Source: Gammaproteobacteria bacterium | GTDB lineage: Bacteria > Pseudomonadota > Gammaproteobacteria > SZUA-140 | Direction of reading: 5' to 3' | Length of the DNA: 64,000 nt | Assembly: GCA_015492435.1 (NCBI GenBank) | Contig: WGFB01000051.1 | Location: 15,100-79,099, forward strand | Shown here: positions 1 to 64,000 of the stretch, piece by piece | Layout of the letters: each line of letters begins with the position of its first letter | Numbering within the stretch: the first letter of the stretch is position 1 | Translations under genes and position numbers: made by a program | Notes under the pieces: model-generated | Told to the model about the DNA's origin: nothing | Databases searched by the model: none | The model's input: only the letters and a program-made list of their open reading frames with translations

Positions 1-1494
1 GTCGGCCAGTTGCCGGTTCTTGAGCAGCATGCGTGAGCCGGGCACCGCCCTCAGCACTTCGCTCCACAGGGCAATGCATTCGGGCGTGATCTTGGTGAAG
101 TGGTTGAAGCTGCCGAAAGTGATGTCATCGCCTTTTTCCGGGAGGGAAACCGGCGGGGCGTCGCGCGGGGGGCTGTACACCAGGCAGCAGCGCGGCAGGC
201 GGAAGATGGTTTCCGTGGCCAGTTCCACGGTGTCCGGCGGATGCAGGGTTTCATCACTGATCCAGTAGTCCATGGCGGCCAGCCCCGTGGTGGCAAAATA
301 GCCCAGGTAGGTGGCCTGCACCGGCGCGGGCTTGAAAGTCATGGCCCGGATCCGGCTGTTGGCCGTGTGCCCCGCCAGATCGATGAGCACGTCGATGTCA
401 TCATCGTGGATCATGCGCGCCACCGCTTCATCCGGCAGGCCCACGGTGGAGCGCCAGTGGTCCGCGCAGCCCCGCAGGCGCCGCGTCACCTCGTCGGGGG
501 CTGCGACTTCCGCGTAACAGAACACCTCCACTGCCCCGCGGTCGTGCTGCTCCAGGACAGGTTCTATGAAACAACTGACGGGATGCTCGCGCAGGTCGGG
601 CGAGAGATAAGCGATGCGCAACCGCCGGTGAGGATCGTCCCGCCCCTCATGGCGGTAGGGCGTCGCGCAGGCATACAGGCGGTCCCATTCACGATGGGCG
701 TCGAGCATCGTCTCCGGCGTCCCCATGACGTTGTAGGCCATGTTGAACAGCAGGTTGCTGTAGACAAGGGGGAGCGAGGGATTCAGGGCGTGGGCCTTCT
801 CGAAGCAACGGGCCGCCTCCTCCGCCTTGCCGACATCCTTCAGGATGGCGCCGAGATTGTTGTGGGCCATGGCATCGCGCGGAGCGAGGCGGATGGCCTT
901 CTCGAAGCACTGCCGGGCTCCCTCGAGGTCCCCCTGTAACCGCAGCACGCAGCCCAGGTCGAAGGTGGCGCCCGCGTCATCGGGCGCCAGGCCGAGTATC
1001 CGGCGGTAGAGCTCAGCCGCTTCGTCCAGGCGCCCCGTTTCCTGGCAGGCCCTGCCCAGCAGGCTGAGGGCGCCGGCATGCGCTTGATTGTGCCGCAGCG
1101 CCTCCCGCAATTGCGCAATGGCTTCCTCATGGCGCTTCTCCCTCAGCAGGAGCCCGCCCAGCATGACGCGCGCCTCGCTGTGACGGGGATCGAGGCGCAG
1201 GGCCTCTTCATAGTCACGGCGCGCCGCCTCGTGGTCGCCACGGGCCTCGTCGACCACGCCCAGGCTTACGCGGTAAGTGGCATTTTCCGGCTCGGCGGCA
1301 ATGGCGCGGCTCAGAAAATCCCGCGCCTGCGCCTGGTCCCCCTGCTGGTGAAGGGCGAGCCCCAGCAGATTCAGGGTATGGGCATGTTGCGGCGCCTGGG
1401 CCAGTATCTGGCGGTAAAGGGCCTCGGCCTCATGCAGGCGTCCCGCACGGTGGTGCGCTAGGGCATCTTGCAGAGCCTGGGACAGGGTTCTCAT
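1..1494 (-). CDS. TPR-repeat protein with a C-terminal O-GlcNAc-transferase-like (GT41) domain; partial, C-terminus runs off the window start
   Basis: Open minus frame from ATG at 1494..1492 with no stop to position 1, which is why it is absent from the ORF track. My translation begins MRTLSQALQDALAHHRAGRLHEAEALYRQIL, followed by repeated 34-aa TPR units (AxxxYxxALxLxP) and then a glycosyltransferase-like region. The plus-strand track ORFs at 100..939 and 1078..1461 are antisense to it. Confidence 0.75.
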   Translation of the reverse strand, partial: MRTLSQALQDALAHHRAGRLHEAEALYRQILAQAPQHAHTLNLLGLALHQQGDQAQARDFLSRAIAAEPENATYRVSLGVVDEARGDHEAARRDYEEALRLDPRHSEARVMLGGLLLREKRHEEAIAQLREALRHNQAHAGALSLLGRACQETGRLDEAAELYRRILGLAPDDAGATFDLGCVLRLQGDLEGARQCFEKAIRLAPRDAMAHNNLGAILKDVGKAEEAARCFEKAHALNPSLPLVYSNLLFNMAYNVMGTPETMLDAHREWDRLYACATPYRHEGRDDPHRRLRIAYLSPDLREHPVSCFIEPVLEQHDRGAVEVFCYAEVAAPDEVTRRLRGCADHWRSTVGLPDEAVARMIHDDDIDVLIDLAGHTANSRIRAMTFKPAPVQATYLGYFATTGLAAMDYWISDETLHPPDTVELATETIFRLPRCCLVYSPPRDAPPVSLPEKGDDITFGSFNHFTKITPECIALWSEVLRAVPGSRMLLKNRQLAD

Positions 1495-1635
1495 GAAAAA
1501 TCGCGGATGGGGTTCGTTCGCGGGCTGATAGGTGTATGATGATAAGATCAGGTTAGCATAAAATCGCGGCAACCTGGAGAGCGGCCTGTCCCGTTTCTTG
1601 CAAGACGGACAGCAGGATTTCTAAGGAGGAAGACC

Positions 1636-1815
1636 ATGCCACTCGCTACCGACCACATCCGGCTCAAAGGGCGCTGTCCGCCACCCGCCCTGCTCTCGCA
1701 GGGATACCCCTGCCTTTCTCCCGGACCCTTGGGAAATCACCAGTTCACAAAACGCCGGGGCCGCCCCGGTTTCCGCCTCATGCCCTTCTCTGTTTCAAGG
1801 GAGATCCGGGAATGA
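1636..1815 (+). CDS. candidate 59-aa ORF upstream of napD (MPLATDHIRLKGRCPPPALLSQGYPCLSPGP...), function unknown
   Basis: Strong SD (AAGGAGGA at 1624-1630) 5 nt before ATG 1636. Its stop TGA (1813-1815) overlaps the napD ATG (1812-1814) as ATGA. No recognisable family, and such ORFs are common in high-GC DNA. Confidence 0.25.
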   Translation: MPLATDHIRLKGRCPPPALLSQGYPCLSPGPLGNHQFTKRRGRPGFRLMPFSVSREIRE

Positions 1816-2078
1816 ACATTGCAGGCGTGATCGTCGATGCCCTGCCGGGTCACGAGCAGGGCGTGCGGCGGCAACTGCTCTCCGTGCCTGGTGTGGAGGT
1901 TCACGGGGCCGCGGACGGACGGCGCCTGATCGTGACCGTGGAGGGTGAGGATGCGGGATCACTGGCGGACGCGCTGGCGGGCTTTCACAACATGCCGGGC
2001 GTCGTTTCCGCTACCATGGTCTATCACCACTTCGAGGAAGACGAGGAGGTAATCTCCGATGAAACTGAACAGGCGTGA
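1812..2078 (+). CDS. napD: NapD, chaperone for periplasmic nitrate reductase NapA
   Basis: 88 aa; [13 protein letters not shown]...[35 protein letters not shown] matches the NapD pattern. It overlaps the napA start by 20 nt, as is typical for napD-napA. Confidence 0.85.
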
Positions 2079-4575
2079 GTTCATCAAGCTCAATGCGGCC
2101 GCCGCCACGGCCGCCGCCGCGGGTCTTTCCCTGCCCGGGATCAGCACGGCCCTCACCCAATACCGGGACACCATACGCTGGGACAAGGCGCCCTGCCGTT
2201 TTTGCGGCACGGGTTGCGGCGTGCTGGTGGGCACCCGCAACGGGCGCGTGGTGGCGACTCAGGGGGATCTCAAAAACCCGGTGAATCGCGGGCTGAACTG
2301 CGTCAAGGGCTATTTCCTGGCCAAGATCCTCTACGCCCAGGACCGCCTCACCAGGCCATTGCTGAGGATGCGCGATGGCAAGCACCACAAGGAGGGCCAT
2401 TTCACCGAAATCACCTGGGACCAGGCATTCGACATCATGGCCGAGAAATGGAAGGCCGCCCTCAAGGCCAAGGGCCCCTCCGCCGTCGGCATGTTCGGCT
2501 CGGGCCAGTGGACCATCTGGGAAGGCTACGCGGCCTCCAAGCTCTACAAGGCGGGCTTCCGCTCCAATAACCTCGACCCCAACGCCCGCCACTGCATGGC
2601 CTCGGCGGTGGGCGGCTTCATGCGCGCCTTCGGGTCGGATGAGCCCATGGGCTGCTATGACGACCTGGAGGCGGCCGATGCCTTCGTTCTGTGGGGCGCC
2701 AACATGGCGGAGATGCATCCCATCCTGTGGACCCGTCTCGCCGACACCCGCCTCAACAAGCCCGGCGCCGAGGTGCATGTGCTGTCCACCTTCTGGAACC
2801 GCTGTTTCGATCTGGCGGACAATGGCATTGTCTTCACCCCGCATACCGACCTCGTGATCCTCAACTATATCGCCAACCACATCATTCAGAAGAAGGCCTA
2901 TAACCGGGAGTTCATCGACAGGCATACCGTCTTCACCAGTGCGGCGACCGATATCGGTTACGGCCTGCGCCCCGAGCACCCCCTGGAACGCAAGGCCGCC
3001 AATCCCGGCAACGGAAGCATGACGGGCATTTCATTCGAGGAATACGCGCGTCTGGTCGAGCCCTACACCCTGGAGCACGCCGCCAAATTGAGCGGCGTGC
3101 CCAAGGAAAAGCTGTTGCGCCTGGCGGAACTCTACGCCGATCCCGCCAGGAAAATAGCCTCCTTCTGGACCATGGGCTTCAACCAGCACACCCGTGGCGT
3201 GTGGGTCAACGGACTCGTCTACAACGTCCATCTTCTCATGGGCAAGATCTCCGAGCCCGGCAACAGCCCCTTCTCTCTCACCGGCCAGCCGTCCGCCTGC
3301 GGCACCGCGCGCGAGGTGGGCACATTCTCTCATCGCCTGCCCTCCGAACTGGTGGTGACGAAGAAGGAGCACAGGGATTTCGCCGAAGCGGTATGGAAGC
3401 TTCCCGAGGGCACCATCCCCGGAAAGCCCGGTTACCACGCCGTGCTGCAGAACCGCATGCTCAGGGACGGCAGGCTCAACGCTTACTGGGTGCAGTGCAC
3501 CAACAATCTGCAGGCGGCCGCCAACATCAACCAGGAGGCCCTGCTGGGCTACCGTAATCCCGACAACTTCATCGTGGTTTCCGAGGTCTATCCCACCGTC
3601 ACCGCCCTGGCCGCGGACCTGATCCTGCCCTCCGCCATGTGGGTGGAAAAGGAAGGCGCCTACGGCAACGCCGAGCGGCGCACCCAGTTCTGGCGCCAGC
3701 AGGTGAAGGCGCCGGGCGAGGCGCGCTCCGATCTGTGGCAGACGGTGGAATTCTCCAAGCGCTTCAAGGTGGAGGAAGTGTGGCCGGAGGAGCTGATTGC
3801 AAAAAAACCCGAATACCGCGGCAAGACCCTCTATGACATCCTGTTCGCCAATGGCCAGGTGGACCGGTTTCCCGCGCGGGAGATCGTCGATGACCAGGGC
3901 AACCGCTACGACAACGATGAAATGGCCCACTTCGGATTCTATATCCAGAAGGGCCTGTTCGAGGAATACCGCCGCTTCAACGTGGGCGGGCTCAAGATAG
4001 GCCATGAACTGGCGCCCTTCGATACCTACCACCAGGTGCGCGGCCTGCGCTGGCCCGTGATCAAGGGCCAGGAGACCCTGTGGCGTTACCGCGAAGGCTA
4101 TGATCCCTATGTCGGCAAAGGCGAGGGAGTCAGATTCTACGGCAAGCCGGATGGCAAGGCGCGCATTATTTTCGCGCCCTACGAGCCACCGGCGGAATCG
4201 CCCGACGAGGAATACGACCTGTGGCTCAGCACCGGCCGCGTGCTGGAGCACTGGCATTCCGGATCCATGACGCGCCGCGTGCCCGAGCTGCACCGCGCCG
4301 TGCCCGAGGCGCTGGTATACATGCATCCCGAGGATGCCAAGGCCCGCGGGCTGCGCCGCGGCCTGGTGGCCCGCATTCAGAGCCGCCGCGGCGAGATCCT
4401 GGCCCAGGTGGAGACCCGTGGCCGCAACCGGCCGCCAAGGGGGTTGATCTTCGTCCCATGGTTCGACGAGGGGCGTCTCATCAACAAGGTCACGCTCGAC
4501 GCCACCGACCCCCTGTCGAAGGAGACGGACTACAAGAAATGCGCCGTCAAGGTCACCAAGGCAAAACTGGTCTGA
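2059..4575 (+). CDS. napA: Periplasmic nitrate reductase catalytic subunit NapA (molybdopterin, [4Fe-4S], Tat-exported)
   Basis: 838 aa. Twin-arginine signal [28 protein letters not shown]-terminal Cys cluster [10 protein letters not shown]...C; molybdopterin oxidoreductase blocks throughout. Confidence 0.97.
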
Positions 4576-4590
4576 CAAAGGCATACGACG

Positions 4591-5046
4591 ATGAAGACAA
4601 TTCCCGCAACTGCATTCGCCATCCTTTTCCTGTCCCTGGCCGTCCCGCCCCCCGCCCTCGCGGAGGGCGGCCTCAAGTCCCTGCGCGGCGACCGTCCCAT
4701 CGGCGAGGAATCCCTGCAGCCCGCCTTCACCAAATGGCAGCACGACAGCAAGCCCATCGCGCGCCAGTTCATACAACAGCCACCGGTCATCCCCCATTCC
4801 ATCGAGGGCTACACCATCAACAAGAAATTCAACAAGTGCCTGACCTGCCATAGCTGGGCGAACTACAAGAAGGCGGGCGCCACCAAGGTCAGCCTCACCC
4901 ATTTCACCAACCGCGATGGCGTGGAACTGGCCAACATCGCGGCGCGGCGCTATTTCTGCACCCAGTGCCACGTGCCCCAACTGGATGTGGATCCCCTGGT
5001 TCCCAACGCCTTCCAGCCGGTGGAACTGCTCAACGGACAGCGCTGA
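4591..5046 (+). CDS. napB: NapB, diheme cytochrome c electron-transfer subunit
   Basis: 151 aa, signal peptide, two CxxCH motifs (CLTCH, CTQCH). Confidence 0.9.
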   Translation: MKTIPATAFAILFLSLAVPPPALAEGGLKSLRGDRPIGEESLQPAFTKWQHDSKPIARQFIQQPPVIPHSIEGYTINKKFNKCLTCHSWANYKKAGATKVSLTHFTNRDGVELANIAARRYFCTQCHVPQLDVDPLVPNAFQPVELLNGQR

Positions 5047-5074
5047 AGGCCGACACCACGGGAGAGGAGCATTC

Positions 5075-5662
5075 ATGCCGGAATCAGGGCAGGAGAGGAA
5101 AACGAAGACTGGAAGAAGCGCCTTGGCGGCTATCCTGGCCGTGGGCTTCTTTGCCGGCATCATCTTCTGGGGCGGATTCAACACCGCCATGGAACTAACC
5201 AATACGGAGGCCTTCTGCATCTCCTGCCATGAGATGAGGGACAACGTCTACCGCGAATACCAGAACACCATCCATTACAGCAACCGCAGCGGCGTGCGCG
5301 CCACCTGCCCGGACTGTCATGTGCCCAGGGAATGGGTCCACAAGGTTGCGCGCAAGATCAGGGCGACCAACGAGCTGTACCACAAGCTCATGGGCACCAT
5401 AAACACGCCCGGGAAATTCGAGGCCAAGCGGTTGCAGATGGCGCGCAACGTGTGGCGCACCATGAAGAAGACGGATTCACGCGAATGCCGCAATTGCCAT
5501 GACTACGCGTCCATGGATTACGTCAAGCAGGAGCGGCGCGCCATGATCCAGCACGACCAGGGCCTGGAATCGGGACAGACGTGCATCGACTGCCACAAGG
5601 GCATCGCCCACGAACTGCCCGCCATGTATGAGGTGGATCCCAGCGCGGCCATCGGCCCTTAG
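5075..5662 (+). CDS. napC: NapC/NirT-family membrane tetraheme cytochrome c (quinol dehydrogenase)
   Basis: Four CxxCH motifs (CISCH, CPDCH, CRNCH, CIDCH) and an N-terminal TM helix. The start is taken at ATG 5075 (MPESGQERKTKTGRSALAAILAVGFF) with SD GGAGAGGAG upstream, not at the track start 4916, which overlaps napB. Confidence 0.9.
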   Translation: MPESGQERKTKTGRSALAAILAVGFFAGIIFWGGFNTAMELTNTEAFCISCHEMRDNVYREYQNTIHYSNRSGVRATCPDCHVPREWVHKVARKIRATNELYHKLMGTINTPGKFEAKRLQMARNVWRTMKKTDSRECRNCHDYASMDYVKQERRAMIQHDQGLESGQTCIDCHKGIAHELPAMYEVDPSAAIGP

Positions 5663-5735
5663 GGCTGGTTGCCCGCTCACCCCGAAGGAGAGTGGGGGCA
5701 GTGACAGTCGACCTCTTGAATGCGGATATGGGAAA

Positions 5736-5809
5736 TGGAGGCTGGGGTCGGAATCGAACCGGCGTCCACGGCTTTGCAGGCCGCTGCATAACCACTCTGC
5801 CACCCAGCC
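5736..5809 (-). tRNA. tRNA-Cys (anticodon GCA)
   Basis: The reverse complement reads GGCTGGGTGGCAGAGTGGTTATGCAGCGGCCTGCAAAGCCGTGGACGCCGGTTCGATTCCGACCCCAGCCTCCA. It has a cloverleaf, anticodon loop CTGCAAA, a GTTCGATTC T-loop and a 3' CCA. Length 74 nt. Confidence 0.93.
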
Positions 5810-5870
5810 TGTATCCAGGCCGTTTCACCCGGTACAACTGTAAATCAGGGAAAACCAAACAATGCGGAAC

Positions 5871-5946
<76 letters not shown>

Positions 5947-6006
5947 TCACCAGGAACTCGATATTCTCTATATGTGGCTCCCGGCTGTCAAGTGTAATCC
6001 AGCGGC

Positions 6007-6552
6007 CTATTTCAGGGAAGGCCATGCCTTTTGCAGGTATATCACCATGGACCACAGGGTGAGTATGGCGGCGGCGTACAGGAAAATGAAGCCCAGTTCC
6101 TCGATGGGAAGGCCAAACAGGGGGTACTGGAAGAGCAGCATGATGAGGGCGGTCAACTGGCAGGTGGTCTTGATCTTGCCCAGCATGTTGACGGCCACCT
6201 TGCTGCCGAGCCCGATCTCCGCCATCCACTCGCGCAGGGCGGACACGGTGATCTCGCGGCCGATGATGACGGCGGCGGGCAGGGCCATCCACGGCGTGGG
6301 GTTGACCTGCACCAGCAGCACCAGCGCCACCACCACCATCAGCTTGTCGGCGACGGGATCCAGGAAGGCGCCGAAGGCGGAGGTCTGCCCCAGCCGGCGC
6401 GCCAGGTAGCCGTCCAGCCAGTCGGTGATGGCCGCCAGGGAGAAGACCAGCGCGCTGGCGATCCGCGCCCAGTCATAGGGCAGGTAGAAAATCAGGACAA
6501 AGACCGGGATCAACCCGATGCGCAGCAGCGTGAGGATGGTCGGTGTCGTCAT
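6007..6552 (-). CDS. pgsA: CDP-diacylglycerol--glycerol-3-phosphate 3-phosphatidyltransferase
   Basis: 181 aa. CDP-alcohol phosphatidyltransferase motif DWLDGYLARRLGQTSAFGAFLDPVADK, multiple TM helices, and the conserved position between uvrC and tRNA-Gly. Confidence 0.93.
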   Translation of the reverse strand: MTTPTILTLLRIGLIPVFVLIFYLPYDWARIASALVFSLAAITDWLDGYLARRLGQTSAFGAFLDPVADKLMVVVALVLLVQVNPTPWMALPAAVIIGREITVSALREWMAEIGLGSKVAVNMLGKIKTTCQLTALIMLLFQYPLFGLPIEELGFIFLYAAAILTLWSMVIYLQKAWPSLK

Positions 6553-6561
6553 GGCGCGGTG

Positions 6562-8373
6562 TCAATTGTTTTCGTGAAAAATATCATAGATGCGCCGGGC
6601 AAGCTCTTTATTTATTCCTGACAAATTTGCAAGGTCATCGATGCCCGCCCGCGACACCCCCTGCAGGCCGCCGAACTGGTCGAGAAGCTTTTTCTTGCGC
6701 CGTGGGCCGATGCCGGGGATGCGGTCCAGCACCGAGGCCTGCTGGGCCTTGCTGCGCCGGTTGCGGTGGCCGCTGATGGCGAAGCGGTGGGCCTCGTCGC
6801 GGACCTGCTGGATGAGGTGCAGGGCCAGGGAATCGGCGGGGAGCGCGATGGCCCCGTCCCGGCCGCCGAGATGCAATTTCTCCAGGCCGGGCTTGCGCCC
6901 CTCCCCCTTGGCGATACCCACCAGGGTCACGCCCTCGATCTGAAGATCCTCCATGACGGCGCCGGCCTGGCGCAACTGCCCCTTGCCGCCGTCGATGAAC
7001 AGCAGGTCGGGCAGCACGCCGTCCCCCTTCTTGATCTTGAGATAGCGGCGCATGAGGGCCTGCCTCATGGCCGCGTAGTCGTCGCCGCCGGTGATGTCCG
7101 TGATATTGAAGCGGCGGTAGGCGGATTTCAGCGGGCCCTCCTGGTCGAAGACCACGCAGGCGGCCACGGTGGATTCCCCACTGGTATGGCTGATGTCGAA
7201 ACACTCCAGGCGCCGCGGCAGTTCTTCCAGCCCCAGCTCCGCATGCAGGGCCTCGAAGCGCTGCTGCATGTTGGCCTTGCTGGACAGGCGCCGGGTGAGG
7301 TTGTGGGCCGCATTGGTGAGGGCCATTTCCATCCAGCGCGCCCGCTCCCCGCGCACCCTGGCATGAATGGCCACCCGCCGCCCGCACTGCCGGGACAGGG
7401 TTTCCTCCAGCAGCTCGCGGTCCTCGGGCATGTGGCTGGCGATGATCCCGGGGATCTGCTCCTGCCCCAGGTAATACTGGGGAATGAAGGCCGACAGGAT
7501 GGCCGTCTCGTCGGCGCCGGGCGGATGGCGGGGAAAGAAGCTGCGGTTGCCCAGGTTGCGCCCGCCGCGGATGAAGAATACCTCGACGATGCCCACGCCG
7601 TTGCGCACCTGGCAGGCGATCACGTCGTGGTCGCCCCTGTCGCTGGTGATGTACTGTTTCTCCTGCACCTTGCGCAGACGCATGATCTGATCGCGGTACT
7701 GGGCCGCCGCCTCGAATTCCAGCCTTTGCGCCGCCTCATCCATGCGCGCCACCAGCTCGTCGATGACCTGGCTGTTGCGCCCCTCCAGGAACATGATGGC
7801 GTGGCGCACGGCCTTGCCATAGGCATCCGCGTCGATTCTGCCCACGCAGGGGGCGCCGCAGCGCTTGATCTGGTACTGCAGGCAGGGGCGCGAGCGGTTG
7901 CGGTAGAAGCTGTCCTCGCACTGGCGCACCTGAAACAGTTTCTGCATCTGGTTGAGGGTGTCGCGCACCGCGCTGGTGCTGGGATAGGGACCGAAATACC
8001 GCCCGGGCTGGCGCCTGGCGCCGCGATGGAAGCCGAGGCGCGGAAAGTCCTGGTCCGTGGAGCAATAGATGTAGGGGTAGCTCTTGTCGTCGCGCAGCAG
8101 GACGTTGTAGCGGGGGCGCAGCGACTTGATGAGGTTGTTCTCCAGCAGCAGGGCCTCGTTCTCCGTATGGGTGACGGTGACCTCGATGGCGGCGATGTGG
8201 GCCACCATGGCGCGGGTCTTGGGCGAGGCGTCGCGGCTGCTGAAATAACTGGCCACGCGGTTCTTCAGGTTGCGCGCCTTGCCCACATAGATGGTCTCCC
8301 CCGCCTCGTTGAGCATGCGGTACACGCCGGGGCGGGCGGGAATCGTCTTGAGCCGGGCCTTGTGGTCAAACAT
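6562..8373 (-). CDS. uvrC: Excinuclease ABC subunit C
   Basis: 603 aa. N-terminal GIY-YIG (GVYRMLNEAGETIYVGKARNLKNRVASYF), UvrBC-interaction region, C-terminal RNaseH-like endonuclease and HhH (GIGPRRKKKLLDQFGGL). Confidence 0.96.
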   Translation of the reverse strand: MFDHKARLKTIPARPGVYRMLNEAGETIYVGKARNLKNRVASYFSSRDASPKTRAMVAHIAAIEVTVTHTENEALLLENNLIKSLRPRYNVLLRDDKSYPYIYCSTDQDFPRLGFHRGARRQPGRYFGPYPSTSAVRDTLNQMQKLFQVRQCEDSFYRNRSRPCLQYQIKRCGAPCVGRIDADAYGKAVRHAIMFLEGRNSQVIDELVARMDEAAQRLEFEAAAQYRDQIMRLRKVQEKQYITSDRGDHDVIACQVRNGVGIVEVFFIRGGRNLGNRSFFPRHPPGADETAILSAFIPQYYLGQEQIPGIIASHMPEDRELLEETLSRQCGRRVAIHARVRGERARWMEMALTNAAHNLTRRLSSKANMQQRFEALHAELGLEELPRRLECFDISHTSGESTVAACVVFDQEGPLKSAYRRFNITDITGGDDYAAMRQALMRRYLKIKKGDGVLPDLLFIDGGKGQLRQAGAVMEDLQIEGVTLVGIAKGEGRKPGLEKLHLGGRDGAIALPADSLALHLIQQVRDEAHRFAISGHRNRRSKAQQASVLDRIPGIGPRRKKKLLDQFGGLQGVSRAGIDDLANLSGINKELARRIYDIFHENN

Positions 8374-9034
8374 GTTCCCGCCCGGCCTCCCGTGCCGTGA
8401 GGCGCCGGCGGATGGTGGCGAAGACCTCGTCGAACATGGCCTCCGTGAGGCGCCGGGTCTGGGTGTTGTAGCGGCTGCAGTGGTAGGAATCCACCAGCAG
8501 GCGGTCCTGGTCGAGGTGGTGTTCCCGGCCGTGGGCGAAGGGATGGTCCTTGAGGCGCAGGCCCAGGGCGCGCAGCACGGCCTGGTGGGCGATGGTCCCC
8601 AGGGCGAGGATCATGGCGCCCTCTCGCAGCCCCGCCAGTTCTTCCCTGAGAAAGCCGTTGCAGGTCCGGATCTCCTCCCCCGTGGGCTTGTTCTGGGGCG
8701 GCAGGCACTTCACCGCATTGGTGATGCGGCAGTCCCGCAGGCGCAGGCCGTCGTGGATGGACTCGGAGACCGCCCGGGTGCTGAAGCCGTGGCGATGAAG
8801 GGTTTCGTAGAGCAGGATGCCGGCAAAGTCACCCGTGAAGGGACGCCCCGTGGCGTTGGCGCCGTGCATGCCCGGCGCGAGGCCGACGATGAGCAGGCCG
8901 GGATCGCTGGCGCCGAAAGGGGCCACGGGCCGGGCATGGTAATCCGGATAATCCCGCCGGACCGCGGACAGGAATGCGCTCAGGCGCGGGCAGCGCCGGC
9001 AGTCCGCATCGAAAATCTTTCCGTTCATTGCCAT
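8366..9034 (-). CDS. Uracil-DNA glycosylase, family 4 (Fe-S type)
   Basis: 222 aa. GLAPGMHGANATGRPFTGDFAGILL motif plus four conserved Cys (CRRC...C...C). Overlaps the uvrC start by 8 nt. Confidence 0.85.
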   Translation of the reverse strand: MAMNGKIFDADCRRCPRLSAFLSAVRRDYPDYHARPVAPFGASDPGLLIVGLAPGMHGANATGRPFTGDFAGILLYETLHRHGFSTRAVSESIHDGLRLRDCRITNAVKCLPPQNKPTGEEIRTCNGFLREELAGLREGAMILALGTIAHQAVLRALGLRLKDHPFAHGREHHLDQDRLLVDSYHCSRYNTQTRRLTEAMFDEVFATIRRRLTAREAGREHV

Positions 9035-9106
9035 TGCGCCGCCCTGGCCATGCCACCTCCCTTGTGCCGCGGTCCCGCGCGAGGAAATGCGGGGCCCGCG
9101 CCAGGA

Positions 9107-9640
9107 TCACCCGATGGGCATGACCACTGTGGCCTGGGGTCCCTCGTCGCCTTCTTCCTCGAAAAAATGCACCGGCATCTGCTCCGCCAGCTTGTCGAAC
9201 TCGTTGTTCTTGACACTGTTGCGGTGAAAATAGATCTCCCGCCCGTCAAAGGTGCTGATGAAGCCATAATTCTCCTCGGGGAAGATGCGGCTGATGGTGC
9301 CCGCCGGCGTCTCCCCGTGAGACTTGACTTCGCCCCGCTGGCGCCGGGTATGGTCCTGAAGCTGGCGCCTGGCCGCCTCGAAGGAGTCCCGGATGGCCAC
9401 ATAGAGATCCTCGTTGGGCTCGCGCTTGACGATGATTTCCCGGCCGGGCACGGTGATATCGATGAGTACATTATAGAGAACCCCCTGCTGACTGTGCCGG
9501 TGCGGGCACTCGACCACCACGCGGCAACTGGTGATCCTGTCATGAAACTGCTCGAGCTTGGCGGCCTTTTCCCTGATGGTGTTTTCCGCCGCCTCCGAGA
9601 GGGACATGTTGCGGGTGGTTATCTGTAATGGCAATTGCAT
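9107..9640 (-). CDS. hpf: Ribosome hibernation promoting factor (HPF/YfiA family) with a C-terminal cold-shock domain (HPF::CSD fusion)
   Basis: The start is taken at ATG 9640 (MQLPLQITTRNMSLSEAAENTIREKAAKLEQFHDRI...), which has the SD AAGGAG upstream. The N-terminal ~95 aa match HPF/YfiA. The C-terminal region GTISRIFPEENYGFISTFDGREIYFHRNSVKNNEFDKLAEQMPVHFFEEEGDEGPQATVV aligns position-by-position with the CspA encoded at 29607 ([61 protein letters not shown]). Confidence 0.8.
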   Translation of the reverse strand: MQLPLQITTRNMSLSEAAENTIREKAAKLEQFHDRITSCRVVVECPHRHSQQGVLYNVLIDITVPGREIIVKREPNEDLYVAIRDSFEAARRQLQDHTRRQRGEVKSHGETPAGTISRIFPEENYGFISTFDGREIYFHRNSVKNNEFDKLAEQMPVHFFEEEGDEGPQATVVMPIG

Positions 9641-9760
9641 AGACGGCTCCTTATGAAATCGGAATGTTGTGCGCGAAACATAAAGTAAATCCTGAAGTAT
9701 GGCGCCGGCCTTCAGGAACTGGGCGCGCCAACCCAATATAGCCTGGATTACACCATAAAA

Positions 9761-11977
9761 TCAATGCATTATGCGCTTCACCTCGATGACGTTGGGTAAT
9801 TGCTCGATGCGCGCCAGGATGCGGCTCAGCTCGGCGATGTTGCCAATTTCCAGGCTCAGGCGCATCTGCGCCAGGTGGCGCTTGTGATCGGAAAAGGTGT
9901 TGGCCGCGATCAGGTTGACCTTGTCGTTGGCCAGCACCGAGGTAATGTCGCGCAGCAGGCCCTGACGGTCGATGGCCGAGATCTGGATGTCCACGGGAAA
10001 GGTTTCCTCGTTGGCGCCGCCCCACTCCACGCTGACAATGCGGTCCGGGCTGCTGTTCATATAGCGCAGCAGATTGCTGCAGTCCGCGCGGTGTATGGAT
10101 ACCCCACGCCCCAGGGTAATGTACCCGCTGATAGCGTCCCCCGGCACCGGCTTGCAGCACCCCGCCATGTGGGACATGAGGTTGCCGATGCCCTGGATGG
10201 TCACGCTGCCACCCTGTCCGTGCCCCGCGGGACGGCGCCGGGTCAGGGGAATGGGCTCCGCGTCGGGCTCCCGGGGCGCGCTCAGATCCAGCGCCGCCTT
10301 CACGAAGCGGGAGGTTTTGACCTCGTTGTGGGCGATGGCCACGTACAGATCCTCGCACTGGGAGAATCCCAGCCTGCCGGCCAGTTTTTCATGATTGACG
10401 CCGCTGATGCCCAGGCGGCGCAGTTCCTTCTCCAGCGCCGTCCTGCCCTCCTGGATGTTCTTGTCGCGGTCCTGCAGACGGAACCAGGCCTGCACCTTGG
10501 ACCGCGCCCGGTTGGTGACGAGATAGCCCAGGTGGGGGTTGAGCCAGTCGCGGCTGGGGGAGGCATTCTTGACCGTCAGCACCTCCACCTTCTGCCCGGT
10601 CTTGAGGCGGTAGGTCAAGGGCACCATCTTGCCGTTCACCTTCACGCCGCGGCAGCGGTGCCCCACCTCCGTGTGGATACGGTAGGCGAAGTCCAGGGGC
10701 GTGGCGCCGCTGGGCAGATCGATGATGTTGCCCTGGGGTGTGAACACATAGATGCGGTCCTGGAAGATCTCGGACTTGAACTGGTCCACGAAGTCACCGG
10801 CATCGCTGATCTCGTCCTTCCATTCCAGCACGTTTCTCAGCCAGGCGATCTTCTTGTCGAAGCTGTCGTCTAGACCGGCGTTCTCCTTGTAACGCCAGTG
10901 GGCGGCCACGCCCAGTTCGTTGCGTTCGTGCATCTCGTGGGTGCGGATCTGGATCTCCACGGTCTTGCCCTCGGGGCCGATGACGGCTGTATGGATGGAC
11001 TGGTAGTTGTTTTCCTTGGGCGTGGCAATGTAGTCGTCGAACTCGCCGGCGATATACTGCCAGTTGGAATGCACCACGCCCAGGGCGGTATAGCAGTCCT
11101 GAATGCTGTCCACCAGCACACGCACCCCGCGGATATCGTAGATCTGGTGATAATCGAGATTCTTGCGCTCCATCTTGCGCCAGATGCTGTAGATATGCTT
11201 GGGGCGGCCGCTGATCTCCGCCTTCACGGAGGCCTTTTCCAGATCGGCGCCCAGGCGCTCGATGAAACGGTTGATGTAGCGCTCGCGGTCGATGCGCCGC
11301 TCGTCCAGCATGCGCGCCAGGCGCTTGTATACCGCCGGTTCCAGGTAGCGCAGGGACAGATCCTCCAGTTCCCACTTGATCTGCCAGATCCCCAGGCGGT
11401 TGGCCAGGGGCGCATAGAGATCCAGGGTCTCCTGGGCGATCCTTCTCTGCTTGTCCCCGGGAAGCGCCGCCAGGGTGCGCATGTTGTGGGTGCGGTCCGC
11501 CAGCTTGATGAGCACCACCCGGATATCCTCCGCCATGGCCAGCAGCATTTTGCGCAGATTTTCCGACTGGACATGTTCCTTCTTGTCGGACTCCGGCAGG
11601 GCCTGGAAGGCCTGGATCATTTTCATTTTGGTCACCCCCTCCACCAGCGAAGCGATATTGGCGCCGAAATTTTCGTGGATATCCCGCAGGGTGCTGGGCG
11701 TGTCCTCCACCACGTCGTGGAGAATGGCGGCCGTGATGGACTCGTGATCGAGTTCCAGTCCGGCCAGGATGTTGGCCACGCCCAGGGCATGCTGGAAATA
11801 GGGCTCGCCAGAGGCCCGGTACTGTCCGGCATGGGCCCGCAGGGCATAGTCGCAGGCCTTGCGGATGAGAGCCATTTCGGTTTCGCCATAGGACTTCGCC
11901 AGGGACGCGAGCCACAAGCCGCTGTCCAGCCGGTCCTTGCTGGTGCGGGGCGTGCTTTTCTCCTTGATGCTGACCAT
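9761..11977 (-). CDS. relA: RelA/SpoT-family (p)ppGpp synthetase; RelA-like length with an apparently intact HD hydrolase motif
   Basis: 738 aa. HD domain (HALGVANIL...LHDVVEDT), synthetase core (RPKHIYSIWRKMERKNL...NNYQSIHTAVIGPEGKTVEIQIRT), and TGS and ACT regions. The length and the synthetase segment are closest to E. coli RelA, while the N-terminus resembles SpoT/bifunctional Rel. Confidence 0.9.
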   Translation of the reverse strand: MVSIKEKSTPRTSKDRLDSGLWLASLAKSYGETEMALIRKACDYALRAHAGQYRASGEPYFQHALGVANILAGLELDHESITAAILHDVVEDTPSTLRDIHENFGANIASLVEGVTKMKMIQAFQALPESDKKEHVQSENLRKMLLAMAEDIRVVLIKLADRTHNMRTLAALPGDKQRRIAQETLDLYAPLANRLGIWQIKWELEDLSLRYLEPAVYKRLARMLDERRIDRERYINRFIERLGADLEKASVKAEISGRPKHIYSIWRKMERKNLDYHQIYDIRGVRVLVDSIQDCYTALGVVHSNWQYIAGEFDDYIATPKENNYQSIHTAVIGPEGKTVEIQIRTHEMHERNELGVAAHWRYKENAGLDDSFDKKIAWLRNVLEWKDEISDAGDFVDQFKSEIFQDRIYVFTPQGNIIDLPSGATPLDFAYRIHTEVGHRCRGVKVNGKMVPLTYRLKTGQKVEVLTVKNASPSRDWLNPHLGYLVTNRARSKVQAWFRLQDRDKNIQEGRTALEKELRRLGISGVNHEKLAGRLGFSQCEDLYVAIAHNEVKTSRFVKAALDLSAPREPDAEPIPLTRRRPAGHGQGGSVTIQGIGNLMSHMAGCCKPVPGDAISGYITLGRGVSIHRADCSNLLRYMNSSPDRIVSVEWGGANEETFPVDIQISAIDRQGLLRDITSVLANDKVNLIAANTFSDHKRHLAQMRLSLEIGNIAELSRILARIEQLPNVIEVKRIMH

Positions 11978-12112
11978 GGGATTCGATTGCGCGCCGGCGC
12001 GCTTCTGTGCCGGCCGTTACCAGGAAATAGTGCCTGGGGAAGGAAAATACAACCTGAAACCGTGGTTCAGGTGCAAGTCGGCCGGCCGGGAGGCCCCGGA
12101 TCCGTCCCCCGC

Positions 12113-12568
12113 CTACCGGCGCCCCTGCCTCATGGCATGAATGACCTGGTCTTCCAGCTCGATGCGGTCGGCAAGGCATTCACCGAGCAGGGAAAGATCG
12201 GTTTTCAGGCCAACGAGGTCGGGCTCCTGGCCATCGAAGTCGTATTTCTCATTGAAGTCGAGGATCTTCTGCGTCGTCGCCACGATGCTGGGATAAACCT
12301 TGTCCGCCACCGCAACCACCTCGTGGCGCCGTTCCTTCTTCTCGTCGATGTAACGGTAAAGCCTGAAATGGGCGTCTGCGGTGTAATCGATGAGCGCCTG
12401 GCAGAAGTTCTCCAGCATCTCGATCACTTCCCGTGAGTCTCCATTCGCGTGATTGGCGGCAAGATCGCCGTACAGGGACAGCACGTTGCTCCTGACGTTG
12501 ACCAGTTCCTGTATCAGGTTCAACGATGCCGAACGGCGCTCCTGAAAAACGTTTTCTGTTCCAGACAT
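12113..12568 (-). CDS. rsd: Rsd/AlgQ-family regulator of sigma D (anti-sigma-70)
   Basis: 151 aa; FCQALIDYTADAHFRLYRYI matches the Rsd/AlgQ signature (E. coli Rsd has FCQSLVDYLSAGHFSIYERI). Confidence 0.8.
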   Translation of the reverse strand: MSGTENVFQERRSASLNLIQELVNVRSNVLSLYGDLAANHANGDSREVIEMLENFCQALIDYTADAHFRLYRYIDEKKERRHEVVAVADKVYPSIVATTQKILDFNEKYDFDGQEPDLVGLKTDLSLLGECLADRIELEDQVIHAMRQGRR

Positions 12569-12748
12569 GGGATTCCCTTGATTTGAATGTGATACTCCAC
12601 ATTTTATCAGATAACCGCGGCCATTCTACACAAAACCACCGCCCGGGCGGAGTGCGGCTCAATTATCGGCCCGACAGTTGCAGTGTACGGGCGCCAACCG
12701 TGGAAGACACCTTGTTTCATGCGCCCTGCCGCGTATGGCAGTCCCTGG

Positions 12749-12895
12749 CGTTGGCGTCAAGATACAAGGTACAAGTGAAGTGGCTCTTGTACCTTGTATC
12801 TTGTACCTTGTACCTTGTACCTTGTATCTTGTAACTCGTATCTTATATCTCTCACAATCCCAGCCCCCGGTTTTTTGCGATGACTGGGGTAACCC
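12749..12895. repeat. Heptamer-repeat element, copy a: palindromic (GTACAAG)n array plus inverted hairpin head
   Basis: Boundary motif GCGTTGGCGTCA. Left arm CAAGATACAAGGTACAAG, a 10-nt loop, then right arm CTTGTACCTTGTATCTTGTACCTTGTACCTTGTACCTTGTATCTTGTA, then the head on the opposite strand (CCCAGTCATCGCAAAAAACCGGGGGCTGGGATTGTGAGAG). Confidence 0.7.
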
Positions 12896-12901
12896 ACTCC
12901 G

Positions 12902-13945
12902 TCAATAGGTCGCAATCTCCACGGGATCGAAGCGGCGCCCCTGCTGGCGCGCGTGGTTCACCTTGTGTTCCAGGCGCTCGATGATCGCGCGGCAGAAATT
13001 GACGCCCGTGAGATCCTGGGCGGTGTTGAGCCCGCCCGGCGAGAACACGTTGATCTCCACCAGCTTGTCGCCCACGATATCCAGTCCCACCAGAAACATG
13101 CCATCCCGCACGAGGCGCGGGCGAACGGCCTCGGCGATCTCCAGCATGTCATCGGTGATCCGGGCCTTCCGCGCCTTGCCGCCCACCGTCATGTTGCTGC
13201 GGATATCCTCTCCAGGGCGCATCCTGCGTATGGCGGCGTACTCGCCACCGATGCGCAGCGGCCTGCCGTTGACAATGAACAGACGGGTGTCCCCGTGCTC
13301 GATGGCGGGCAGAAACTCCTGGGCGATGACATAGCCCTCGTGGCTGATGGCCTCGATCATCTGGTGAAGGTTGGGCGCATCCAGGGGGCGCAGGAGAAAC
13401 ACATTGCGCCCTCCCGACCCCGCCAGGGGTTTCAGCACGATGGTTCCGCCCATGGCCTTCTGAAAGGCGATAATTTCATCGTGGTCGCGGGTGATGAGCG
13501 CCGCGGGCCTGATGTGGCGGGGAAAGGCCAGGCAATACATTTTGTTGATCCCGCGCGCCAGGCTGTCGGGGTTGTTGAGGGTGATGACGCCGTGGCCCAT
13601 GGCCAGCCGCCCGAAATTGATGCCCGCCAGGCGCGCCCAGGGGCGGTCGATGATATCCTGGGCGGGATCGTTGCGCAGCATCAGGACATCGAGTTCATCC
13701 ACGGTGATCATGACCGGCGCGACCTCTTCCCGCATGATCTCAAGAAAGCGCGCCGCGCTGCGGTGCCTCCCGGATGGCGCCACAAAGGCCCTGGCGCGCA
13801 CGGAGTCATCGGAACATATCTCGAAGTCGGCCACATTGATATAACAGGTTTCATGGCCGAGGTTATTGGCTTCCATGGCCAGGCAGGTGGTGGTATAGGC
13901 GGCGTATTCGGTGCGCAGGTCATTGATGACGAAACCGATCTTCAC
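12902..13945 (-). CDS. Glutathione-synthetase-like ATP-grasp ligase (GshB homolog)
   Basis: 347 aa. Co-linear similarity to E. coli GshB blocks: VLMLRNDP vs VILMRKDPP; LKPLAGSGGRNVF vs LKPLDGMGGASIF; AQEFLPAIEHGDTRLFIVNGRP vs AQNYLPAIKDGDKRVLVVDGEP; FLVGLDIVGDKLVEINVFSP vs IFVGLDIIGDRLTEINVTSP. Its start overlaps the upstream gene's stop as ATGA. Confidence 0.8.
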   Translation of the reverse strand: MKIGFVINDLRTEYAAYTTTCLAMEANNLGHETCYINVADFEICSDDSVRARAFVAPSGRHRSAARFLEIMREEVAPVMITVDELDVLMLRNDPAQDIIDRPWARLAGINFGRLAMGHGVITLNNPDSLARGINKMYCLAFPRHIRPAALITRDHDEIIAFQKAMGGTIVLKPLAGSGGRNVFLLRPLDAPNLHQMIEAISHEGYVIAQEFLPAIEHGDTRLFIVNGRPLRIGGEYAAIRRMRPGEDIRSNMTVGGKARKARITDDMLEIAEAVRPRLVRDGMFLVGLDIVGDKLVEINVFSPGGLNTAQDLTGVNFCRAIIERLEHKVNHARQQGRRFDPVEIATY

Positions 13946-15849
13946 GGCGCCAGGCCCTCGGTCAGGGCCGCCAGGTCGAGCCCCGCGCGCAGGCGCGCCA
14001 GTCTTTCCCGGCAGGATTTCAGCGTCAGGAAGCGCGGCCGCAGCAGGGGCGGACGGACAATGCGGCGCCAGCGCAATTCTTCGATGAATGGCGCCTGTTG
14101 CAGGGCGAACTTCCCGGTCAATAAAACATCCATGTCCCCGCCCCGGCCAAAATAGGACAGCAGGTCGATGAGCCCACGCAGATAGACCACGTCCTTGGTA
14201 AGCCCGCCCCCGCGGTAGACGCGCATGGTGATGTAGTAGGCCTGGTACTGGCTGAACTCGTGGTCATGATGCAAGGCCCGGAATGTTTCGATGAAATCGG
14301 CGCCGGTGACCAGATGATGCACCGCGACAACCCGCGCGGCCAGGGTGCGCAGGCGGGAGCGGTTCAGGCCGCCCACCAGGTATTCCGCCAGCACCGCCAG
14401 GCCTTCCTGGGTCTCGTCATAGGCGGCCAGGCCCACGTGCAACTGACGCAGCGGCTGCACCAGCCCATTGTAGTAGGTGACGAGATGCACCCCCACTTCA
14501 TGCTGCAGGGATGCATCCACCCTCCCCTCGCCCACCTTGACGTCCGTTCCCACCAGGAAATGTCCCTGGGAGACGATGAGCCCGCTGATGTCGTCGCGGA
14601 TCCGCACTGTCGCCGCCAGGCCGGGATCGGTCTTCCGGTAGTATGCCAGTTCCTTTCTGGCCAGCCTCGCGAATTTCCCGGCATCGAGGGCGCGGGACTG
14701 CCTGTCGTCGTGAGTATGGGGGGGCACCTTTTCAAGAATCCCGCGCGCCGCCTTCAGCAGGGCCTTGTCGGCCACGCCGAATACTTGCATGCTGCCGTAG
14801 AGAAATTCCGCCTTGCCACGCGCATCCAGCATCGAAACCTTGCGGTCGAGCTCGCGGCGCTTTTCCTCGAACAACAGGGCCAGGGTGGGATCTTCGATGG
14901 CGTCCAGGGGAATGTTGTAGAGGGCGCGCTTGACCAGGCCCGGATCCACCGTTCGCGGCCGGTAGTGAAACTCGGGAATGACCGCAAAGCGCCCGCGCCG
15001 GAACTGGCGCCAGGCGCTGGCCACGTTGACCGGCGTCGCCTGGAGTATGAGATCGAACTGCTCGTCGATGGCGGCCAGGCGGCGGTCCGTCTCATGCACG
15101 GCGCGGGTCATGGCGTGGCGGCCCAGTTCGTGATAGTGAACGGGCTTGTGGCGGCTGTACTGGCGCGCAAACTCATGGAAGCTCTGTTTCAGGGCCCGCC
15201 CCACTCCCTGGCGCACCGCGCGCAGGGCGTAGGGGAGGCGCGCGCCGGTCTCCCTGTCGTGGTAAACAGGCGCGACCTCCAGACCGAGCAAGGTGCCGCC
15301 CGCGGATCTGAGGCGGGCGGCCGAGAGCAGCGGCTTCATGCCGGGTGGCGCGCAGCGCTGGACGTAATCCACCGTCACACGGGCGCAGCAACGGCGCAGG
15401 CGCACCCTGCGCAAGGCCTGATCCAGGCGTTCAATGACGGGCATGGGCGCATTGTGCCTGGGGGCGAGAACGCGAAAGGCCGGCGCGGGGGCCCTGCCGT
15501 CCCGCTCCCCTTCCGCCACGAGGCCGGGATTCGCCCATATCTCGACGATGAGAAAGGCGCCACAGGCCCTGGATTGCAGGGCGGCGATTTCCTCGACCAG
15601 GCGCGACACATCGCGCTGCGCGCCTGGATCCCCGCTGGCGAGAAGATAGGCGGCCTCGCCGGTCAGCAGGCTTTCCGTCTCCGGGTCGTCCACCCCGGGA
15701 GGGCGGCGGTAGACGCACAGAAAAGGCAGGTGCCGGTCGATATGCGCCCGGCCGCCACCCGGCAGCCTGCGCCTGACCGCGCTGCCGGCCTTCACGAAGC
15801 GGATAATATCTTCGATGACTGTTGCGGCGCGCTCCCGTGGCTTGTTCAT
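13942..15849 (-). CDS. QEGLA-motif protein (DUF1704, family name recalled from memory) with an HExxH(x23)E motif; possibly a zinc peptidase
   Basis: Contains ...LQHEVGVHLVTYYNGLVQPLRQLHVGLAAYDETQEGLAVLAEYLVGG. The start is taken at ATG 15849 (MNKPRERAATV, 635 aa), because the track start at 15999 would overlap the divergent uspA. The ~250-aa N-terminal region has no recognised domain. Confidence 0.7.
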   Translation of the reverse strand: MNKPRERAATVIEDIIRFVKAGSAVRRRLPGGGRAHIDRHLPFLCVYRRPPGVDDPETESLLTGEAAYLLASGDPGAQRDVSRLVEEIAALQSRACGAFLIVEIWANPGLVAEGERDGRAPAPAFRVLAPRHNAPMPVIERLDQALRRVRLRRCCARVTVDYVQRCAPPGMKPLLSAARLRSAGGTLLGLEVAPVYHDRETGARLPYALRAVRQGVGRALKQSFHEFARQYSRHKPVHYHELGRHAMTRAVHETDRRLAAIDEQFDLILQATPVNVASAWRQFRRGRFAVIPEFHYRPRTVDPGLVKRALYNIPLDAIEDPTLALLFEEKRRELDRKVSMLDARGKAEFLYGSMQVFGVADKALLKAARGILEKVPPHTHDDRQSRALDAGKFARLARKELAYYRKTDPGLAATVRIRDDISGLIVSQGHFLVGTDVKVGEGRVDASLQHEVGVHLVTYYNGLVQPLRQLHVGLAAYDETQEGLAVLAEYLVGGLNRSRLRTLAARVVAVHHLVTGADFIETFRALHHDHEFSQYQAYYITMRVYRGGGLTKDVVYLRGLIDLLSYFGRGGDMDVLLTGKFALQQAPFIEELRWRRIVRPPLLRPRFLTLKSCRERLARLRAGLDLAALTEGLAP

Positions 15850-15914
15850 GGAACTTCCATTGCTGCTATACTTTCCCGAAGCCCCTTGGCGTCTGAATGA
15901 TGGAGGATCCTTCC

Positions 15915-16361
15915 ATGCCAGATTACAACCATATCCTAGCCGCTGTCGACTTTTCCGCCGCGGCGGAGGCCATCGGCAAGCGCGCCCTGGATCTGTCAAG
16001 ACGCTATGACTGCCAGGTGACCCTGATCCATGTGGTCGACTACCTGCTTCCCCTTGGCTACGCTGACGACTTCACCCCCTCCCCGGTCCTGATGATCGAC
16101 GAAAACGAACTGCTGGAGCAGAGTCAGCGGTCCCTGCAGACCTTTGCCGAAAAGACGGGACTGGAGGGCGCCCGCCGGCAGGTGCTGCCGGGTTCTCCGC
16201 GCCAGGAGATCATACGCTATGCCCGTGAACACGGGGCGGACCTCATCGTCATCGGCTCCCATGGCCGGCATGGACTGGACCGCCTGCTGGGATCCACCGC
16301 CAGGAGCATTCTCAACGATGCCCCGTGTGACGTGCTGGCGGTGCGCATCAAGGAAGCGTGA
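15915..16361 (+). CDS. uspA: Universal stress protein UspA family
   Basis: MPDYNHILAAVDFS...ADLIVIGSHGRHGLDRLLGSTARSILNDAPCDVLAV. Start at ATG 15915 with GGAGGA 8 nt upstream. Confidence 0.85.
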   Translation: MPDYNHILAAVDFSAAAEAIGKRALDLSRRYDCQVTLIHVVDYLLPLGYADDFTPSPVLMIDENELLEQSQRSLQTFAEKTGLEGARRQVLPGSPRQEIIRYAREHGADLIVIGSHGRHGLDRLLGSTARSILNDAPCDVLAVRIKEA

Positions 16362-16371
16362 ATCCCCGGGC

Positions 16372-17088
16372 ATGACCGGCGGCAGGCGCGGCCCAGGCAA
16401 GATGACACCCTCTCCCGCATCCAGAAACCGCGAGCTGGCGCGGATGCTCCAGGAGATCGAGGGAGAGGTCCAGTACACCCGCGGCATGACGGGCCGGGCG
16501 CGGCTCGACCCCAGGGTGGTGGAGGCCATTGCCGCGGTGCCCCGTCACCGCTTCGTCGACAAGGACGTCAAGGCCCTGGCCTACGCCAACCACCCCCTGC
16601 CCATCGGCGCCGGACAGACCATTTCCCAGCCCTACATCGTCGCCATCATGACGGAACTGCTCGATCTGACACCGGACAGCGTGGTGCTGGAGATCGGTAC
16701 GGGATCCGGCTATCAGGCGGCCATCCTGTCGCGCCTGGTGAAGCAGGTCTACACCATCGAGATCATCCGCGAACTGGGCGAAAAGGCGGCGCAACGGCTG
16801 AAGAAACTGGGTTATGACAACGTCACCGTGCGCATCGGTGATGGCTACCAGGGCTGGCCCGAACACGCGCCCTATGATGCCATCATGGTGACAGCGGCAT
16901 GTCCGACCCTCCCCGCTCCCCTGATCGAGCAGCTCAAGGTGGGCGGCAAAATGATGATCCCCCTGGGGCAGCCGGATTTCAGCCAGGAACTCATGCTGGT
17001 GGAAAAAAAGGAAGACGGCGGGATCGACACCCGCCCCGTGCTGCCCGTCGCGTTCGTGCCCCTGACGGGAGACGGCGTCCTCAATTGA
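16372..17088 (+). CDS. pcm: Protein-L-isoaspartate O-methyltransferase
   Basis: AAVPRHRFVDKD...LPIGAGQTISQPYIVAIMTELLDLTPDSVVLEIGTGSGYQAAILSRL...GDGYQGWPEHAPYDAIMVTAA is near-identical in pattern to E. coli Pcm. The start is uncertain among ATG 16372, 16392 and 16444. Confidence 0.85.
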   Translation: MTGGRRGPGKMTPSPASRNRELARMLQEIEGEVQYTRGMTGRARLDPRVVEAIAAVPRHRFVDKDVKALAYANHPLPIGAGQTISQPYIVAIMTELLDLTPDSVVLEIGTGSGYQAAILSRLVKQVYTIEIIRELGEKAAQRLKKLGYDNVTVRIGDGYQGWPEHAPYDAIMVTAACPTLPAPLIEQLKVGGKMMIPLGQPDFSQELMLVEKKEDGGIDTRPVLPVAFVPLTGDGVLN

Positions 17089-17938
17089 CCAGCAGGCACC
17101 CGCACCCCAGGCCTTCCAGATCGCGCAGCAGCGATTCACCGTATTCCATGAGGCCGGGCCTGCCGCCGATGAACAGCCCGCAGCCCTGCTCCGCGAGCAT
17201 GCGCGCCAGGCAGCCGCAGGTGCTCTCCCGCAGGCGGTGAATGCGGCAGGGGATGCCCTGCGCCCCCAGATATTCCTCGATATGCGCCCTTGCCCGGCGT
17301 TCCTCCGCCTCCTCCATCGGCGGCAGGACAATCGTCATGGGCAGGCTGCCTTCCTGAAAACAAGACGTTGCCAGGCGCAACGCCCGCCAGGCCGCGGGGG
17401 TGCCGTCGAAGTAGACCGTGAGCGCGCGGGGGGCGTGTCCGGCGTCACGTTGCAGGAGCACCGTGGAAGTGGTCTGACGCAGGATCCTCCACAGAACACC
17501 CTCCTCCCTCGTGCTGGAGACCAGTGATTCCCGGACACGGTCCAGGATCAGCAGATCCTCCCCCACGACGCTGGCCAGCACTTCCCGGGAGACATGCCCG
17601 CGCCGCACCTGGAAGGACCAGGGCACCTTGTGCCGGGCGGCGAGCGCCGACAGTTTTTCGCGCACGGCATTCGCCTGTGCCTTGAGCACCCTTTCCATGC
17701 GCTCCCTGTCCAGGGGGCGGATCTCTCCCAACCCATAAGACATCTCCCCAGCGCGCGGCAGGGCGGCCAGGCGCAACAGGTTGATGTCCTCGATGAAGAG
17801 GACATGCATTTCGGCCTTGAGACGCAGGGCGATCTCCACCGTGCCTTGCATCTTTTCCAGATTGCCCGCGGGGGGGCTGAGCACGATGACGACGCGGCGG
17901 ATGTCCGACGCCTGCTCAGGCGTGATGATGTTCATCAT
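17081..17938 (-). CDS. Tandem universal-stress-protein (USP) domain protein
   Basis: Two degenerate USP-like halves; the C-terminus GCGLFIGGRPGLMEYGESLLRDLEGLGCGCLLVN resembles the USP G-x2-G-x9-G-S tail. The start is taken at MMNIIT (17938) and is uncertain; it overlaps the upstream Lon-like gene's 3' end by about 20 nt. Confidence 0.5.
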   Translation of the reverse strand: MMNIITPEQASDIRRVVIVLSPPAGNLEKMQGTVEIALRLKAEMHVLFIEDINLLRLAALPRAGEMSYGLGEIRPLDRERMERVLKAQANAVREKLSALAARHKVPWSFQVRRGHVSREVLASVVGEDLLILDRVRESLVSSTREEGVLWRILRQTTSTVLLQRDAGHAPRALTVYFDGTPAAWRALRLATSCFQEGSLPMTIVLPPMEEAEERRARAHIEEYLGAQGIPCRIHRLRESTCGCLARMLAEQGCGLFIGGRPGLMEYGESLLRDLEGLGCGCLLVN

Positions 17939-20351
17939 GTTCACCAGCCATCTTGCTGTATTCCATGCGTATTTCTGCCAATTTCCGCACGCGCGCCAGC
18001 ACCCTCTGGTTGACACTGCCCTCGGGATAGCATCCTTCCGCATCCGGCGTCCCGGCCTCGACGCCAGTCAACAGGGTGATGGCCTCGTCGATGGTGGAGA
18101 CGGGATAGATGGCGAAGTCACCGGCCTCGACGGCCGCGACGACATCGCGGCGCAGCATGAGATGGGCTGAATTGGCGCGGGGTATCAGGACGCCCTGAAA
18201 CCTGGCGGCCCCCTGTAATCTGCATACATCGAAAAAGCCCTCTATTTTCTCGTTGACCCCGCCGATGGCCTGCACCTGGCCATGCTGGTTGATGGAGCCG
18301 GTCACCGCCAGCCATTGGCGCAGGGGCACATCGGCGAGAGACGACAACAAGGCGCACAGCTCGGCCACCGAGGCGCTGTCCCCCTCGATCTGGCCATAGG
18401 ATTGCTCGAACACCAGGCTGGCGGACAGGGACAGGGGCTGCTCGCGCGCGTAGCGCGCGGCGAGGAAGGAGGACAGGATCAGCACCCCCTTTGAGTGAAT
18501 GGCGCCGCCCAGTTCCACTTCCCGTTCGATGTCGATCACCTCTCCCTCCCCCAGGCGGGTATTGGCCGTGATGCGCGTGGGCTGCCCAAAGGAGAAATCG
18601 CCCAGATCCATGACGGAGAGGCCGTTCACCTGGCCAACGCGCTCCCCCGCGGTGTCGATGAGCACGATGCCACGCCGGATGTTCTCGTAGACCCTGTCAC
18701 GCACCCGGTCCGTGCGCCGGATACGGGCCGCGATGGCTCTTTCAACATCTTCATGCTCGATCGCCTCGTGGTCATGGCCGCGCGCCCAGTAGTCGGCCTC
18801 GCACAGCAGATTGCCGATATCCAGCAGATGGGTCGACAGCTTTTCCGCGTCGCCGGCGGCGCGGGCGCTGTATTCGATGATGCGCGCCACGGCATGGCGC
18901 GTAACAGGCAGCAGGCCGTCGCGGCGCGCCAGCGTGGCGATGAGGCGGGCATAGAGCATGTGGTTCTCGCTGCTGCGACCGATGTCCTCCTCGAAATCGG
19001 CGCACACCTTGAACAGTTCGTCGAACTCGTCGTCGTAGGCCATCAGCAGGTAATACAACATGCGGTCGCCGATGAGCACCACCTTGAGATCCATGTCCAC
19101 CTGCTCGGGTTCCAGGGACAGCGTGCTCACCAGACTGTAGAGTTCGCCCGGCGACTGTATGCGGATCCTGCCCGCCTTGAGTATGCGCTTGAGTCCTTCC
19201 CAGGCCAGGGGTTGCATGAGCACCTTGTTGGCGTCCAGGATGAGGTATCCGCCATTGGCCCGATGCAGGGCGCCCGCCTTGATGAGGGTGAAATCCGTGA
19301 CCAGGGCGCCCATCTGGGAAAGATGCTCCACGCGCCCCACCAGGTTCTGGTAACTGGGGTGGTCCTCGTAAACCACCGGCGCGCCGTGATTGCCGCCGTG
19401 GTCCACCAGTACGTTGACTTCATAGCGCCGGAAGCTTCCGCTTCCGGCGGAAACGAAATCGAAAGGCTGGGGAGGCGCCTCCTCCTGGCGGCGGAACTCG
19501 TCAAGGTGCTCCATGATATCCGCCCGCACCGCGTCCAGGTGGCTTGCCACCCGCGGAAGTTCCTGATACTTCGTCTTCAGTTCGTCAATGAGATTGCCCA
19601 CCGCGTACCGGCCTATCTCTTGATCCAGCCTGCGGACCTCCTCCCGCGCCTCGCGCTGCCACTGCGGCGTCTTGAGCATGATGCTGCCCAGTTTCTCCTG
19701 CAACGCCGCCACCGCCTGCTCGATACGCTGCTTCTCCTCGTCGGACAATTTTTCGTATTCCTCGGGCTTGATGACCTCCTTGTCTTTCTCCGGGGCGAAG
19801 GCGAACCCCGCCGGTGTGCGAATGAGCGCGATCCCCTGCTGCTCCCCCTCCCTGGCCAGATCCGCCAGGGCCCGTTCACGGCGCTCCTTGAACCTGCCTT
19901 CTATCTCGCGCACGCGGGCGTGATATTCCTCCGTCTCGAAGGCGAGGGGGATGGAGGCCCGCAGGTCGTCCACGAGACGCGCCATGTCGGCGCGCAGGCG
20001 CTGCCCCACTCCAGGTGGCAGGCGCATGGCGCGGGGACGCGCGGGTTGTTCGAAATTGTTGACATAGCAGAGATCATCGGGCGTTTCGGCCCGCGCCGCC
20101 ATCTGTTCCAGATACTGGCGCACCACGGTGTATTTCCCGATACCGGAAGGGCCGAGGACGAAGAGATTGTAGCCTCCGCGGCGGATACCCACACCGAAAC
20201 GCAGGGCTTCCAGCGCGCGTTCCTGGCCGATGATCCCGTCGAGGTCCTCCAGCTCTTCTGTGGTGCTGAAATGGAACTGCTGCGGATCGCATGTGCGATA
20301 CAATGCGTCGGGTGGGAGCGGCGATACCGGGGCCGGGAGTGATTCTTCCAT
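17916..20351 (-). CDS. Lon-like ATP-dependent protease, YcbZ (LonH-like) family: AAA+ ATPase plus S16 proteolytic domain
   Basis: 811 aa. Walker A GPSGIGKYT. The C-terminal region is highly similar to E. coli YcbZ (ELGGAIHSKGVLILSSFL..., SLVFEQSYGQIEGDSASVAELCALLSSLADVP..., GGVNEKIEGFF), including the catalytic Ser of the Lon protease domain. Confidence 0.85.
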   Translation of the reverse strand: MEESLPAPVSPLPPDALYRTCDPQQFHFSTTEELEDLDGIIGQERALEALRFGVGIRRGGYNLFVLGPSGIGKYTVVRQYLEQMAARAETPDDLCYVNNFEQPARPRAMRLPPGVGQRLRADMARLVDDLRASIPLAFETEEYHARVREIEGRFKERRERALADLAREGEQQGIALIRTPAGFAFAPEKDKEVIKPEEYEKLSDEEKQRIEQAVAALQEKLGSIMLKTPQWQREAREEVRRLDQEIGRYAVGNLIDELKTKYQELPRVASHLDAVRADIMEHLDEFRRQEEAPPQPFDFVSAGSGSFRRYEVNVLVDHGGNHGAPVVYEDHPSYQNLVGRVEHLSQMGALVTDFTLIKAGALHRANGGYLILDANKVLMQPLAWEGLKRILKAGRIRIQSPGELYSLVSTLSLEPEQVDMDLKVVLIGDRMLYYLLMAYDDEFDELFKVCADFEEDIGRSSENHMLYARLIATLARRDGLLPVTRHAVARIIEYSARAAGDAEKLSTHLLDIGNLLCEADYWARGHDHEAIEHEDVERAIAARIRRTDRVRDRVYENIRRGIVLIDTAGERVGQVNGLSVMDLGDFSFGQPTRITANTRLGEGEVIDIEREVELGGAIHSKGVLILSSFLAARYAREQPLSLSASLVFEQSYGQIEGDSASVAELCALLSSLADVPLRQWLAVTGSINQHGQVQAIGGVNEKIEGFFDVCRLQGAARFQGVLIPRANSAHLMLRRDVVAAVEAGDFAIYPVSTIDEAITLLTGVEAGTPDAEGCYPEGSVNQRVLARVRKLAEIRMEYSKMAGEHDEHHHA

Positions 20352-20399
20352 AACGGGTCGTTTGCCTTGGTTTTACTGCAAGTGATATCGTTCTGTAAA

Positions 20400-20646
20400 C
20401 CCAGTCATTGCATAAATTGGGTACTGGGATTGTGAAAGGTACAAGGTACAAGATACAAGGGAAGCAGCCTTTTGTATCTTGTATCTTGTATCTTGTACCT
20501 TTGTATTTTGTATCCTGCGCCTTCCTGTGGCCTGCTGCTGGATAAAACCTGGGGTGACGCCAGCGCTCGGGGCCGCCACACGCAGCAGGCGTATGAAACA
20601 AGGCGTTATCCTCAGTTGGCACTCGCAATTTTATGCAACTGCCGGG
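20400..20646. repeat. Heptamer-repeat MITE-like element, complete copy b (head hairpin + palindromic heptamer arrays + right terminal inverted repeat)
   Basis: Head CCCAGTCATTGCATAAATTGGGTACTGGGATTGTGAAAG (20400-20438); GTACAAGGTACAAGATACAAGG; a 9-nt loop; TTTTGTATCTTGTATCTTGTATCTTGTACCTTTGTATTTTGTATCC; then the right TIR GTTGGCACTCGCAATTTTATGCAACTGCCGGG (20616-20646), which is an imperfect inverse of the head core. It lies in the divergent promoter region between the Lon-like gene and phhB. Confidence 0.7.
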
Positions 20647-20706
20647 TAAAGTATAACCTGAATCAGTGAGTTCAGGCTCAACCCTGCGACTCGATGAGGT
20701 GGCATT

Positions 20707-21054
20707 ATGACTCAACTGCATGAAAACACCTGTGAAGCCTGCCGGCGCGGCGCACCGACGGTGACCGGGGAAGAAATCGCCGAGCTGTCTCCCCAAGTTC
20801 CAGAGTGGCAGATCGTCGAGGAAGACGGCATCAGAAAACTGCGGCGCGCCTACACCTTCAGGAATTTCGTGGAAGCCCTGGAATTCACCAACCAGGTGGG
20901 CGGCATCGCCGAGGAGGAAGGACATCATCCCGACCTGCTCACGGAGTGGGGCAAGGTCACGGTGACCTGGTGGTCGCACAAGATCAAGGGGCTGCACCGC
21001 AACGACTTCATCATGGCGGCCAAGACGGACCGGCTCTACACGCCCTCCACATAG
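20707..21054 (+). CDS. phhB: Pterin-4-alpha-carbinolamine dehydratase
   Basis: 115 aa; ...[58 protein letters not shown] matches the PCD/DCoH signature (EGHHPD). Confidence 0.85.
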
Positions 21055-21121
21055 GGTGCTCGCTTGCCCCTGCCCCTCAGTTCCCTCTCCCCCTTGGGTG
21101 AGCTCGGCGCCGCTTTTCTTT

Positions 21122-22552
21122 TTACCCTTTGATACAGATCAACGGCTCCAGGCGAGCCACCTTGCGCGCCAGCCCCGCGTGGTCGGTACTGTCCACCACC
21201 TGATCCACGTCCTTGTACGCCAGGGGGGCCTCCTCGGCGATACCGCGCAGGCTGTGGCCGCGGATGACGATGCCGCGCCGCCCCAGTTCCTCAACGATGT
21301 CCCGGCCGCGCCAGCGTTTCTTGGCCGCGCTGCGGCTCATGGCGCGGCCCGCGCCGTGGCAGGCGGAACTGAAGGCATGGTGGGCGCTCTCCCGGGTTCC
21401 CGCCAGAATGTGGGAACTGGTCCCCATGGAACCCCCCACCAGTACCGGCTGCCCCACTTCGCGGAATGCCGCCGGCAACGCCTCGTGTCCCGGTCCCAGG
21501 GCCCGCGTCGCGCCCTTGCGGTGCACGAACAGGCGGCGTTCCCTGCCATCCACGATGTGTGTCTCCTCCTTGCAGGTATTGTGAGAGACATCGTAGAAGA
21601 GTGGCAGCGTGATGCCGGGAATGACCTCTTGCGCGGCCTGGCGCGCCAGGTGGGTGATGATCTGGCGATTGGCCAGGGCGCAGTTGATGGCGGCGCGCAT
21701 GGCGCCCAGGTAGTCCCGGCCCAGGTCCGAGCGAATGGGGGCGCAGGCCAGCTCCCGGTCCGGCAGTTCGATGCCAAAACCCGGCGCCGCGAGCACCATG
21801 CGCTTGAGGAACTCCATGCCGATCTGGTGCCCCAGGCCCCGTGAACCGCAGTGTATGCTGATGAGCACGTCGTCTTCCTGGATGCCGTAGCGGTGCGCGA
21901 TGTCTTCATCGAAGATCTCCGCCACGCGCTGCACCTCCAGATAGTGATTGCCCGAACCCAGCGTCCCCATCTCGTCCTGCTGGCGCTTGCGGGCATGCTG
22001 CGAAACCTTGGCGGGATCAGCGCCGGGCATTCTACCCCGCTCCTCCACGCGCTCCAGGTCGGCCTCGTTGCCATAGCCCTGCGCCACCGCCCACTGCGCG
22101 CCCCCGGCGAGCATCTCGTCCATCTGGCGGGCGTTCAGGTGGATATGGCCCGTGCTCCCGAGACCGGCGGGGATGGCATGATACAGGGCCGTCGCCAGGG
22201 CTTCCCGCCTTCCCTCAAGATCATGGGTCTTGAGTCCCGTATACAGGGCTCTCACCCCACAGGAGATGTCGAAACCCACCCCGCCCGCCGAGATGACGCC
22301 ACCCTCCGCCTCATCGAAGGCCGCCACGCCGCCGATGGGAAAGCCGTAGCCCCAATGGGCATCGGGCATGGCATAGGAGGCCTTGACGATGCCCGGCAGG
22401 GTAGCGACATTCATGGCCTGTTCCGCCACCTTGTCGTCCAGGCCGCGTATAAGGTCCTCGTCGCCATAGAGGATGGCCGGGACGCGCATTCTGCCCGTGG
22501 CCGGAATCTGCCATTCGCTGGCGGAGGGTCTTGTGAAGCGGGCGATATCCAT
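21122..22552 (-). CDS. rtcB: RNA-splicing ligase RtcB (3'-phosphate/5'-OH RNA ligase)
   Basis: Conserved RtcB blocks: DAHWGYGFPIGGVAAFD, GSGNHYLEVQ, HCGSRGLGHQIG, FVHRKGATRA, SACHGAGR. The start is taken at ATG 22552 (MDIARFTRPS). The track's N-terminal extension (TLVSCTLYLVTCTL) is a translation of the heptamer repeat. Confidence 0.93.
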   Translation of the reverse strand: MDIARFTRPSASEWQIPATGRMRVPAILYGDEDLIRGLDDKVAEQAMNVATLPGIVKASYAMPDAHWGYGFPIGGVAAFDEAEGGVISAGGVGFDISCGVRALYTGLKTHDLEGRREALATALYHAIPAGLGSTGHIHLNARQMDEMLAGGAQWAVAQGYGNEADLERVEERGRMPGADPAKVSQHARKRQQDEMGTLGSGNHYLEVQRVAEIFDEDIAHRYGIQEDDVLISIHCGSRGLGHQIGMEFLKRMVLAAPGFGIELPDRELACAPIRSDLGRDYLGAMRAAINCALANRQIITHLARQAAQEVIPGITLPLFYDVSHNTCKEETHIVDGRERRLFVHRKGATRALGPGHEALPAAFREVGQPVLVGGSMGTSSHILAGTRESAHHAFSSACHGAGRAMSRSAAKKRWRGRDIVEELGRRGIVIRGHSLRGIAEEAPLAYKDVDQVVDSTDHAGLARKVARLEPLICIKG

Positions 22553-22556
22553 AGAT

Positions 22557-22605
22557 GCAAGGGTACAAGTTACAAGGTACAAGGTACAAGATACAAGGGT
22601 ACAAG
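22557..22605. repeat. Heptamer array, copy c (7 tandem GTACAAG-type units), in the archease-rtcB intergenic spacer
   Basis: GCAAGGGTACAAGTTACAAGGTACAAGGTACAAGATACAAGGGTACAAG lies immediately 5' of the rtcB ATG inside a co-directional operon. The unit length of 7 is not a multiple of 3, so it is non-coding. Confidence 0.75.
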
Positions 22606-22655
22606 CTTGGGCTTCGCGGTGTTCAGGCCTGCGGTTCGGGGGTGAGACAGACTCG

Positions 22656-23108
22656 TCATACGTCCACCACGCATTGCGCGACCCACGTGCCCTGCTTGTC
22701 ACGACAGACTTTCAATTCGGTGAAGGTGGCGCCCTTGATCTCGACGGCGGGATGATGTTTCGCGGCATCGATGGGCTCGCCCCATGCCTCTCCCTGCAGG
22801 CCATCACCGGTAAAGGTCACGGAGAACCGGGAAAAGAGCATCTTGCGGGTGGCCATTTCATAGATCAGGGCGTTGATCCAGTCCAGGAGGAGGATCTCGC
22901 TGTCGTCGCCCGCGCATTCGATTCCGATGCGCTCACGGGGAGAGACGTCGGCCACACCGGTGATCACCGCCGTCAGGCCAAGGGCCGCCTGGACAAAGGC
23001 CTCTTCCAGGGTGCCCGCCAGGCCGCGTATCCCGATATCCGATTCATGGGAGAAGTGTTCCCAGCGGGGAGTGATCTTCGTGGTGGCGCCCATGCCCATG
23101 GAGGACAA
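22656..23108 (-). CDS. Archease (RtcB activator)
   Basis: PRWEHFSHESDIGIRGLAGTLEEAFVQAALGLTAVITG is the canonical archease N-terminal signature. The exact start codon is uncertain among the N-terminal Met codons. Confidence 0.9.
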   Translation of the reverse strand: MSSMGMGATTKITPRWEHFSHESDIGIRGLAGTLEEAFVQAALGLTAVITGVADVSPRERIGIECAGDDSEILLLDWINALIYEMATRKMLFSRFSVTFTGDGLQGEAWGEPIDAAKHHPAVEIKGATFTELKVCRDKQGTWVAQCVVDV

Positions 23109-23141
23109 TACTACCGGCTGGTGGGGTGGTGTTCAAACGGC

Positions 23142-23855
23142 TCAGGGCAGATATAGGGAAAAGCGCGCTCCGCCCTGCCCATCCCGGTTGGCGAGACGGA
23201 TATGACCCGCGCGGCCATCGCGGCGGTGCATGGCGGCGATGGCGCGGGAGAAATACAAACCGAGGCCGGTGTTGCCACTGGCGAAACTGACACCCGCTCC
23301 AGCGGCGGCCGCGTTTTCCAGCATGTGCCCGGGATAGCCCGGGCCGTCGTCCTGCACGGTGATCACCAGGCAGCCATCTTCACATCGCGCCTCGAGCGTC
23401 AGTTGCCGGCGCGCATGGCGGATGGCATTGTTGATGGCATTGCCCAGGACGCCCGTGACCAGTTCCCGGTCGAATACCCAGACGAGATCCTCCCCGCACA
23501 GCAGCTCTCCTTCGATATCCCTGCTCTCCAGAAGCGGGGTTTCCTGCAACAGCAGTTCCAACAGTACGTCGTGGACATTCCACTCGGCCAGGTTCGCGCT
23601 GAGCATGGCCTTGTCCATGCGATAGAAGCTGAGAAGCTGGATCATCTTGCCGTTGAGGCGCTTTGCCTCGACCTGCAACTGTCCAAGGCGCTGGTGGCCA
23701 CCCGCCTCCATATCGGGAATGCATGCCTCCAGGGAATCGAGGACGATGGTCAGGGAGTTCTTCATGTCATGGAGGGTCGAGGCGATGAGACTGCCGAAGT
23801 CAGCGCGGCCTTCGTCCGCACCTTTTTCCCCAGGCATGGATTTCTCAGGCAGCAT
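23142..23855 (-). CDS. Soluble histidine kinase (HisKA + HATPase_c, no sensor or TM domain)
   Basis: H-box STLHDMKNSL; N-box GNAINNAIRHA; G-boxes DDGPGYP and GNTGLGLYFSR. 237 aa; overlaps the upstream response-regulator gene by 11 nt. Confidence 0.85.
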   Translation of the reverse strand: MLPEKSMPGEKGADEGRADFGSLIASTLHDMKNSLTIVLDSLEACIPDMEAGGHQRLGQLQVEAKRLNGKMIQLLSFYRMDKAMLSANLAEWNVHDVLLELLLQETPLLESRDIEGELLCGEDLVWVFDRELVTGVLGNAINNAIRHARRQLTLEARCEDGCLVITVQDDGPGYPGHMLENAAAAGAGVSFASGNTGLGLYFSRAIAAMHRRDGRAGHIRLANRDGQGGARFSLYLP

Positions 23856-25482
23856 GGCTCTTGGTCAGGCGGCTGAGCCGTTCCTGCAGCCTGAACAGTT
23901 CGGCCTGGGGAGTACAACGCGCCTTGACTGTCTCCAGGCACTTGCGCGCCAGGCGCAGGTAATCCTCTCGCCCGCCATGTTGTTCCATGTGCATGATGAG
24001 CACCATGGCCGTGTTGGAATTGATGGTTTTATTGTCCGGCATGTCTTCGAGGGCCTCCTGAAAGAGGCTGATGGCTTCGCCAAGGCGCCCCTCCTGGGCA
24101 TAGCGGACACCCTGGTTATTGAGTTTCACCACCTTCCCCCGGCTGTCGGAAATGAGCCGCTTGCCTTCTTCCTCCATACCGACTTGGGCCAGGCTGTGTT
24201 GTATGCGCTCAAGCAGTGTCTCGTCCTCGTGGTGATTCTTGACCAGATCACTGACCAGCTCCGTGCCCTTGTCCTTGTCACCGTTTGCAATGAAGGCCTG
24301 GGCCATTTCCAGGATCAGCTCCGCCGGGAGCTGCCCGCCCATCCTGTCGAATTGCCCGGCGGCCCTGGCAAAGGCCTTGCGCGCTTCTTCTTCCCGCCCC
24401 ATCTCCAAGAGTACGCCATGCTCACACAAAGTGGCCTGGAAATCGGCCTGCTCATCGCGCGGGAAATCCTTGCGCAACTTGCCGAGTACCCTGAGGGCGT
24501 CCTTTTTGGAGCCGGTGTGCACCATGGCTCGGGCCTGCTTGGTGTAATTGGCGGGCGATTTGAAAACTGAATGGGCGCCGATCTGAACCGCTTTCTTGAA
24601 GGCGCGCTCGGCAATCTCATAGCGGCCCTTCTCCAGGGCCAGATCACCCAGCGCCATCTGTCTCTGGATGGCCTTGGGTGACAGCCTGGTGGCCGTGAGC
24701 AGGACCTCCACCGCGGCATCATCCTCTTCAAGACGCACCAGGCATCGGGCCAGCCAGTCATGGGCCTCCATATTATTGGCATTCTGGCCGATGATATCCG
24801 CGAAAATCTCACGCGCGGTCTCATATCGTCCCGTCCGATAGGCTATCCTGCCCAGGCCCATGCGCGCCCAGGGCACGTCCCTGCCGTCAAGTACCGCTTC
24901 ATAAACGGCCTGCGCCTCAGAGAATTGTTCCATCTTCTCATACAGTTCCGCCTTACACTTCAAGAACTCGGAAACATTGTGCGGTTTCTCGTGGATTTTC
25001 CCGTCGCACAACTGGATGGCCTGGATAAGTCTTCCCTGCCTGATGGCCCGCTCGATCTCCTCGAAGTCGCTTTTCCTGAGCATGATCTTCTCCAGGCGCT
25101 GGCGCAGGACGTGCTTGTTGAAGGGCTTTGACATATAGTCGTCCGGCTGATATTCCACCGCGCCCATGACCATGTGCAGAGTGTTCTCTGCCGTGATCAT
25201 CATGAACACCGTCGAATATCTCAACAGGTTCCTGTGCCGGGCCTCCTCCAGAATCTGCTGACCGTCCTTTTCCTCTCCCAGGTTATAATCGCAGAGGATG
25301 ACGTCGTAGTCCTTCTTCGCCATGGCAGTGAGTGCGTCCTTGCCATTGCCTGCACCGTCGACCTCGCTCACGCCATAAGACTCCACCATGTTTCTGAGCA
25401 TGCTGCGCATGTCGGCAAAGTCATCGATGATGAGGAACCGCTTGCCTGAGAAGTCCAGCAGTGGTTTTCTGGGTATTGTCAT
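23845..25482 (-). CDS. Response regulator: CheY-like receiver fused to a TPR-repeat domain (no DNA-binding domain)
   Basis: Receiver FLIIDDFADMR...DVILCDYNLG...SKPF; about 400 aa of TPR-like repeats follow. Confidence 0.85.
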   Translation of the reverse strand: MTIPRKPLLDFSGKRFLIIDDFADMRSMLRNMVESYGVSEVDGAGNGKDALTAMAKKDYDVILCDYNLGEEKDGQQILEEARHRNLLRYSTVFMMITAENTLHMVMGAVEYQPDDYMSKPFNKHVLRQRLEKIMLRKSDFEEIERAIRQGRLIQAIQLCDGKIHEKPHNVSEFLKCKAELYEKMEQFSEAQAVYEAVLDGRDVPWARMGLGRIAYRTGRYETAREIFADIIGQNANNMEAHDWLARCLVRLEEDDAAVEVLLTATRLSPKAIQRQMALGDLALEKGRYEIAERAFKKAVQIGAHSVFKSPANYTKQARAMVHTGSKKDALRVLGKLRKDFPRDEQADFQATLCEHGVLLEMGREEEARKAFARAAGQFDRMGGQLPAELILEMAQAFIANGDKDKGTELVSDLVKNHHEDETLLERIQHSLAQVGMEEEGKRLISDSRGKVVKLNNQGVRYAQEGRLGEAISLFQEALEDMPDNKTINSNTAMVLIMHMEQHGGREDYLRLARKCLETVKARCTPQAELFRLQERLSRLTKSHAA

Positions 25483-25603
25483 GCTATCGCCTCTGCAACC
25501 TGACGGATGAGCGCGCCCCGTCCGTGTATCAGGGACGGGCGCCTCTCCATGTTATCGGTCACAGTGGCTTAAATCCTTATCCCGGAAGCTTGCCGGGGGT
25601 TAT

Positions 25604-25655
25604 TTACCCAGCCTGGGAGGGAGCCTTTAGTATCTTGTACCTTGTATCTTGCGCC
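25604..25655. repeat. Heptamer-repeat element, short copy d
   Basis: CCCAGCCTGGGAGG hairpin-like head remnant followed by TATCTTGTACCTTGTATCTTG (3 units). Confidence 0.55.
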
Positions 25656-25688
25656 TCCCCGCGGCCTGCTGCAGGTGGCTTTCGGAAG

Positions 25689-25904
25689 TTACTCCAGGGT
25701 AAACCCGACCTTGATGGTGACCTGCCAGTGAGCCACCCTGCCGTCTTCGATGTGGCCCCGGGTGTCCACCACTTCAAACCAGCGCATGTTGCGCACGGTC
25801 TGCGCGGCGCGGGACACCGCATTCTCAATGGCATCCTCGATACCGGTTGTGGAAGAACCGGTCAGCTCGATCTGCTTGTAGACGTGATTGCTCATGGGCG
25901 GCAC
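25689..25904 (-). CDS. Dodecin (small flavin-binding protein)
   Basis: 71 aa; [68 protein letters not shown] matches the dodecin fold signature. Confidence 0.85.
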
Positions 25905-26020
25905 CTCCGGGCAAGGGAAACAAAGGTCTGGATTTAGATACCATTATACTACACCCGGCAGTGACATAAAATCGCACGTGCCAGCCTTGTTTCAAACGCC
26001 CTGCTCTGTGACGTCCCCAA

Positions 26021-26148
26021 GCGTTGGCGTCATATTCAAAGCAGGTACAAGAGGCAAGGTACAAGATACAAGGGACAAGGTACAAGGGGTAGCGTTTTGT
26101 TTCTTGTACCTCTCATGGTCCCAGCACCCAATTTTCCGCAATGACTGG
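26021..26148. repeat. Heptamer-repeat element, copy e (boundary motif + heptamer array + inverted head hairpin)
   Basis: GCGTTGGCGTCA boundary (shared with copy a); GGTACAAGAGGCAAGGTACAAGATACAAGGGACAAGGTACAAGG; spacer; CTTGTACC; then inverted head CCCAGCACCCAATTTTCCGCAATGACTGG. Confidence 0.7.
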
Positions 26149-26195
26149 ATACAGGGTGGCGGGCGTCACCCGGATTCTGTAATACCTGAACCCAC

Positions 26196-26238
26196 GTATC
26201 CAGGTAGTAAATATCCCCCGGCAAAGCCGGGGGATATT
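26196..26238. terminator. Perfect 18-bp-stem palindrome hairpin immediately downstream of uup (no U-tract)
   Basis: GTAGTAAATATCCCCCGG-CAAA-GCCGGGGGATATTTACTAT. Either a terminator-like element or a REP-like element. Confidence 0.45.
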
Positions 26239-26251
26239 TACTATGCGCGCG

Positions 26252-28156
26252 CTACCCCGCCTGAGTTTCTTCCCGGATTCTCTCAAGAAACTCCCAGCGC
26301 TCGTAGGCGGCGGCAAGCTCATGCTCCAGGGTGCTCAGGCGTTTTTTGTCCTCCGCGATGGCCCCGGCCTCGCGCTGGTAGAAGGCGGGCCGCGCCATCT
26401 CCCGCTGCAGCCGTTCCACTTCCTGTTCCATTCTTTCGATGGCCGCGGGCAAAGCCTCCAGTTCTCTTTGCTCCTTGTATCCGAGTTTTCGCCGCTGCCG
26501 GACACGCGAGCCGGGCCTTGTCCCCGCCTCGCGCTTCGCCGGTGTTTCTTCAGGTGAGTCAAGGGGACGCTGGCGCAACCAGTCCTGGTAACCACCGACA
26601 TATTCGGCCACCCTGCCATTGCCTTCCAGCACCAGGGTGCTGGTAACCACGTTGTCGATGAAATCGCGGTCATGGCTCACCAGCAGCAGGGTCCCCTTGT
26701 AGGCAACGAGACGTTCCTCCAGAAGCTCCAGCGTCTCGATATCGAGATCGTTGGTGGGCTCGTCCATGACCAGAAGATTGGAGGGCCGGGCAAACAACTT
26801 GGCCAGCAGCAGGCGGTTGCGCTCTCCTCCCGACAGGGCGCTCACCGGCGTGCGGGCCCGCTGCGGCGAGAACAGGAAGTCCTGGAGATAGCTGATGACG
26901 TGCCGCGGCTGGCCGTTGACGGTCACCCTGTCACTGCCATCGGCAACATTGTCGATGATGGACCGCGCCTCTTGCAGTTGCGCGCGGTGCTGGTCGAAAT
27001 AGGCGATCTTCAACTTCGTCCCCATGCGGACTCTCCCCTCCCGTGGGGCAAGGCGGCCCAGCAGAAGATCGATCAACGTGGTCTTGCCCGAGCCGTTGGG
27101 ACCGATGATGCCGATCTTGTCTCCGCGCAGGATGAGCGTCGAGAAGTCGCGGATGATGAGCTTGTCATCGTGGCCGAAACTCACGCCCTCGGCCTCCAGC
27201 ACCAGCTTGCCCGACAGTTCGCCTTCGTCGAGGCGCAGTCGCGCGCTTCCCGCGCGGGTGCGGCGCTGACCGCGCTGTTCCCGCAGCGCCTTCAAGGCCC
27301 GCACCCGGCCTTCGTTGCGGGTGCGGCGCGCCTTGATGCCCTGGCGTATCCAGCGTTCCTCCTGGGCCAGCTTCTTGTCGAACAGTGCGTCGCGCGCGGC
27401 TTCAGTCTCCAGGGCGGCCTGCTTCCTCTCCAGGTATTTCCCGTAATCGCCCGGCCAACTGGTGAGTTGTCCGCGGTCAAGTTCAACGATGCGGGTGGCG
27501 AGCCTCTTGATCAGCGCGCGGTCGTGAGTAATGAAAAACAGGGCGCCCCGGTAGGTCAGAAGAAAATCTTCCAGCCAGCGGATGGCGTCGATGTCCAGGT
27601 GGTTGGTCGGTTCGTCCAGCAGCAGCAGGTCCGGCTCGCTGATCAGCGCCCTGGCAAGCAGCGCGCGGCGTTTCAGCCCGCCCGACAATTGGGAAAACCC
27701 GGCGGCGGCCTCCAGTCCAAAGCGGGTCAGCATGGTCTCCACGCGCTGTCCCAGACGCCAGCCCCCCGCGGCTTCCAGGGCCTGTTGCACGCTGTTGAGC
27801 GCTTTCAGCAGGTCTGCCCGCCCCCCGGCGATGTCCTGGCTGAGATGCTGGTGGCGGGAAAGCAGTTCGCCCACTTCGCCCAGGCCGCCCGCCACCACAT
27901 CGTAGACGGTGCACGTCAGTTCCGCGGGCGCCTCCTGGGCCAGGGAAGCGATACGTAAACCCCGTTGCCTGTGGATTTCCCCGTCCTCGGGGCGCAATTC
28001 ACCGGCAATCAATTTCAAAAGCGTGCTTTTGCCTTCTCCGTTGCGCCCGAGCAGGCACAACCGTTCTCCCGCCTCGATGCGCAGATCGATGCCGTCCAGC
28101 ACGGGAGGCCCGCCAAAGCCCAGGGAAACGGAACGCAGCGAAATCAATCCAGCCAT
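26252..28156 (-). CDS. uup: ABC-F family ATPase Uup
   Basis: Two ABC cassettes plus a C-terminal coiled-coil. Long blocks are near-identical in pattern to E. coli Uup (KLAQEERWIRQGIKARRTRNEGRVRALKAL; YLQDFLFSPQRARTPVSALSGGERNRLLLAKLFARPSNLLVMDEPTNDLDIETLELLEE). The start is taken at MAGLISLRS (28156). Confidence 0.9.
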   Translation of the reverse strand: MAGLISLRSVSLGFGGPPVLDGIDLRIEAGERLCLLGRNGEGKSTLLKLIAGELRPEDGEIHRQRGLRIASLAQEAPAELTCTVYDVVAGGLGEVGELLSRHQHLSQDIAGGRADLLKALNSVQQALEAAGGWRLGQRVETMLTRFGLEAAAGFSQLSGGLKRRALLARALISEPDLLLLDEPTNHLDIDAIRWLEDFLLTYRGALFFITHDRALIKRLATRIVELDRGQLTSWPGDYGKYLERKQAALETEAARDALFDKKLAQEERWIRQGIKARRTRNEGRVRALKALREQRGQRRTRAGSARLRLDEGELSGKLVLEAEGVSFGHDDKLIIRDFSTLILRGDKIGIIGPNGSGKTTLIDLLLGRLAPREGRVRMGTKLKIAYFDQHRAQLQEARSIIDNVADGSDRVTVNGQPRHVISYLQDFLFSPQRARTPVSALSGGERNRLLLAKLFARPSNLLVMDEPTNDLDIETLELLEERLVAYKGTLLLVSHDRDFIDNVVTSTLVLEGNGRVAEYVGGYQDWLRQRPLDSPEETPAKREAGTRPGSRVRQRRKLGYKEQRELEALPAAIERMEQEVERLQREMARPAFYQREAGAIAEDKKRLSTLEHELAAAYERWEFLERIREETQAG

Positions 28157-28285
28157 AATCGGGAAGCTGTAGAAAACACCTTGAATCACGCGCCCCGCCA
28201 CGCACGGCGGGTCCAGCGGATATCACTTCGGGTTCCATCCAGCAGGACACGGGCCGGCGCGGCGCGCAGCAAGGCCCAAAGGTTT

Positions 28286-28318
28286 CTTACCCTTGTACCT
28301 TGCCCCTTATACCTTATT
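28286..28318. repeat. Degenerate heptamer array, copy g
   Basis: CTTACCCTTGTACCTTGCCCCTTATACCTTATT. Confidence 0.45.
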
Positions 28319-28349
28319 TTTGTGCAACCCGTCCGGCGCCGGGATGGCG

Positions 28350-28619
28350 TTATCTTCTCCGGTGAGATCTCTTCCGGGTACTGTCCTCGAATCGCACCTT
28401 GATGGGACGGCCCCCATTCAGAACCTTGCCGTTGAGTTCGGCAATGGCCGCCCTGGCCTCATGACCTTCCATTTCGATAAAAGCGAACCCGCGGCATTTA
28501 CCCGTGAAGACATCCTTTGCCAGTTTGATGGAGCGCACTTTCCCAAACTGGGAAAACAACTCCGTCACGCTGTCCTCGGATGCATCGGCAGACAGGTTTC
28601 CCACCCACATTTTCTTCAT
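28350..28619 (-). CDS. RRM-type (RNP-1) RNA-binding protein
   Basis: 89 aa; MKKMWVGNLSADASEDSVTELFSQFGKVRSIKLAKDVFTGKCRGFAFIEMEGHEARAAIAELNGKVLNGGRPIKV, with RNP-2 (MWVGNL) and RNP-1 (RGFAFIEM) motifs; SD GAGGA upstream. Confidence 0.85.
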   Translation of the reverse strand: MKKMWVGNLSADASEDSVTELFSQFGKVRSIKLAKDVFTGKCRGFAFIEMEGHEARAAIAELNGKVLNGGRPIKVRFEDSTRKRSHRRR

Positions 28620-28667
28620 AAAGAGTCCTCATTGTAAAACCGGGGGTCCGTGCTTCAGGCATTTCGT

Positions 28668-28698
28668 GAAAATAAAAACCCCGCGCGACTGCGCGGGG
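28668..28698 (-). terminator. Rho-independent terminator (minus strand) upstream of the RRM gene
   Basis: The minus strand reads CCCCGCGC-AGTC-GCGCGGGG followed by TTTTTATTTTC. It terminates a minus-strand transcript coming from the ~430-bp non-coding region above it. Confidence 0.65.
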
Positions 28699-29127
28699 TC
28701 TCGGATATCCAGCCGGCAATGTTTCGCGCCGCCACCTTAAGGCGGCCCCAGATCAATCAGGGGTTCCTTGACTTGGGCGGCATCTTTTCGGGACAAGCGA
28801 TGGGAATGCCATATGCACTGACAATGCGCCATCCCCGCGCGCGGGTGATTTTTCACGCCCGCTCAATGGCGCCTTGCCCTCGTTCGTCCAGTTCAGGCAA
28901 GACTATAGGAATCATGAGGAAAAAGCCAGTTGGATTCTACCCCACGGCGAATGAGAATCATCCTTGACAAACAGCGCGTCCAGGCGCCGCCGGAAACGCT
29001 GCTCATGTCCGGGTTCATGCGCCATGGGGCGAGCTTGGCGACGGTGCATTCCGGATGAGCCGCACGGCGCTTGATTTCAACCCGAATCCGTGGGCTCAGG
29101 GTGGATGCAGAGTGCAAGATATTGATT

Positions 29128-29394
29128 TCACTGCGGGATCAAAAAATCCTGGCTTTCTTCGTCCTTGGTTGACCGCATTTCCCCGGCCGGCAATTCGCCA
29201 CGGGCCGATTCATGCAACGCCTCGAGTTTATTGTAATGCGGCAACTCTTCACGGAAGGGATCATCCTGCAGGCGGCTCAAACAGGCATCACAGGGCGGAA
29301 AACGATTGGCGCGCGCAAGAAAACCGGGTGTCCCCTGCTCGATGACGAGGGCGGGCCGGAGCGTCCCGCAGGAATGCATCGATTCAAAGGTCAT
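29128..29394 (-). CDS. Hypothetical small protein (88 aa) with HxC...CxxC motif
   Basis: MTFESMHSCGTLRPALVIEQGTPGFLARANRFPPCDACLSRLQDDPF...; good SD (AGGAAGGA) 8 nt before ATG 29394. No confident family assignment. Confidence 0.4.
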   Translation of the reverse strand: MTFESMHSCGTLRPALVIEQGTPGFLARANRFPPCDACLSRLQDDPFREELPHYNKLEALHESARGELPAGEMRSTKDEESQDFLIPQ

Positions 29395-29606
29395 GACGGA
29401 TCCTTCCTTGCGGCGGAAAGCCGACACAGCGGAATGGGCGGGCCTGCCCGCGCACGGTTGCTTTCCCCATTCTGTCAGTTACAATATTGAGATTGCAAGA
29501 TCTTGGGGGTTTATCAGCAGTTCCATCGCGGTATCTTCTGTCATCACCTTGTATAGTTCTGCAATACTTTTCCGTTTTATTTTCATTTTCACTAGAGGTA
29601 ATTTTC

Positions 29607-29810
29607 ATGGCAACAGGTACCGTTAAATGGTTCAATGAATCCAAGGGTTTTGGTTTTATCGCTCCCGCCGATGGCAGCGCCGACGTGTTCGTGCACTTCT
29701 CGGCGATCGAAGGCACTGGTTTCAAGACCCTGGCCGAGGGTCAGTCTGTAAGCTTTGATGTCGAGGAAGGACCCAAGGGCCCTCAGGCCACCAAGGTTTC
29801 ACCACAATAA
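29607..29810 (+). CDS. cspA: Cold-shock protein, CspA family
   Basis: 67 aa; [64 protein letters not shown]. Preceded by a ~150-nt AT-rich leader ending ...TAGAGGTAATTTTC-ATG, which resembles the E. coli cspA 5'UTR end. Confidence 0.95.
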
Positions 29811-30090
29811 GAAAGCAGTCTAGGAGACTGCCATGTCCGCGGCGCACGCCGGAGCACAACCAGCGTGCGCCGTGGTCAGCTCCAGCACCAACCCACATTT
29901 CTCACCAAGACGGCGGGGCCTCGCTTGATCCTTGAATCCACAAAGGATCCTGCTCAACCGGAAATACACCCTGGTTTTCCGCTCTTTCGTAAAGTCCTTT
30001 GTGAATCCAATTCTCTGCGCGATCATCCCTCCATCCTGGTGAGAAACGCGGGCTGACCAGTTGGGCCCAACCCGCGGTTCTTGATAAAGA

Positions 30091-32997
30091 ATGGACGATT
30101 TTCTTCCCGGGCAGCGCTGGATCAGCGACACTGAGCCTCAGCTTGGACTGGGCACGGTGGCCGACGTCGAGGCGCGCGCGGTCAACATTGCCTTCGATGC
30201 CGCCGGAGAGACACGCACGTATGCGCGCCGCGGCGCGCCATTGACGCGGGTCAGGTTCTCCCCGGGCGACGTCGTCATCAGCCATGAGGGCTGGACGCTC
30301 CAGGTGGAATCCGTGCGCCAACAGGAAGGGCTGCTGATCTATGCCGGCGTTCTCGAGAACGGAAAACAGGGTGAGTTGCATGAAGGTCAACTGAGCCATT
30401 TCATCCAGCTTAACCGTCCCATGGAGCGCCTGCTCAACGGCCAGATCGATACGGTGAAATGGTTCAATCTGCGCTGCCTTACCCTGCGCCACGCCAACAG
30501 GCTGGCCTGCTCGGACTTGAGGGGACTTACCGGCTGCCGCACCAGTCTGATTCCCCACCAGCTCTATATCGCCCATGAGGTGGCCAAGCGCCACGCGCCA
30601 CGTGTCCTCCTGGCCGATGAAGTGGGGCTGGGCAAGACCATCGAGGCCGGGCTCATTCTTCATCATCAGATCCTGACGGAACGGGCCCGCAGAGCATTGA
30701 TCATCGTGCCCGAGAATCTGCTGCACCAGTGGCTGGTGGAAATGCTGCGCCGCTTCAATCTCCATTTCAGTATTTTCGATGAGGAACGCTGTCAACAGGC
30801 CACGGCCAGCACGGGCCAGGACAACCCTTTTCTGACGGAACAGCAGATATTGTGCCACCTGGAGTTCCTGACAGCCCATCCCGGGCGCTGCGAGCAGGCC
30901 CTGGCGGCGGGGTGGGATCTCCTCATCGTCGACGAGGCCCATCACCTGCGCTGGTCCCCGGACCAGGCCAGCACCGAATACCGCCTCGTGGAACGCCTCG
31001 CCGCCGCCACGCCGGGTGTCCTGCTGCTGACCGCCACGCCGGAGCAACTGGGCGTGGCCAGTCACTTCGCCCGCCTGCGCCTGCTCGATCCCGGCCGCTT
31101 CAGCAGCTTCAATGCCTTTCTCGAAGAAGAGAAACATTTCGCGCCCGTCGCCCGCGTCATTGAACATCTTCTGGAAGGCAGGGCGCTCAACACTGGAGAC
31201 AGGGAAATGCTGGCCACCACCATACTGGAAGGCGACAATCAGCCCCTACTCGACCGCCTCGACGATGCCGCGGCCAGCGAAGAAAGCCGTGCAGCGGCGC
31301 GCCTGGAACTGGTGGATCACCTCCTGGACCGTCACGGCACCGGGCGGGTATTGTTCCGCAACACCCGCGCCGCCATCAAGGGCTTTCCTGAACGGCGGAT
31401 CGCCGCCTATCCACTCCCTCTGCCCGGCGCCTACCGCCGGTGCCTGGCGCGAGGGGATGGGGCCGTTTCCCTTGAGACGCGGAAACGGCTCGCTCCCGAG
31501 CGCCTGTATCGGGACCAGAACCCTGCCCGGCAGCCCCATTGGACCCGCATCGACCCACGCATTCCGTGGCTGACTGAAATGCTGCGGCGACTCAGGCCCG
31601 CCAAGGTCCTGTTGATCACCGCCCACGTGGACACGGTGCTGGACATCGCCGGGACTCTCAAGCGGCGTGAAGGCCTTCACGCCGCCGTGTTCCACGAAGG
31701 CATGAGCATCCTCGAACGGGACCGGGCAGCGGCCTACTTCGCCGCCGGGGAATCGGGCGCGCAACTCATGATCTCTTCCGAGATAGGCAGCGAGGGGCGC
31801 AATTTCCAGTTTGCCCATCACCTTGTTCTGTTTGATCTGCCCCTCAATCCCGACTTGCTGGAGCAGCGCATCGGACGCCTGGACCGCATTGGCCAGACGC
31901 AGACCATTCACATTCACGCACCGTACCTCGAAGGCAGCGCCCAGGCCGTCCTGTTCCGCTGGTATCATGAGGGACTGGATGCCTTCGAGCACCCCTGCCC
32001 CGCGGCCCATGCCGTTTTTGAACAGGTCCACGATGAGCTGATGGCGGCGCTTTTCAGCGCCCATGGTGTGGAATCCGAAGACAAGGCCGCGCCACTCCTG
32101 GACACCACGCGCGCCCTGCGCACGCGCCTCAACGAGGCCCTGCACCAAGGGCGCGACCGCCTGCTGGAATACAACTCCTGCCGCCCCCACGTGGCCAACG
32201 CCCTCCGCGCACAGGCCATACATGAAGACCGGACATCCACCCTGCCCGCATACATGGACGCTGTATTCGACTGCCATGGCGTCAGTTGCGAATCACACAG
32301 CGCTCACTGCCACATCATCCGCCCCGGGGAAAGCATGGTGGCCCCCTTTCCCGGTCTGGAAGAGGATGGCGTGACCATCACCTACGACCGGGATGTGGCG
32401 TTGGTCAATGAGAATATGCAGTTTCTCACCTGGGATCACCCCATGGTCACCGCGGCCATGGAGATGGTGCTGAACGGTGAAACGGGCAACGCGGCGCTGG
32501 TGGCCGCACGCCTTCCGCATGTCAAGGCGGGACGCCTGTTGCTGGAATGCTTCTTTCTCATCGCCCCCGTTTCCGGCGCGCGATTACATGCCGGCCGCTA
32601 CATGCCCCCCGCCGTCATGCGCGTGTTGATCGACGAAGATGGCAAGGACCTTGGGGCAGGCATCCCCCATGACACCATCAACCACTCCCAGGCCGAACTG
32701 AACAGGGAGACCGCCAGGCAGCTCATCGGACTCAGGTCCGCCTCTCTGCGGAAAATGCACCGCGCGGCCGAAGCCGAGGCCAACCGCCAGGCCCCTGCCA
32801 TACTGACCGCGGCCCACGAGCAGAGCCACCAGGCTCTGACGAGGGAAATCAACCGCCTGCGGGCCCTGCGCCTGGCCAATCCCAGTATACGCCGCGAGGA
32901 AATCGAATATTTCGTAACCCAAAGGGAGCGGGTTGCCCAGGCCATCGACCAGTCGCTTCCCAGGCTGGAGGCCGTCAGAGTGATTGTCGCCACGTAA
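30091..32997 (+). CDS. rapA: RNA polymerase-associated SWI2/SNF2 ATPase RapA (HepA)
   Basis: 968 aa, the same length as E. coli Rap[25 protein letters not shown]-terminus, [12 protein letters not shown] helicase motif I, DEAHHLR motif II, and conserved C-terminal blocks. Confidence 0.93.
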
Positions 32998-33119
32998 GCC
33001 AGCCGTTCTCAAGAAAACTGAAAAAAACTCCATCCGGGCTGAAACTGAAGGGAGCCTCGCACGTCCAATTCACAGACGCCAGCATCATCAATTCCACACC
33101 GAAATCATGGAGTGCGCCT

Positions 33120-34229
33120 ATGAAACCCTTCTACATCAGCCTCGCCCTGGTGGCGGCCGTCATCACCGCCTATATGGTCAATGCCGGTGGCCGCGAGACT
33201 GGGACGGAGAAATCAAGTGTCAAACCTATGGAGGCCGTGGCCACCTTCGCCGGAGGTTGCTTCTGGTGCGTGGAGGCGGACTTCGACAAGGTGCCTGGGG
33301 TTGTGAAAACCGTGTCGGGATACACGGGCGGTAAAATGGAGAACCCCACTTATAAACAGGTTTCAAGTGGCCGCACCGGGCACCGGGAAGCCGTTCAGGT
33401 CAGCTATGATCCCGCTGTGATCACCTATGAAGGCCTGCTGGCTGCCTTCTGGCGCATGATCGACCCCACGGACGATGGCGGGCAGTTCGTGGACCGCGGC
33501 CCCCAGTACACCACGGCCATCTATTACCACACCGATGCGCAGCGCGCGGCGGCTGAGAAATCACGCGCGGCGCTCATGGCTGGCGGCCGTTTTGACCGCC
33601 CGGTCGTAACCCCCATTCTCCCCGCGGGTGAATTCTACAGGGCGGAAGACGATCACCAGGATTTCCATACCCGCAGCCCCCTGCGCTATACCTTCTACCG
33701 CCACCGCTCGGGACGGGATCAGTTTCTGGGGAAGACCTGGGGCAAGGAACTCAAGGTCGACTTCAGTGCCTTCAGGCCCGCCAGCGCCCATGCCTATACC
33801 CGCCCCCCTGTCGCAGAACTGAAAAAACGCCTTACACCCTTGCAGTTCAGCGTGACCCAGTTGGAGGATACGGAGCCTCCCTTCAAAAACGCCTATTGGA
33901 ACGAAAATCGCGAGGGCATCTATGTGGACATCGTAAGTGGAGAACCCCTGTTTTCCTCGAAGGACAAGTTCAAATCCGGCACCGGCTGGCCAAGCTTTAC
34001 AAGGCCCCTGGAAAAGGACCACATCGTCGAGCGCGCGGATCGCAAACTGTTCTTCCCCCGCACGGAAGTGCGCAGCCGCCACGGTGACTCCCATCTCGGG
34101 CACGTCTTCAACGACGGGCCGCCACCCACGGGCCTGCGCTACTGCATCAACTCCGCCGCCTTGCGCTTCATCCCCAAGGAAAAGCTGGTGGAGGAAAACT
34201 ACGGGCGGTATGTGGCATTATTCGAATAG
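33120..34229 (+). CDS. msrAB: Bifunctional peptide-methionine sulfoxide reductase MsrA/MsrB fusion with N-terminal signal/TM anchor
   Basis: MsrA motif [15 protein letters not shown]; MsrB motifs SGTGWPSF...[10 protein letters not shown]...RYCINSAAL. 369 aa. Confidence 0.9.
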
Positions 34230-34246
34230 GCCAGAATCTGGGAAAA

Positions 34247-34353
34247 CCCAGTCATTGTAAAAAATTAGGTACTGGGATTGTGAAAGGTACAAGTTACAAG
34301 GTACAAGATACAAGGGAATCGGTTGGCACTCGCAATTTTATGCAACTGCCGGG
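34247..34353. repeat. Heptamer-repeat MITE-like element, compact complete copy f (head hairpin, 4 heptamers, right TIR)
   Basis: CCCAGTCATTGTAAAAAATTAGGTACTGGGATTGTGAAAG + GTACAAGTTACAAGGTACAAGATACAAGG + GGTTGGCACTCGCAATTTTATGCAACTGCCGGG, inserted between the msrAB stop and its hairpin terminator. Confidence 0.7.
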
Positions 34354-34355
34354 AA

Positions 34356-34390
34356 AGAAAGAGCCCCGCTCATGGCGGGGCTCTTTTGGG
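34356..34390. terminator. Bidirectional rho-independent terminator between convergent msrAB and the second csp gene
   Basis: AAGAGCCCCGC-TCATG-GCGGGGCTCTT, followed by TTTTGGG on the plus strand and TTTCTTTCCC on the minus strand. Confidence 0.7.
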
Positions 34391-34405
34391 CCGCGATCGC
34401 TTATT

Positions 34406-34609
34406 TTACTGCGGTACGACGTTGACTGCGCTGGGGCCCTTGGCGCCCTGCTCGCTGTCATAGGTTACGGTCTGCCCTTCCGCCAGTGACTTGAATCCGC
34501 TGGCCTGGATGGCGGAGTGATGCACGAAAACATCGGCGCTGCCGTCGGAAGGTGCGATAAAGCCAAAACCCTTGCTGTCGTTAAACCATTTTACTGTACC
34601 TGTAGCCAT
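34406..34609 (-). CDS. Cold-shock protein, CspA family (second paralog)
   Basis: 67 aa; [67 protein letters not shown]. The track ORF 34406..34828 carries a spurious 73-aa N-terminal extension through the AT-rich leader. Confidence 0.93.
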
Positions 34610-34782
34610 TCTGGTTACCTCGTGTGTTGGTGAAATGTAATGTGTGCAGGTTACTGTTGAGAAATTACGGAAGAGATGACGCTTGATACTGCACTGCGAG
34701 GAACTACCGGAACCACTACGATACAAAAATCTGCAACGCCAGCCATCGTACCCCATGGCGGAGCCGAATGCCAGCAATATTT

Positions 34783-34857
34783 CCCCAATCATTGGAAAAA
34801 TTGGGTAGAGGGAGCGTGGAAGGCGCAAGGTTCAAAGTACTAAGGTACAAGGTAATC
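34783..34857. repeat. Heptamer-repeat element, degenerate copy h (head variant + degenerate heptamers)
   Basis: CCCCAATCATTGGAAAAATTGGGTAGAGGGAGCGTGGAAG + GCGCAAGGTTCAAAGTACTAAGGTACAAGGTAATC. Confidence 0.55.
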
Positions 34858-34883
34858 GGCTGGAAACCCGGGCGGATGGCGCC

Positions 34884-35297
34884 TCAGTGATCCACGATCA
34901 GTGGCCTGCGCTTGGCGCGCACGCGCAGCCAGTTGATGGACTTGAGTATGGGCTGATGGGAAATAAGCCAGCGCTCTAGCCTGAATTTTCCGGGAAAATC
35001 GAGCAATATAATACCGATAAGAATGGTCAGCAGCCCCTGCCCCGGCAGAACCAGCATGAGAATGCCCGCGAGGACGAAAATGACGCCCAGCAGGTTCTTC
35101 AGCACCAGCAGAATGCCGCGAATCACGGGATGGCGGTTCGCCCACGGAGGATGACGCCGCCTGGCATGGGAAAAATAGTCCTCGGGGATGCGCACGACCA
35201 GCAAGGGCACCAATATCAAGGTGCCCAGAAAGGACGCGACGGAACCGACAGCCAGCCATAACATGGCTGTTTCGTGGGACTGGATGTATTCGAGCAT
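34884..35297 (-). CDS. Small two-TM membrane protein (PGPGW-like motif family, tentative)
   Basis: 137 aa; two hydrophobic helices flank VLPGQGLLTILIGIILLDFPGK. Confidence 0.5.
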   Translation of the reverse strand: MLEYIQSHETAMLWLAVGSVASFLGTLILVPLLVVRIPEDYFSHARRRHPPWANRHPVIRGILLVLKNLLGVIFVLAGILMLVLPGQGLLTILIGIILLDFPGKFRLERWLISHQPILKSINWLRVRAKRRPLIVDH

Positions 35298-35316
35298 GTT
35301 GGGCAGAATTCCCTGC

Positions 35317-35952
35317 TTATGATGAAGAACCGGTCAAGGCATAGGGTTTCCACGTGTAATACTTGGGGCGCGAGTCCAGGCGCACATGCAGCCAATAGAC
35401 ACCCAGGCCAGAGGTGCTGATCCATAACGGCTGCTCACCAAGACGCGCTCCGGCTTCGTCGGCGGTGCGTTGCCACAAGGCCCGTTGCGTGTCCGGGGGC
35501 GCCTTGCGCGAGAAAGCGGCGAGATGGGGATAGCCCTCACCCCGCGCGCCGGGAAGGGGGGCAATCAGGCGGGCATCACCGCCGAGATTGTTGAAAGCAG
35601 CGATTTCTTCTGCGCCGCTCCCGGAAAAATATTTCGAAAAGGCATGGGGATCCTCTGCGACCCGCGCCAGTTCGGGGCTGTCCACCACGACGAACTCGAA
35701 AGGCCTGGCCAGTGCGCCGCGTGTGAGTGGCGGCGTCTCCCAGAAATAGGCCTCGAAAGGCGCCTGCGCCAGCAGTCCCGTGAAATACGAAACAAAACCG
35801 GCATCCCCACGCCACAGGGCCAGCACATCCCCGCGGGCAAGAGGGCGGCCGCCGCGCAGCAGGACATAGCGCCGGACTGCGCCCTTCTCCAGGTCTTCAA
35901 CCGCGGCCGTGTATGTCATTCGGGGAGTATCATGGGGTGCGGGGTGCGTCAC
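35317..35952 (-). CDS. Hypothetical protein (211 aa), no recognised family
   Basis: Its stop overlaps the upstream patatin-like gene as ATGA, and codon usage is consistent with neighbouring genes. MTYTAAVEDLEKGAVRRYVLLRGGRPLARGDVLALWRGDAGFVSYF... Confidence 0.5.
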   Translation of the reverse strand: MTHPAPHDTPRMTYTAAVEDLEKGAVRRYVLLRGGRPLARGDVLALWRGDAGFVSYFTGLLAQAPFEAYFWETPPLTRGALARPFEFVVVDSPELARVAEDPHAFSKYFSGSGAEEIAAFNNLGGDARLIAPLPGARGEGYPHLAAFSRKAPPDTQRALWQRTADEAGARLGEQPLWISTSGLGVYWLHVRLDSRPKYYTWKPYALTGSSS

Positions 35953-36827
35953 CGGGCCTCCCTGAGCGTTTCTTCGGTTTTCTGGTAACCAATCTCGATC
36001 ATTTCACGGGCGCGGTAGAATTCATAAAAGTTGCAGACATTGCGAGGAATCTCTATCACAATATCGGGCGGATAAGTGGCAAGCTGAATCTGTGCCAGGG
36101 TATTTTCCATGATGGTCATGGATTTCACGATGATATCAAACATCCCCAGCTCGTCCTCGCTGCGTGACGCCGTTTTCTGCCGCAGCAGATCGTCAATGAA
36201 CTGTATGATACGCAGGTGATCCGCCTTGCGGCTCCTGTCCACCCCCTCGCGCGTCTTGACCTCGATCTTCTTCTGCGGCTTTCCTCCCAGATTGACGGCT
36301 ACGGTCAGATCCGTATCGTCACCCAGTGTCGGGGCGATGGGCAGTGGATTGACGACGCCTCCATCGATGAGTTGCCTGCCCTGGTAGTTGTACGGCGCCA
36401 CGATGCTGGGGATGGAAATGGAGGCGCGAACCGCCTCGAAAAGCGGCCCGCTGGTGAACAGGACTTCCTTCTCCTCGTCAAGATCGGTGGCCACGGCGGT
36501 GAACTTGATGGGCAGGTCCTCGATATTGCCGTCGCCGATCAGGGTTCTCAATTCGTCGATAATGCGCTGCCCCTTGAAGAGGCCATTGCTTCCGAAGGAA
36601 AAATCCAGCAGGCGTATCACATCCAGCTTCTCCAGCGCCGTGACCCAGCGGGTGTAGACATCCAGCTTGCCCATGGCGTAGATGCCGCCGATCAGGGCGC
36701 CCATGGATGAACCAGCGATGGAGCGGATTTCATAGCCGTTCTGGGTGAGGCACTCTATGATGCCGATATGGGCCAGGCCGCGGGCGCCACCGCTGCCCAG
36801 CACCAGAGAGATGCGCTTGCGCGTCAT
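35949..36827 (-). CDS. Patatin-like phospholipase (RssA-like)
   Basis: GSGGARG oxyanion motif, GSSMG nucleophile elbow, DGGVVNPLP catalytic Asp motif. Confidence 0.88.
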   Translation of the reverse strand: MTRKRISLVLGSGGARGLAHIGIIECLTQNGYEIRSIAGSSMGALIGGIYAMGKLDVYTRWVTALEKLDVIRLLDFSFGSNGLFKGQRIIDELRTLIGDGNIEDLPIKFTAVATDLDEEKEVLFTSGPLFEAVRASISIPSIVAPYNYQGRQLIDGGVVNPLPIAPTLGDDTDLTVAVNLGGKPQKKIEVKTREGVDRSRKADHLRIIQFIDDLLRQKTASRSEDELGMFDIIVKSMTIMENTLAQIQLATYPPDIVIEIPRNVCNFYEFYRAREMIEIGYQKTEETLREAR

Positions 36828-36843
36828 GATCCGCCCACTCTCC

Positions 36844-37515
36844 TCATATGATGGATTTCCCGATTTCAGCCACCTTGCGGGCGCCTTCCCGGCTGCCGCG
36901 GTCGATGGCCTCGGGCACGGCGAGCCCCCGTTGCACGGCCGGCCTTGCCTCCAGGGTTTTCAGCCAGCGCCGCACATTCTCCAGATCCGAGATGTCGACT
37001 CCTCCCCAATGGCAGCCGCTCACCCATGGAAAACAGGCGATATCGGCGATGGAATACTCGCCGGCAACGAACTCCCGTCCCCGCAGGCGTTCGTTCAGCA
37101 CTTCCATGAGACGGCGGGACTCACGCTGGTAGCGCTGGATGGCATAGGGTATTTTCTCCGGTGCATAACGGTAGAAGACACTGGCCTGCCCGAGCATGGG
37201 TCCGATGTTGCCCATCTGGAACATGAGCCATTGAATGACCTGGGAGCGGGCACACTGCTCCGCCGGCAACAGCCTGCCGCTTTTCTCCGCCAGGTACATG
37301 AGTATGGCGCCTGACTCGAAGACTACGAACCCGTCGTTGTCATGATCGACAATGGTGGGAATACGCCCGTTGGGATTGAGGCGCAGATACCAGTCCTCGC
37401 GCTGCTCCTTGCGCGCAAGATCCATGGGGCGCACCTTGTAGGCCTCGCCCAGTTCCTCCAGCATGATGGAAATCTTGTAGCCGTTGGGCGTGCTGGCGGT
37501 ATAGAGTTCGATCAT
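36844..37515 (-). CDS. yfcG: Glutathione S-transferase, YfcG-like (disulfide-bond reductase type)
   Basis: [21 protein letters not shown]...[12 protein letters not shown]...[13 protein letters not shown]...[15 protein letters not shown]...[15 protein letters not shown]...[12 protein letters not shown] is collinear with E. coli YfcG. Confidence 0.85.
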
Positions 37516-38810
37516 GGCGCCTCTTGCGCGGCCTGGGACACGGCCCGGGACACGGCCTTGTGTATGGATTTATCGAGGGGATCCGGTACCAGTTGCCCTT
37601 CCGGGGTATGTTCGGCAAGGCAATGAGATGCGGCGAACAACATGGCGTCGCTGAAGCGCCGGGCTCCGGCGTCCAGGGCGCCGCGCAGCAGGCCCGGAAA
37701 GGCGGAGACGTTGTTGATGCTCTTGCCATCCGCCGCAAACACCGCGCCGGCCTTCAGGGCCGCTTCCGGCTCGATTTCCGGGTCGGGATTGGTAAGGGAG
37801 AGGATCAACTGCCCCTTTCTCACCATCTCCGGCGCGATGAGGCCCTTGACGCCGGTGGTCCCTATGACGATGTCGCAGTTTTCCATGAGTTCCGGCAGCG
37901 CGCCGCGCTCCCCGCCCATGGCCTCCAGCCTCGCCAGCCCCTCTTCCTTGAGATCGCTCCCCAGCAGGCGCTTCACCCCATACTTGAGCAACAGGCGCGA
38001 AATGCCGATGCCCGCCGCGCCCAGGCCGACCTGCCCGACCGTACTGGCGCCGAGATCCATGCCCGCGATGCGCGTGGCGTTCATGAGCGCCGTCAGCACC
38101 ACCACGGCCGTTCCATGCTGATCGTCGTGAATCACCGGAATATCCAGGCGTCCGATCAGGGCTTCCTCGATCTCGAAGCAGGCCGGAGCGGCAATATCCT
38201 CCAGTTGAATGGCCCCGAAGGACGGAGCGATATGAGCCACGGTCTCGATCACCGTGGCCGGATCCTTGCTGTCGACGAGGACAGGCACGCCGGAAATGCC
38301 CACCAGGGTATGAAACAGCGCGGCCTTGCCTTCCATGACCGGCAGCGCGGCCTGCGGGCCCGTGTCGCCCAGCCCCAGCACCGCCGTGCCGTTGGTGATG
38401 ATGGCCACGGTTTCCCCGATGCTGGTGTATTCCCGCACCAGTTCGGGATTGTCCCGGATGGCGAGACAAACCCTGGCCACGCCCGGCGTGTACATGTCAC
38501 GCAGGATCTGGGGCGTATTCAGGGCGACCTTGGAAACAGTCTTGATCTTGCCGCCCACATGGCGGTTGAAGACGCGGTCCGAGATACCGACGAGATTGGC
38601 CACCGGCAGGGCATTGATGCGCTCGAACAGGGACTGGTCCATGTCCTCGTCCATTTCCAGGGTCAGCTCCCAGGTCGTTTTGTCCTGGGTGCGGTGTATG
38701 GATTCCAGGGATTCCACGGACAGGCCGGCCTCCCCCACCACCTGCAGGACACGGGCGAGGCTGCCGGGGGCGCGGTTGACCTCGATGACCAGTATCTCAG
38801 GTATTTTCAT
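37512..38810 (-). CDS. NAD(P)-dependent malic enzyme (short type) with N-terminal ACT-like domain
   Basis: YTPGVARVC...[27 protein letters not shown]...[15 protein letters not shown]...[22 protein letters not shown]...GLGAAGIGI resemble B. subtilis YtsJ-type malic enzyme, with an additional ~75-aa N-terminal domain. Confidence 0.85.
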
Positions 38811-38909
38811 GGCGTACTTTCAGATTCACATGCGGGAATAACAATTCGATACGGTGGCGGGCCACGCTGCGCCCACCCCAGCCGGTATCTGCGACTGCCT
38901 GAATTACAA

Positions 38910-38960
38910 GCCTATACAGCCCTAAGATACATGCTATGGGATTGTGGATACAAGTGAAGA
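38910..38960. repeat. Partial/degenerate heptamer-repeat element remnant, copy j
   Basis: ...TTACAAGCCTATACAGCCCTAAGATACATGCTATGGGATTGTGGATACAAGTGAAG retains the TGGGATTGTGnAnnnTACAAGTGAAG junction seen in copies a, b and f. Confidence 0.45.
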
Positions 38961-38965
38961 GAGGA

Positions 38966-38990
38966 CCCGGCATGAACGTTTCATGCCGGG
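38966..38990. other. Perfect palindrome hairpin CCCGGCATGAA-CG-TTTCATGCCGGG downstream of the DUF2892 gene
   Basis: 11-bp perfect arms seen directly in the sequence. Confidence 0.5.
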
Positions 38991-39026
38991 GAAAATGGCA
39001 TGGGGCGGCTGCGGGCCGCCCTGTAA

Positions 39027-39218
39027 TCAGCTATGAGCCTTGTTGGAACTGATGCCCAGAATCCGGTACAAGGGGCACCAGCCGATGAGGGCCGTCACCA
39101 GGGGGATAACTCCGATCCAGCCCCAGGGAGTCTGCGGACCGACGAATACAATGGCGATGAGCGCCAGGCCCACGGCGATTCTCAGGGCTCTGTCGATGGA
39201 TCCTACATTGGCTTGCAT
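39027..39218 (-). CDS. DUF2892 (YgaP-like) small membrane protein
   Basis: MQANVGSIDRALRIAVGLALIAIVFVGPQTPWGWIGVIPLVTALIGWCPLYRILG matches the DUF2892 pattern. The start is taken at ATG 39218; the track start 39257 adds 13 aa. Confidence 0.7.
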   Translation of the reverse strand: MQANVGSIDRALRIAVGLALIAIVFVGPQTPWGWIGVIPLVTALIGWCPLYRILGISSNKAHS

Positions 39219-39285
39219 GGTGAACCTCCAGTGTTGTAAGTTATTCTGTCGACACATACACTAGAGCGGACGCGTGGCCCCGTTC

Positions 39286-39300
39286 TGTGACTTAGTCACA
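39286..39300. promoter_or_regulatory. CRP/FNR-class palindrome TGTGACT-T-AGTCACA overlapping the stop of the Crp/Fnr-family gene, upstream of the DUF2892 gene
   Basis: Perfect 7-1-7 inverted repeat with TGTGA/TCACA half-sites (N5 spacing; canonical CRP is N6). Confidence 0.4.
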
Positions 39301-39966
39301 CCCAAGCTCTTCCAGTGGCCGGCGCTCGAGAATCTCGATACGGCGCCGTTGCATGGCGATCCAGCCCTTGCGCTCGAAATCCTTGAGCAGGCGGCTGACG
39401 ACCTCGCGGGCCGACCCCAGTTCCACGGCGATTTCCTGGTGTGTGGCACGCACCACCTCGCCATGCTTGAGCAGGTACTGGGCCAGGCGGCCGTCCATGC
39501 GGCGGAAGGCCACTTCTTCGATAAGCAGCATGAGATCTACCAGGCGCCTGCCCAACGTGTTGAACACATAGGCGCGCACCGGCTCATGGGCCAGTGCCTC
39601 CTGAAAAACGCGCATGGGCACCAGCGCGGCCTGCAATGCCTCCTCGGCAATGCCCTGGGCGGGATAGCGGGCCTGTCCCAGCAGGCAGGAGGTGGTGAGA
39701 ATGCAGGTTTCCCCTTCACGCACCCGGTACAGGACGATTTCATTGCCATTGTGGTCCAGATACTGGACGCGCACGCACCCGGACAGGACGATGACAAAAT
39801 GGCTGCAGGGATCCCCGGCCCGGAAAAGCTCCGTTCCCGCGGGTGCATCCATGATCCGGGCATGACGCCCGATGAGGCGCCAGCCAGGATCGCTCACGCG
39901 GGCCTCGTCCGGCAGGGCATTCAGCCACCGGCAGGACTCATCCGGGTTCGATGTTGTATCGTTCAT
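39292..39966 (-). CDS. Crp/Fnr-family transcriptional regulator (cNMP-binding domain + HTH)
   Basis: cNMP-binding beta-roll (ELFRAGDPCSHFVIVLSGCVRV...REGETCIL), FRRMDGRLAQYLL, HTH THQEIAVELGSAREVVSRLLKDFERKGWI. No FNR-type N-terminal Cys cluster. Confidence 0.85.
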   Translation of the reverse strand: MNDTTSNPDESCRWLNALPDEARVSDPGWRLIGRHARIMDAPAGTELFRAGDPCSHFVIVLSGCVRVQYLDHNGNEIVLYRVREGETCILTTSCLLGQARYPAQGIAEEALQAALVPMRVFQEALAHEPVRAYVFNTLGRRLVDLMLLIEEVAFRRMDGRLAQYLLKHGEVVRATHQEIAVELGSAREVVSRLLKDFERKGWIAMQRRRIEILERRPLEELGCD

Positions 39967-39969
39967 CTT

Positions 39970-41430
39970 TCACTCACTGCATGGGCCGAGTGTAAAATAG
40001 AAGGTGGCGCCCTTGTCCGGCGCCGCCTCGGCCCATACCCGGCCGCCATGGCGGTGAACGATGCGCTGCACCGTCGCCAGGCCGATCCCCGTGCCGGGAA
40101 ACTCTTCCGCCTTGTGGAGCCTCTGGAAAGGGCCGAACAGATTTACCGCGTATTTCATATTGAAACCCGCGCCGTTGTCCCGCACATAATATACTTTCCC
40201 GCCTTCCCTTTCAGTGGCGCCGAACTCGATGCGTGCATGGGGTTTTCTGGAGGTATATTTCCAGGCATTTCCCAGCAGGTTGTCGAGCAGGGTCATGAGA
40301 AGGTTGTGGTCGCCCGTGCATGTCAGTCCGTCTGCAATGGCCACTTCCACCTTGCGCCCGGGATCGCCCGCCTTCAATTGATTGATGGTGTTGTGCGCCA
40401 GCGAAGACAGGTCGACCTTGCCGATCACCATTTCGTCACGGCTGATGCGCGACAATACCAGCAATCCGTCTATCAGGTCCGACATGCGGTGGCTGGCGGC
40501 CCGCACCCGCCGCAGATAGTCCTTGCCGGTTTCATCCAGAACTTCAGAATAATCCTCCATCATTGCGTGACTGAAACCGTCGATGGCGCGCAGCGGGGCG
40601 CGCAGGTCATGGGACACCGAGTAACTGAAGGCCGTCAGCTCCTTGTTGGTCGCCTCCAGCTCGCGGGTGCGCTCGGCCACGATCGCCTCCAGATTGTCGC
40701 GGGCTTCCAGCAACTCGCGATTCTGTTTCTCGATGGTCTCCAGCATGGCGTTCAAGGCGCGGCTGAGGCGGCCGATCTCGTCATTGCCGAAGTCAGGCAC
40801 GCGCAGGGAATAATCTCCGCGCTTCTCGACGGTAGTGGCGATACTGGCCAGCTTGATGAGGGGAACGGAGATCAGGCGCTGCATGGCCCGGGACATCCAA
40901 TAGGCGATCAGGGCGCCCACCAGCATGAAACCCAGGATGGCGTAGATCAGGCTGTAGACCCGCTGATTGATCTGCTGCAGCCCGGAGCGTATGTAGATAT
41001 ATCCCGCGAGTTCCCTGCCCAGCTCGATGGGCTCGGTCACGTGAAGGTATTCGCTCTCGAACAGGCGTGACCTGGCAAGCCTCTCAGGGGCGGCCGGACA
41101 GCGTTCCTCCCGTGGCCTGCCGGTTGCCTGATACGCGGCGAACAGCCCCCCCTGCCTGTCATAGATGCACGCCATCACCACGTTAGGGGACTCCTGGAGG
41201 GCCCAGAGATTCTCCCTGGCCAGCGCCTTGTCGTCGAAGATCAGGGCCGCGCTGCTGCGGTTGCCGATCAGCCGCGCCTGGGTGGTTATTTCGCGCCCCA
41301 GGTTTTCTTTCGCCCGGTAGATGTCATACAGAATAATGGTAATACCCGCCAGAAGCAGCATGGTCAGGGTCACATACATGATGACCATGACCAGCTTGCG
41401 CGAGACGGGCAGGTTTCTGAATGGACTCAT
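39970..41430 (-). CDS. Membrane sensor histidine kinase (TM - periplasmic domain - TM - HAMP - HisKA - HATPase_c)
   Basis: The start is taken at ATG 41430 (MSPFRNLPVSRKLVMVIMYV), which overlaps the upstream gene's stop as ATGA. The track's 88-aa N-terminal extension is high-GC read-through. H-box SHDLRAPLRAI; N-box LLGNAWKYT; G-boxes DNGAGF and GTGIGLATV. Confidence 0.9.
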   Translation of the reverse strand: MSPFRNLPVSRKLVMVIMYVTLTMLLLAGITIILYDIYRAKENLGREITTQARLIGNRSSAALIFDDKALARENLWALQESPNVVMACIYDRQGGLFAAYQATGRPREERCPAAPERLARSRLFESEYLHVTEPIELGRELAGYIYIRSGLQQINQRVYSLIYAILGFMLVGALIAYWMSRAMQRLISVPLIKLASIATTVEKRGDYSLRVPDFGNDEIGRLSRALNAMLETIEKQNRELLEARDNLEAIVAERTRELEATNKELTAFSYSVSHDLRAPLRAIDGFSHAMMEDYSEVLDETGKDYLRRVRAASHRMSDLIDGLLVLSRISRDEMVIGKVDLSSLAHNTINQLKAGDPGRKVEVAIADGLTCTGDHNLLMTLLDNLLGNAWKYTSRKPHARIEFGATEREGGKVYYVRDNGAGFNMKYAVNLFGPFQRLHKAEEFPGTGIGLATVQRIVHRHGGRVWAEAAPDKGATFYFTLGPCSE

Positions 41431-42002
41431 CGCGCCGCCTCCCGGGCATGAACCGTGATCACGCGCAGGCTGACTTCTATCAGCTTGGCGCTGATATGCA
41501 GGCGCACGCGCTGCGCAGCCGGCAGATTGATCTCCAGCCGCACACGGTCGCCCCTGACCACGAAGCCGATCATCCCCCCCCTGTCGATGAAACCCGGCAT
41601 GTCGCTGATGGTCAGCACTGGCAGGTCCGCGACCGCGACCAGCACTTTTTGCAGCTCGCCTTCCTGGCTTGGCGTGATATAGAGCAGTTCGCAATGGCGC
41701 AACTGAGACGGTGAGGCGGGATGCGAGATTTCAATGGAGAACGCCCCGTGGCCGTGACCCGCAAGCCTTTCAAGGTAGTGAGTGACCCTGTCGTCGCCGA
41801 ATATGCACAGGATCAGATGCTTTCTGTCCCGCGCGGTCTCCGCCGCCTCATCGGGCCAGGAAACGAAGTGGCTGAACTGGTGCACATAGGCAGCCTTGAT
41901 CTTCGGCACCCTGTCGCTGCCATCGGCCTGGGACAGAACCGGGAAAGACAGCAGAATGACGGGAATGACAATATGGATGATACAGTGTCTGATCCCTGGC
42001 AT
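41427..42002 (-). CDS. YfiR-family (DUF4154) periplasmic regulatory protein
   Basis: Signal peptide MPGIRHCIIHIVIPVILLSFPVLSQA, then KAAYVHQFSHFVSWP (compare YfiR KAAFLYNFAKFTEWP) and a C-terminal region typical of DUF4154. Start at ATG 42002; the track start 42218 is a TTG. Confidence 0.7.
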   Translation of the reverse strand: MPGIRHCIIHIVIPVILLSFPVLSQADGSDRVPKIKAAYVHQFSHFVSWPDEAAETARDRKHLILCIFGDDRVTHYLERLAGHGHGAFSIEISHPASPSQLRHCELLYITPSQEGELQKVLVAVADLPVLTISDMPGFIDRGGMIGFVVRGDRVRLEINLPAAQRVRLHISAKLIEVSLRVITVHAREAAR

Positions 42003-42102
42003 CTTGATACGCAATAAATCCCTGTATGAAAATGATTCCATCGGCGTGGCTGTGTTCCGCGGGGGCGTGAATCCCGCACCCGGAATACCGTTCATGCACC
42101 GG

Positions 42103-44109
42103 TCAGAACAGATAGCGCGCCCCCACCTTGGCATTGCGCTCCTGCCCCCCGGGCACCAGGCGCTCGCTGAGTTCGGCCATATTGGGGTGCAAAATCTCCT
42201 CATCAAGCAGGTTTTCAACAGTGGCGAAGAGCTGGAGGCGCTCCCAGCGGTATTGATAATCCAGGTTCACCAGCCACAGGCTTTTCGCACTGGCCCGCGC
42301 GCCGATGTGGCGCAGGGAGAAACCGGCCGTGCTGCGCCGGGCGAAATGCCGGTATGCGCCCAGGTTGAAGGTCCACCTGGGCGAGAAAATGCGCGATGTA
42401 TCACGCACGCTGTAGGTATCGCCACCCCGGTAATAGGCCAGGTTGGAGTAGAGTTTCGTCCGCGGGCCTGGCGTGTACTGCAGGTCCAGCTCCACTCCCT
42501 CACGGCTGAATGTTTCGGCGTTGAAGAAGGACTTGATGCCGTTCACCACCTCGTTCATGATGAAATCGTCCGCGTGCATTTTCCATATATTGGCGACGAA
42601 GAGCAGATCCCCCCTGGCATAGGTATAGGCCAGGTCCAGGGAGGCCACCTTTTCCGGCTTCAGATTCGTGTTCCCGGTTACGAAGGGGGGGATGTCGGCC
42701 TTGAGCTGGGTAAAACTGGGAGCGTTGAAACCCACGGAATAGAGCAGCTTGAGGGATTGCCTGTCATCGACCTGGTAGATGGCGCTGAGGCGGGGGACGG
42801 CGTCGCTGCCCGTGATGCTGTTGTCCGTGTAACGCCCGCCAAGGAGGAAGCGCCATTGCGCCCCGGGACGGAAGTCCACCTCCCCGTACAGTGAGCTCTC
42901 GGACAGATTGAAGCTTTCGTAGACGCTCCCCGTGGCCCCGCCCGAGTGGCCATCGAACACCTCGTAGTCCTCGGAGGAACGGCGCTCGTGCTCAAGGCCC
43001 AGCAGCAGCCGCACCGGCTTGCGTGGCCTGTAACCGGCCGCGAGCCCGCTGCGCCAGCGGTAGTTCTTGCGCCCGTTGTCGGGGAAGCGGAACCCGCCCC
43101 GGCTGCCATTGTTGAAAACCACCGAGCCGGGGCCGTTGTCGCTGAAAAAATTGTCGATTTCGAAGCGCGGATAGAAATTGTTGTAATCGGTGTACAGGCT
43201 GAGCGAGGTCCGTTCACCCTTCCAGTCGTTCCTGAGCCCCAGCAGATACCCCTTGTAGGTGAGTTCATTGAAGTTCTGCACCTGGCGCGGCTCGGCAATC
43301 CCCGTATACAGCGTTTCGAAAACATGGGCCTGCGCCTTGAAGTCCTTGTAGCGGTAGTTCATCAGGGCCGAACTGGTTTCCCGCTTTTTGTCGATATCGC
43401 CCTGCGCGAAGCTCGCATTGCCATCGTTGAAGGCCGGATAGGTCGCCCGGTAGCCGTCATCGCGTTGCAGCTCAAGGGCCGCGTTGAGCCGTCCCCAGGA
43501 GCGGGCGCCACTGTCCAGGTAGGCGCCGCCGTTGACATAGCGGTTCTCCCCCGCTCTCACAACCGCGGAATTCTCTCTGTCCTTGCGCGTCACGACCTTG
43601 ATGACGCCGGCGGTGGCGTTGGTGCCGTAGTATACGGCCCCGGGGCCCCGGATGACCTCGATGTGATCGATCGCCTCGATGGGAATGCCCAGGATGGGCA
43701 CATCCGAGTGAGAAGGCATGAAATAAGGCGTGTCGTCCAGCAGGAAAAGAACTTTCTGGTTGAAACCCTCGTAGATGCCGCGCATGGAGACGAACGGCTG
43801 GCCGAAAAGATGATCCTGGACCGTGATACCCGGAATGAAAGCCAGCATGTCCTGCAGGGTCCTCAGGCCGAGGCTGGCCATCTTCCTCGCCTCGTAGCGC
43901 GAGATGATGGCGGGTGTTTCAACAATGGACTCGGGTTCGAGCGAGGAAACCGTGACCTTGAGGGCCGCGAGTTCCTCCAGGGGCAGGGTCAGCAGGGCTT
44001 CAAAATCGGCAAGGTCCCTCGCCTTCTGGTTCGCGCGCGCCTGGGAAAAGCCCGACACGAAGCAGAAAACGAGCAGCGTGCAGATGATTTGCCTGGTAAC
44101 CGTCAACAT
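42103..44109 (-). CDS. TonB-dependent outer-membrane receptor
   Basis: Signal peptide MLTVTRQIICTLLVFCFVSGFSQA; plug domain (IEVIRGPGAVYYGTNATAGVIKVVTRK); 22-strand barrel region; C-terminal ...KVGARYLF. Confidence 0.9.
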   Translation of the reverse strand: MLTVTRQIICTLLVFCFVSGFSQARANQKARDLADFEALLTLPLEELAALKVTVSSLEPESIVETPAIISRYEARKMASLGLRTLQDMLAFIPGITVQDHLFGQPFVSMRGIYEGFNQKVLFLLDDTPYFMPSHSDVPILGIPIEAIDHIEVIRGPGAVYYGTNATAGVIKVVTRKDRENSAVVRAGENRYVNGGAYLDSGARSWGRLNAALELQRDDGYRATYPAFNDGNASFAQGDIDKKRETSSALMNYRYKDFKAQAHVFETLYTGIAEPRQVQNFNELTYKGYLLGLRNDWKGERTSLSLYTDYNNFYPRFEIDNFFSDNGPGSVVFNNGSRGGFRFPDNGRKNYRWRSGLAAGYRPRKPVRLLLGLEHERRSSEDYEVFDGHSGGATGSVYESFNLSESSLYGEVDFRPGAQWRFLLGGRYTDNSITGSDAVPRLSAIYQVDDRQSLKLLYSVGFNAPSFTQLKADIPPFVTGNTNLKPEKVASLDLAYTYARGDLLFVANIWKMHADDFIMNEVVNGIKSFFNAETFSREGVELDLQYTPGPRTKLYSNLAYYRGGDTYSVRDTSRIFSPRWTFNLGAYRHFARRSTAGFSLRHIGARASAKSLWLVNLDYQYRWERLQLFATVENLLDEEILHPNMAELSERLVPGGQERNAKVGARYLF

Positions 44110-44290
44110 GAGAACCTCATCCCGCGCCCTCCCCCGCGGCACAGATGGCATATATTATTGCCGGGTTGATAAAACCTACGCTACTCCCCGGTGAGTGTCA
44201 ATCAGACATCTCCACCCGCCGTCCCGCGGGCCGCGCGCGGCAGGACCCAACTTGCATTTCCGCGGCAACCAGGATCACCGGAATCCGCCA

Positions 44291-45565
44291 TTACCGCCCC
44301 GGCAGCGTGAGGGACAACCCGGGCCAGTAGGTAATGAGCAGCACCGTCGCCAGCAGGATGAAGAAAAACGGCAGCGTGGCGCGGTAGAGCTGCATCACGG
44401 GTTTCTTGAAGCGGTAGCTGGCGATGAACAGGTTCATGCCCACGGGAGGTGTGAAATATCCGATCTGCATGTTGGCGAGAAAGATGATGCCCAGATGCAC
44501 GGGGTCGATGCCATAACCGAGGGCGATGGGCAGCAGCAGGGGAACCATGATCACCAGGGCGGAAAATATGTCCAGCATGGTGCCCAGTATGAGCAGAAAG
44601 ATATTGAGCAGGATGAGAAAGGTCAGGGGGTCGGTAATGCGTTCCTTGATGGCCTCGAACAGGCGCGTGGGCACCTCCGCGTCGATAAGATAATTCGTGG
44701 ACGCCAGGGAAGCCCCCAGAATGATGAGTATGGCGCCCACCAGCACCATGGATTCGCGCATCACCACGGGCAACCGCCTGAGGCTGATCTCGCGGTAGAT
44801 CAGCACCTCGGAAATCAGCACGTAAAGCACCGTGACCGCCGCCGCCTCGGACACCGCGAAATAACCGCTGTAGATCCCGCCCAGCACGACAAATGGCAGG
44901 GGGATCTCCCACTTCGCCTCCAGGAGCGCGTCGCGGGCCTCGCGCCACGAGAACTTTGTCAGCTCCTGCCCCCTGCTCTGCCAGACGCTCCACGAGGAGA
45001 GGGCCACCAGCATGACGATGCCGGGCAGGATGCCGGCCAGGAACATGTCATCCACGGTCACCGGCGTACCCACCGCCAGTTGCTGCACGATGACCGCATA
45101 GAGGATCAGGGGCAGTGAGGGGGCAAACAGCACCCCGAGGCTGCCGGATGTGGTGATCAGGCCCAGATTGAAATTCTCGCGGAAGCCGGCCTGCTGCAGG
45201 GCGGGAAACAACAGGGCGCCAAGTGCCACGATGGTCACGCCCGAGGCGCCTGTGAATGCGGTGAACAGGGCGCAGGCCGTCAGGGCCACGATGGCCAGGC
45301 CACCGGGCATCCAGCCCAGCAGGGCCCGCGTGAGGCGCACCAGGCGCGCGGGGGCCTGGCTCTCGCTCAGCAGGTAGCCGGCGAAGGTAAACAGGGGAAT
45401 GGCCAGCAGGACGGGCATCTCCGCCAGCCGGTAGAATTCCATGGCCACCACCGTGAGTTCGATTTCCGAGGCGTAGAACCCCAATAGTGCCGAGGCGAGA
45501 ATGATGGCGAACAGGGGCGCGCCCATGAGCGCCAGCAGCAGCAGGCCCAGGGTGGCGAGTATCAT
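44291..45565 (-). CDS. dctM: TRAP transporter large permease (DctM family)
   Basis: 424 aa, 12+ TM segments with DctM-family conserved blocks; the dctQ stop overlaps its start as ATGA. Confidence 0.9.
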   Translation of the reverse strand: MILATLGLLLLALMGAPLFAIILASALLGFYASEIELTVVAMEFYRLAEMPVLLAIPLFTFAGYLLSESQAPARLVRLTRALLGWMPGGLAIVALTACALFTAFTGASGVTIVALGALLFPALQQAGFRENFNLGLITTSGSLGVLFAPSLPLILYAVIVQQLAVGTPVTVDDMFLAGILPGIVMLVALSSWSVWQSRGQELTKFSWREARDALLEAKWEIPLPFVVLGGIYSGYFAVSEAAAVTVLYVLISEVLIYREISLRRLPVVMRESMVLVGAILIILGASLASTNYLIDAEVPTRLFEAIKERITDPLTFLILLNIFLLILGTMLDIFSALVIMVPLLLPIALGYGIDPVHLGIIFLANMQIGYFTPPVGMNLFIASYRFKKPVMQLYRATLPFFFILLATVLLITYWPGLSLTLPGR

Positions 45566-46077
45566 CCGGCGCGCCCTTGCAGCACGCGGACCTTACGTCC
45601 CATGGCCACGCAGTAGCGCAAGGCGATGATGGCGAAACCCACCGGCAGGATGGCCTCGATCACCCAGGCGGGCAGTTTGCCGAAGGTCGTGACGCCCGCC
45701 TCGAAATCCAGCTCCACGAAACGGTAGCTGTAATAACTGACGACGGCGCATACCGCCACGGTGAAGAGGTCGGTGACAATATTGGCCAGTGCCTGAACCC
45801 GGGGCGGCATGAAACGCGACAGGATATCGATGGATATATGGTTCTCGTTGCGGCTCGCCACAATGGCGCCCAGCAGACCCACCCACAGCACCATGGCCCG
45901 CAGCAGGGAATCGCCCCACACCAGGCCGAGATCGAAATAATTGCGCAACAGGATCTGCAGGACGGCGATGGCGATCATGACCGTCAGCATGAGCACCAGC
46001 AGGGTGTCCTCCAGCAGGGCCGTGAGGCGCCCTATTCTGGCGGACCAGTGCGCAGGATTACCGTTTTCTGGCGGCAT
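45562..46077 (-). CDS. dctQ: TRAP transporter small permease (DctQ family)
   Basis: 171 aa, 4 TM segments, positioned between dctP and dctM. Confidence 0.8.
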   Translation of the reverse strand: MPPENGNPAHWSARIGRLTALLEDTLLVLMLTVMIAIAVLQILLRNYFDLGLVWGDSLLRAMVLWVGLLGAIVASRNENHISIDILSRFMPPRVQALANIVTDLFTVAVCAVVSYYSYRFVELDFEAGVTTFGKLPAWVIEAILPVGFAIIALRYCVAMGRKVRVLQGRAG

Positions 46078-47053
46078 CCAGGTTGGTCAGCAGCTTGTCC
46101 ACGATGGCCTGGGAGAAATAACCGTTGCCACGGGTTTCGATGAGCCGGTCCCTGATGGCGCTGTCCCAGCGCGCCTTCTCCTCCGCGCTGGGCCGAATGA
46201 ACTCGATCCCCTGTCCGGCCAGGGCATGGCGGGCCTGTTCATTCTCCTGGCGGTTGATTTCGTTGAGGCGCTCGAACACATCGGTCAGCGCGGCCCTGAC
46301 GATCTCCTGGTCGTCCGGCTTGATGCGCTCGAAGGTCTTGCGGTCGATGATGAGAATACCATAGAGGTACATGAGGGGCGTGTCCGTCACGTATTTCACC
46401 CGCGTATGCCATTGCAGGGCGATGGCGCCGATCGGCGAGGCGCCCACGGTGTCGATGAGCCCTGTCTGCAGGGCGGTCAGGACATCGGGCAAGGGGAGCG
46501 AAATGGGCGACACGCCCACCGCCTCGAAGGCCATCTGGCTGATGGCGTCTCCTTCCGGAACCCACACCTTGCGGTCATCGAGATCCGCGATGCCCGAGAT
46601 GGGCTTGTTGGACATCAGGTAGGCGAACCCCGCCTCCGCCAGGCCGAAGCTTACATATCCGCGCTCATAGAGCCCCTGCATGAGGTCACCGTCCATGCGG
46701 GCGCGCACGAAATCCACTTCGTCCGTGTTGCGGAAGGCGAAGGGAAGGCTGTAGATCTGGGAATCCGGGTAGATCTCCCCCAATCCGCCGCCGACCATGG
46801 CGCCGCCGTGCAACTGGCCGACGCGCATCTTGCGCAGCACGTTCTTGTCGTTGCCCATGACGCCGCCGGGATAGAAACGGAGCTTGACCCGGCCCGAGGT
46901 CTGCTGCTTGATATCCGCGGCCGCCTTGCGCAGTTCCTTCATCCATACCGTCCCGTCGGGCGAGATGGTGGCGATCTTCAGGGTCAGGGCCTGGGCCTGC
47001 GCCCCCGCGAGCACTATGGACAACGCCAGCAATAATCTCATCATGCCTCTCAT
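46058..47053 (-). CDS. dctP: TRAP transporter substrate-binding protein (DctP family)
   Basis: 331 aa, signal peptide MRGMMRLLLALSIVLAGAQAQA, DctP-family blocks (LRFYPGGVMGNDKNVLRKMRVGQLHG). Confidence 0.88.
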   Translation of the reverse strand: MRGMMRLLLALSIVLAGAQAQALTLKIATISPDGTVWMKELRKAAADIKQQTSGRVKLRFYPGGVMGNDKNVLRKMRVGQLHGGAMVGGGLGEIYPDSQIYSLPFAFRNTDEVDFVRARMDGDLMQGLYERGYVSFGLAEAGFAYLMSNKPISGIADLDDRKVWVPEGDAISQMAFEAVGVSPISLPLPDVLTALQTGLIDTVGASPIGAIALQWHTRVKYVTDTPLMYLYGILIIDRKTFERIKPDDQEIVRAALTDVFERLNEINRQENEQARHALAGQGIEFIRPSAEEKARWDSAIRDRLIETRGNGYFSQAIVDKLLTNLDAARKR

Positions 47054-47943
47054 TCCTCGAAATATTCCCCGGATTCTTCCAGCAAGATCCGCGCCTGTTT
47101 CTGGGCCACCACATTGGCCAGGGTCAGCCCTTCCTCCTCGGGATCGGCGACCAGCACCTCCTTGAGCAGCCGGTCATGAAGCTCGCGCTCGAACAGCAGG
47201 CGGGCGTAGGTGCGCGCGTATTCCACCTTGGCGATGAGATTTCTGCCCTGGCTCAGCTCGATGGCGTGCTCGAAGTGTTCCCGCCCCACCTCGGGCCGCC
47301 CCCCCAGCGCCGGGGGGAGCTGGGCGTTGATAATGCCCAGGTACACATGAGGCATGCCCCGCTCGAAATCGTCGTCGAGGGCGATGACGCGCTTCAGCAG
47401 GATCTCGACCCGGGGAAGATCGGCCAGATAGCGCCACTCGCCGCTGTTGACCTGTATCCACGAGGCCCAGGCGGTGGCATACGTGTAGAGGAGCTCGGCG
47501 CCCTCCCGGCCCCGCACGCCGTCCACCAGTTCCGCGAAACGTTCGAAGTCGCGGGCCTCCTCCGAGCAGAGCTTGCTCAGTTTGCGGCACACGGCCTGCT
47601 CCGCGTAGCGGTAGGCCTTCCCGGCATGCATGCGCGCATGGGCCTCGTCCGTGGCAAAGACCCCCGCGTAGGCGCTGTAGAGGCGCGAGCCGGCCATCAG
47701 CAGGGTGGCGTCGTGGGGCGTGTTCATGATCATCCCGTCCACCATCAGCAGATAGGCGGGCATGCCCGTCTCCACGATGGCGAGGTCGCTCTGGTTTTGG
47801 ATGCTGTTGGCGATCCCCTGGGTCAGGCCATGGGAGGCGAGACTGGCGCAGCCGCCCACATAGAGCAGCGTGATCAGGAGGAGCAGCTTGTGAATGAGAG
47901 AGGCGTGTTTCAATGAGCGGGTCATGATTGAAAGTCGTCGCAT
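47050..47943 (-). CDS. TatT-family TPR lipoprotein associated with TRAP transporters (TPAT system)
   Basis: 297 aa; lipobox LYVGGC; TPR-like helical repeats; the dctP start overlaps its stop as ATGA. The organisation matches Treponema TatT-TatP(QM). Confidence 0.7.
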   Translation of the reverse strand: MRRLSIMTRSLKHASLIHKLLLLITLLYVGGCASLASHGLTQGIANSIQNQSDLAIVETGMPAYLLMVDGMIMNTPHDATLLMAGSRLYSAYAGVFATDEAHARMHAGKAYRYAEQAVCRKLSKLCSEEARDFERFAELVDGVRGREGAELLYTYATAWASWIQVNSGEWRYLADLPRVEILLKRVIALDDDFERGMPHVYLGIINAQLPPALGGRPEVGREHFEHAIELSQGRNLIAKVEYARTYARLLFERELHDRLLKEVLVADPEEEGLTLANVVAQKQARILLEESGEYFEE

Positions 47944-47982
47944 AAACTATCGTTTTTTTACATGCGGGGCAAGTGCGGATGT

Positions 47983-49050
47983 TCAGGGCGCGGCGAAGCC
48001 GGTAATGGCGTCGCGCAAGGAATCGTCGAGAATGCGGCTTACCTGGTCCATGACCCGGCGCTGAGCCAGGAGCGGTTCGCGGCCGGCCTGTTTGATGTCC
48101 CAGTCCCTGACGCCACGCACCCTGCCCTGCGCGTCCCGCAGGCTGAGCGTCAGCGTGCCCTTCTTCCAGAACCAGCCTTCCCGGCGCCCGAGGTCATCCA
48201 GATCCAGGCGCACGGTCACTACATAGTCCGCCTCCTGTCCCGCGCGGGCAACCTTGAAGCCCGCGCGGGACAGGGCGGCGGACAGGCGGCGCGCCAGTTC
48301 CCCGGCATCCTCCTCTTCCGCCCTGGCCTCCAGGACAATCCTGTCCATGAGGGCATCCCGGTCGGCGGCGAGGCGCGCCAGCGGCCAGGGAGGTGGAATG
48401 CCGCGCCCGCCCCGGTCGATGACCCGCAACACGCTTTGCAGGTCGCGCCGCGCCTCCTGGGCCTCCACGGCGCGGCTGGCCGCCGCGATGGCGGCGAGGA
48501 CATCGCGGCTGGCGCGGGCGCGGTCGACCTCGCGTGCGGTCCTGGCATCGAGTTCGCGGATCTCGTCCCGCAACTGCCGCCGTGCGGGCGCGCGTTCGAG
48601 CACCGCCAGGGCGTGATATTCGCCCTCGTCCGGCGCGCGCCACACATCGGCGATCTCCACGCCGCGGATGACCTGGTGGGTGCGGGCCGTGATTTTGCGC
48701 GTGATGTCCGTCTCGGCGCCCGCCCCGTCCCGGGATGCGGACCCGGCGGATGCCTGGAAGCGCGTTTCGTCATTCAGCTCAGCCTCGATGCGCGCCTCCA
48801 GGGTCAGCGCCAGGGCGGCGCGCGCCCGGTTTTCCGCCTGCGAGCGCGTGGCTCCCGAACCCTGCCCCGTCAGGTATTGCGCAGCCGGCCACCCGGTGGC
48901 CTGGCCATCGACCCATTCAGGCCTGTCGCGCTGTTCCGGTGACGAAGCGCAACCCGTCAGCAACATATGGGCGAGCAACAGCCCCCAGGCAAGAACGGTT
49001 CTGAAAATCAATGTCGCCTCCCTTCGGCCGCCACCTGACCGCCGACCCAA
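47983..49050 (-). CDS. Lipoprotein with LPP20-like N-terminal domain and long Arg/Ala-rich coiled-coil C-terminus
   Basis: Lipobox LLTGC; YLTGQGSGATRSQAENRARAALALTLEARIEAEL resembles the LPP20 family. 355 aa; start uncertain (the track start overlaps the upstream gene by 43 nt). Confidence 0.55.
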   Translation of the reverse strand: MGRRSGGGRREATLIFRTVLAWGLLLAHMLLTGCASSPEQRDRPEWVDGQATGWPAAQYLTGQGSGATRSQAENRARAALALTLEARIEAELNDETRFQASAGSASRDGAGAETDITRKITARTHQVIRGVEIADVWRAPDEGEYHALAVLERAPARRQLRDEIRELDARTAREVDRARASRDVLAAIAAASRAVEAQEARRDLQSVLRVIDRGGRGIPPPWPLARLAADRDALMDRIVLEARAEEEDAGELARRLSAALSRAGFKVARAGQEADYVVTVRLDLDDLGRREGWFWKKGTLTLSLRDAQGRVRGVRDWDIKQAGREPLLAQRRVMDQVSRILDDSLRDAITGFAAP

Positions 49051-50309
49051 TGCAGTGAAATGAAATGCTTGTCCCCTTCCCCCAGGTCGAAGGCGTATTC
49101 CCTCTCGGCGACGGCCTTGCCGGACCTGTCCTTCAATTCAACACGAATTACATGGCTGCCAGGTTCCAGGGGCATGCGGGCGAGGAGAATGCGCCCCGGC
49201 AGGGTCGTCCACGCCCGCGTGTCGGCGCGCTCGCTCAGCACGCCGGCCATGTTGACGATGAATCCCAGGGCATCGTCCTGTTTCCGGGCCGCTTCCGTGG
49301 CCTCGTGCTTGAGTGCGGCGCGCGCGATGGCCCGCGCCAGCAGGACAGGCTTGCGCCGCTCCAGGGTGTATTGCGCGAGGGCGCCGACATCCTCGTACAT
49401 CTGGGTGGCGGCCGCCCCGCCATTTTCATACAGCCTGGCGGAGATCACTTGCGCCGCGCGGGGTACATAGTAGGGCATGGACAGCGTGACCAGCTCGCCA
49501 TCGGGGGTCAGGGCGCTGACGTTCTCCGAAAATTTCAATGGCGCAAGCCCGCTGTGCAGCAGAAAAACCAGTTCGCCGCGCGCCTTCCCGTCTTCTGGCG
49601 CCGGGGCGGCCTGGCCACCCCAGCGCCGCTCATAGTCGGCGTACTCCTCCGTCAGCCCCACGCGCCGCGTCAGGCGCAGCAGGTCGGATTTGAGCTGCGC
49701 GGGCATTGTGGCATGAAACGTCTCCGGATAGCGGGCATAGGCCTGGAAGGCCTTGCGGTAATCGATAAGGGCATCGTCCCATTCGCCCAGGGTTTCATAG
49801 ACCAGGCCCGAGAGATAGCGCGCGAAGGCCGTCCCCGGCAACGCCTTTTCCTCAAGCCCGTTCAGCAGCCCATCCATTTGCAGCACCTCCACCCTGGCAT
49901 CCGCGGGGCGCCCCAGCTCCAGGTAGTTGAGGGCCGCGTAGACATGGAGGAAAATGCGCTCGAAAGGCTCCCCCGTATAGCTGCGCATCATCTCGTTGAC
50001 GGTGAATGCGCCTCCCTGTTCGCTCACGCTGACGGCCATGAGCTGGTCGATGAGTGTCTTGGCCATCTCGAATGCGCGGTTGCTGTCCTCGAAGCGGCCC
50101 GCCATGCGCAACAGCATGGCGCGGTTGAGAAGATAGAGCACCCGGTCGCGCCGGCCATCCAGGTGCTTGTCGAGGATCTCCAGGGCCGCGTCCGGTTTCT
50201 CCGCGGCCATTTCCCGCTCCATCAGGCCCACCCAGTCACTGTAGGTGGCGCATGCGCCCAGCACGGTGAGCAGTGCGGCGGCGATGGCGGGCCGGTATTG
50301 CCATTTCAT
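49008..50309 (-). CDS. TPR-like helical lipoprotein (433 aa), uncharacterised conserved family
   Basis: Signal + lipobox AALLTVLGAC; helical repeat content; sits within a four-gene lipoprotein operon. Confidence 0.55.
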   Translation of the reverse strand: MKWQYRPAIAAALLTVLGACATYSDWVGLMEREMAAEKPDAALEILDKHLDGRRDRVLYLLNRAMLLRMAGRFEDSNRAFEMAKTLIDQLMAVSVSEQGGAFTVNEMMRSYTGEPFERIFLHVYAALNYLELGRPADARVEVLQMDGLLNGLEEKALPGTAFARYLSGLVYETLGEWDDALIDYRKAFQAYARYPETFHATMPAQLKSDLLRLTRRVGLTEEYADYERRWGGQAAPAPEDGKARGELVFLLHSGLAPLKFSENVSALTPDGELVTLSMPYYVPRAAQVISARLYENGGAAATQMYEDVGALAQYTLERRKPVLLARAIARAALKHEATEAARKQDDALGFIVNMAGVLSERADTRAWTTLPGRILLARMPLEPGSHVIRVELKDRSGKAVAEREYAFDLGEGDKHFISLHWVGGQVAAEGRRH

Positions 50310-50345
50310 CGCTTGGCGTTGACAGGAAAGGGCCGCGCCTTCCCG

Positions 50346-50948
50346 TCAGGGCCTGAGACTGGGTTTGGTGACGAATTTCTTGATCTTTTTCTGCCCCACC
50401 CAGACCTTGCGGTTGTCGGCGAGGCTGATGAGCGTCAGGTCCACCTGGTAGAAGCGCACCTGGCGCTTGCCCTCCTTGTCGATGATGGTGTTGATCTCGC
50501 CCTTGAGCATGAAATCGGCGCCGATTTCCTGGCCCATGGGCTTGCGCGTGTCCTCACGGGCGTGCAGATCCTGGTCCATGCGCTCGCCGCGTATTTCGCC
50601 CCGCTCCTCGCTGGAGGCGACAAAGGATACCTGGCCGGAGTTGATGAGGGCCCGCTCCATGTCGCGGACGAAGGTGTTGACGTTGATGTGCTCCTGGCTG
50701 AGATTGCGGATGCCGCCCACGATGACTGTCGGCAGCTTGCCATTCTGTTGCTCGAAGGCGCTGCGCCAGGGACGGGAGAGCACATCGGCGATCATCTCCT
50801 CCGAAACCAGGCGTGAATCCGTGTCGTTCCACTGGCCGCTGAGATCCTGTACTTCCTCCACCTCCATGCGTTCCACCTTGGTGGCGCAGGCGCCCAGAAC
50901 CATCGCGGCTGTCACCATCCATACCAGCATCATCATGCGCGCCATCAT
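50346..50948 (-). CDS. LpoB/COG3417-like lipoprotein
   Basis: Lipobox MVLGAC, then KLPTVIVGGIRNLSQEHINVNTFVRDMERALINSGQVSFV...RQVRFYQVDLTLISLADNRKVWVGQ. The layout resembles LpoB/HP1457-like proteins. Confidence 0.55.
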   Translation of the reverse strand: MMARMMMLVWMVTAAMVLGACATKVERMEVEEVQDLSGQWNDTDSRLVSEEMIADVLSRPWRSAFEQQNGKLPTVIVGGIRNLSQEHINVNTFVRDMERALINSGQVSFVASSEERGEIRGERMDQDLHAREDTRKPMGQEIGADFMLKGEINTIIDKEGKRQVRFYQVDLTLISLADNRKVWVGQKKIKKFVTKPSLRP

Positions 50949-51508
50949 TCGCCTCCTGCCGCCATTCTGTCAAAGATATTCTCGCCGTGGGTGGCCATAT
51001 GGTTGCGGAATCCCTCGTTCATGTCCTTGACGCCGTCGAGGGTTTTCCGCACCTGCTTCAGATCCAGCTCCGCCAGGGAGTACACGACGTTGGTCTTTTT
51101 GTCCCGCCAGCGCCCGATGATGCGGCTGCCGGCGAGATTGACCCGGGAAATGCTGTCGATCTGGCGCGTGATATCCTGTTCCGGCATGGTTTCACCCTTC
51201 ACCCCTGCGCGGGCGTAATCGCTGGAGACGACCTCCATGTACGAAGTCAGAACACGCGCCAGGGCTGCGCGGGCGCGGTTGTCCGCCGTGTCCGTCTGCA
51301 GGGAACGGTCGCCCATGGGCGGGGCGGAACCGACGCCGTGAAACAGGCGCCCCTTTTTGTTCTTGATAACCGCCGGGCCCTTGTTGACCCAGTCGGGCGC
51401 GCCCTTGATGTGCAGATTGCTCTCCACCCGGGTCTGCCCGGCGCAGCCCGCCAGCAGGACAAGGGCGGCGGCCATGGCCCAGGCGGCAGTGAGTTTTGTT
51501 GCTTGCAT
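50945..51508 (-). CDS. LPP20-family lipoprotein
   Basis: The start is taken at ATG 51508 (MQATKLTAAWAMAAALVLLAGCAG, lipobox LLAGC). HGVGSAPPMGDRSLQTDTADNRARAALARVLTSYMEVVSS matches the LPP20 signature. The track's N-terminal extension runs into the heptamer repeat (LVTCILSLV). Confidence 0.7.
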   Translation of the reverse strand: MQATKLTAAWAMAAALVLLAGCAGQTRVESNLHIKGAPDWVNKGPAVIKNKKGRLFHGVGSAPPMGDRSLQTDTADNRARAALARVLTSYMEVVSSDYARAGVKGETMPEQDITRQIDSISRVNLAGSRIIGRWRDKKTNVVYSLAELDLKQVRKTLDGVKDMNEGFRNHMATHGENIFDRMAAGGE

Positions 51509-51595
51509 ATCAGGTTCCCTCTGATGTTTCCGGTTCTGATGCGGGACCGGAGGACCGCCGGACGCGGATTGGGCCGGGCGCATCGCAGCCCAATG

Positions 51596-51696
51596 GGGCG
51601 CCGGGTACAAGATACTAGGTACAAGCGACAAGATGCAAGTTACAAGATGCAAGGCGCGAGGAATGGCAAGCTTTTGTATCTGATTTCTGGCGCCCC
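51596..51696. repeat. Heptamer-repeat element, degenerate copy i flanked by inverted GGGGCGCC/GGCGCCCC
   Basis: GGGTACAAGATACTAGGTACAAGCGACAAGATGCAAGTTACAAGATGCAAGG ... CTTTTGTATCTG. Confidence 0.55.
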
Positions 51697-51728
51697 GTCA
51701 CCCTCTCATGCCCGGCGCAGGGATTCTG

Positions 51729-53534
51729 CTAACCGCCGGCCTGGCACGGAGGTTCGCAATTGTCCCAGGCATAGATGGCATGCACGAGATTGCCCTCGTC
51801 ATTATAGGTCACTTCCCGGCACATGGACTGCACCAGGGCGATTCCCCTGCCACTGCTCGTGGTGTTGCCGGCGAGGGACGCCTGCCGGCCCTGATGATCG
51901 AACCCCCGGCCGCTGTCTTCCACCGTGATGTGCAATTCCCCGCCACATCCCTCCGGGAAATGCTCCAGGGCGATGCGGATCCAGCCGTTTTCCAGGGCAT
52001 CCAGTTTCTGCTTTCTCTGCGCGTAATATTCAACGAAGCCTTGGTGATCCCGTTTCAGGGCCGAGTCGAGGCCCAGCACGCCATGCTCCAGGGCATTGGA
52101 GAACAATTCCGCCAGAATGGTGAACAGGCGGTCGCGGTGTTTCTGCATGCCCTGCAGGTCCATCACCAGTTGGGTCAGCAGGGGACGCGGATCGGCTTCC
52201 TTGAGCGTATCGGCATCGAGGCGCATTTCCACTGCCCACTTGGTCGGCAGGCGCATGTTCCCAGAATCGGCGGCCGCCTCGCCGTTGTCCTGTTCCAGCA
52301 ATTCACGGGCGCAGGTGATCTCCACCAGGGTGGTGTCGTCGCTGATGGGGGCGTCCGCGACGAAAGACTCGAAATCCTCCCGGATGGCGTCGAAGCCTTT
52401 TCCTTCCCGGCCCTGCCTCAGGATGCTTTCGGCAAGGCGCCGCGCGCCGTACATCTCCCCCTGGGGGTTGCGCCCCTCCGTGATGCCGTCCGAGCATAGA
52501 TAGAGCCGATCCCCCGGCATGATGTCCACGTGAACCACCGAGGTGTTCAGGGCCTCTCCATCGACGATGCCCAGCGGCAGGGCGCAGGAACTGACGGTCT
52601 CCTTGACCGCCCGGCGCTTGCCGTCCAGCAGCAGCACATCGGGCATGCCGCCATTCCACACGGCAATCTGCTGCCGGTTGACTTCAAAATCAATAATGCT
52701 GGCCGCGCAGAAATTGCCCGTGGGGAGGAGGCGGCGCAGCTTGTTGTTGATCTCGATGAGGATGTCGCCGACCGTGTAGCCCTTGGCCGTCATGGAATAA
52801 AATATCTCCGAGGTGGGCACCGAGCCCACGGCGGCGGACAGCCCGTGCCCGGTCATGTCTCCGATCATGACGCGCATGCCGCCGGCAGGCTTGTGGGCGG
52901 CAAGCAGCAGGTCGCCGTTGAACAGGCCCATGGAGTTTTGCATGTAACGGATGGCGGGGGATTCCAGCGCCTCGGCATGCAGAAATTTCTCGAACAGGTG
53001 GCGGGCCGTCTGCTGCTCGGCCTGCTCCATCTGCTTATGCTCCTCCAGGGCCTGCCTCTGCTGCTCCAGCTTCCAGTACAGGGTGGAGATGCGCAGCATG
53101 GCGCGGATCTTCGCCGATATCAGCTTGAAATTGCAGATGACGCAGGACTTGCTGATGTAATCGTCGCCGCCATCCTCCAGGTAGCGTATCCTGGCGCCGA
53201 CATCCCCATCGGCCGTCATGAGCAGCACGGGCACGTAGCTGCCGGAGAACAGGCGCTTGATCAATCTTGTTGCGTCATGCCCGCCGATGATGGGCATGTC
53301 GTCGTCGACGATCACCAGGTCCGGCTGCTGCCAGTCGCAGGCTTCGATGACCCGGGCGCCGTTGTCCGTCATCCACACCGTGTATCCTTCCTCCGTCAGC
53401 AGCGCCGCCAGCTTGCGGCTGACCAAGGCATCGCTGCTGGCGATCAGTATGGTGTTGACGGCTTCATCGTGGCCATCTTCCCCTGTCTCATGATCCCGCA
53501 GGGTAATTGTTCCAGCCTTGATCATTCTCCACAT
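51729..53534 (-). CDS. Tri-domain partner-switching protein: CheY-like receiver + PP2C/SpoIIE-type Ser phosphatase + C-terminal RsbW-like anti-sigma kinase (HATPase_c) domain
   Basis: Receiver (ILIASSD...LVIVDDDMP...YISKS); PP2C metal-binding GDMTGHGLSAAV and ...CSDGITEG; C-terminal LFTILAELFSNALEHG...HITVEDSGRGF...GRGIALV, which is typical of RsbW/SpoIIAB kinases. 601 aa. Confidence 0.8.
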   Translation of the reverse strand: MWRMIKAGTITLRDHETGEDGHDEAVNTILIASSDALVSRKLAALLTEEGYTVWMTDNGARVIEACDWQQPDLVIVDDDMPIIGGHDATRLIKRLFSGSYVPVLLMTADGDVGARIRYLEDGGDDYISKSCVICNFKLISAKIRAMLRISTLYWKLEQQRQALEEHKQMEQAEQQTARHLFEKFLHAEALESPAIRYMQNSMGLFNGDLLLAAHKPAGGMRVMIGDMTGHGLSAAVGSVPTSEIFYSMTAKGYTVGDILIEINNKLRRLLPTGNFCAASIIDFEVNRQQIAVWNGGMPDVLLLDGKRRAVKETVSSCALPLGIVDGEALNTSVVHVDIMPGDRLYLCSDGITEGRNPQGEMYGARRLAESILRQGREGKGFDAIREDFESFVADAPISDDTTLVEITCARELLEQDNGEAAADSGNMRLPTKWAVEMRLDADTLKEADPRPLLTQLVMDLQGMQKHRDRLFTILAELFSNALEHGVLGLDSALKRDHQGFVEYYAQRKQKLDALENGWIRIALEHFPEGCGGELHITVEDSGRGFDHQGRQASLAGNTTSSGRGIALVQSMCREVTYNDEGNLVHAIYAWDNCEPPCQAGG

Positions 53535-53709
53535 ATCCTCCCGCTTCTGGCGGTCACGCCCCTGACCGGCCGCCTGCTTTCCATGGCCTGCGTTGACCTG
53601 TGTTTTGAGAAGAGTTCACCCGGCATGGCGAAAATGCAACCTGGGCGGAGCACAGAAAACCCGGTGATGGTGTCCGTTGGTTGCCGGATTGATATCGCAA
53701 CTATCCGTT

Positions 53710-54015
53710 TCAATGAATCCTGAACAATTGATTGAAGTGTGCGATTTCCAGGATTTGCCTGATCTCAGGCCGGCATTGCACGATATCGATGTTGGCATTG
53801 TCGTTACCCGCCTGCTCGCGCAGCAGCAGCAACATGCCCAGTGCGGAGCTGTCCATGTACTCCGCGCCCGACATGTCGATGATGTACTTGGCGCCCGGAT
53901 GCTTGATGGATTCGTAGTGCTGGCGGAACTCCTCGTGGGAGTTGAAATCGAAACGCCCCTTGATGTAAATGGTGATTTCCCTGCCATCCTCGGAAATGCG
54001 GGATGTGATGGACAT
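53710..54015 (-). CDS. STAS-domain anti-sigma-factor antagonist (SpoIIAA/RsbV-like)
   Basis: 101 aa; ...IDMSGAEYMDSSALGMLLLLREQA... with the conserved phosphorylatable Ser (DSSALG). Confidence 0.85.
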   Translation of the reverse strand: MSITSRISEDGREITIYIKGRFDFNSHEEFRQHYESIKHPGAKYIIDMSGAEYMDSSALGMLLLLREQAGNDNANIDIVQCRPEIRQILEIAHFNQLFRIH

Positions 54016-54069
54016 GCCTACCTCCTGTTCTGTTCAAATGCACGGCGGCGCCATGCTGACCATGATGCC

Positions 54070-55314
54070 TCAAAACAGTTCGACCTCGCCCGCATCCATC
54101 GACTGCTGGGCCACGGGCTTGATTTTCTCCAGGTCCAGACTGTCCCGGATCTGGATCAGGCGGTCTCTGATTTCATTCAGGCGCCGCGCGTTTTCACCGG
54201 TGTCACGGCCGTTGCGGACCGTTTCATCCAATTCGCTGTTGAATACCGAAACGAGCTGCTCGATCCCCTCCACACGCCTGCGGGTATGGTTGATGAGCTG
54301 ACTGATGATGTCCTCGAATTGCAGCGACCTGACGGCCTGGTCCACATCGCTGGAGATCTGCCCCGTCAAGCCGGTGACCTCCTCCAGGCTGTGGGTGATG
54401 CGCTCGTTCATTTTGAGAATGTCGCTCATCATGTCGTCCACCTGCGCCTTGGACTGAATGGCGACGCTCATATCCTTGGAAGCCATCTTGGCCACGATTT
54501 CCTTGACCTCGTCCACATTCTGCCGCGACTGCCCCACCACCTGGGTGATTTGATCGGCGAACTGGTTGGAGTTCTGCGACAGTTTGCGCACCTCGTCCGC
54601 CACCACCGCGAAACCGCGTCCGGCCTCCCCCGCCCTGGCGGCCTCGATGGCGGCATTGAGCGCCAGCAGATTGGTCTGATCGGCGATGACCTTGACATCG
54701 CCCAGCAGTTCCACCACTTCGTCCATCTGTTTCACCAGGTCGTCCACGCGCTGGGTCATGGACATGCTTTCCTTGCTGGTCTCGATGATGTGTGCAATGA
54801 AATATTGCAGAATCTTCTCGGTTTCCTGGGTGAACTGCTTGACGCCCAGGTGCTGCTTCTCCTCACCGGCTTCGTCATCCCCCTCCAGGCTGCTGGACAG
54901 GTTGCTGAGCAGGCCGCTGACCACCCGCATCTGGTTCTGGGTCTTTTCATTGAGCCCGCTGAAACTGGCGTTCAGGCTGATCACCGCATCCCGCAGCAAC
55001 TGGTTGACCTGATCGAGTTCGCCATGTATGGATCCCACGCCCTCGCGCACGCTCTTGTCGATCTCCCCTGTAATGCCGCACAATTGCGCGCCCTCCAGCA
55101 TGACCGCGCCCATGTCCGCCGCGGCCGTCCGCGGCCTGTTCTCCCCTCCGGCGGGCAGGGAGCGGGCGGCTTGCCATGCCGAGAATACCCAGCCCGTTGA
55201 CACCAGGGTCAGCAACACCATCGACAGGGGGGAGGCATCCATGACCGCCAGGGCGGCGAGGCTGCCCAGGGTAAGCGCCGATATATGCCAGTGTTTCCCG
55301 AAAAAGGTTTTCAT
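54070..55314 (-). CDS. Methyl-accepting chemotaxis protein with minimal N-terminal region (two TM segments, no periplasmic sensor)
   Basis: MCP signalling domain (...[39 protein letters not shown]...). Confidence 0.88.
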
Positions 55315-55688
55315 TTATTCTCCTTTCTCTCCATGTGTAGCGCGCATCCCGCCTGGCAGGATGCTCCGTCCCTGGCGTGACAGGCACTTCTCCCCCAGTG
55401 CGATGGCGTGCGGCCTCCATGGCACATATCGGCATGGGGCCTTGATCCCTTTAAGAGTTCTCTGACATGGCGGGAAGAGCCAAAAGCGATGGGAAACGGA
55501 GGGTTCCAGCGCGGGCAGCGCCCGCGCAAACGGGCGGCAAGCCCAGGCCGCGGGCATTCTCAGAAAGTGTGATGGTTCCGGAAAAGCCGCATCCTTGCTA
55601 TGGGTCACCCCCCGGCCCTGCCCGGGGAGTTTGGTCTGGCTGGTTCGTCATCCTCTGCCGATGACGAAGGGACGTTCAGGCGGTCCTT

Positions 55689-55910
55689 TCAGTCCCTGTC
55701 CGCGGGGGAGTTGATCTCGAGTTCGTTGCGCAGGATGGTCAGCTCCCGTGGGGCCTGGATGCTGATCCGCACCTGGCCAGGATTGATCTTCCTGATATGA
55801 AACTCGAACGGCCCGTCACGGAACAGCTCCGCCACCGTCATGTTCGGATCGATGTTTTCAGAGGGATAAATCTGTATCGATTCTCCAGCACGCCGTGTTA
55901 AAACCAACAT
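55689..55910 (-). CDS. CsrA/RsmA-family RNA-binding translational regulator, divergent paralog with an ~18-aa insertion in the beta2-beta3 region
   Basis: MLVLTRRAGESIQI...GQVRISIQAPRELTILRNELE vs E. coli CsrA MLILTRRVGETLMI...[21 protein letters not shown]. The insertion is YPSENIDPNMTVAELFRDGPFEFHIRKI. Confidence 0.75.
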   Translation of the reverse strand: MLVLTRRAGESIQIYPSENIDPNMTVAELFRDGPFEFHIRKINPGQVRISIQAPRELTILRNELEINSPADRD

Positions 55911-56213
55911 TTGCTAGTTGCTCCTACGTTATTTATAGACACATATGATATATATGAGATATAACATTATATCAGAGATTACTTACACAAGGAATCCACC
56001 GTTCCAAAGTGGTGCGATTCCAGGTTGTTGCCACCATCGGATTTACAGTGACTTACCATTCAGTATGCTACTCCGGCAACCACATTGTAAATTGATGGTG
56101 CAATGCGTGGTCCCCGCCAGGGTCGCCCGATTCTGTTCAGGCAGCCATCCACCCTGATGTTCCCTGGCGGAGAATTCCATGCCCGGCCTGTGGAAATCGC
56201 CCCGGCCGGCCAC

Positions 56214-56990
56214 TCAGCCGTTCACATAAGGTTCGCACCATGCCGCGATCATGCGCCCCGCGTATCCGGCATCCCGGCCATCCATCAGGAGATGATCCGC
56301 CTGGCCGAGGGAGACGAAGCTCTTCGGATGGCGCGCCCGTGAGAATATACGCGCCGCGCTGGCAATGTCCACTGTCTTGTCACTGGGAGAATGCAAAATC
56401 AGCAATGCCCTGTCCAGTTGTCCGATGGCGCTGCCCAGGTCGCAGGCATCGAGATCCTCGACGAAACGCCGGTTGATCCGGTATTCGATCCCCCCCACGC
56501 GGATTTCCGCCTCGCCCCGGCGGGCGATCTCCGCCCGCAGATCCGGAAAATGATCCAGCACGTGGGCCGGCTCGCTGGGCGCGGCTATGGTGGCCACGGC
56601 CCGGCAGGACGGTACCTGAGCAGCCGCCATCAGGGCGGCGGCGCCTCCCAGCGAGTGCCCGATCAGCAGCGCCGGGGCTTCGAAGCCGTCTTCCACGAAG
56701 CGCGCGGCCCTGACAATATCCTGAACATTGTCGGAAAAGACCGTTTCCGTGAAATCTCCCTCGCTCTCTCCCAATCCGGTAAAGTCGAATCGTAGCACGG
56801 CTATGCCCTGAGTGCACAATACCCGGCAAATATTCCTGATGCCCTTGTAAAGCTTGTTGCAGGTGAAACAGTGGGCAAACACGGCGTAGGCCCGGATTTC
56901 ACCGTCTCCGGGACGGTCCAGGAGGGCGGAGAGGCGTTCCCCCCGTCCATTCTCGAAGGAAAGCCGCTGAGATTGCACGTCCGCCGTCAT
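56214..56990 (-). CDS. Alpha/beta-fold hydrolase
   Basis: Nucleophile elbow GHSLGG, catalytic Asp/His candidates (HSPSDKTVD, ADHLL); 258 aa; the rlmD stop overlaps its start as ATGA. Confidence 0.7.
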   Translation of the reverse strand: MTADVQSQRLSFENGRGERLSALLDRPGDGEIRAYAVFAHCFTCNKLYKGIRNICRVLCTQGIAVLRFDFTGLGESEGDFTETVFSDNVQDIVRAARFVEDGFEAPALLIGHSLGGAAALMAAAQVPSCRAVATIAAPSEPAHVLDHFPDLRAEIARRGEAEIRVGGIEYRINRRFVEDLDACDLGSAIGQLDRALLILHSPSDKTVDIASAARIFSRARHPKSFVSLGQADHLLMDGRDAGYAGRMIAAWCEPYVNG

Positions 56991-58321
56991 GGCCTGTCGA
57001 ACACCAGCATGCTTTCGATATGGTTGGTGTGGGGAAACATGTCGATCAATCCCGCATGGGTCAGTTCATAGCCTTTTTCATTGACCAGGCAGTCGGCATC
57101 CCGCGCCAGGGTCTCGGGATTACAGGATACATACACGATGCGCCGCGGACCATGCGCCGGCAAGGCGCGCAGCATGGGCAAGGCGCCGCTGCGCGCGGGA
57201 TCCAGCAGAACCTTGTCGGGATTGTAGCGCGCCCAGAGGGCGGCACTGCCCTCCTCTGACAGATCGGCGTGGAGGAACTCCGCATTGGCGATGCCGTTGC
57301 GCCGGGCGTTGACGCGCGCCCTCTCGACGAGCGCCGCGCAAAAATCGGCGCCCACCACGCCCGCGCAGCGCCGTGCCAGCGGCAGGGAGAAATTGCCCAG
57401 GCCACAAAACAGATCCAGCACCACTTCGTTCGTCCGCGGCGCCAGCAAGTCCAGCGCCTGGTCGACCATGAGGCGGTTGACCCCGCCGTTGACCTGGATG
57501 AAGTCCACGGGGGAAAAGCGGATCTCCACCTGGTGAGCGGGCAAGGCGTAGCTCAGGCCCCCCGTCCCCGGAACATACAACGGCACGCAACTGTCCGGGC
57601 CCTTGGGCTGCGCGTAGATGCCCAGACCGTGAATTTCCCCGTATTCCCTCAATGCGGCCTCGTCCGCATCGGACAACGGATCCAGGTGCCGCACCACCAG
57701 CGCGGCCGCGCCGTCCCCCACCGAGACCTCGATCTGCGGAATACGCTCGCGGCAGCTCAGCCCTTGGAGGCATTCATGCAGGGAGGGCAGCAGGCGCGCC
57801 ACACGCGCCTCCAGCACCGGACAATCCCGCAGCGCCAGCACATAACCCCCATAGCGGGCGCGGAAACCGATGCGGATCTCGTCATCCCTGGCATGGTAGC
57901 GCACACTGAGCCGCGCGCGCCGCCGGTAGGCCAGGGGCGGAGCCGTCACGACAGGCAGCCAGCGCGCGGGCCGGAGGTTGGGGCGGGCTTCGAGGTGGCG
58001 CCGCAGAATATCCTCCTTGTATTCCAGTTGCATCCCGTATTCCAGGTGCTGAAGCCGGCATCCCCCGCACACGCCCGCGTGGGCGCAGGGAGGCGTCACA
58101 CGCCGGGGGGAAGGCGCGCTGATTTCCACCGCCCGCCCCTGCATTTTTCCGCGGTGCTTGCGCAAGCGCTGGAAAGTCACCGTCTCACCGGGCAGGACGC
58201 CGTCGATATAGACTTCCCGGCCGTCCGCGCACACCCTGCCGCGCCCCTCGCCGTCGAGATCGAGAACCCGCGCGGTGTACAGCGGGCGCGGTTTCCCGGC
58301 CGTGTGTTTCTTTTGCAACAT
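56987..58321 (-). CDS. rlmD: 23S rRNA (uracil1939-C5)-methyltransferase RlmD (RumA)
   Basis: TRAM domain, Fe-S Cys cluster (CAHAGVCGGCRLQ...C), SAM-MTase motifs (VLDLFCGLGNFSLPLA), C-terminal DMFPHTNHIESMLVFDR. Confidence 0.88.
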   Translation of the reverse strand: MLQKKHTAGKPRPLYTARVLDLDGEGRGRVCADGREVYIDGVLPGETVTFQRLRKHRGKMQGRAVEISAPSPRRVTPPCAHAGVCGGCRLQHLEYGMQLEYKEDILRRHLEARPNLRPARWLPVVTAPPLAYRRRARLSVRYHARDDEIRIGFRARYGGYVLALRDCPVLEARVARLLPSLHECLQGLSCRERIPQIEVSVGDGAAALVVRHLDPLSDADEAALREYGEIHGLGIYAQPKGPDSCVPLYVPGTGGLSYALPAHQVEIRFSPVDFIQVNGGVNRLMVDQALDLLAPRTNEVVLDLFCGLGNFSLPLARRCAGVVGADFCAALVERARVNARRNGIANAEFLHADLSEEGSAALWARYNPDKVLLDPARSGALPMLRALPAHGPRRIVYVSCNPETLARDADCLVNEKGYELTHAGLIDMFPHTNHIESMLVFDRP

Positions 58322-58540
58322 GAGACTGACGCTGCCCGATTCCCCGCATCCAAAGGGCGCACAGTATAGCCTGTTTACATGGCCGCCGGGGACTCGCGCA
58401 TATGATTCAAATCACACTTGATATAACCAAAAACTATAATTGAATCAGTATTTACATTTTCAGTTATAAGGGATAAGATTGATACAACTTCATTCAGTTT
58501 CATCCCGATTTCGTACAACATCAGAATCTGATCTGTATTC

Positions 58541-59251
58541 ATGCACCAGCACAACGCCAGAAAAATCGAAAAGCCCTTGCCGTCTCAGGATGAGGCAGCA
58601 TTCATCGCGGCCCTCAATGAAAAATATCACGGGCTCAGCGTGGAGGCGCGCATCCGGGAGTTGTACTCCGACTTCGACCCTGGAAGGGTCATGCTGACCT
58701 CCTCCTTTGCCGCCACGTCGGCCTTCTTTCTCTATCTTTTCTCCACGGTCCGGCCCCAGCAAAAGGTATTCTTCATCGACACCGGCTTCCATTTTCCGGA
58801 AACCCTGGAATACAAGGAAAAGCTGACGCGCCTGTACCATCTCAACGTGGAGGACATACGGGCCGAGGACTGGAAGCACGAATTCACCGTCAAGGACCAG
58901 ACCTGGAAAACGGATCCAGACTTCTGCTGCTCCATCAACAAGGTGGAACCCCTGGACGCCATCAAGAAAGACTACGATGTATGGGCCTCGGGCCTCATGA
59001 GCTGGCAGAGCGATCACCGCGCCACACTGGATGTCTTCGAGAAACGGGGCGGCATCATCAAGTTCTACCCCCTCATCGATGTCACCCGGGAGGAAAGGGA
59101 CGCCTACATCAAATCACACGACCTGCCCTTCCATCCCCTGGTCTTCAAGGGCTACTCGTCCATCGGCTGCAAGCACTGCACCGTGCCCGGCGAGGACCGC
59201 AGCGGCCGCTGGAACAACTGCCCCAAGACGGAATGCGGACTGCATCTGTGA
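58541..59251 (+). CDS. cysH: Phosphoadenosine-phosphosulfate reductase family protein (CysH-like)
   Basis: SSFAATSAF...DTGFHFPETLEYKEKL...INKVEPLD...KTECGLH is collinear with E. coli CysH (SSFGIQAA, DTGYLFPETY, INKVEP, RECGLH). The gene is lower in GC than its surroundings. Confidence 0.7.
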   Translation: MHQHNARKIEKPLPSQDEAAFIAALNEKYHGLSVEARIRELYSDFDPGRVMLTSSFAATSAFFLYLFSTVRPQQKVFFIDTGFHFPETLEYKEKLTRLYHLNVEDIRAEDWKHEFTVKDQTWKTDPDFCCSINKVEPLDAIKKDYDVWASGLMSWQSDHRATLDVFEKRGGIIKFYPLIDVTREERDAYIKSHDLPFHPLVFKGYSSIGCKHCTVPGEDRSGRWNNCPKTECGLHL

Positions 59252-59256
59252 AATGC

Positions 59257-59330
59257 GAGGGGTGATACGTGAAGTGTGAGGCGTGGCGCAGTTCATGGAT
59301 GAGACACGCCTCACCCTTCACGTATCACCC
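59257..59330. terminator. Large inverted repeat (~26-bp arms, 19-nt spacer) between convergent cysH-like and 2-hydroxyacid dehydrogenase genes; likely bidirectional terminator
   Basis: GAGGGGTGATACGTGAAGTGTGAGGCGTG ... CACGCCTCACCCTTCACGTATCACCC; an extra CACGCCTCAC half-repeat follows. Confidence 0.55.
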
Positions 59331-59338
59331 TTCACGCC

Positions 59339-60292
59339 TCACGTCACCAAATTGCGCGGCTCACCCGAGGCCCACGCCCGGATATTGAGCGCCACTTCGT
59401 CCACCAGGCGCTGCCGCGCCTCGCGGCTGGCCCAGGCGATGTGCGGCGTCACGATGAGATTGGGTATGTCACGAGCCAGCAAGGGACTGTCTTCCCCGGG
59501 CGGCTCCACGGCCAGCACGTCCACCCCCGCCCCGCCCAGGTGTCCTGACTTCAGGGCATGGGCCAGGGCATGCTCATCCACGATCCCGCCGCGCGCGGTA
59601 TTGATCAGCAAGGCCCCGGGCTTCATGGCGGCCATCTCGGCCGCGCCTATCAGGCCGCGGGTATTGCCGGCCAGGGGACAGTGGAGTGTCAGCACATCCA
59701 CTTGCGGTAACAGATCAGGCAGCGCCACTCGCCCTTCCATCTCGGGAGATCCGGGCCGGGCCGCAATCAGCACATGCATGCCGAAGGCATGCGCGACCTT
59801 GGCCACCGACCGGCCCAGCTCGCCATAGCCCACGATGCCCAGGGTCTTGCCCGCCAGTTCGCCGATGGGATAGTCCAGCAGGCAGAAATCCCTGCTGCCC
59901 TGCCAGCGCCCGCCCCTGACGGCCCCCATGTACTCGGGCAGGCGGGTGACCAGGGCCAGCAGCAGGCAGAAGACGTGCTGGGTCACGGCGGGAGTGGCAT
60001 AACCACGCACATTGCACACCCTGATGCCCCGCGCCTCGGCGCCCGCGACATCAATATTGTCGGTCCCCGTCGCGGAGACGCATACCAGGCGCAGATCGCC
60101 AAGGGCCTGGAAATGCGCCGCATCCAGGGGCACCTTGTTGCTGACGGCGACCTGGGCGCTGGCCAGGCGCCCGGTCACCTCCTCCGGCCGGGAATGGCCA
60201 AAAAATCGCCACTCCGGCAACACGGCCTTCAGCCCCGACAAATCGAGGTCCCCCCGGTCCAGGGAATCGATATCAAGAAAAACGCCCAGCAT
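59339..60292 (-). CDS. D-isomer-specific 2-hydroxyacid dehydrogenase (glycerate/hydroxypyruvate reductase-like)
   Basis: NAD-binding GIVGYGELGRSVAKVAHAFGMHV, catalytic region ...TARGGIVDE...HIAWAS. Confidence 0.88.
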   Translation of the reverse strand: MLGVFLDIDSLDRGDLDLSGLKAVLPEWRFFGHSRPEEVTGRLASAQVAVSNKVPLDAAHFQALGDLRLVCVSATGTDNIDVAGAEARGIRVCNVRGYATPAVTQHVFCLLLALVTRLPEYMGAVRGGRWQGSRDFCLLDYPIGELAGKTLGIVGYGELGRSVAKVAHAFGMHVLIAARPGSPEMEGRVALPDLLPQVDVLTLHCPLAGNTRGLIGAAEMAAMKPGALLINTARGGIVDEHALAHALKSGHLGGAGVDVLAVEPPGEDSPLLARDIPNLIVTPHIAWASREARQRLVDEVALNIRAWASGEPRNLVT

Positions 60293-60475
60293 ATTGTTTA
60301 TACGCCATTAAATATAAACCACTCTAATAATAGGGAATTCAGATAAAACTGGCCCGCATACTGCATTCCCATGAAGTAAAGTTGTCGGAAATTTCTGCCG
60401 CTAAAAAATACATATAGATGTCTAAACAGATACGAGCTTATTCATTGAGAGCCAATTGCTCAGGAGGACATCATC

Positions 60476-60658
60476 ATGAGTCTGATCATCGAAGCTGTAA
60501 TCATGTCGTTTACCATGGGCGCCATACTCGGCGCGGCCGTTGCCCTGTCGCTCAAATCGAGCAAGTACTGGGACAGCAGAACCTCTTCGGAAACGCGCCA
60601 CAAGGCCGTACCCGTCAGGAACGAGGCCCATCCCGGGGTGCGGCGGGAACACCACTGA
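60476..60658 (+). CDS. Candidate 60-aa small membrane protein
   Basis: Strong SD AGGAGG 8 nt upstream; one TM helix (LIIEAVIMSFTMGAILGAAVALSL) followed by a basic tail. No family assignment. Confidence 0.35.
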   Translation: MSLIIEAVIMSFTMGAILGAAVALSLKSSKYWDSRTSSETRHKAVPVRNEAHPGVRREHH

Positions 60659-60776
60659 CGGCAGCGCCTCTGGAAAACATCCCGGCTGCGCGCGGAACAG
60701 GGTGCGTTCGGCCCAGGCTTCCCATGAGCGGGTACGCCCTGGCGAAATATAAATGGTTGGAACGCTCCGCCGCCCG

Positions 60777-61043
60777 TCAGTTGGGGGAGCCCTTCTCCGG
60801 ATGGGCGTATTTCGGCGGCAATTGCAAATAGAAACCCTGCTCCTCGATCGATTTCAGCACCGTGGCGGCCTCGCTGCGCGCCAGTTTCTTCTCCCTGGTC
60901 AACTCCAGGGTCATCACCCGCTCCAGCTTTCCCAGCATGTTCAACAGCTCTTCGGGCACCCGTGAGCAGTCATCCTCCTGTCCCACGAACAGATAGGTGT
61001 CGGGCTCTCTCTTTCCCTTGTAGACATAGCAATCGCGTTTCAT
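60777..61043 (-). CDS. ycgL: YcgL-domain protein
   Basis: MKRDCYVYKGKREPDTYLFVGQEDDCSRVPEELLNMLGKLERVMTLELTREKKLARSEAATVLKSIEEQGFYLQLPP vs E. coli YcgL ([35 protein letters not shown]...EQGYYLQLPP). The start is taken at the internal ATG 61043. Confidence 0.8.
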   Translation of the reverse strand: MKRDCYVYKGKREPDTYLFVGQEDDCSRVPEELLNMLGKLERVMTLELTREKKLARSEAATVLKSIEEQGFYLQLPPKYAHPEKGSPN

Positions 61044-61113
61044 GGCAAGTCTGGTGTCGCTTTCCCCATGCTTCGGATAAGATAGGAACAGAGCGCAACA
61101 TACGACATTTGCC

Positions 61114-62268
61114 ATGCCAAGACAATCCCGCCCCCTGGTATTCCTCCTGCTCGCGGCAGGTGCGGCGCTCACCGCCTACGTTTTCCTCGGTGGCGAGAAA
61201 CCTGTCGAGGTCACGGTGCGGACCGTGGACAAGGGCCGCGTGGAAGCCACCGTCACCAACACCCGGGCAGGCACGGTCAAGGCCTGCCGGCGCGCGCGCC
61301 TGTCGCCCACGACCGGCGGACAGATCGCACGGTTGCTGGCGCAGGAAGGCGACCAGGTGCGCAAGGGCCAGATCCTGCTGGAACTGTGGAACGACGACCT
61401 GGCGGCCCAGGTGACGCTGGCCGAAAGCGAACTGCTGACGGCGAGGGCCAACGCCACCAGCGCCTGCCTGATCGCCGAGGAGGCCAGCCGCGAGGCCGAA
61501 CGGCAGTCGCGCCTCCACGAATCCCAATTGACCTCCGAGGAGAATGTCGACAAGGCCCGCACCAATGCCAGGGCCAAAAAGGCCGCCTGCGAGGCCGCCC
61601 GGGCCGGCATCCAGGTGAGCCAGGCGCGCCTTGCCGTGGCCCGCGCCACCCTGGCGCGCACCGTACTGCGCGCGCCCTTCGACGGCACCATCGCCGAGAT
61701 CAACGGCGAACTCGCGGAATATGTCACTCCCTCCCCCATCGGCGTGGCCACGCCGCCGGCCGTCGATCTCATCGATGACAGTTGCCTGTATGTCTCGGCG
61801 CCCATGGATGAAGTGGACGCACCGGCCATCGAGCCCCTCATGACGGCGCGCATCACCCTGGATGCCTTTCCCGGCCGGACCTTCCCCGCGCTGGTCCAGC
61901 GTATCGCGCCCTACGTCCTCGAAGTGGAGAAGCAGGCGCGCACCGTGGACGTGGAGGCCGTCTTTGCCGATCCGGCGGACTTCGCCAATATGCTGCCCGG
62001 TTACAGCGCCGATGTGACGATAATCCTGGATTACCGCGATGATGTGCCGCGGGTGCCGACGGAGGCCATCATGGAGAACGGCCGCGTCCTGGTGTTCAAC
62101 CCGGCCGCGAAGCGTCTGGAAGCGCGCGCCCTGAAGACCGGCCTGTCCAACTGGGCCTACACGGAAGTGCTTTCCGGCGTCCAGGCCGGCGAGCAGGTGG
62201 TCGTCTCCATCGACCAGGAAGGGGTGCGCAACGGCGTTGCCGCCACCGTGGCGCCGCCGCAACCATGA
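61114..62268 (+). CDS. Efflux transporter periplasmic adaptor subunit (MacA/HlyD family)
   Basis: N-terminal TM anchor, long coiled-coil hairpin (LAESELLTARANATSA...VSQARLAVARATLARTVLRAPFDGTI), C-terminal beta-barrel/MP domains. Confidence 0.85.
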   Translation: MPRQSRPLVFLLLAAGAALTAYVFLGGEKPVEVTVRTVDKGRVEATVTNTRAGTVKACRRARLSPTTGGQIARLLAQEGDQVRKGQILLELWNDDLAAQVTLAESELLTARANATSACLIAEEASREAERQSRLHESQLTSEENVDKARTNARAKKAACEAARAGIQVSQARLAVARATLARTVLRAPFDGTIAEINGELAEYVTPSPIGVATPPAVDLIDDSCLYVSAPMDEVDAPAIEPLMTARITLDAFPGRTFPALVQRIAPYVLEVEKQARTVDVEAVFADPADFANMLPGYSADVTIILDYRDDVPRVPTEAIMENGRVLVFNPAAKRLEARALKTGLSNWAYTEVLSGVQAGEQVVVSIDQEGVRNGVAATVAPPQP

Positions 62269-62951
62269 TACGCCTGCGGGAGATCACGCGCGTATACACC
62301 GTAGGCGAACAGGCAGTCCATGCCCTGGACGGGATCTCCCTGCACATCACCGCCGGGGAGTACGTCTCCATCATGGGGCCATCCGGTTCGGGCAAGTCCA
62401 CGCTGCTGCACATCCTGGGACTCCTGGACCGCCCCACCCGGGGACGCTATTTTCTCGACGGTGAGGACATCCTGTCCCTCGACGAGGCCACCCAGGCGCG
62501 CACCCGGCGCGAGAAGATCGGCTTCGTCTTCCAGTTCTTTCATCTCATTCCCCGCCTCACCGCGGCGGAAAACATCGCCCTCCCCCTGATGCTGGCGGGT
62601 GTTCCCGCCACTGAAAGGAAAGCCCGCGTGGCCAGGCTGCTCGAGGAGACCGCCCTCTCGGACCGCGCCCGGCATCGCCCCGATCAGCTCTCGGGCGGCC
62701 AGCAACAGCGCGTCGCCATCGCCCGCGCCATGGTCATGTCGCCCTCCGTGCTGCTCGCCGACGAACCCACGGGCAACCTGGACCGCCATTCGGGCGAAGA
62801 GATCATCCACCTGCTGGAGCGCCTCAACGCCTCGGGCCTCACCCTCATCGTCGTCACCCACGATCCCACCATCGGACGCCGCGCCCGGCGGCAGATACAG
62901 ATGGAGGATGGCCGGATCATCGCCGACAACGCCAAGGAGCCCGCGTCATGA
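62265..62951 (+). CDS. ABC transporter ATP-binding protein (MacB/LolD-type)
   Basis: Walker A GPSGSGKST, signature LSGGQQQRVAIARA, Walker B LLADEPTGNLD; overlaps the adaptor gene by 4 nt. Confidence 0.92.
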   Translation: MIRLREITRVYTVGEQAVHALDGISLHITAGEYVSIMGPSGSGKSTLLHILGLLDRPTRGRYFLDGEDILSLDEATQARTRREKIGFVFQFFHLIPRLTAAENIALPLMLAGVPATERKARVARLLEETALSDRARHRPDQLSGGQQQRVAIARAMVMSPSVLLADEPTGNLDRHSGEEIIHLLERLNASGLTLIVVTHDPTIGRRARRQIQMEDGRIIADNAKEPAS

Positions 62952-64000
62952 AGGCCGGCGACATCCTCGCCTTCTCGCAGAAGACCCTGCGCAGCCATCG
63001 CAGCCGCACCCTGCTCATGCTGCTGGCCATGGCCATGGGCGTGGCCGCCGTGGTGGTGCTGACGGCGCTGGGGGAAGGAGCGCGGCGCTACATCACGGGG
63101 GAATTCGCCTCCCTGGGCACCAACCTGCTCATCGTATTGCCCGGCCGCAGTGAAACCCGTGGCGTTGCTCCCGGCCTGTTCATGGGCGAGACGCCGCGCA
63201 ATCTCACGGTGGGCGACGCGCGGGCCCTGGAACGCTCCAGCCGGGTGCGCCGGGTCGCGCCCGTGATCATCGGCTCGGCCCACGCCTCGTGGCGCCAGCG
63301 TGAACGAGAGGTGCCCGTGCTCGGCTCCACCAGCGAACTGCTGCCTCTGCGCCACTGGAAAATGAAACAGGGACGCTTCCTGCCTCCCGATGCCGCCGCG
63401 CGCGCCAGTCCCGTCGCCGTCATCGGCGCCAATGTGCGCCGCGAACTGTTCGGCGCCCGCCCGGCCGTGGGAGAGTGGCTGAGACTGGGGGAGCGCCGCT
63501 ACCGGGTCATCGGCATCCTGGCCACCGAGGGCCGCTCCATCGGCCTGGACGTGGAGGACCTGGTCATCATCCCGGTATCGTCGGCCCAGGCGCTGTTCAA
63601 CACCCCCTCCCTGTTCCGCATCCTGGTCGAGGCGCGCACCCGGGATGCCATCCTCCCTGTCAGGAATTTCATCCTCGATACCATTCAGAAACGCCACCAG
63701 GGAGAGAAGGACATCACGGTCATCACCCAGGATGCCGTGCTGTCCACCTTCGACCGCATCTTTCAGGCCCTGACCCTCACCGTGGCCGGCATCGCCGCCA
63801 TCAGCCTGGCCGTGGCCGGCATCCTCATCATGAACGTCATGCTGGTGTCGGTCACCCAGCGCATGGCCGAGATCGGCCTGCTCAAGGCCCTGGGCGCATC
63901 GCGGCGTCACATCACCCTGCTGTTTCTGACCGAGGCGCTCATCCTGTCCTTCATCGGCGCCTGCGCCGGCCTGCTGGTGGGCGAGGCCGGAAGCTGGCTC
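62948..64000 (+). CDS. ABC transporter permease (MacB/FtsX family), partial; C-terminus beyond the window end
   Basis: ATG 62948 overlaps the ATPase stop (ATGA). [42 protein letters not shown] (TM1), periplasmic domain, FtsX-type TM region (...AISLAVAGILIMNVMLVSVTQRMAEIGLLKALGAS). Not in the ORF track because it has no stop inside the window. Confidence 0.85.
   Translation, partial: MKAGDILAFSQKTLRSHRSRTLLMLLAMAMGVAAVVVLTALGEGARRYITGEFASLGTNLLIVLPGRSETRGVAPGLFMGETPRNLTVGDARALERSSRVRRVAPVIIGSAHASWRQREREVPVLGSTSELLPLRHWKMKQGRFLPPDAAARASPVAVIGANVRRELFGARPAVGEWLRLGERRYRVIGILATEGRSIGLDVEDLVIIPVSSAQALFNTPSLFRILVEARTRDAILPVRNFILDTIQKRHQGEKDITVITQDAVLSTFDRIFQALTLTVAGIAAISLAVAGILIMNVMLVSVTQRMAEIGLLKALGASRRHITLLFLTEALILSFIGACAGLLVGEAGSWL

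Follow-up and report, generated by a model that had tools for sequence, protein, structure and literature searches.

A protein with the HPFcold architecture, an HPF/RaiA domain joined to a cold-shock domain, in a free-living Chromatiales-like gammaproteobacterium

A hibernation promoting factor (HPF) with a cold-shock domain (CSD) at its C-terminus was named HPFcold and solved on the Coxiella burnetii ribosome by Stuart et al. (Nat Commun 2026;17:7049; PMC13392368; preprint November 2025). In this structure, the N-terminal domain fills the 30S decoding centre together with the mRNA path. The CSD lies within the mRNA exit channel, where it binds the anti-Shine–Dalgarno 3′ end of 16S rRNA, with bS21 pincering it and uS7 in contact with it. 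The linker between the domains has six residues. The named contacts are stacking of U1534 on Y142, stacking of C1535 on F132 together with a pseudo-pair to R123, insertion of K155 (KLEVG motif) into helix 40 of 16S rRNA, and a salt bridge from R177 to the G924-925/C1530 backbone that joins two backbone segments. An insertion in the beta2-beta3 loop is present in the HPFcold protein, CBU_0020, and absent from the short HPF of the same species, CBU_0745. The protein was seen on monomeric 70S and 30S particles and was called a 70S hibernation factor. The authors argued that it guards a 16S 3′ end sensitive to RNases in a species that has no RMF, RaiA, or long HPF (PMC13392368). It was also suggested to substitute for the cold-shock proteins (Csps) that Coxiella has lost. 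The gene cbu0020 is induced 10.5-fold at the transition to the stationary-phase small-cell variant (PMC4766238).

Chan et al. catalogued the same class as Csp-HPF, next to SigE-HPF and CBS-HPF chimeras, when they surveyed pan-genomes for hibernation factors (bioRxiv 10.1101/2025.11.04.686544). The chimeras were described there as long HPFs in which a lost C-terminal domain has been replaced. They are scattered over bacteria, vary in genomic location, are sometimes plasmid-borne, coexist with canonical HPF, and often adjoin Balon (bioRxiv 10.1101/2025.11.04.686544). CBS domains are found in Hib and Dri, hibernation factors of archaea, as well as in the CBS-HPF chimeras.

Two further systems serve for comparison. 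Long HPFs (Staphylococcus aureus and Lactococcus lactis; PDB 5ND8 and 5MYJ) combine a homologous decoding-site N-terminal domain, a flexible linker, and a second domain, PF16321, which makes 100S particles. In Escherichia coli, short HPF/RaiA/YfiA consists of the homologous N-terminal domain, and RMF is a separate protein. RMF and the RaiA tail are said, in work of Polikanov et al. from 2012, to act at or near the anti-Shine–Dalgarno or mRNA channel region.

The locus described here lies in a 64-kb window, by which we mean the whole stretch of DNA that was analysed, from a free-living, high-GC (62%) Chromatiales-like gammaproteobacterium. The gene, which we call hpf-cold, is complete and occupies positions 9107..9640 on the minus strand, with 177 codons and a TGA stop. 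On translation it forms a single open reading frame from the ATG at 9640 to the TGA at 9109..9107, with no internal stops or frameshifts. A Shine–Dalgarno sequence, AAGGAG, can be read at 9652..9647 (minus strand), 6 nt 5′ of the ATG; the single-gene reading of the first-pass annotation thus holds. A TTG start that would extend the frame to 209 residues was rejected: every aligned homolog starts at the same Met (MQLPLQ or MKLPLQ), and the 177-residue reading is therefore correct. The identical 177-residue protein is encoded as one gene on 10 public contigs from several assemblies, including NCBI GCA_027008545.1, so that this exact protein was already present in public data.

Domain content was assessed with Pfam and NCBIfam models. 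The N-terminal half is an HPF/RaiA domain, as had been proposed: Ribosomal_S30AE (PF02482, also labelled 'sigma-54 modulation') matched residues 5-101 (9338..9628, minus strand) with E 2.7e-17 and 63.7 bits against a cut-off of 23.7, and the yfiA/HPF model TIGR00741 scored 44 bits, above its cut-off. The C-terminal segment, read earlier as a bona fide cold-shock domain, scored well above noise for CSD (PF00313) on residues 114-174 (9119..9301, minus strand), with E 2.7e-10 and 40.4 bits against a cut-off of 27. Pfam detected no third family at E <= 1, and in particular no match to PF16321 (Ribosom_S30AE_C); the long-HPF C-terminal domain is thus absent, and a CSD stands in its place. In a sequence search of the PDB, long HPFs aligned to residues 6-112 only. 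The protein is accordingly not a standard long HPF, just as the first reading had held.

The two domains are joined by the linker RGEVKSHGETP (residues 102-112; 9305..9337, minus strand). In homolog alignments of 25 and 50 sequences, G103 and K106 of the linker were invariant and H108 nearly so. The N-terminal domain carries the beta2-beta3 loop insertion, PHRHSQQG (residues 46-53), and this insertion is conserved among the homologs.

An AlphaFold2 model built from the 50-sequence alignment had a mean pLDDT of 83.5. It comprised an N-terminal beta-alpha-beta-beta-beta-alpha fold and a C-terminal five-stranded barrel with one disordered stretch between them, and pLDDT fell below 50 solely at residues 104-109, the flexible core of the linker. 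The pTM was 0.53, and the mutual orientation of the two domains is therefore not predicted. Each domain was compared separately by Foldseek with a PDB copy running up to 2026-04-08 and lacking 9T0Z. The N-terminal half matched HPF/RaiA/pY chains (target TM-scores 0.83-0.90), and the C-terminal half matched CspA/B/C/E structures (target TM-scores 0.84-0.88, rmsd 1.5-1.7 A), so that both folds are recovered domain by domain.

Comparison with the solved protein showed homology over the full length. With phmmer, chain 9 of PDB 9T0Z/9TZE (183 aa, titled 'Ribosome hibernation promoting factor') matched residues 1-171 with E 9.8e-47. BLASTP against C. burnetii CBU_0020 (UniProt Q83FC0) gave 48% identity over 170 residues without a gap (E 1e-56), the linker region included. 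A 98-residue short HPF (9sda_9) aligned with a 6-residue gap at residues 51-56, where CBU_0020 aligned without one. The protein thus shares with HPFcold (CBU_0020; L. pneumophila Q5ZW81) the order S30AE, short linker, CSD, and with the C. burnetii protein a similar size (177 vs 183 residues) and the beta2-beta3 insertion.

Contact residues were taken from Supplementary Figures 3 and 4 of PMC13392368 and transferred through the gapless BLASTP alignment. As the alignment has no gaps and a constant offset of five, the Coxiella contacts map to Y137, F127, R118, K150, and V172. Four of four residues were kept among Y142, F132, R123, and K155 (here Y137, F127, R118, and K150). In the family alignments of 25 and 50 sequences, F127 and Y137 were invariant, Y125 and H139 were nearly invariant, and position 118 was mostly basic. 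The fifth contact differs: R177 of Coxiella corresponds to V172 here, and arginine is likewise missing at this position from most family members. The KLEVG motif reads KLAEQ in our protein, with K150-L151 kept, and the full motif is not conserved across the wider family. Since neither feature is conserved more widely, both look specific to Coxiella and Legionella, and alignment suggests that they are probably lineage-specific rather than defining features of HPFcold.

We regard membership of the window protein in the HPFcold family as practically certain. It is an ordinary ortholog of a known kind of protein, HPFcold having been described in 2025-2026 and solved by cryo-EM on ribosomes of Coxiella (PMC13392368). 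The novelty implied by the first-pass annotation consequently falls away: the HPF–CSD architecture is not new, having been named, structurally solved, and surveyed phylogenetically, including as chimeras in bioRxiv 10.1101/2025.11.04.686544. As a discovery, the fusion carries little weight. The match is of use for annotation: such genes mostly carry names like 'HPF/RaiA family' or 'ribosomal subunit interface protein' and are better read as HPFcold, a 70S-type factor that would protect the anti-Shine–Dalgarno end.

By analogy with the Coxiella protein, it is likely that the HPFcold mechanism also applies here. The N-terminal HPF/RaiA domain would enter the 30S decoding centre, fill the mRNA and tRNA path, and block A-site tRNA and translation. 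The short conserved linker would run along the mRNA path and place the CSD at the mRNA exit channel, between bS21 and uS7, where its aromatic and basic RNP face, with R118, F127, Y137, and K150 of the KL motif as predicted contacts, would wrap the single-stranded anti-Shine–Dalgarno 3′ end of 16S rRNA. The outcome would be a silenced monomeric 70S ribosome (or 30S subunit) with its exposed 16S 3′ end shielded from RNases. This would be the same job as that of RMF or of the long-HPF dimerisation domain, which work through 100S formation; compared with the separate short HPF and RMF of E. coli, one polypeptide would do both jobs. Against the transfer count the identity to the solved protein, which is only 48%, the absence of R177 and of the full KLEVG motif, and the differing C-terminal tail. 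The 16S rRNA 3′ end of this organism lies outside the 64-kb window. The RNA anchoring that had been offered as one role for the CSD would agree with the structure of the ortholog, in which the domain holds the anti-Shine–Dalgarno 3′ end of 16S rRNA (PMC13392368).

Alternatively, the CSD, tethered to the ribosome, might work in the conventional manner of a Csp, chaperoning RNA or binding mRNA, for example by holding or melting mRNA 5′ regions or by selecting mRNAs on exit from hibernation, and would then not protect the 16S 3′ end. Such a role would suit the retained Csp fold, the largely retained aromatic RNP face, the ability of CSDs to bind single-stranded sequences of many kinds, and the absence of Coxiella R177. 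The linker of ~11 residues limits the CSD to the mRNA exit side, however, where the anti-Shine–Dalgarno sequence is the resident single strand (PMC13392368), and the residues that are conserved are those contacting that sequence. Two high-scoring stand-alone Csps are moreover already present for chaperone work. Given so short a linker, and a conserved surface that contacts the anti-Shine–Dalgarno sequence, we judge a tethered chaperone to be unlikely.

The first-pass annotation had also offered another explanation, namely that the CSD takes the place of the long-HPF domain, serving for dimerisation or as a cold-triggered module, and leads to 100S particles by a new route. This would fit the position of the CSD, which stands where long HPF has its dimerisation domain, and the account of the chimeras as long HPFs with a replaced C-terminal domain (bioRxiv 10.1101/2025.11.04.686544). 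Yet the only solved example has its CSD on rRNA within one ribosome, on monomeric 70S or 30S particles (PMC13392368), which speaks against both a different mode of dimerisation and a cold- or stress-specific route to 100S. The best-conserved residues, among them the invariant F127 and Y137, lie on the anti-Shine–Dalgarno face and not on a protein-protein surface. A cold trigger sits poorly with the response of the Coxiella gene, which is induced in stationary phase and not specifically by cold (PMC4766238), and with the cspA-type thermosensor in the window, which lies 5′ of a stand-alone csp gene and has no equivalent 5′ of hpf-cold. We therefore consider 100S formation through the CSD very improbable, and retain protection of the 16S 3′ end on a monomeric ribosome as the preferred reading.

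An artefactual origin of the fusion, with a short hpf and a csp gene merged through faulty assembly or sequencing or through a recent frameshift, can be dismissed, given a continuous frame, an identical protein on 10 independent contigs, 120 of 120 listed homologs fused at similar length, at least 596 genomes with a relative, and an experimental structure of a fused protein.

The distribution of the family was assessed by a search of 5.8 billion proteins, which gave 4249 matches. The architecture search thus bore out the co-occurrence of the two domains: both PF02482 and PF00313 were found in each of the 120 matches listed, which measured 175-244 residues (mostly 175-183) and shared 53-91% identity with the query. 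Their source labels included 'ribosomal subunit interface protein', 'HPF/RaiA family ribosome-associated protein', and 'cold shock CspA family protein/ribosome-associated translation inhibitor RaiA'. With one genome taken per species, the scan found a relative in at least 596 species-representative genomes. The closest among the genomes listed (67-69% identity) came from MAGs of uncultured Chromatiaceae, Chromatiales, and Gammaproteobacteria. More distant relatives occurred in Nitrospirota, Zetaproteobacteria, Binatia, Thermodesulfobacteriota, Brocadia, Planctomycetia, Gemmatimonadota, alphaproteobacteria, and one cyanobacterium. The HPF–CSD fusion is a stable, widespread family.

A small number of large plasmids or secondary replicons likewise encode full-length homologs (Sinorhizobium fredii, Azospirillum oryzae, and Methylocella tundrae). 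The Csp-HPF chimeras of Chan et al. belong to the same class, an HPF that has a Csp domain and lacks the dimerisation domain, and the pattern of their survey, with scattered phyla, variable location, and occasional plasmids, was reproduced here. The window itself carries uvrC, relA/spoT, a pgsA-like gene, and tRNA genes; it is therefore chromosomal, and a plasmid origin was rejected. Separately, replicons of Azospirillum, Burkholderia, Ideonella, and Aquicella gave matches to the N-terminal part only (query ~1 to 100-117, 41-52% identity; e.g., NZ_CP059451.1 384188-384532). Such proteins may be relatives that lack a CSD, or may carry some other domain fused at the C-terminus.

The window was also searched for other hibernation factors. 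When the E. coli RMF, HPF, and RaiA sequences and the N-terminal domain were compared with the 64-kb window by tblastn, the hpf-cold gene alone was found, with 33% identity to E. coli HPF; no rmf-like frame and no second S30AE gene was detected in the window. Pfam detected no Balon-like or eRF1-like protein among the 30 other open reading frames. The frequent Balon adjacency and coexistence with canonical HPF noted in the survey are thus not seen within the 64-kb window.

Two stand-alone csp genes with Pfam CSD matches are present in the window, as first noted, at 29607..29810 (plus strand) and 34609..34406 (minus strand). They scored 105-110 bits on the CSD model, compared with 40 bits for the fused domain. 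An earlier claim that the fused CSD aligns residue-for-residue with these proteins was slightly overstated: the sequences are readily alignable (E 3e-13 and 3e-12) and the GPQAT tail is common to the fused CSD and the first csp (29607..29810), but identity was 38% and 32%, with one 1-residue gap. The protein and the CspA family have in common the five-stranded OB fold, this level of identity, and the GPQAT tail. CspA-family proteins are single domains of ~70 residues with canonical RNP1 and RNP2 motifs, whereas the hpf-cold protein has 177 residues, two domains, and divergent motifs: RNP1 is ENYGFI (vs KGFGFI) and RNP2 is IYFHR (vs VFVHF). Every NCBIfam Csp equivalog model scored far under its cut-off on the protein. 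Its length, second domain, motifs, and equivalog scores rule it out as an ordinary member of the CspA family.

One of the stand-alone genes also differs from hpf-cold in its RNA context. The cspA thermoregulator RF01766 was detected at 34356..34740 (minus strand; 87.1 bits, gathering score 78), where it spans the 5′ UTR and coding sequence of the csp gene at 34609..34406. The csp gene at 29607..29810 (plus strand) had no Rfam match at the gathering threshold. Coxiella has lost its stand-alone Csps, whereas this free-living organism keeps them, and the physiological setting of HPFcold may therefore differ between the two. Since classical Csps coexist with it here, HPFcold is not merely a substitute for lost ones. 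This coexistence, with one of the Csps under a cspA RNA thermosensor, is a minor local addition to what is known of the family.

The genes around hpf-cold lie on the same, minus strand. Directly upstream is relA/spoT of the bifunctional type (HD, RelA_SpoT, TGS, and ACT domains; 11977..9761), preceded by rsd/algQ, encoding a sigma-70 regulator (12568..12113). Downstream follow a UDG-superfamily gene (9034..8366), uvrC (8373..6562), a CDP-alcohol phosphatidyltransferase gene (pgsA-like, ~6000..6560), and two tRNA genes (5739..5946). The succession of uvrC, the pgsA-like gene, and tRNAs presumably resembles the enterobacterial uvrC-pgsA-tRNA arrangement. The order rsd-relA/spoT-hpfcold-udg-uvrC is unlike the Coxiella neighbourhood.

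We clustered all neighbours over 80 genome loci, and no universal neighbour of hpf-cold emerged from these. The order rsd-relA/spoT-hpfcold-udg-uvrC was kept down to relatives of ~62-78% identity (loci L001-L004 and L081-L087) and not beyond. relA adjoined hpf-cold in five of the 80 genome loci, and the gene order was lost in the other 76. The most frequent real neighbour families within 4 kb (loci L001-L080) were CBS-pair proteins (13/80), Usp-like proteins (7/80), and Hsp20-like proteins (7/80). The first of these is of note, as CBS domains occur in Hib, Dri, and the CBS-HPF chimeras. A widely conserved functional neighbourhood was rejected, the relA/udg/uvrC synteny being confined to the closest relatives.

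Adjacency to rsd and relA/spoT is thus a lineage-specific synteny. It fits a role in growth arrest and is at most suggestive of growth-arrest regulation; expression in stationary phase or under the stringent response would be in keeping with it and with the Coxiella ortholog. The position of hpf-cold directly after these genes offers a testable hint of stringent-response coupling. Taken further, HPFcold in this lineage might be a dedicated stringent or stationary-phase arm rather than a Csp substitute, in which a co-inherited and perhaps co-transcribed rsd-relA/spoT-hpfcold block couples (p)ppGpp synthesis, sigma-70 sequestration, and ribosome silencing, and in which the tail, without the R177 bridge, may anchor differently on the 30S platform. 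We put this forward as a doubtful extension of the HPFcold mechanism.

The 120-bp spacer 5′ of hpf-cold was inspected for regulatory elements. A sigma-70-like promoter candidate, TTGATT-18 nt-TATATT, lies at 9735..9764 (minus strand) and overlaps the relA/spoT stop; it is a consensus match only, and a weak one, with one site found against a mean of 0.4 in shuffled sequences. Between relA/spoT and hpf-cold, a hairpin can be read from the sequence at 9691..9716 (minus strand; CCTGAAG-N12-CTTCAGG, followed by a T-rich run). This candidate could be a relA/spoT terminator or a 5′-UTR stem. The spacer was not conserved in two of the related loci (L003 and L004), and the 5′ region of hpf-cold folded no better than shuffled sequence (z = 0.47). 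Upstream of hpf-cold, no Rfam family was found at the gathering threshold, and a permissive Rfam scan of 9000..9900 returned only a sub-threshold CsrC match on the opposite strand, inside relA. On these results, a regulatory RNA upstream of hpf-cold was rejected.

Several other genes in the window deserve mention. A CsrA-like frame of 73 residues (55689..55910, minus strand) matched Pfam CsrA on residues 39-64 only (profile positions 22-47); its N-terminus, MLVLTRRAGESIQIY, looks CsrA-like and is followed by an insertion of ~20 residues, and the protein may be an RsmN-like CsrA variant. At 12902..15999 (minus strand), a MATCAP/DUF1704-family gene (294 bits) lies directly upstream of a glutathione-synthetase/RimK-type ATP-grasp gene, with a 4-nt overlap. 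This pairing of a carboxypeptidase-like with a ligase-like protein suggests a system for adding and removing a peptide tail. An RtcB RNA ligase gene (564 bits) adjoins an archease gene at 21122..25482 (minus strand), downstream of genes for a small HATPase_c protein and a response-regulator/TPR protein; together, these may form a regulated RNA-repair module. A LonB/LonC-like AAA protease (AAA_32, LonC_helical, and Lon_C; 17916..20351, minus strand) is encoded a few kb from the stress-gene cluster.

Follow-up and report, generated by a model that had tools for sequence, protein, structure and literature searches.

Heptamer loci and the anatomy of a full copy

The window, meaning the whole 64,000-nt stretch of DNA that was analysed, is about 86% coding and belongs to a host genome of 62% GC. 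It contains ten loci (a to j) with tandem (G/A/T)TACAAG heptamers at all ten, and a preliminary description that had placed them between genes was borne out for 10 of 10 by the gene calls of public assemblies and by Pfam. The sequence GTACAAGGTACAAG, with at most one mismatch, matched the window 19 times, compared with 0 matches in 100 shuffles. The count of TACAAG/CTTGTA hexamers is 59, where about 15 are expected; their clusters are exactly the ten loci, and TRF detected period-7 arrays there. The units comprise 23 GTACAAG, 11 ATACAAG, 4 TTACAAG and 10 other NNNCAAG heptamers. Chance is no explanation for these loci. The earlier estimate of about one copy per 6 kb does not describe their spacing, which is not uniform: no family member lies in 1-12.6 kb, in 52-64 kb or in the approximately 9 kb past the right edge of the window. 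A second heptamer hairpin, of other sequence, is located at 59260-59343.

The family was defined by copy alignment, self-blast and nhmmer profiles of the head and tail, which gave the following features.

12670..12888, minus strand: element a, complete, diverged, 219 bp (copy alignment)
12849-12888, minus strand: head of a (nhmmer E = 7e-12)
12757-12846, minus strand: heptamer hairpin of a, 2 + 7 units
~12701-12759, minus strand: internal modules of a, including GCGTTGGCGTCA at 12748-12759
12670-12700, minus strand: tail of a (nhmmer E = 4e-4; 3-nt deletion)
20400..20646, plus strand: element b, full-length reference copy, 247 bp, with the parts in the next seven lines
20400-20438, plus strand: head of b
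20439-20459, plus strand: left array of b
20460-20470, plus strand: loop of b, GGGAAGCAGCC
20472-20514, plus strand: right array of b
20515-20568, plus strand: module M3 of b
20561-20612, plus strand: module M2 of b
20613-20646, plus strand: tail of b
22553..22605, minus strand: array c, solo, 6-7 CTTGTAx units in rtcB sense orientation
25604..25672, plus strand: element d, partial copy with loop, right array and start of M3
25954..26149, minus strand: element e, complete, diverged, 196 bp
26109-26149, minus strand: head of e (nhmmer)
26040-26112, minus strand: heptamer arrays of e
26021-26032, minus strand: GCGTTGGCGTCA in the internal module of e (sequence comparison)
25954-25985, minus strand: tail of e (12-nt deletion relative to b)
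28286..28318, plus strand: locus g, degenerate right-array remnant CTTACCCTTGTACCTTGCCCCTTATACCTTATT
34247..34353, plus strand: element f, short form of 107 bp with head, 4 units and tail
34784..34857, plus strand: element h, decayed head CCCCAATCATTGGAAAAATTGGGTAGAGGG and decayed array
38910..38960, plus strand: locus i, fragment with the 3' end of a head and one unit, GGGATTGTGGATACAAGTGAAG
51596..51696, plus strand: locus j, 7 degenerate NNNCAAG units, loop-like GGAATGGCAAGC and a short return arm

The full copies a, b, e and f range from 107 to 247 bp, with a general size of about 200-250 bp and f as the short form. A full copy proceeds from the head (CCCAGTCATTGCATAAATTGGGTACTGGGATTGTGAAAG; inverted-end form CCCAGTCATTGCATAAATTGGGTACTGGG) through 1-6 GTACAAG-type heptamers, the conserved loop, 1-8 inverted CTTGTAC units and modules M3 and M2 to the tail, with the loop sitting centrally in a usually palindromic array. 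The tail repeats the head imperfectly in inverted orientation, so both termini read 5'-CCC(A/G)G. The inverted ends proposed earlier hold up against shuffled sequence, though they are imperfect (about 65% over 30 nt): the head-tail alignment scores 9, compared with 2.4 +/- 1.4 in shuffles, and 3 of 2000 shuffles reach 9. Head and tail also each fold as a small inverted hairpin (CCCAGT...ACTGGG and GGCA...TGCC). The elements contain no noteworthy ORF and have no coding capacity. Analysis of the predicted DNA folds gave -40.1 kcal/mol (z = -4.8) for a and -49.4 kcal/mol (z = -4.3) for b, the latter with head-tail pairing and the arrays as a long hairpin, and no hairpin energy excess for f (z = 0.07).

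Several details of the preliminary description are thereby revised. Elements a and e had been drawn about 70-80 bp too short, and the tail, reported for b and f only, is also present in diverged form in both. The motif GCGTTGGCGTCA, taken for a boundary of a and e, is internal at the M3/M2 junction and recurs on the other strand in b at 20555-20566. A head had been assigned to six loci; it is strong in a, b, e and f (nhmmer E <= 8e-11), degenerate in h (E = 0.018) and a fragment, GGGATTGTGGATACAAG, in i. The reported 2 to 7 heptamers per locus do not extend to g, h and i, which carry only 1-2 recognisable units each.

Element a lies between the stop of a gshB-like gene (12902) and the start of rsd (12568), b in the divergent Lon-like/phhB promoter region, and f begins 17 nt after the msrAB stop. 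Array c fills the archease-rtcB spacer and adjoins the rtcB ATG. Element d, between dodecin and a response-regulator gene, aligns with b by blastn in two segments (25615-25651 with 20459-20495, 89%; 25635-25672 with 20501-20538, 84%) and is preceded by CCCAGCCTGGG, possibly a collapsed head. Locus g is situated between an RRM-protein gene and uup, and h (79% to b by blastn) upstream of the cspA leader. Locus j, intergenic by the gene calls of assembly L009, is bracketed by GGGGCGCC and GGCGCCCC and is 82-86% identical to the arrays of a, b and c (blastn); neither a head nor a tail was found at this locus. The weakest member is i, which the sequence of its short fragment suggests, at most, to belong to the family.

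Insertion, deletion and copy variation in relatives

Comparison with orthologous regions revealed that b is a precise insertion relative to an empty site in L289 (GCA_011322815.1; Lon-like protein 91% at the amino acid level), with the alignment reaching both ends. On the reverse complement of the window, the filled site reads TTATACTTTA, then b, then TTTACAGAACGATA, while the empty site reads TTATACTTGGCAAAACGATA; the lengths are equal after subtracting the element and one TTTA. The duplicated target was located as follows.

20396..20399, no strand: left copy of the b target-site duplication, TAAA (against empty L289)
20647..20650, no strand: right copy of the b target-site duplication, TAAA (against empty L289)

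The right copy is directly followed by GTATAAC, the -10-like box of phhB. Element e is flanked by TACA at 25950-25953 and 26150-26153 (TGTA...TGTA on the gene's strand), a duplication that holds only if a C>T mutation is assumed at the first base of the element; the left flank of e aligns only loosely, and the upstream flank is too diverged for base-exact alignment. The empty e site in L284 (Uup 77% at the amino acid level), GCCCTGCCTGTAGTATAAT, has an intact dodecin promoter, ATGACG-17-TATAAT, and e in the window sits between the -35 and -10 hexamers of this promoter. Two target duplications, those of b and e, are thus backed by empty sites; the flanking duplication matches at only 2-3 of 4 bases for f and for the copies in L273 and L277, and none was recoverable at the a site.

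Further presence/absence differences were observed beyond b and e. The a site is empty in L295/L296, L286 and L288. L283/L284 are empty at sites d, f, g and h, and g was found by contiguous alignment in the 95% relative L273. The intergenic region of e carries a different copy in opposite orientation in the sister species, indicating that this region was hit independently. At the f site, L273 (95.3% nucleotide identity) has a full 241-bp copy with a palindromic array, M3 and M2, which identifies f in the window as an internal-deletion derivative. These comparisons show whole-element insertion into short AT-rich targets, with 4 bp duplicated and, in two cases, a -10 box directly alongside. They also show that relatives differ in the presence of the element at orthologous sites, and that it undergoes internal deletion and change in heptamer number.

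The suggestion of variable-number tandem repeats received weak support. Unit number varies between paralogous copies and between species at c, where the sister species L283 has 5 units and L284/L286 have none, with a GAGGGG Shine-Dalgarno-like spacer instead; in addition, an indel of 8 bp in c (22553-22560, TTGCATCT, minus strand) distinguishes strains, these bases being missing from two other assemblies. Otherwise, about 15 array observations in assemblies 99.7-99.97% identical revealed no change in length.

The family is not confined to the window, since 8 further copies occur on 8 contigs of the JGI metagenome Ga0256830, adjoining unrelated genes (e.g., gcvH, gdh/DUF302 and an ECF sigma operon), and dispersed copies are present in at least three related genomes. 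Read directly, the head-side flank opens with a T and continues A/T-rich in 11 of 12 copies. Similarity among the window's copies is about 80-90%, suggesting that most of them are not recent. No Rfam family matched the element, and no plasmid, phage or literature match was found. The Pfam search detected no transposase and no RAYT in the 73 kb examined, nor was an autonomous partner with the same ends found there. Metagenome assemblies, some of them from hydrothermal-vent samples, are the only known source for the host, an uncultured gammaproteobacterium.

Origin of the family and competing explanations

The inverted ends, the absence of coding capacity, the copies in relatives, the two insertions with 4-bp duplications and matching empty sites, and the further presence/absence differences uphold the MITE-like character first proposed, and the ten loci are probably members and decay products of one non-autonomous, MITE-like transposable element family. 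The best reading is a new, uncatalogued MITE family with a heptamer microsatellite inside the element; the family is real but ordinary in kind. A DDE-type transposase from another genomic locus may move the element in trans, recognising its CCC-ended inverted repeats (CCCAGTCATTGCA-type ends). The heptamer tract would be an internal microsatellite that grows and shrinks and may trigger deletions by slipped-strand or hairpin mispairing, of which the solo arrays c, g and j and the fragments d, h and i would be leftovers. Effects on neighbouring genes, for example promoters that were split (phhB/Lon-like, dodecin) or a ribosome-binding region that was replaced (rtcB), would be by-products of insertion with no designed function.

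A host cis-regulatory cassette, with iteron- or operator-like protein-binding arrays or length-tunable promoter or leader spacers serving a regulon or phase-variable gene set, seems unlikely. Stress-related neighbours (rsd, the Lon-like protease, rtcB/archease, csp, msrAB and usp), a tail 24-100 nt upstream of a same-strand start codon in a, b, e and the L273 copy, the retention in two species of an array of varying length at the start of rtcB, and promoter activity in the comparable BrickBuilt element (PMC4596501) would fit it. However, the sites are unconserved in relatives, orientation relative to genes (7/10) is no different from random, copies also lie between convergent 3' ends (L271, L272 and f), the 7-bp period does not match the helical phase of DNA, array length rarely varies between strains, and no consensus promoter pair was predicted in a, b or e. 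The phase-variable spacer and iteron ideas of the preliminary description are likewise unsupported: the arrays lie within a mobile element, are found on both strands and at both 5' and 3' ends, and contain no predicted consensus promoter pair. We consider it very unlikely that the loci are heptamer microsatellites formed by in-place polymerase slippage, as for Xanthomonas GGGAATC, beside unrelated head and tail motifs. Intergenic heptamer repeats are over-represented in many bacteria and variable between relatives (PMC4692102), other heptamer arrays are equally common in IMG/VR, the window has its different-sequence hairpin, and c, g and j lack heads; yet at least 14 copies with unrelated flanks combine the array with loop, head and tail, the GTACAAG-type unit and loop recur at every locus, and whole units were inserted with duplications. 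For the whole family, in-place origin is refuted by the filled/empty site pairs; the solo arrays alone could be ordinary heptamer microsatellites formed at their own sites, rather than decayed elements.

Strictly intergenic copies, small hairpins in inverted orientation at head and tail, and other REP-like palindromes in relatives (CCCGGCAACAATATAT) recall REP/REPIN elements, in which head and tail would correspond to a pair of REP hairpins in inverted orientation, mobilised by a RAYT (IS200/IS605-like Y1) transposase through single-stranded hairpin intermediates. This origin is quite improbable given the 4-bp target duplications at two insertions, the missing conserved GTAG-type REP head, the zero Y1_Tnp matches among the window genes, and the larger, more modular build. 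To our knowledge, IS200/IS605-type insertion yields no target duplications. There is, finally, barely any likelihood of a small structured RNA gene family, or of a leader that contains a tiny ORF (MKQGVILSWHSQFYATAG in b). The strong hairpins of a and b, the ATGAAACAAGG opening M2 in 4 of 5 full copies (TTG in e) and two between-copy indels in multiples of three are set against an RNAalifold covariation term of +1.72 with one compensatory pair only, which gives no covariation support, and Rfam matches that are hairpin noise only. The ORF, moreover, has no fixed stop, runs out of the element and is missing from f, between-copy substitutions show no bias to synonymous sites, and the tail region is an inverted copy of the non-coding head.

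Relation to known repeat systems

The heptamer element resembles bacterial MITEs (PMC3184786) in its size below 300 bp, non-coding nature, terminal inverted repeats, short target duplication, many dispersed intergenic copies, whole-element hairpin and presence/absence differences in relatives, but its inverted repeats are unusually imperfect and a palindromic heptamer microsatellite dominates its body. BrickBuilt of Porphyromonas gingivalis, a MITE for which promoter activity has been shown (PMC4596501), shares the order of leader, tandem repeat tract and tail, the small inverted ends, the always intergenic position, the variable repeat number and the limited host range; its unit is 23 nt and unidirectional, whereas here it is 7 nt, usually in two inverted arrays around a fixed loop, and the two have zero sequence similarity. 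The heptamer repeats of Xanthomonas (GGGAATC), Nostoc (GGGGA(T/C)T) and Calothrix (STRR) are likewise intergenic-only tandem 7-nt units, some in inverted arrays, that vary in length and sequence between close relatives (PMC4692102). Such tracts, G-rich and potentially quadruplex-forming, are not reported as parts of TIR-bounded mobile units (PMC4692102), in contrast to the GTACAAG unit, which belongs to an element that has ends and target duplications. REP/REPIN elements with their RAYT have inverted hairpin modules, strict intergenic position and species-specific sequence in common with the present family, which differs in its target duplications, its greater length and modularity, the absence of a GTAG-type motif, and the absence of a RAYT gene from the 73 kb. 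Pneumococcal BOX, from a Gram-positive host, is similarly modular (boxA-(boxB)n-boxC, boxB about 45 bp), with variable internal tandem units between two end modules able to pair; we know of no clear target duplication described for it. Like the heptamer element, BOX is intergenic, and it can affect neighbouring genes.

Architecture and genomic setting of the heptamer elements

The heptamer family proposed in the preliminary description is non-random at the ten loci (a–j) assigned to it: a search with GTACAAGGTACAAG at ≤1 mismatch returned 19 matches versus 0 in shuffles, and TACAAG/CTTGTA hexamers, of which about 15 are expected, occur 59 times and cluster at these loci. Tandem Repeats Finder reported period-7 arrays there, and a census of the units gave 23 GTACAAG, 11 ATACAAG, 4 TTACAAG and 10 other NNNCAAG variants. 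The intergenic location was confirmed with Pfam and the gene calls of same-organism public assemblies, which place all loci between genes in a window with a coding share of approximately 86%. Self-comparison and alignment identified one element, 107–247 bp long, that is present in complete form at a, b, e, and f.

Heptamer loci of the window
12670..12888, minus strand: a, complete element
20400..20646, plus strand: b, complete element
22553..22605, minus strand: c, array without other modules
d: partial copy with loop, right array and start of module M3
25954..26149, minus strand: e, complete element
34247..34353, plus strand: f, complete element
g: array without other modules
h: partial copy with decayed head and array
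i: head-end fragment
j: array without other modules

From head to tail, the element consists of the head CCCAGTCATTGCATAAATTGGGTACTGGGATTGTGAAAG, GTACAAG units, a conserved loop between the arrays (GGGAAGCAGCC), inverted CTTGTAC units, the internal modules M3 (CCTTCCTGTGGCCTGCTGCTGGATAAAACCTGGGGTGACGCCAGCGC) and M2 (...GCAGCAGGCGTATGAAACAAGGCG), and the tail GTTGGCACTCGCAATTTTATGCAACTGCCGGG. The tail repeats the head imperfectly and in inverted orientation, so that both termini read 5'-CCC(A/G)G, with ends of the CCCAGTCATTGCA.../...TGCAACTGCCGGG type. Alignment of the head with the reverse-complemented tail scored 9, versus 2.4 ± 1.4 in shuffles, 3 of 2000 of which reached 9. The sequence GCGTTGGCGTCA, earlier taken for a boundary motif of a and e, turned out to be internal, lying at the M3/M2 junction and occurring in b too; a and e are terminated by diverged tails (12670–12700 and 25954–25985). 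Single-strand folding compared with shuffles gave z = -4.3 for b, z = -4.8 for a and a weaker z = -1.9 for e, with no excess for the short f, and the predicted fold of b includes head–tail pairing. The only open reading frame is a variable one of about 18 codons (MKQG...), with neither a consistent end nor synonymous bias, and the flanks contain no Pfam match belonging to the element.

Other structured sequences were observed in the window. Another hairpin made of heptamers, but with a different sequence, (GTGANNN)n ... (CACGCCT/CACCCTT/CACGTAT)n, lies at 59260–59343 between convergent PAPS-reductase and 2-hydroxyacid-dehydrogenase genes and makes up a 72-nt palindrome (86%). Compared with the sister species (GCA_011322815.1), an extra 25-nt hairpin (ttgagCCTGAActcactgaTTCAGG) is present at 20651–20706, between b and the phhB start. 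Two cold-shock genes follow leaders of the cspA thermoregulator type, at 34356–34740 (minus strand) and 29481–29875 (plus strand); one leader exceeds the Rfam gathering score (87 bits) and the other falls short of it (62 bits). The leader at 34356–34740 has elements f and h on its two sides.

Insertion sites in related genomes

Exact protein look-ups identified near-identical assemblies, namely the MAGs GCA_027058835.1, GCA_015487295.1, GCA_027008545.1, and GCA_027049415.1, together with ENA assemblies labelled REYS20-1, which are 99.7–99.97% identical to the window. The nearest other lineage is a relative at 95% nucleotide identity in the JGI metagenome Ga0256830, followed by the sister species at 82–91% amino acid identity, found also in the hydrothermal-vent metagenome ERZ940665, and another relative at 74–86%. 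The next-best homologues of Uup and glutathione synthetase reach only 65–68%, in assorted Gammaproteobacteria MAGs, and the Lon-like protein drops more gradually, with matches at 69–71%.

Comparison with these relatives revealed lineage-specific gain of elements, which inserted as units into AT-rich sites and duplicated 4 bp, in two cases beside a -10 box. In the sister species (contig L289), site b is empty and the 79-nt spacer between phhB and the Lon-like gene reads ...GGTTATACTTGGCAAAACGATAACAC..., while the window reads ...GGTTATACTTTA[247-bp element]TTTACAGAACGATATCAC... on the reverse strand. The element ends align with both flanks, and removal of the element plus one TTTA restores the length of L289, giving a TAAA/TAAA target duplication. 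At site e, the 77% relative (L284) has dodecin preceded by an unbroken ATGACG-17-TATAAT promoter; the window carries e between these two hexamers, immediately 5' of GTATAAT and with TGTA on both sides, which corresponds to a TACA/TACA duplication versus the empty site, the left (upstream) flank being alignable only loosely. The duplication bases match at 2–3 of 4 positions in f and in the copies L273 (95% relative) and L277, and copy a has no target duplication.

Three relatives lack an element at site a, and the sister species lacks one at d, f, g, and h; its e spacer holds its own copy in opposite orientation and without a tail. At site f, the 95% relative contains a full copy of 241 bp and, after it, a low-GC sulfotransferase gene missing from the window, indicating that the 107-bp f is a deletion derivative. 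This sulfotransferase gene (L273 7921–8888), 3' of the full-length element, has a GC3 of about 0.5, and a sulfotransferase/TPR gene adjoins dodecin in the relatives L284 and L286 too.

A search of metagenomes for the head pattern detected 8 true copies, all in Ga0256830, on 8 contigs with unrelated neighbour genes; the 12 other matches were chance hits in low-GC coding DNA. The family is dispersed over 10 window loci, 8 Ga0256830 contigs and 2 sister-species loci with unrelated flanks. In 11 of 12 copies, a T adjoins the head and A/T-rich sequence comes next, a pattern indicating that the target is AT-rich in a genome of 62% GC.

Further insertions and repeats were noted in the relatives. L286 and L287 have identical Lon-like proteins, yet differ in a 109-bp element (GGAAGATTAAT...ATTAATCAGGCCTTCC) that belongs to another family and shows a TTAA duplication (L286 6562–6674 versus L287 810). 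This element lies at TTATACTTAA of the phhB promoter region, the same spot as b, suggesting an insertion hot spot. At L279 2648–2664, 17 nt of a tail (CCCGACAGTTGCATAAA) directly adjoin the head of a different copy, which may reflect a nested insertion into TAAA within a tail; the other half expected from such an event was not found. A G-rich repeat (ccctctcccc...gtgaggggcg...ccctcatcc...ggggagaagga) forms tandem copies of about 115 bp after rtcB and relA in the sister species (L289 647–994; L295 8425–8780), and the window retains only a short remnant after rtcB (approximately 21055–21121).

Array length and regulatory context

Besides insertion, the elements underwent internal deletion and change in unit number, the copies having 1–6 units in the left array and 1–8 in the right. 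Array c has 6–7 units in the window versus 5 in the sister species (L283). Among the 99.7–99.97% identical assemblies, the only length difference observed inside any element is an 8-bp indel at c (TTGCATCT, rtcB strand; window 22553–22560, L011 3506, L012 4608), with array c on one side and the rtcB ATG on the other. The heptamer-number variation suggested in the preliminary description may extend to strains at c; about 15 array observations were otherwise unchanged in consensus assemblies, which hide minority lengths. A phase-variable contingency locus would have its tract within an ORF or between promoter hexamers and would often change length from one close strain to another. Contigs of these assemblies end within arrays, L011 in b and e and L015 in f, which could reflect either repeat ambiguity or length heterogeneity. 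Slippage of the heptamer tract or hairpin mispairing presumably produced the length changes, deletions and solo arrays.

Array c adjoins the start codon of rtcB, where the relatives L284 and L286 have a GAGGGG ribosome-binding spacer. In the window and its near-identical assemblies, rtcB has no Shine-Dalgarno sequence, whether the 8-bp segment is present or absent. The b and e insertions part a -35 from its -10, or two divergent promoters from each other, so the genes would have to run on read-through or on weak element-borne signals. An outward promoter in the element was considered, and no consensus hexamer pair in a, b, or e passed the scan; the candidates found by hand (TTCACA-N16-18-TATGCA/TGCAAT) are weak. 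A broader reading is that of a mobile, self-adjusting regulatory cassette that prefers AT-rich landing sites at or near -10 boxes, replaces part of a promoter or leader, and uses the heptamer hairpin as a length-tunable setter of stress-gene expression. Its cases are b and e at or beside -10 boxes, the different MITE at the identical TTATACTTAA spot in a relative, and the strain-variable rtcB array, which stands in place of the Shine-Dalgarno region. We regard this cassette as improbable.

Class assignment and comparison with known repeats

Of the five features that define a MITE, four uphold the MITE-like architecture proposed in the preliminary description: small size without coding, terminal inverted repeats, a 4-bp duplication versus an empty site, and dispersed copies. 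The fifth would be a full-length IS of the same genome with matching terminal repeats. Mobilisation would presumably occur in trans, through a DDE transposase binding the CCC-ended inverted repeats. IS1380-type elements have CC ends and a 4–5 bp duplication, and are a lead, and only a lead, for the partner. Within the window plus its 9-kb extension (about 73 kb), the genes encode no transposase or RAYT (Y1) domain. A REP/REPIN assignment is disfavoured by the target duplications and by the lack of a Y1 transposase domain in these genes. Transposase genes were also sought beside the head-only copies L271 and L278, whose neighbours encode DUF3106, DUF3619, and an ECF sigma factor. Iterons are direct repeats of about 17–22 bp that bind Rep at an origin of replication, next to a rep gene; the units here are 7 bp, lie on both strands and are spread over 39 kb of housekeeping genes with no rep gene, so the suggested iteron-like array finds no support.

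The folding of a and b could also suggest a structured RNA, and this reading was rejected for want of covariation and of an Rfam family: no match reached the gathering score in Rfam 15, and the arrays gave only sub-threshold, miRNA-like hairpin hits. The variable MKQG... frame gives no support to a tiny coding gene. A strict orientation rule, with a gene start after the tail, is true for a, b, e, and L273 and fails for L271, L272, and L277 (7 of 10 overall). A common biology with phage heptamer arrays was likewise dismissed. Threefold xTACAAG occurs in 53 IMG/VR contigs, and two heptamers of equal composition, used as controls, occur in 75 and at least 120; since controls are as common or commoner, the viral contigs are uninformative on relatedness. 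The head pattern gave 1 chance match in viral contigs and the tail pattern none, and plasmids showed no relevant similarity. In GTDB genomes, where the source species is either missing or masked, the 8 head-pattern matches are close to the number expected, all being chance hits in coding DNA of unrelated taxa. No relevant paper was found for the heptamer, head, tail or assemblies.

The elements are best read as a family of MITEs not catalogued before, from a vent lineage of Gammaproteobacteria about which little is known. Of described elements, those nearest to them are bacterial MITEs containing internal tandem repeats, such as pneumococcal BOX. BrickBuilt is another of this kind (PMC4596501). 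Comparably near are heptamer repeats in the intergenic DNA of Xanthomonas, Nostoc, and Calothrix; the same paper notes an over-representation of such repeats in bacteria and their variation between relatives (PMC4692102). The present family unites the two sets of features, with a palindromic 7-nt tract inside an element bounded by terminal inverted repeats. It provides a clean case of a heptamer microsatellite within a mobile element and joins two phenomena usually treated separately, the bacterial excess of heptamer repeats and MITEs, leaving current understanding standing. In practice, the elements disrupt metagenome assemblies, whose contigs end inside them, inflate ORF calls, and serve as markers of recent genome change between 95–99.8% identical strains. 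The insertions in two promoter spacers and one ribosome-binding region pose a modest, testable question of how the genes continue to be expressed.

Other recurrent repeats came to light in these searches. The short palindromic repeat CCCGGCAACAATATATATTGTT(A/G)CCGGG, REP-like in look, recurs in intergenic DNA of relatives.

Occurrences of the CCCGGCAACAATATATATTGTT(A/G)CCGGG repeat
L280: 1828
L283 (sister species): 1418
L284 (77% relative): 215 and 906
L285: 2622
Window: 44150–44164, with 1 mismatch

In low-GC phage contigs, CTNCAAG arrays lead directly into CTTGACA, with a -10-like box about 17 nt further on; this arrangement, unrelated to the window family, recurs at the IMG/VR loci L023, L025, L026, L037, L043, and L045.

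What the first reader, a model, noticed from the sequence alone, without database searches (positions are those of the whole stretch)
22553..22655. Heptamer repeat array embedded inside the archease-rtcB operon, directly 5' of rtcB
The 103-nt spacer between the archease stop (22656) and the rtcB ATG (22552) consists largely of seven GTACAAG-type units (22557-22605). The gene order is co-directional: HK - RR - archease - [array] - rtcB. The array could set rtcB translation or transcription levels and be tunable by repeat number, or it could be a protein/RNA-binding platform. Its read-through translation creates the spurious TLVSCTLYLVTCTL N-terminal extension in the ORF track.
Basis: seen in the sequence. 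Interest (0 to 1): 0.6.

Follow-up and report, generated by a model that had tools for sequence, protein, structure and literature searches.

The report
Dispersed heptamer repeat replacing rtcB's ribosome-binding site
The repeat in front of rtcB is real, but it is one copy of a genome-wide, slippage-prone 7-base repeat family (also carried inside small mobile elements) that recently invaded this operon and replaced the gene's normal ribosome-binding site, while the gene has stayed under selection.

Summary
Confirmed: seven CTTGTAY units (22553-22605, minus strand) fill the rtcB-proximal half of the 103-nt archease-rtcB spacer and run up to the ATG.

It is not specific to rtcB. The same unit forms about nine intergenic arrays in this 64-kb window (26 two-unit matches against 0.05 expected). 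Five lie inside ~110-250-bp MITE-like elements, where opposed arrays form a hairpin.

Orthologous loci show a recent gain. Relatives with 72% RtcB identity have a 17-nt spacer with a canonical GGAGG. An 86% relative has 34 nt and no repeats. Only 95-100% relatives carry the array, and none of them has a Shine-Dalgarno.

Four arrays differ by whole units (7, 8, 14, 21 nt) between near-identical genomes. Yet rtcB stays under purifying selection (dN/dS 0.12-0.16), and the spacer accumulates fewer point changes than neighbouring synonymous sites (p = 9e-4).

Best reading: a slippage-prone dispersed repeat now serves as an unstructured, pyrimidine-rich, SD-less leader for rtcB. Any specific regulatory role is unproven, and start-abutting arrays are a minority of the family.

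Closest precedent: the TAACTGA heptamer repeats of Beggiatoaceae.

Unexplained extra: across many phyla these arrays form inverted pairs with a fixed polarity (26:2), twice bracketing a PF05635 gene.

The parts
22553..22605 (-). Heptamer array: seven CTTGTAY-type units (two of 8 nt, and a last degenerate unit, CTTGCATCT, of 9 nt) ending at the rtcB ATG
   Evidence: The last unit is absent in L001-L003 and L120. Unstructured as RNA (z = -0.3). 72% pyrimidine.
22606..22655 (-). Non-repeat half of the archease-rtcB spacer: unique sequence, also absent from distant relatives. It ends in CCCAAG directly abutting the first CTTGTAC, possibly a collapsed opposite arm.
21122..22552 (-). rtcB (476 aa), start ATG at 22552, with no Shine-Dalgarno upstream
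   Evidence: Pfam RtcB E = 2.5e-169. Anti-SD duplex energy 0 kcal/mol. dN/dS 0.12-0.16 within the array-bearing clade.
22656..23108 (-). Archease gene. The called start in sister strains gives 147 aa, about 9 nt inside this ORF.
   Evidence: Pfam Archease E = 3.7e-37; gene calls
23142..23855 (-). HATPase_c protein (237 aa)
23845..25482 (-). Response-regulator receiver plus TPR protein (545 aa)
25630..25651 (-). Short stand-alone array reading TACAAG sense on the same strand as the rtcB operon, about 150 nt upstream of the receiver-TPR gene. It is complementary to the rtcB array.
   Evidence: Predicted duplex -40.6 kcal/mol against a control mean of -15.3. Identical in L119.
20396..20647 (+). 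MITE-like composite: module A, (TACAAG)3, loop, (CTTGTA)6, module C, module D. Flanked by TAAA/TAAA and absent from the orthologous site in L120.
   Evidence: Hairpin -37.9 kcal/mol, z = -7.2. One-unit indel against L001.
12670..12892 (-). MITE-like composite upstream of the Rsd/AlgQ gene, with (TACAAG)~9 and (CTTGTA)2
   Evidence: Two-unit (14-nt) indel against L124.
25953..26153 (-). MITE-like composite upstream of the dodecin gene, flanked by TGTA/TGTA
   Evidence: Three-unit (21-nt) difference against L119.
34244..34354 (+). Short MITE-like composite (module A, (TACAAG)4, module D; no second arm and no module C)
   Evidence: The orthologous site in L128 has the full-length form.
34780..34870 (+). 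Degenerate composite copy (module A plus about 4 degenerate units)
51607..51653 (-). Stand-alone degenerate array (CTTGTA sense) in an intra-cluster spacer, about 130 nt upstream of a lipoprotein gene that has its own SD

Best explanation
The array is one copy of a dispersed, slippage-prone heptanucleotide repeat family, (CTTGTAY)n. In this species-level lineage of an uncultured gammaproteobacterium it invaded the archease-rtcB junction and replaced the ancestral short spacer with its Shine-Dalgarno. It now forms the untranslated leader that runs up to the rtcB start codon. As RNA that leader is pyrimidine-rich, has little predicted structure, and has no complementarity to the 16S rRNA 3' end. 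rtcB must therefore be translated by SD-independent initiation on an open leader, probably helped by ribosomal protein S1. Replication slippage adds or removes whole units, which changes leader length between strains without touching the reading frame. Shown: the repeat family, the recent gain, the loss of the SD, the unit-scale polymorphism, continued purifying selection on rtcB, the low point-substitution rate in the spacer, and the low predicted structure. Inferred: co-transcription with archease, SD-independent (S1-type) initiation, and any effect of unit number on expression. The array probably originated as a solo or collapsed arm of the opposed-array hairpins that the same family forms elsewhere; this is inference from the CCCAAG|CTTGTAC junction.
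For: Family membership: about 9 arrays of the same unit in 64 kb, all intergenic, with 26 matches against 0.05 expected. Recent gain that replaced the SD: synteny (dodecin, REC-TPR, HATPase, archease, rtcB, PCD) is kept in relatives with 72% RtcB identity, whose spacer is 17 nt, cagaGGAGGcgcaggcaATG. The 86% relative has 34 nt without repeats. Only the 95-100% relatives have 6-7 units abutting the ATG. Anti-SD duplex energy is 0 kcal/mol for the array leaders, against -12.0 (72% relative) and -5.5 (86% relative). Open leader: MFE for -70..+40 is -10 to -15 kcal/mol against -28 to -30 for leaders without an array. The array alone has z = -0.3 and the spacer z = +1.2. Gene still functional: dN/dS is 0.12-0.16 among array-bearing genomes at dS up to 0.18, the same as on branches without an array. 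Constraint on the spacer: 2/95 differences, and 0/45 in the array, between L001 and L120, against 39/295 at flanking third codon positions; Fisher p = 9e-4. Slippage: unit-scale indels at four array loci between genomes 98-100% identical in the flanking sequence, of 8 nt, 7 nt, 14 nt and 21 nt. Not translated: the 8-nt indel occurs with an identical RtcB protein. No promoter or terminator consensus in the spacer. Independent parallels: about ten arrays in other genomes end 4-13 nt before a long ORF's start with no SD. The published TAACTGA repeats have the same layout (PMC4679880).
Against: Start-abutting arrays are a minority. In this window only rtcB's array abuts a start; the 51.6k array lies 130 nt from a gene that has its own SD. 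In the cross-genome survey the CTTGTA-outward side faces gene ends (58) more often than starts (29). The excess of forward over reverse start-abutting arrays is not significant (10 vs 5, p = 0.30). Predicted accessibility of the start region is only modestly above background (0.48-0.57 against 0.45 +/- 0.08). Several neighbouring genes also have weak SDs, so the array may simply be tolerated and not used. L119 has a rearranged array and lacks about 35 nt of the upstream spacer, so constraint on the spacer is not absolute. The low substitution count could partly reflect recombination mosaicism or concerted evolution within the array. There are no expression data of any kind.
Confidence: 0.55

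Rival explanations
1. Specific binding platform: the repeated heptamers are sites for a dedicated nucleic-acid-binding protein (for example a cold-shock-domain, S1-domain or CsrA-like protein on RNA, or a DNA-binding protein). All array-bearing loci, including rtcB, would then form one regulon.
For: Many copies of one unit dispersed over the genome. The spacer, including the array, has fewer point substitutions than synonymous sites. The fixed polarity of inverted pairs across phyla (26:2, p = 3e-6) suggests the unit is read directionally. The same proposal was made for the TAACTGA repeats (PMC4679880) and for Nostoc heptamer repeats (bioRxiv 10.1101/2022.06.06.494920). Two cspA genes and a CsrA homolog lie in the window.
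Against: No candidate protein is identified. Arrays occur in either sense relative to neighbouring genes and at widely varying distances from them. Unit number and order change freely between close strains. The array is absent from relatives that keep the same operon. A 7-bp period places successive sites on different faces of duplex DNA (established helix geometry).
Confidence: 0.15
2. RNA-RNA pairing arm: the CUUGUAY array at the rtcB start pairs with a complementary (UACAAG)n array. The partner could lie in cis (25630-25651, about 3 kb upstream on the same strand) or in trans (transcripts of the many other arrays). The duplex would occlude the start region or create an RNase III site.
For: Predicted duplex of -40.6 kcal/mol between the 25.6k array and the rtcB array, against a control mean of -15.3 and a best control of -25.8. 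Both arrays are present in L119 and both are absent in L122. Their order on the strand follows the general TACAAG...CTTGTA polarity. Elsewhere opposed arrays form very stable hairpins (z = -7.2) and bracket cargo of up to about 450 nt.
Against: With two solo arrays this orientation has a 25% chance. It is unknown whether the 25.6k array lies on the same transcript. A 3-kb loop competing with translation of three intervening genes is kinetically unfavourable (inference). There is only one extra genome for the co-occurrence test.
Confidence: 0.1
3. Neutral or selfish junk: the array is a remnant of a mobile or slippage-generated element with no role. rtcB is expressed in spite of it, and the spacer's conservation reflects recombination or concerted evolution.
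For: Lineage-specific, recent, and hypervariable in unit number. The same unit is cargo of MITE-like insertions that show presence/absence polymorphism. There is no orientation rule relative to genes. Divergence along the locus is patchy.
Against: The insertion removed the only SD, yet rtcB remains strongly constrained, so the array-bearing leader must at least support initiation. The spacer has significantly fewer substitutions than flanking synonymous sites, in its non-repeat half as well.
Confidence: 0.15
4. Rho-utilisation or polarity site: the C-rich, G-poor, unstructured, untranslated 103-nt spacer lets Rho load between archease and rtcB, making rtcB transcription dependent on efficient translation initiation.
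For: The spacer RNA has C 36 and G 19 of 103 nt. The array is 72% pyrimidine with one YC dimer per unit. It has little structure. There is no intrinsic terminator. The features of rut sites are from established knowledge, not tested here.
Against: No rut predictor or experiment is available here. The composition argument is generic. Purifying selection on rtcB shows that enough full-length mRNA is made.
Confidence: 0.05

Closest known systems
TAACTGA heptamer direct repeats of marine Beggiatoaceae (MacGregor 2015, PMC4679880)
   Same: Tandem 7-nt units, 2-6 or more copies, many dispersed intergenic sets in one genome. A forward-oriented set ends within a few nucleotides of a start codon and overlaps the expected RBS, with no Shine-Dalgarno. 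The phylogenetic distribution is sporadic and includes gamma sulfur-oxidisers and Bacteroidetes. Function is unproven; translational roles via S1, Csp or CsrA have been proposed.
   Different: A different unit (CTTGTAY). In BOGUAY most sets (132 of 170) point at a start codon and only one inverted repeat exists. Here start-abutting arrays are a minority, inverted pairs are common and polar, and arrays are cargo of MITE-like elements.
Long simple sequence repeats (5-11-nt units; Mrazek et al. 2007, as summarised in PMC4679880) and cyanobacterial STRR/heptamer repeats (Nostoc recF/recO preprint, 10.1101/2022.06.06.494920)
   Same: Heptanucleotide tandem repeats that are over-represented, mostly intergenic, slippage-prone, and found near promoters or start codons. 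In Nostoc, deleting a heptamer block changed reporter output.
   Different: Those families have other units. No link to MITE-like elements, to polar inverted pairs or to PF05635 cassettes is reported in the texts I read.
Phase-variable simple sequence repeats in 5' untranslated regions (Moraxella uspA2 AGAT repeats, cited in PMC4679880; Haemophilus influenzae 5'-UTR SSR, PMC12721329, abstract only)
   Same: A repeat tract between the promoter and the start codon whose copy number varies between strains and can tune expression.
   Different: Those are 1-4-nt units in host-adapted pathogens, upstream of surface or virulence genes. Here the unit is 7 nt, the gene is an RNA-repair ligase in an environmental bacterium, and the tract is one of many identical-unit arrays genome-wide.
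Bacterial MITEs with a modular or hairpin interior (e.g. BOX, Correia, ERIC elements; from general knowledge)
   Same: This applies to the five composite elements, not to the rtcB array itself. They are ~110-250 bp and non-coding, with imperfect terminal inverted repeats, short A/T-rich flanking duplications, many copies, presence/absence polymorphism, and a variable-copy internal module.
   Different: The variable interior is a pair of opposed heptamer arrays. No autonomous partner or transposase was identified. The rtcB array has none of the terminal modules.

Membership tests
Dispersed heptanucleotide tandem repeats (LSSR / STRR-like) | Head-to-tail copies of a 7-nt unit, at least 3 copies | tested here: met
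   Seven units at 22553-22605
Dispersed heptanucleotide tandem repeats (LSSR / STRR-like) | The same unit at many separate loci, far above chance, mostly intergenic | tested here: met
   About 9 loci in 64 kb, all intergenic; 26 matches against 0.05 expected
Dispersed heptanucleotide tandem repeats (LSSR / STRR-like) | Copy number varies between close strains in whole units | tested here: met
   Indels of 8, 7, 14 and 21 nt at four loci
Start-codon-proximal heptamer repeats (MacGregor TAACTGA type) | A forward-oriented set ends within a few nt of the start codon, with no SD | tested here: met
   The array ends 0-2 nt before the ATG; anti-SD energy 0 kcal/mol
Start-codon-proximal heptamer repeats (MacGregor TAACTGA type) | Most sets in the genome share that position and orientation | tested here: not met
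   Only 1 of about 9 arrays in the window. Cross-genome survey shows no bias toward starts; 10 vs 5, p = 0.30. The whole genome was not available.
Start-codon-proximal heptamer repeats (MacGregor TAACTGA type) | Unit TAACTGA | tested here: not met
   The unit is CTTGTAY
Phase-variation contingency locus | Repeat inside an ORF, or between the -35 and -10 boxes, so that unit changes switch expression on and off | tested here: not met
   The array lies outside the ORF; RtcB is identical across the 8-nt indel; no promoter hexamers found
MITE | Terminal inverted repeats and target-site duplication flanking the unit | tested here: not met
   For the rtcB array: profile searches find no module A, C or D near 22.5 kb, and the flanks are unique. 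For the five composites the feature is met or suggestive.
Described structured RNA (riboswitch, leader, sRNA) | Match to an Rfam covariance model, or a conserved fold | tested here: not met
   No Rfam hit at the gathering threshold or at E <= 5 other than generic hairpin noise; the array is unstructured
CRISPR array | Repeats of 24-48 nt separated by unique spacers | tested here: not met
   The units are 7-9 nt and contiguous
Internal promoter or intrinsic terminator | Sigma-70 hexamers with 16-18-nt spacing, or a GC-rich hairpin followed by a T-run | tested here: not met
   0 sites of either kind in 22300-23300. Other sigma factors were not covered.

The most novel reading that the evidence does not exclude
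The CTTGTAY/TACAAG heptamer arrays are the arms of a previously undescribed, cross-phylum class of polar foldback elements, always 5'-(TACAAG)n-cargo-(CTTGTA)m-3'. The cargo ranges from a dozen nucleotides to a PF05635 '23S rRNA intervening-sequence protein' gene. These elements spread horizontally or are generated by a shared mechanism. The rtcB array would be a solo arm that has been co-opted, and is now held under purifying selection, as a Shine-Dalgarno-independent translation leader whose length is tuned by slippage.
Probability: 0.2. Interest if true: 0.75.

Novelty: new variant of a known kind. Interest (0 to 1): 0.5.

Why it matters
Dispersed heptamer repeats next to start codons have been reported twice (Beggiatoaceae and Nostoc) without resolving what they do. 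This locus adds something those reports lacked, an evolutionary before-and-after series. The same conserved operon is seen with a canonical SD, with an intermediate spacer, and with the SD replaced by the array, and the gene stays under purifying selection after the replacement. That gives a direct reporter experiment: ancestral spacer against 0, 3, 6 and 7 units. It would ask whether such repeats support, tune or merely tolerate SD-independent initiation. The wider observations, namely MITE-like elements whose core is an opposed pair of arrays and a fixed polarity of such pairs across phyla, point to a mobile or structure-forming element class that may be undescribed. They also warn annotators that ORFs read straight through these stop-free arrays, producing false N-terminal extensions.

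Tried and rejected
(1) A described RNA family: Rfam at gathering and at E <= 5 gave nothing at the arrays or composites, only miRNA-like hairpin noise.
(2) Internal promoter or terminator in the spacer: none by consensus scan.
(3) Array translated as an RtcB N-terminal extension or a leader peptide: rejected, because strains with an identical RtcB differ by 8 nt inside it, and the RtcB N-terminus from ATG 22552 is conserved down to the 72% relatives.
(4) rtcB array as a fragment of the MITE-like composite: no module A, C or D nearby, and the flanks are unique.
(5) Module D (TTGGCAC...) as a sigma-54 promoter: by eye there is no GC/TTGC at the required 10-nt spacing. No tool was used for this.
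(6) The 51.6k array as a second start-abutting example: rejected after the gene call and signal peptide placed the true start, with its own SD, 130 nt downstream.
(7) A family-wide 'CUUGUA-sense leader' rule: not supported by the gene-context survey or the counts.
(8) Phages as carriers: only 13 viral contigs hold the three-unit pattern; not pursued.
(9) Literature search for the unit string returned only primer noise. A search for PF05635 with inverted repeats found nothing on heptamers.
(10) CCUUGUAC matches a conserved 16S rRNA segment, from memory; an 8-mer match has roughly a 7% chance in rRNA and was not followed.
(11) Exact-protein look-ups for two genes near the 51.6k array found nothing.
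(12) CRISPR, integron attC and iterons were considered and dismissed on unit size and architecture.

Full report
OBSERVATION. On the minus strand the spacer between the archease stop (22656-22658) and the rtcB ATG (22552) is 103 nt. Its rtcB-proximal 53 nt read CTTGTACC CTTGTAT CTTGTAC CTTGTAC CTTGTAA CTTGTACC CTTGCATCT, followed directly by ATG. Tandem Repeats Finder reports period 7, 6.1 copies, score 65. Pfam confirms RtcB (E = 2.5e-169) and archease (E = 3.7e-37). The two upstream genes are a receiver-TPR protein and a 237-aa HATPase_c protein, in that order. The long ORF 21122-22702 that reads through the array is an artefact.

NOT A LOCAL FEATURE. The same unit forms arrays at about nine places in the 64-kb window, all between genes. 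A two-unit pattern with up to one mismatch occurs 26 times against 0.05 expected from shuffles. Five of these loci are larger composite elements (12.7-12.9, 20.4-20.6, 26.0-26.2, 34.24-34.35 and 34.78-34.87 kb). Each has a conserved left module (CCCAGTCATTG..AAATTGGGTACTGGGATTGTGA), then (TACAAG)n, a conserved loop, (CTTGTA)m, and two further modules. The last module (TTGGCACTCGCAATTTTATGCAACTGCCGGG) is an imperfect inverted copy of the first.

A 95% relative (L120) has an empty site where the window has the 20.4-kb copy, and that copy is flanked by TAAA/TAAA. The 26-kb copy is flanked by TGTA/TGTA. These composites are therefore MITE-like insertions whose core is a pair of opposed heptamer arrays that fold into a very stable hairpin (-37.9 kcal/mol, z = -7.2). 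The arrays at rtcB, 25.6 kb and 51.6 kb stand alone. Profile searches find none of the modules near them, and their flanks are unique sequence. Rfam has no family for any of this.

HISTORY OF THE rtcB ARRAY. The exact RtcB protein occurs in three other assemblies, including MAG GCA_027049415.1. Homologs at 98%, 95%, 86% and 72% identity were located with their contigs. Synteny is kept throughout. The 72% relatives have a 17-nt spacer, cagaGGAGGcgcaggcaATG, with a canonical Shine-Dalgarno. The 86% relative has 34 nt and no repeats. The 95-100% relatives have six or seven units running into the ATG (CTTGTACCCATG) and no Shine-Dalgarno. The relatives without an rtcB array have no arrays anywhere on their contigs.

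Anti-SD duplex energy is 0 kcal/mol for the array leaders, -5.5 for the 86% relative and -12.0 for the 72% relative. The array is thus a recent, lineage-specific gain that took the place of the ribosome-binding site.

DYNAMICS. Four array loci differ by whole units:
- Between genomes 99.4-99.8% identical over this locus, the only indel in the spacer is one 8-nt unit next to the ATG.
- The 20.4-kb composite differs by one unit.
- The 12.8-kb composite differs by two units within otherwise identical sequence.
- The 26-kb composite differs by three units against the 98% relative.
The 98% relative also has a reordered rtcB array and lacks about 35 nt of the upstream spacer. Point substitutions, in contrast, are rare. 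L001 and L120 differ at 2 of 95 spacer positions, and at 0 of 45 in the array, against 39 of 295 flanking third codon positions (Fisher p = 9e-4). The clearly non-coding PCD-Lon spacer differs by 10-18% between the window and L120.

CONSEQUENCE FOR rtcB. Among array-bearing genomes rtcB has dN/dS of 0.12-0.16 at dS up to 0.18, indistinguishable from the branches without an array. The gene has therefore stayed functional behind an SD-less leader. The array RNA is 72% pyrimidine and has no structure beyond chance (z = -0.3). The whole spacer is less structured than shuffled versions of itself (z = +1.2). The -70..+40 region folds at -10 to -15 kcal/mol, against -28 to -30 for the leaders without an array. 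Start-site accessibility is only modestly above the background of 41 genes (0.48-0.57 against 0.45 +/- 0.08). No sigma-70-type promoter and no intrinsic terminator is found in 22300-23300. The most economical reading is that rtcB is co-transcribed with archease and translated by SD-independent initiation on an open, pyrimidine-rich leader. S1-assisted initiation is inferred from established knowledge of such leaders and was not tested.

LIMITS ON A FUNCTIONAL CLAIM. The second forward array, at 51.6 kb, turned out to lie 130 nt from a lipoprotein gene that has its own SD. In a survey of about 150 arrays from many genomes, roughly ten independent cases end 4-13 nt before an SD-less start. However, the excess over the opposite sense is not significant (10 vs 5, p = 0.30). 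With rough gene calls, the CTTGTA-outward side faces gene ends (58) more often than starts (29). Several neighbouring genes also have weak SDs. The array may therefore be tolerated and not used. The low substitution rate argues for some constraint, but recombination mosaicism or concerted evolution could contribute to it.

WIDER DISTRIBUTION. The hits come from Gammaproteobacteria (Thioalkalivibrio denitrificans on four contigs, Acidiferrobacterales MAGs, Thalassotalea), Bacteroidota, Patescibacteria, Clostridia, Thermodesulfobacteriota and Planctomycetota. The window's MITE modules are absent from all of them. They were found only in six contigs of one JGI metagenome that holds a ~96.6% identical relative.

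A recurrent architecture is an inverted pair, and its polarity is fixed: 26 pairs read 5'-(TACAAG)n...(CTTGTA)m-3' and 2 read the reverse order (p = 3e-6). Both exceptions are 400-700 nt apart. Either order would form a hairpin, so this polarity is unexplained. In two unrelated MAGs the pair brackets a PF05635 (23S rRNA intervening-sequence protein) gene. I found no paper describing this. Only 13 viral contigs carry the pattern.

COMPARISON WITH WHAT IS KNOWN. The closest precedent is the TAACTGA heptamer repeats of marine Beggiatoaceae. These form 170 sets, most pointing at a start codon and ending within a few nucleotides of it, with canonical RBSs rare in those spacers and a sporadic distribution over gamma sulfur-oxidisers, cyanobacteria and Bacteroidetes. 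Translational roles through S1, Csp or CsrA have been proposed but not shown (PMC4679880). Heptamers are the commonest class of long simple sequence repeats in prokaryotes (Mrazek et al. 2007, as summarised in PMC4679880). In Nostoc, deleting a heptamer block altered reporter output (bioRxiv 10.1101/2022.06.06.494920).

The rtcB array meets the defining features of a dispersed heptanucleotide repeat and has the start-abutting, SD-less layout. It differs in its unit, in the minority status of that layout, in the frequent polar inverted pairs, and in being MITE cargo. It is not a phase-variation switch, because it lies outside the ORF and outside any promoter spacer. It is not a described RNA family, not a CRISPR array, and not itself a MITE.

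VERDICT. It missed that this is a genome-wide repeat family and a recent invader, not an rtcB-specific control element. The best-supported mechanism is a slippage-prone dispersed repeat now serving as an SD-less, unstructured leader (confidence 0.55 for the whole statement; its descriptive parts are near certain). Rivals are a specific protein-binding platform, RNA-RNA pairing with complementary arrays (for example 25630-25651, duplex -40.6 kcal/mol), neutral junk, and a Rho loading site. The novelty level is a new variant of a known kind. Interest is moderate, raised by the clean evolutionary series at this locus and by the unexplained cross-phylum polar pairs.

Noticed in passing
window 12670-12892 (-), 20396-20647 (+), 25953-26153 (-), 34244-34354 (+), 34780-34870 (+): Five copies of a MITE-like element (~110-250 bp) with imperfect terminal inverted repeats (CCCAGTCATTGCATAAATTGGG... 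against the reverse complement of ...TTTTATGCAACTGCCGGG), 3-4-bp A/T-rich flanking duplications, and an internal hairpin made of opposed heptamer arrays. One copy is absent from the orthologous site of a 95% relative. Three copies lie just upstream of genes (Rsd/AlgQ, pterin-4a-carbinolamine dehydratase, dodecin), followed by a TATAAT-like box.
   Followed up: partly
L063 4094-4603; L105 1690-2176: In a Patescibacteria-like MAG and an Oscillospiraceae MAG, inverted arrays of the same heptamer bracket a PF05635 (23S rRNA intervening-sequence / four-helix-bundle protein) gene (E = 5e-18 and 3e-30). No paper describing this was found.
   Followed up: partly
about 105 loci from the genome scan (e.g. 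L017, L055, L057, L079, L102, L103, L110, L118): Inverted heptamer-array pairs have a fixed polarity across phyla: 26 read 5'-(TACAAG)n...(CTTGTA)m-3' and 2 the reverse (p = 3e-6). The loop or cargo between the arms is not conserved between genomes. In L079 the two arms abut the start codons of two divergent genes with no SD.
   Followed up: partly
L128 7654-8888 (ortholog of window ~34.24-34.36 kb): A strain ~96.6% identical to the window carries the full-length composite at the 34.3-kb site, followed by a low-GC ~320-aa gene with a sulfotransferase-like GSHRSGTT motif (by eye, not tested). The window lacks this gene and has only a short form of the composite there.
   Followed up: no
window 34356-34740 (-) and 29481-29875 (+): Two cspA genes with Rfam cspA thermoregulator leaders (87.1 bits, above the gathering score, and 61.7 bits, below it). 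The first is flanked on both sides by composite elements.
   Followed up: no
window 55689-55910 (-): A 73-aa CsrA homolog (weak Pfam hit in the precomputed gene call of L133) lies upstream of an MCP / STAS / receiver-PP2C-HATPase cluster. It is of interest only because CsrA-type proteins have been proposed as heptamer binders.
   Followed up: no
window 59305-59343: A different heptamer/14-mer tandem repeat (CACGCCT / CACGCCTCACCCTT, 2.7-5.6 copies) in another intergenic region, so this genome has more than one short-unit repeat family.
   Followed up: no
L007 3150-3780: A Patescibacteria contig that is a near-perfect long palindrome (probably an assembly artefact). It carries the GATACAAG array next to a second heptamer array, TCCGACA x5.
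   Followed up: no
L125 and L126 (contig starts); window ~12800: Two independent short-read assemblies break their contigs inside the 12.8-kb array, so these arrays fragment metagenome assemblies. Copy numbers taken from assemblies should be confirmed with long reads.
   Followed up: no
window 22606-22611 and 51660-51672: Both stand-alone forward arrays are preceded by a short opposite-sense remnant directly abutting the first unit (CCCAAG|CTTGTAC and GATACAAAAG|CTTGCC). This is consistent with collapsed hairpins whose left arm was lost.
   Followed up: no
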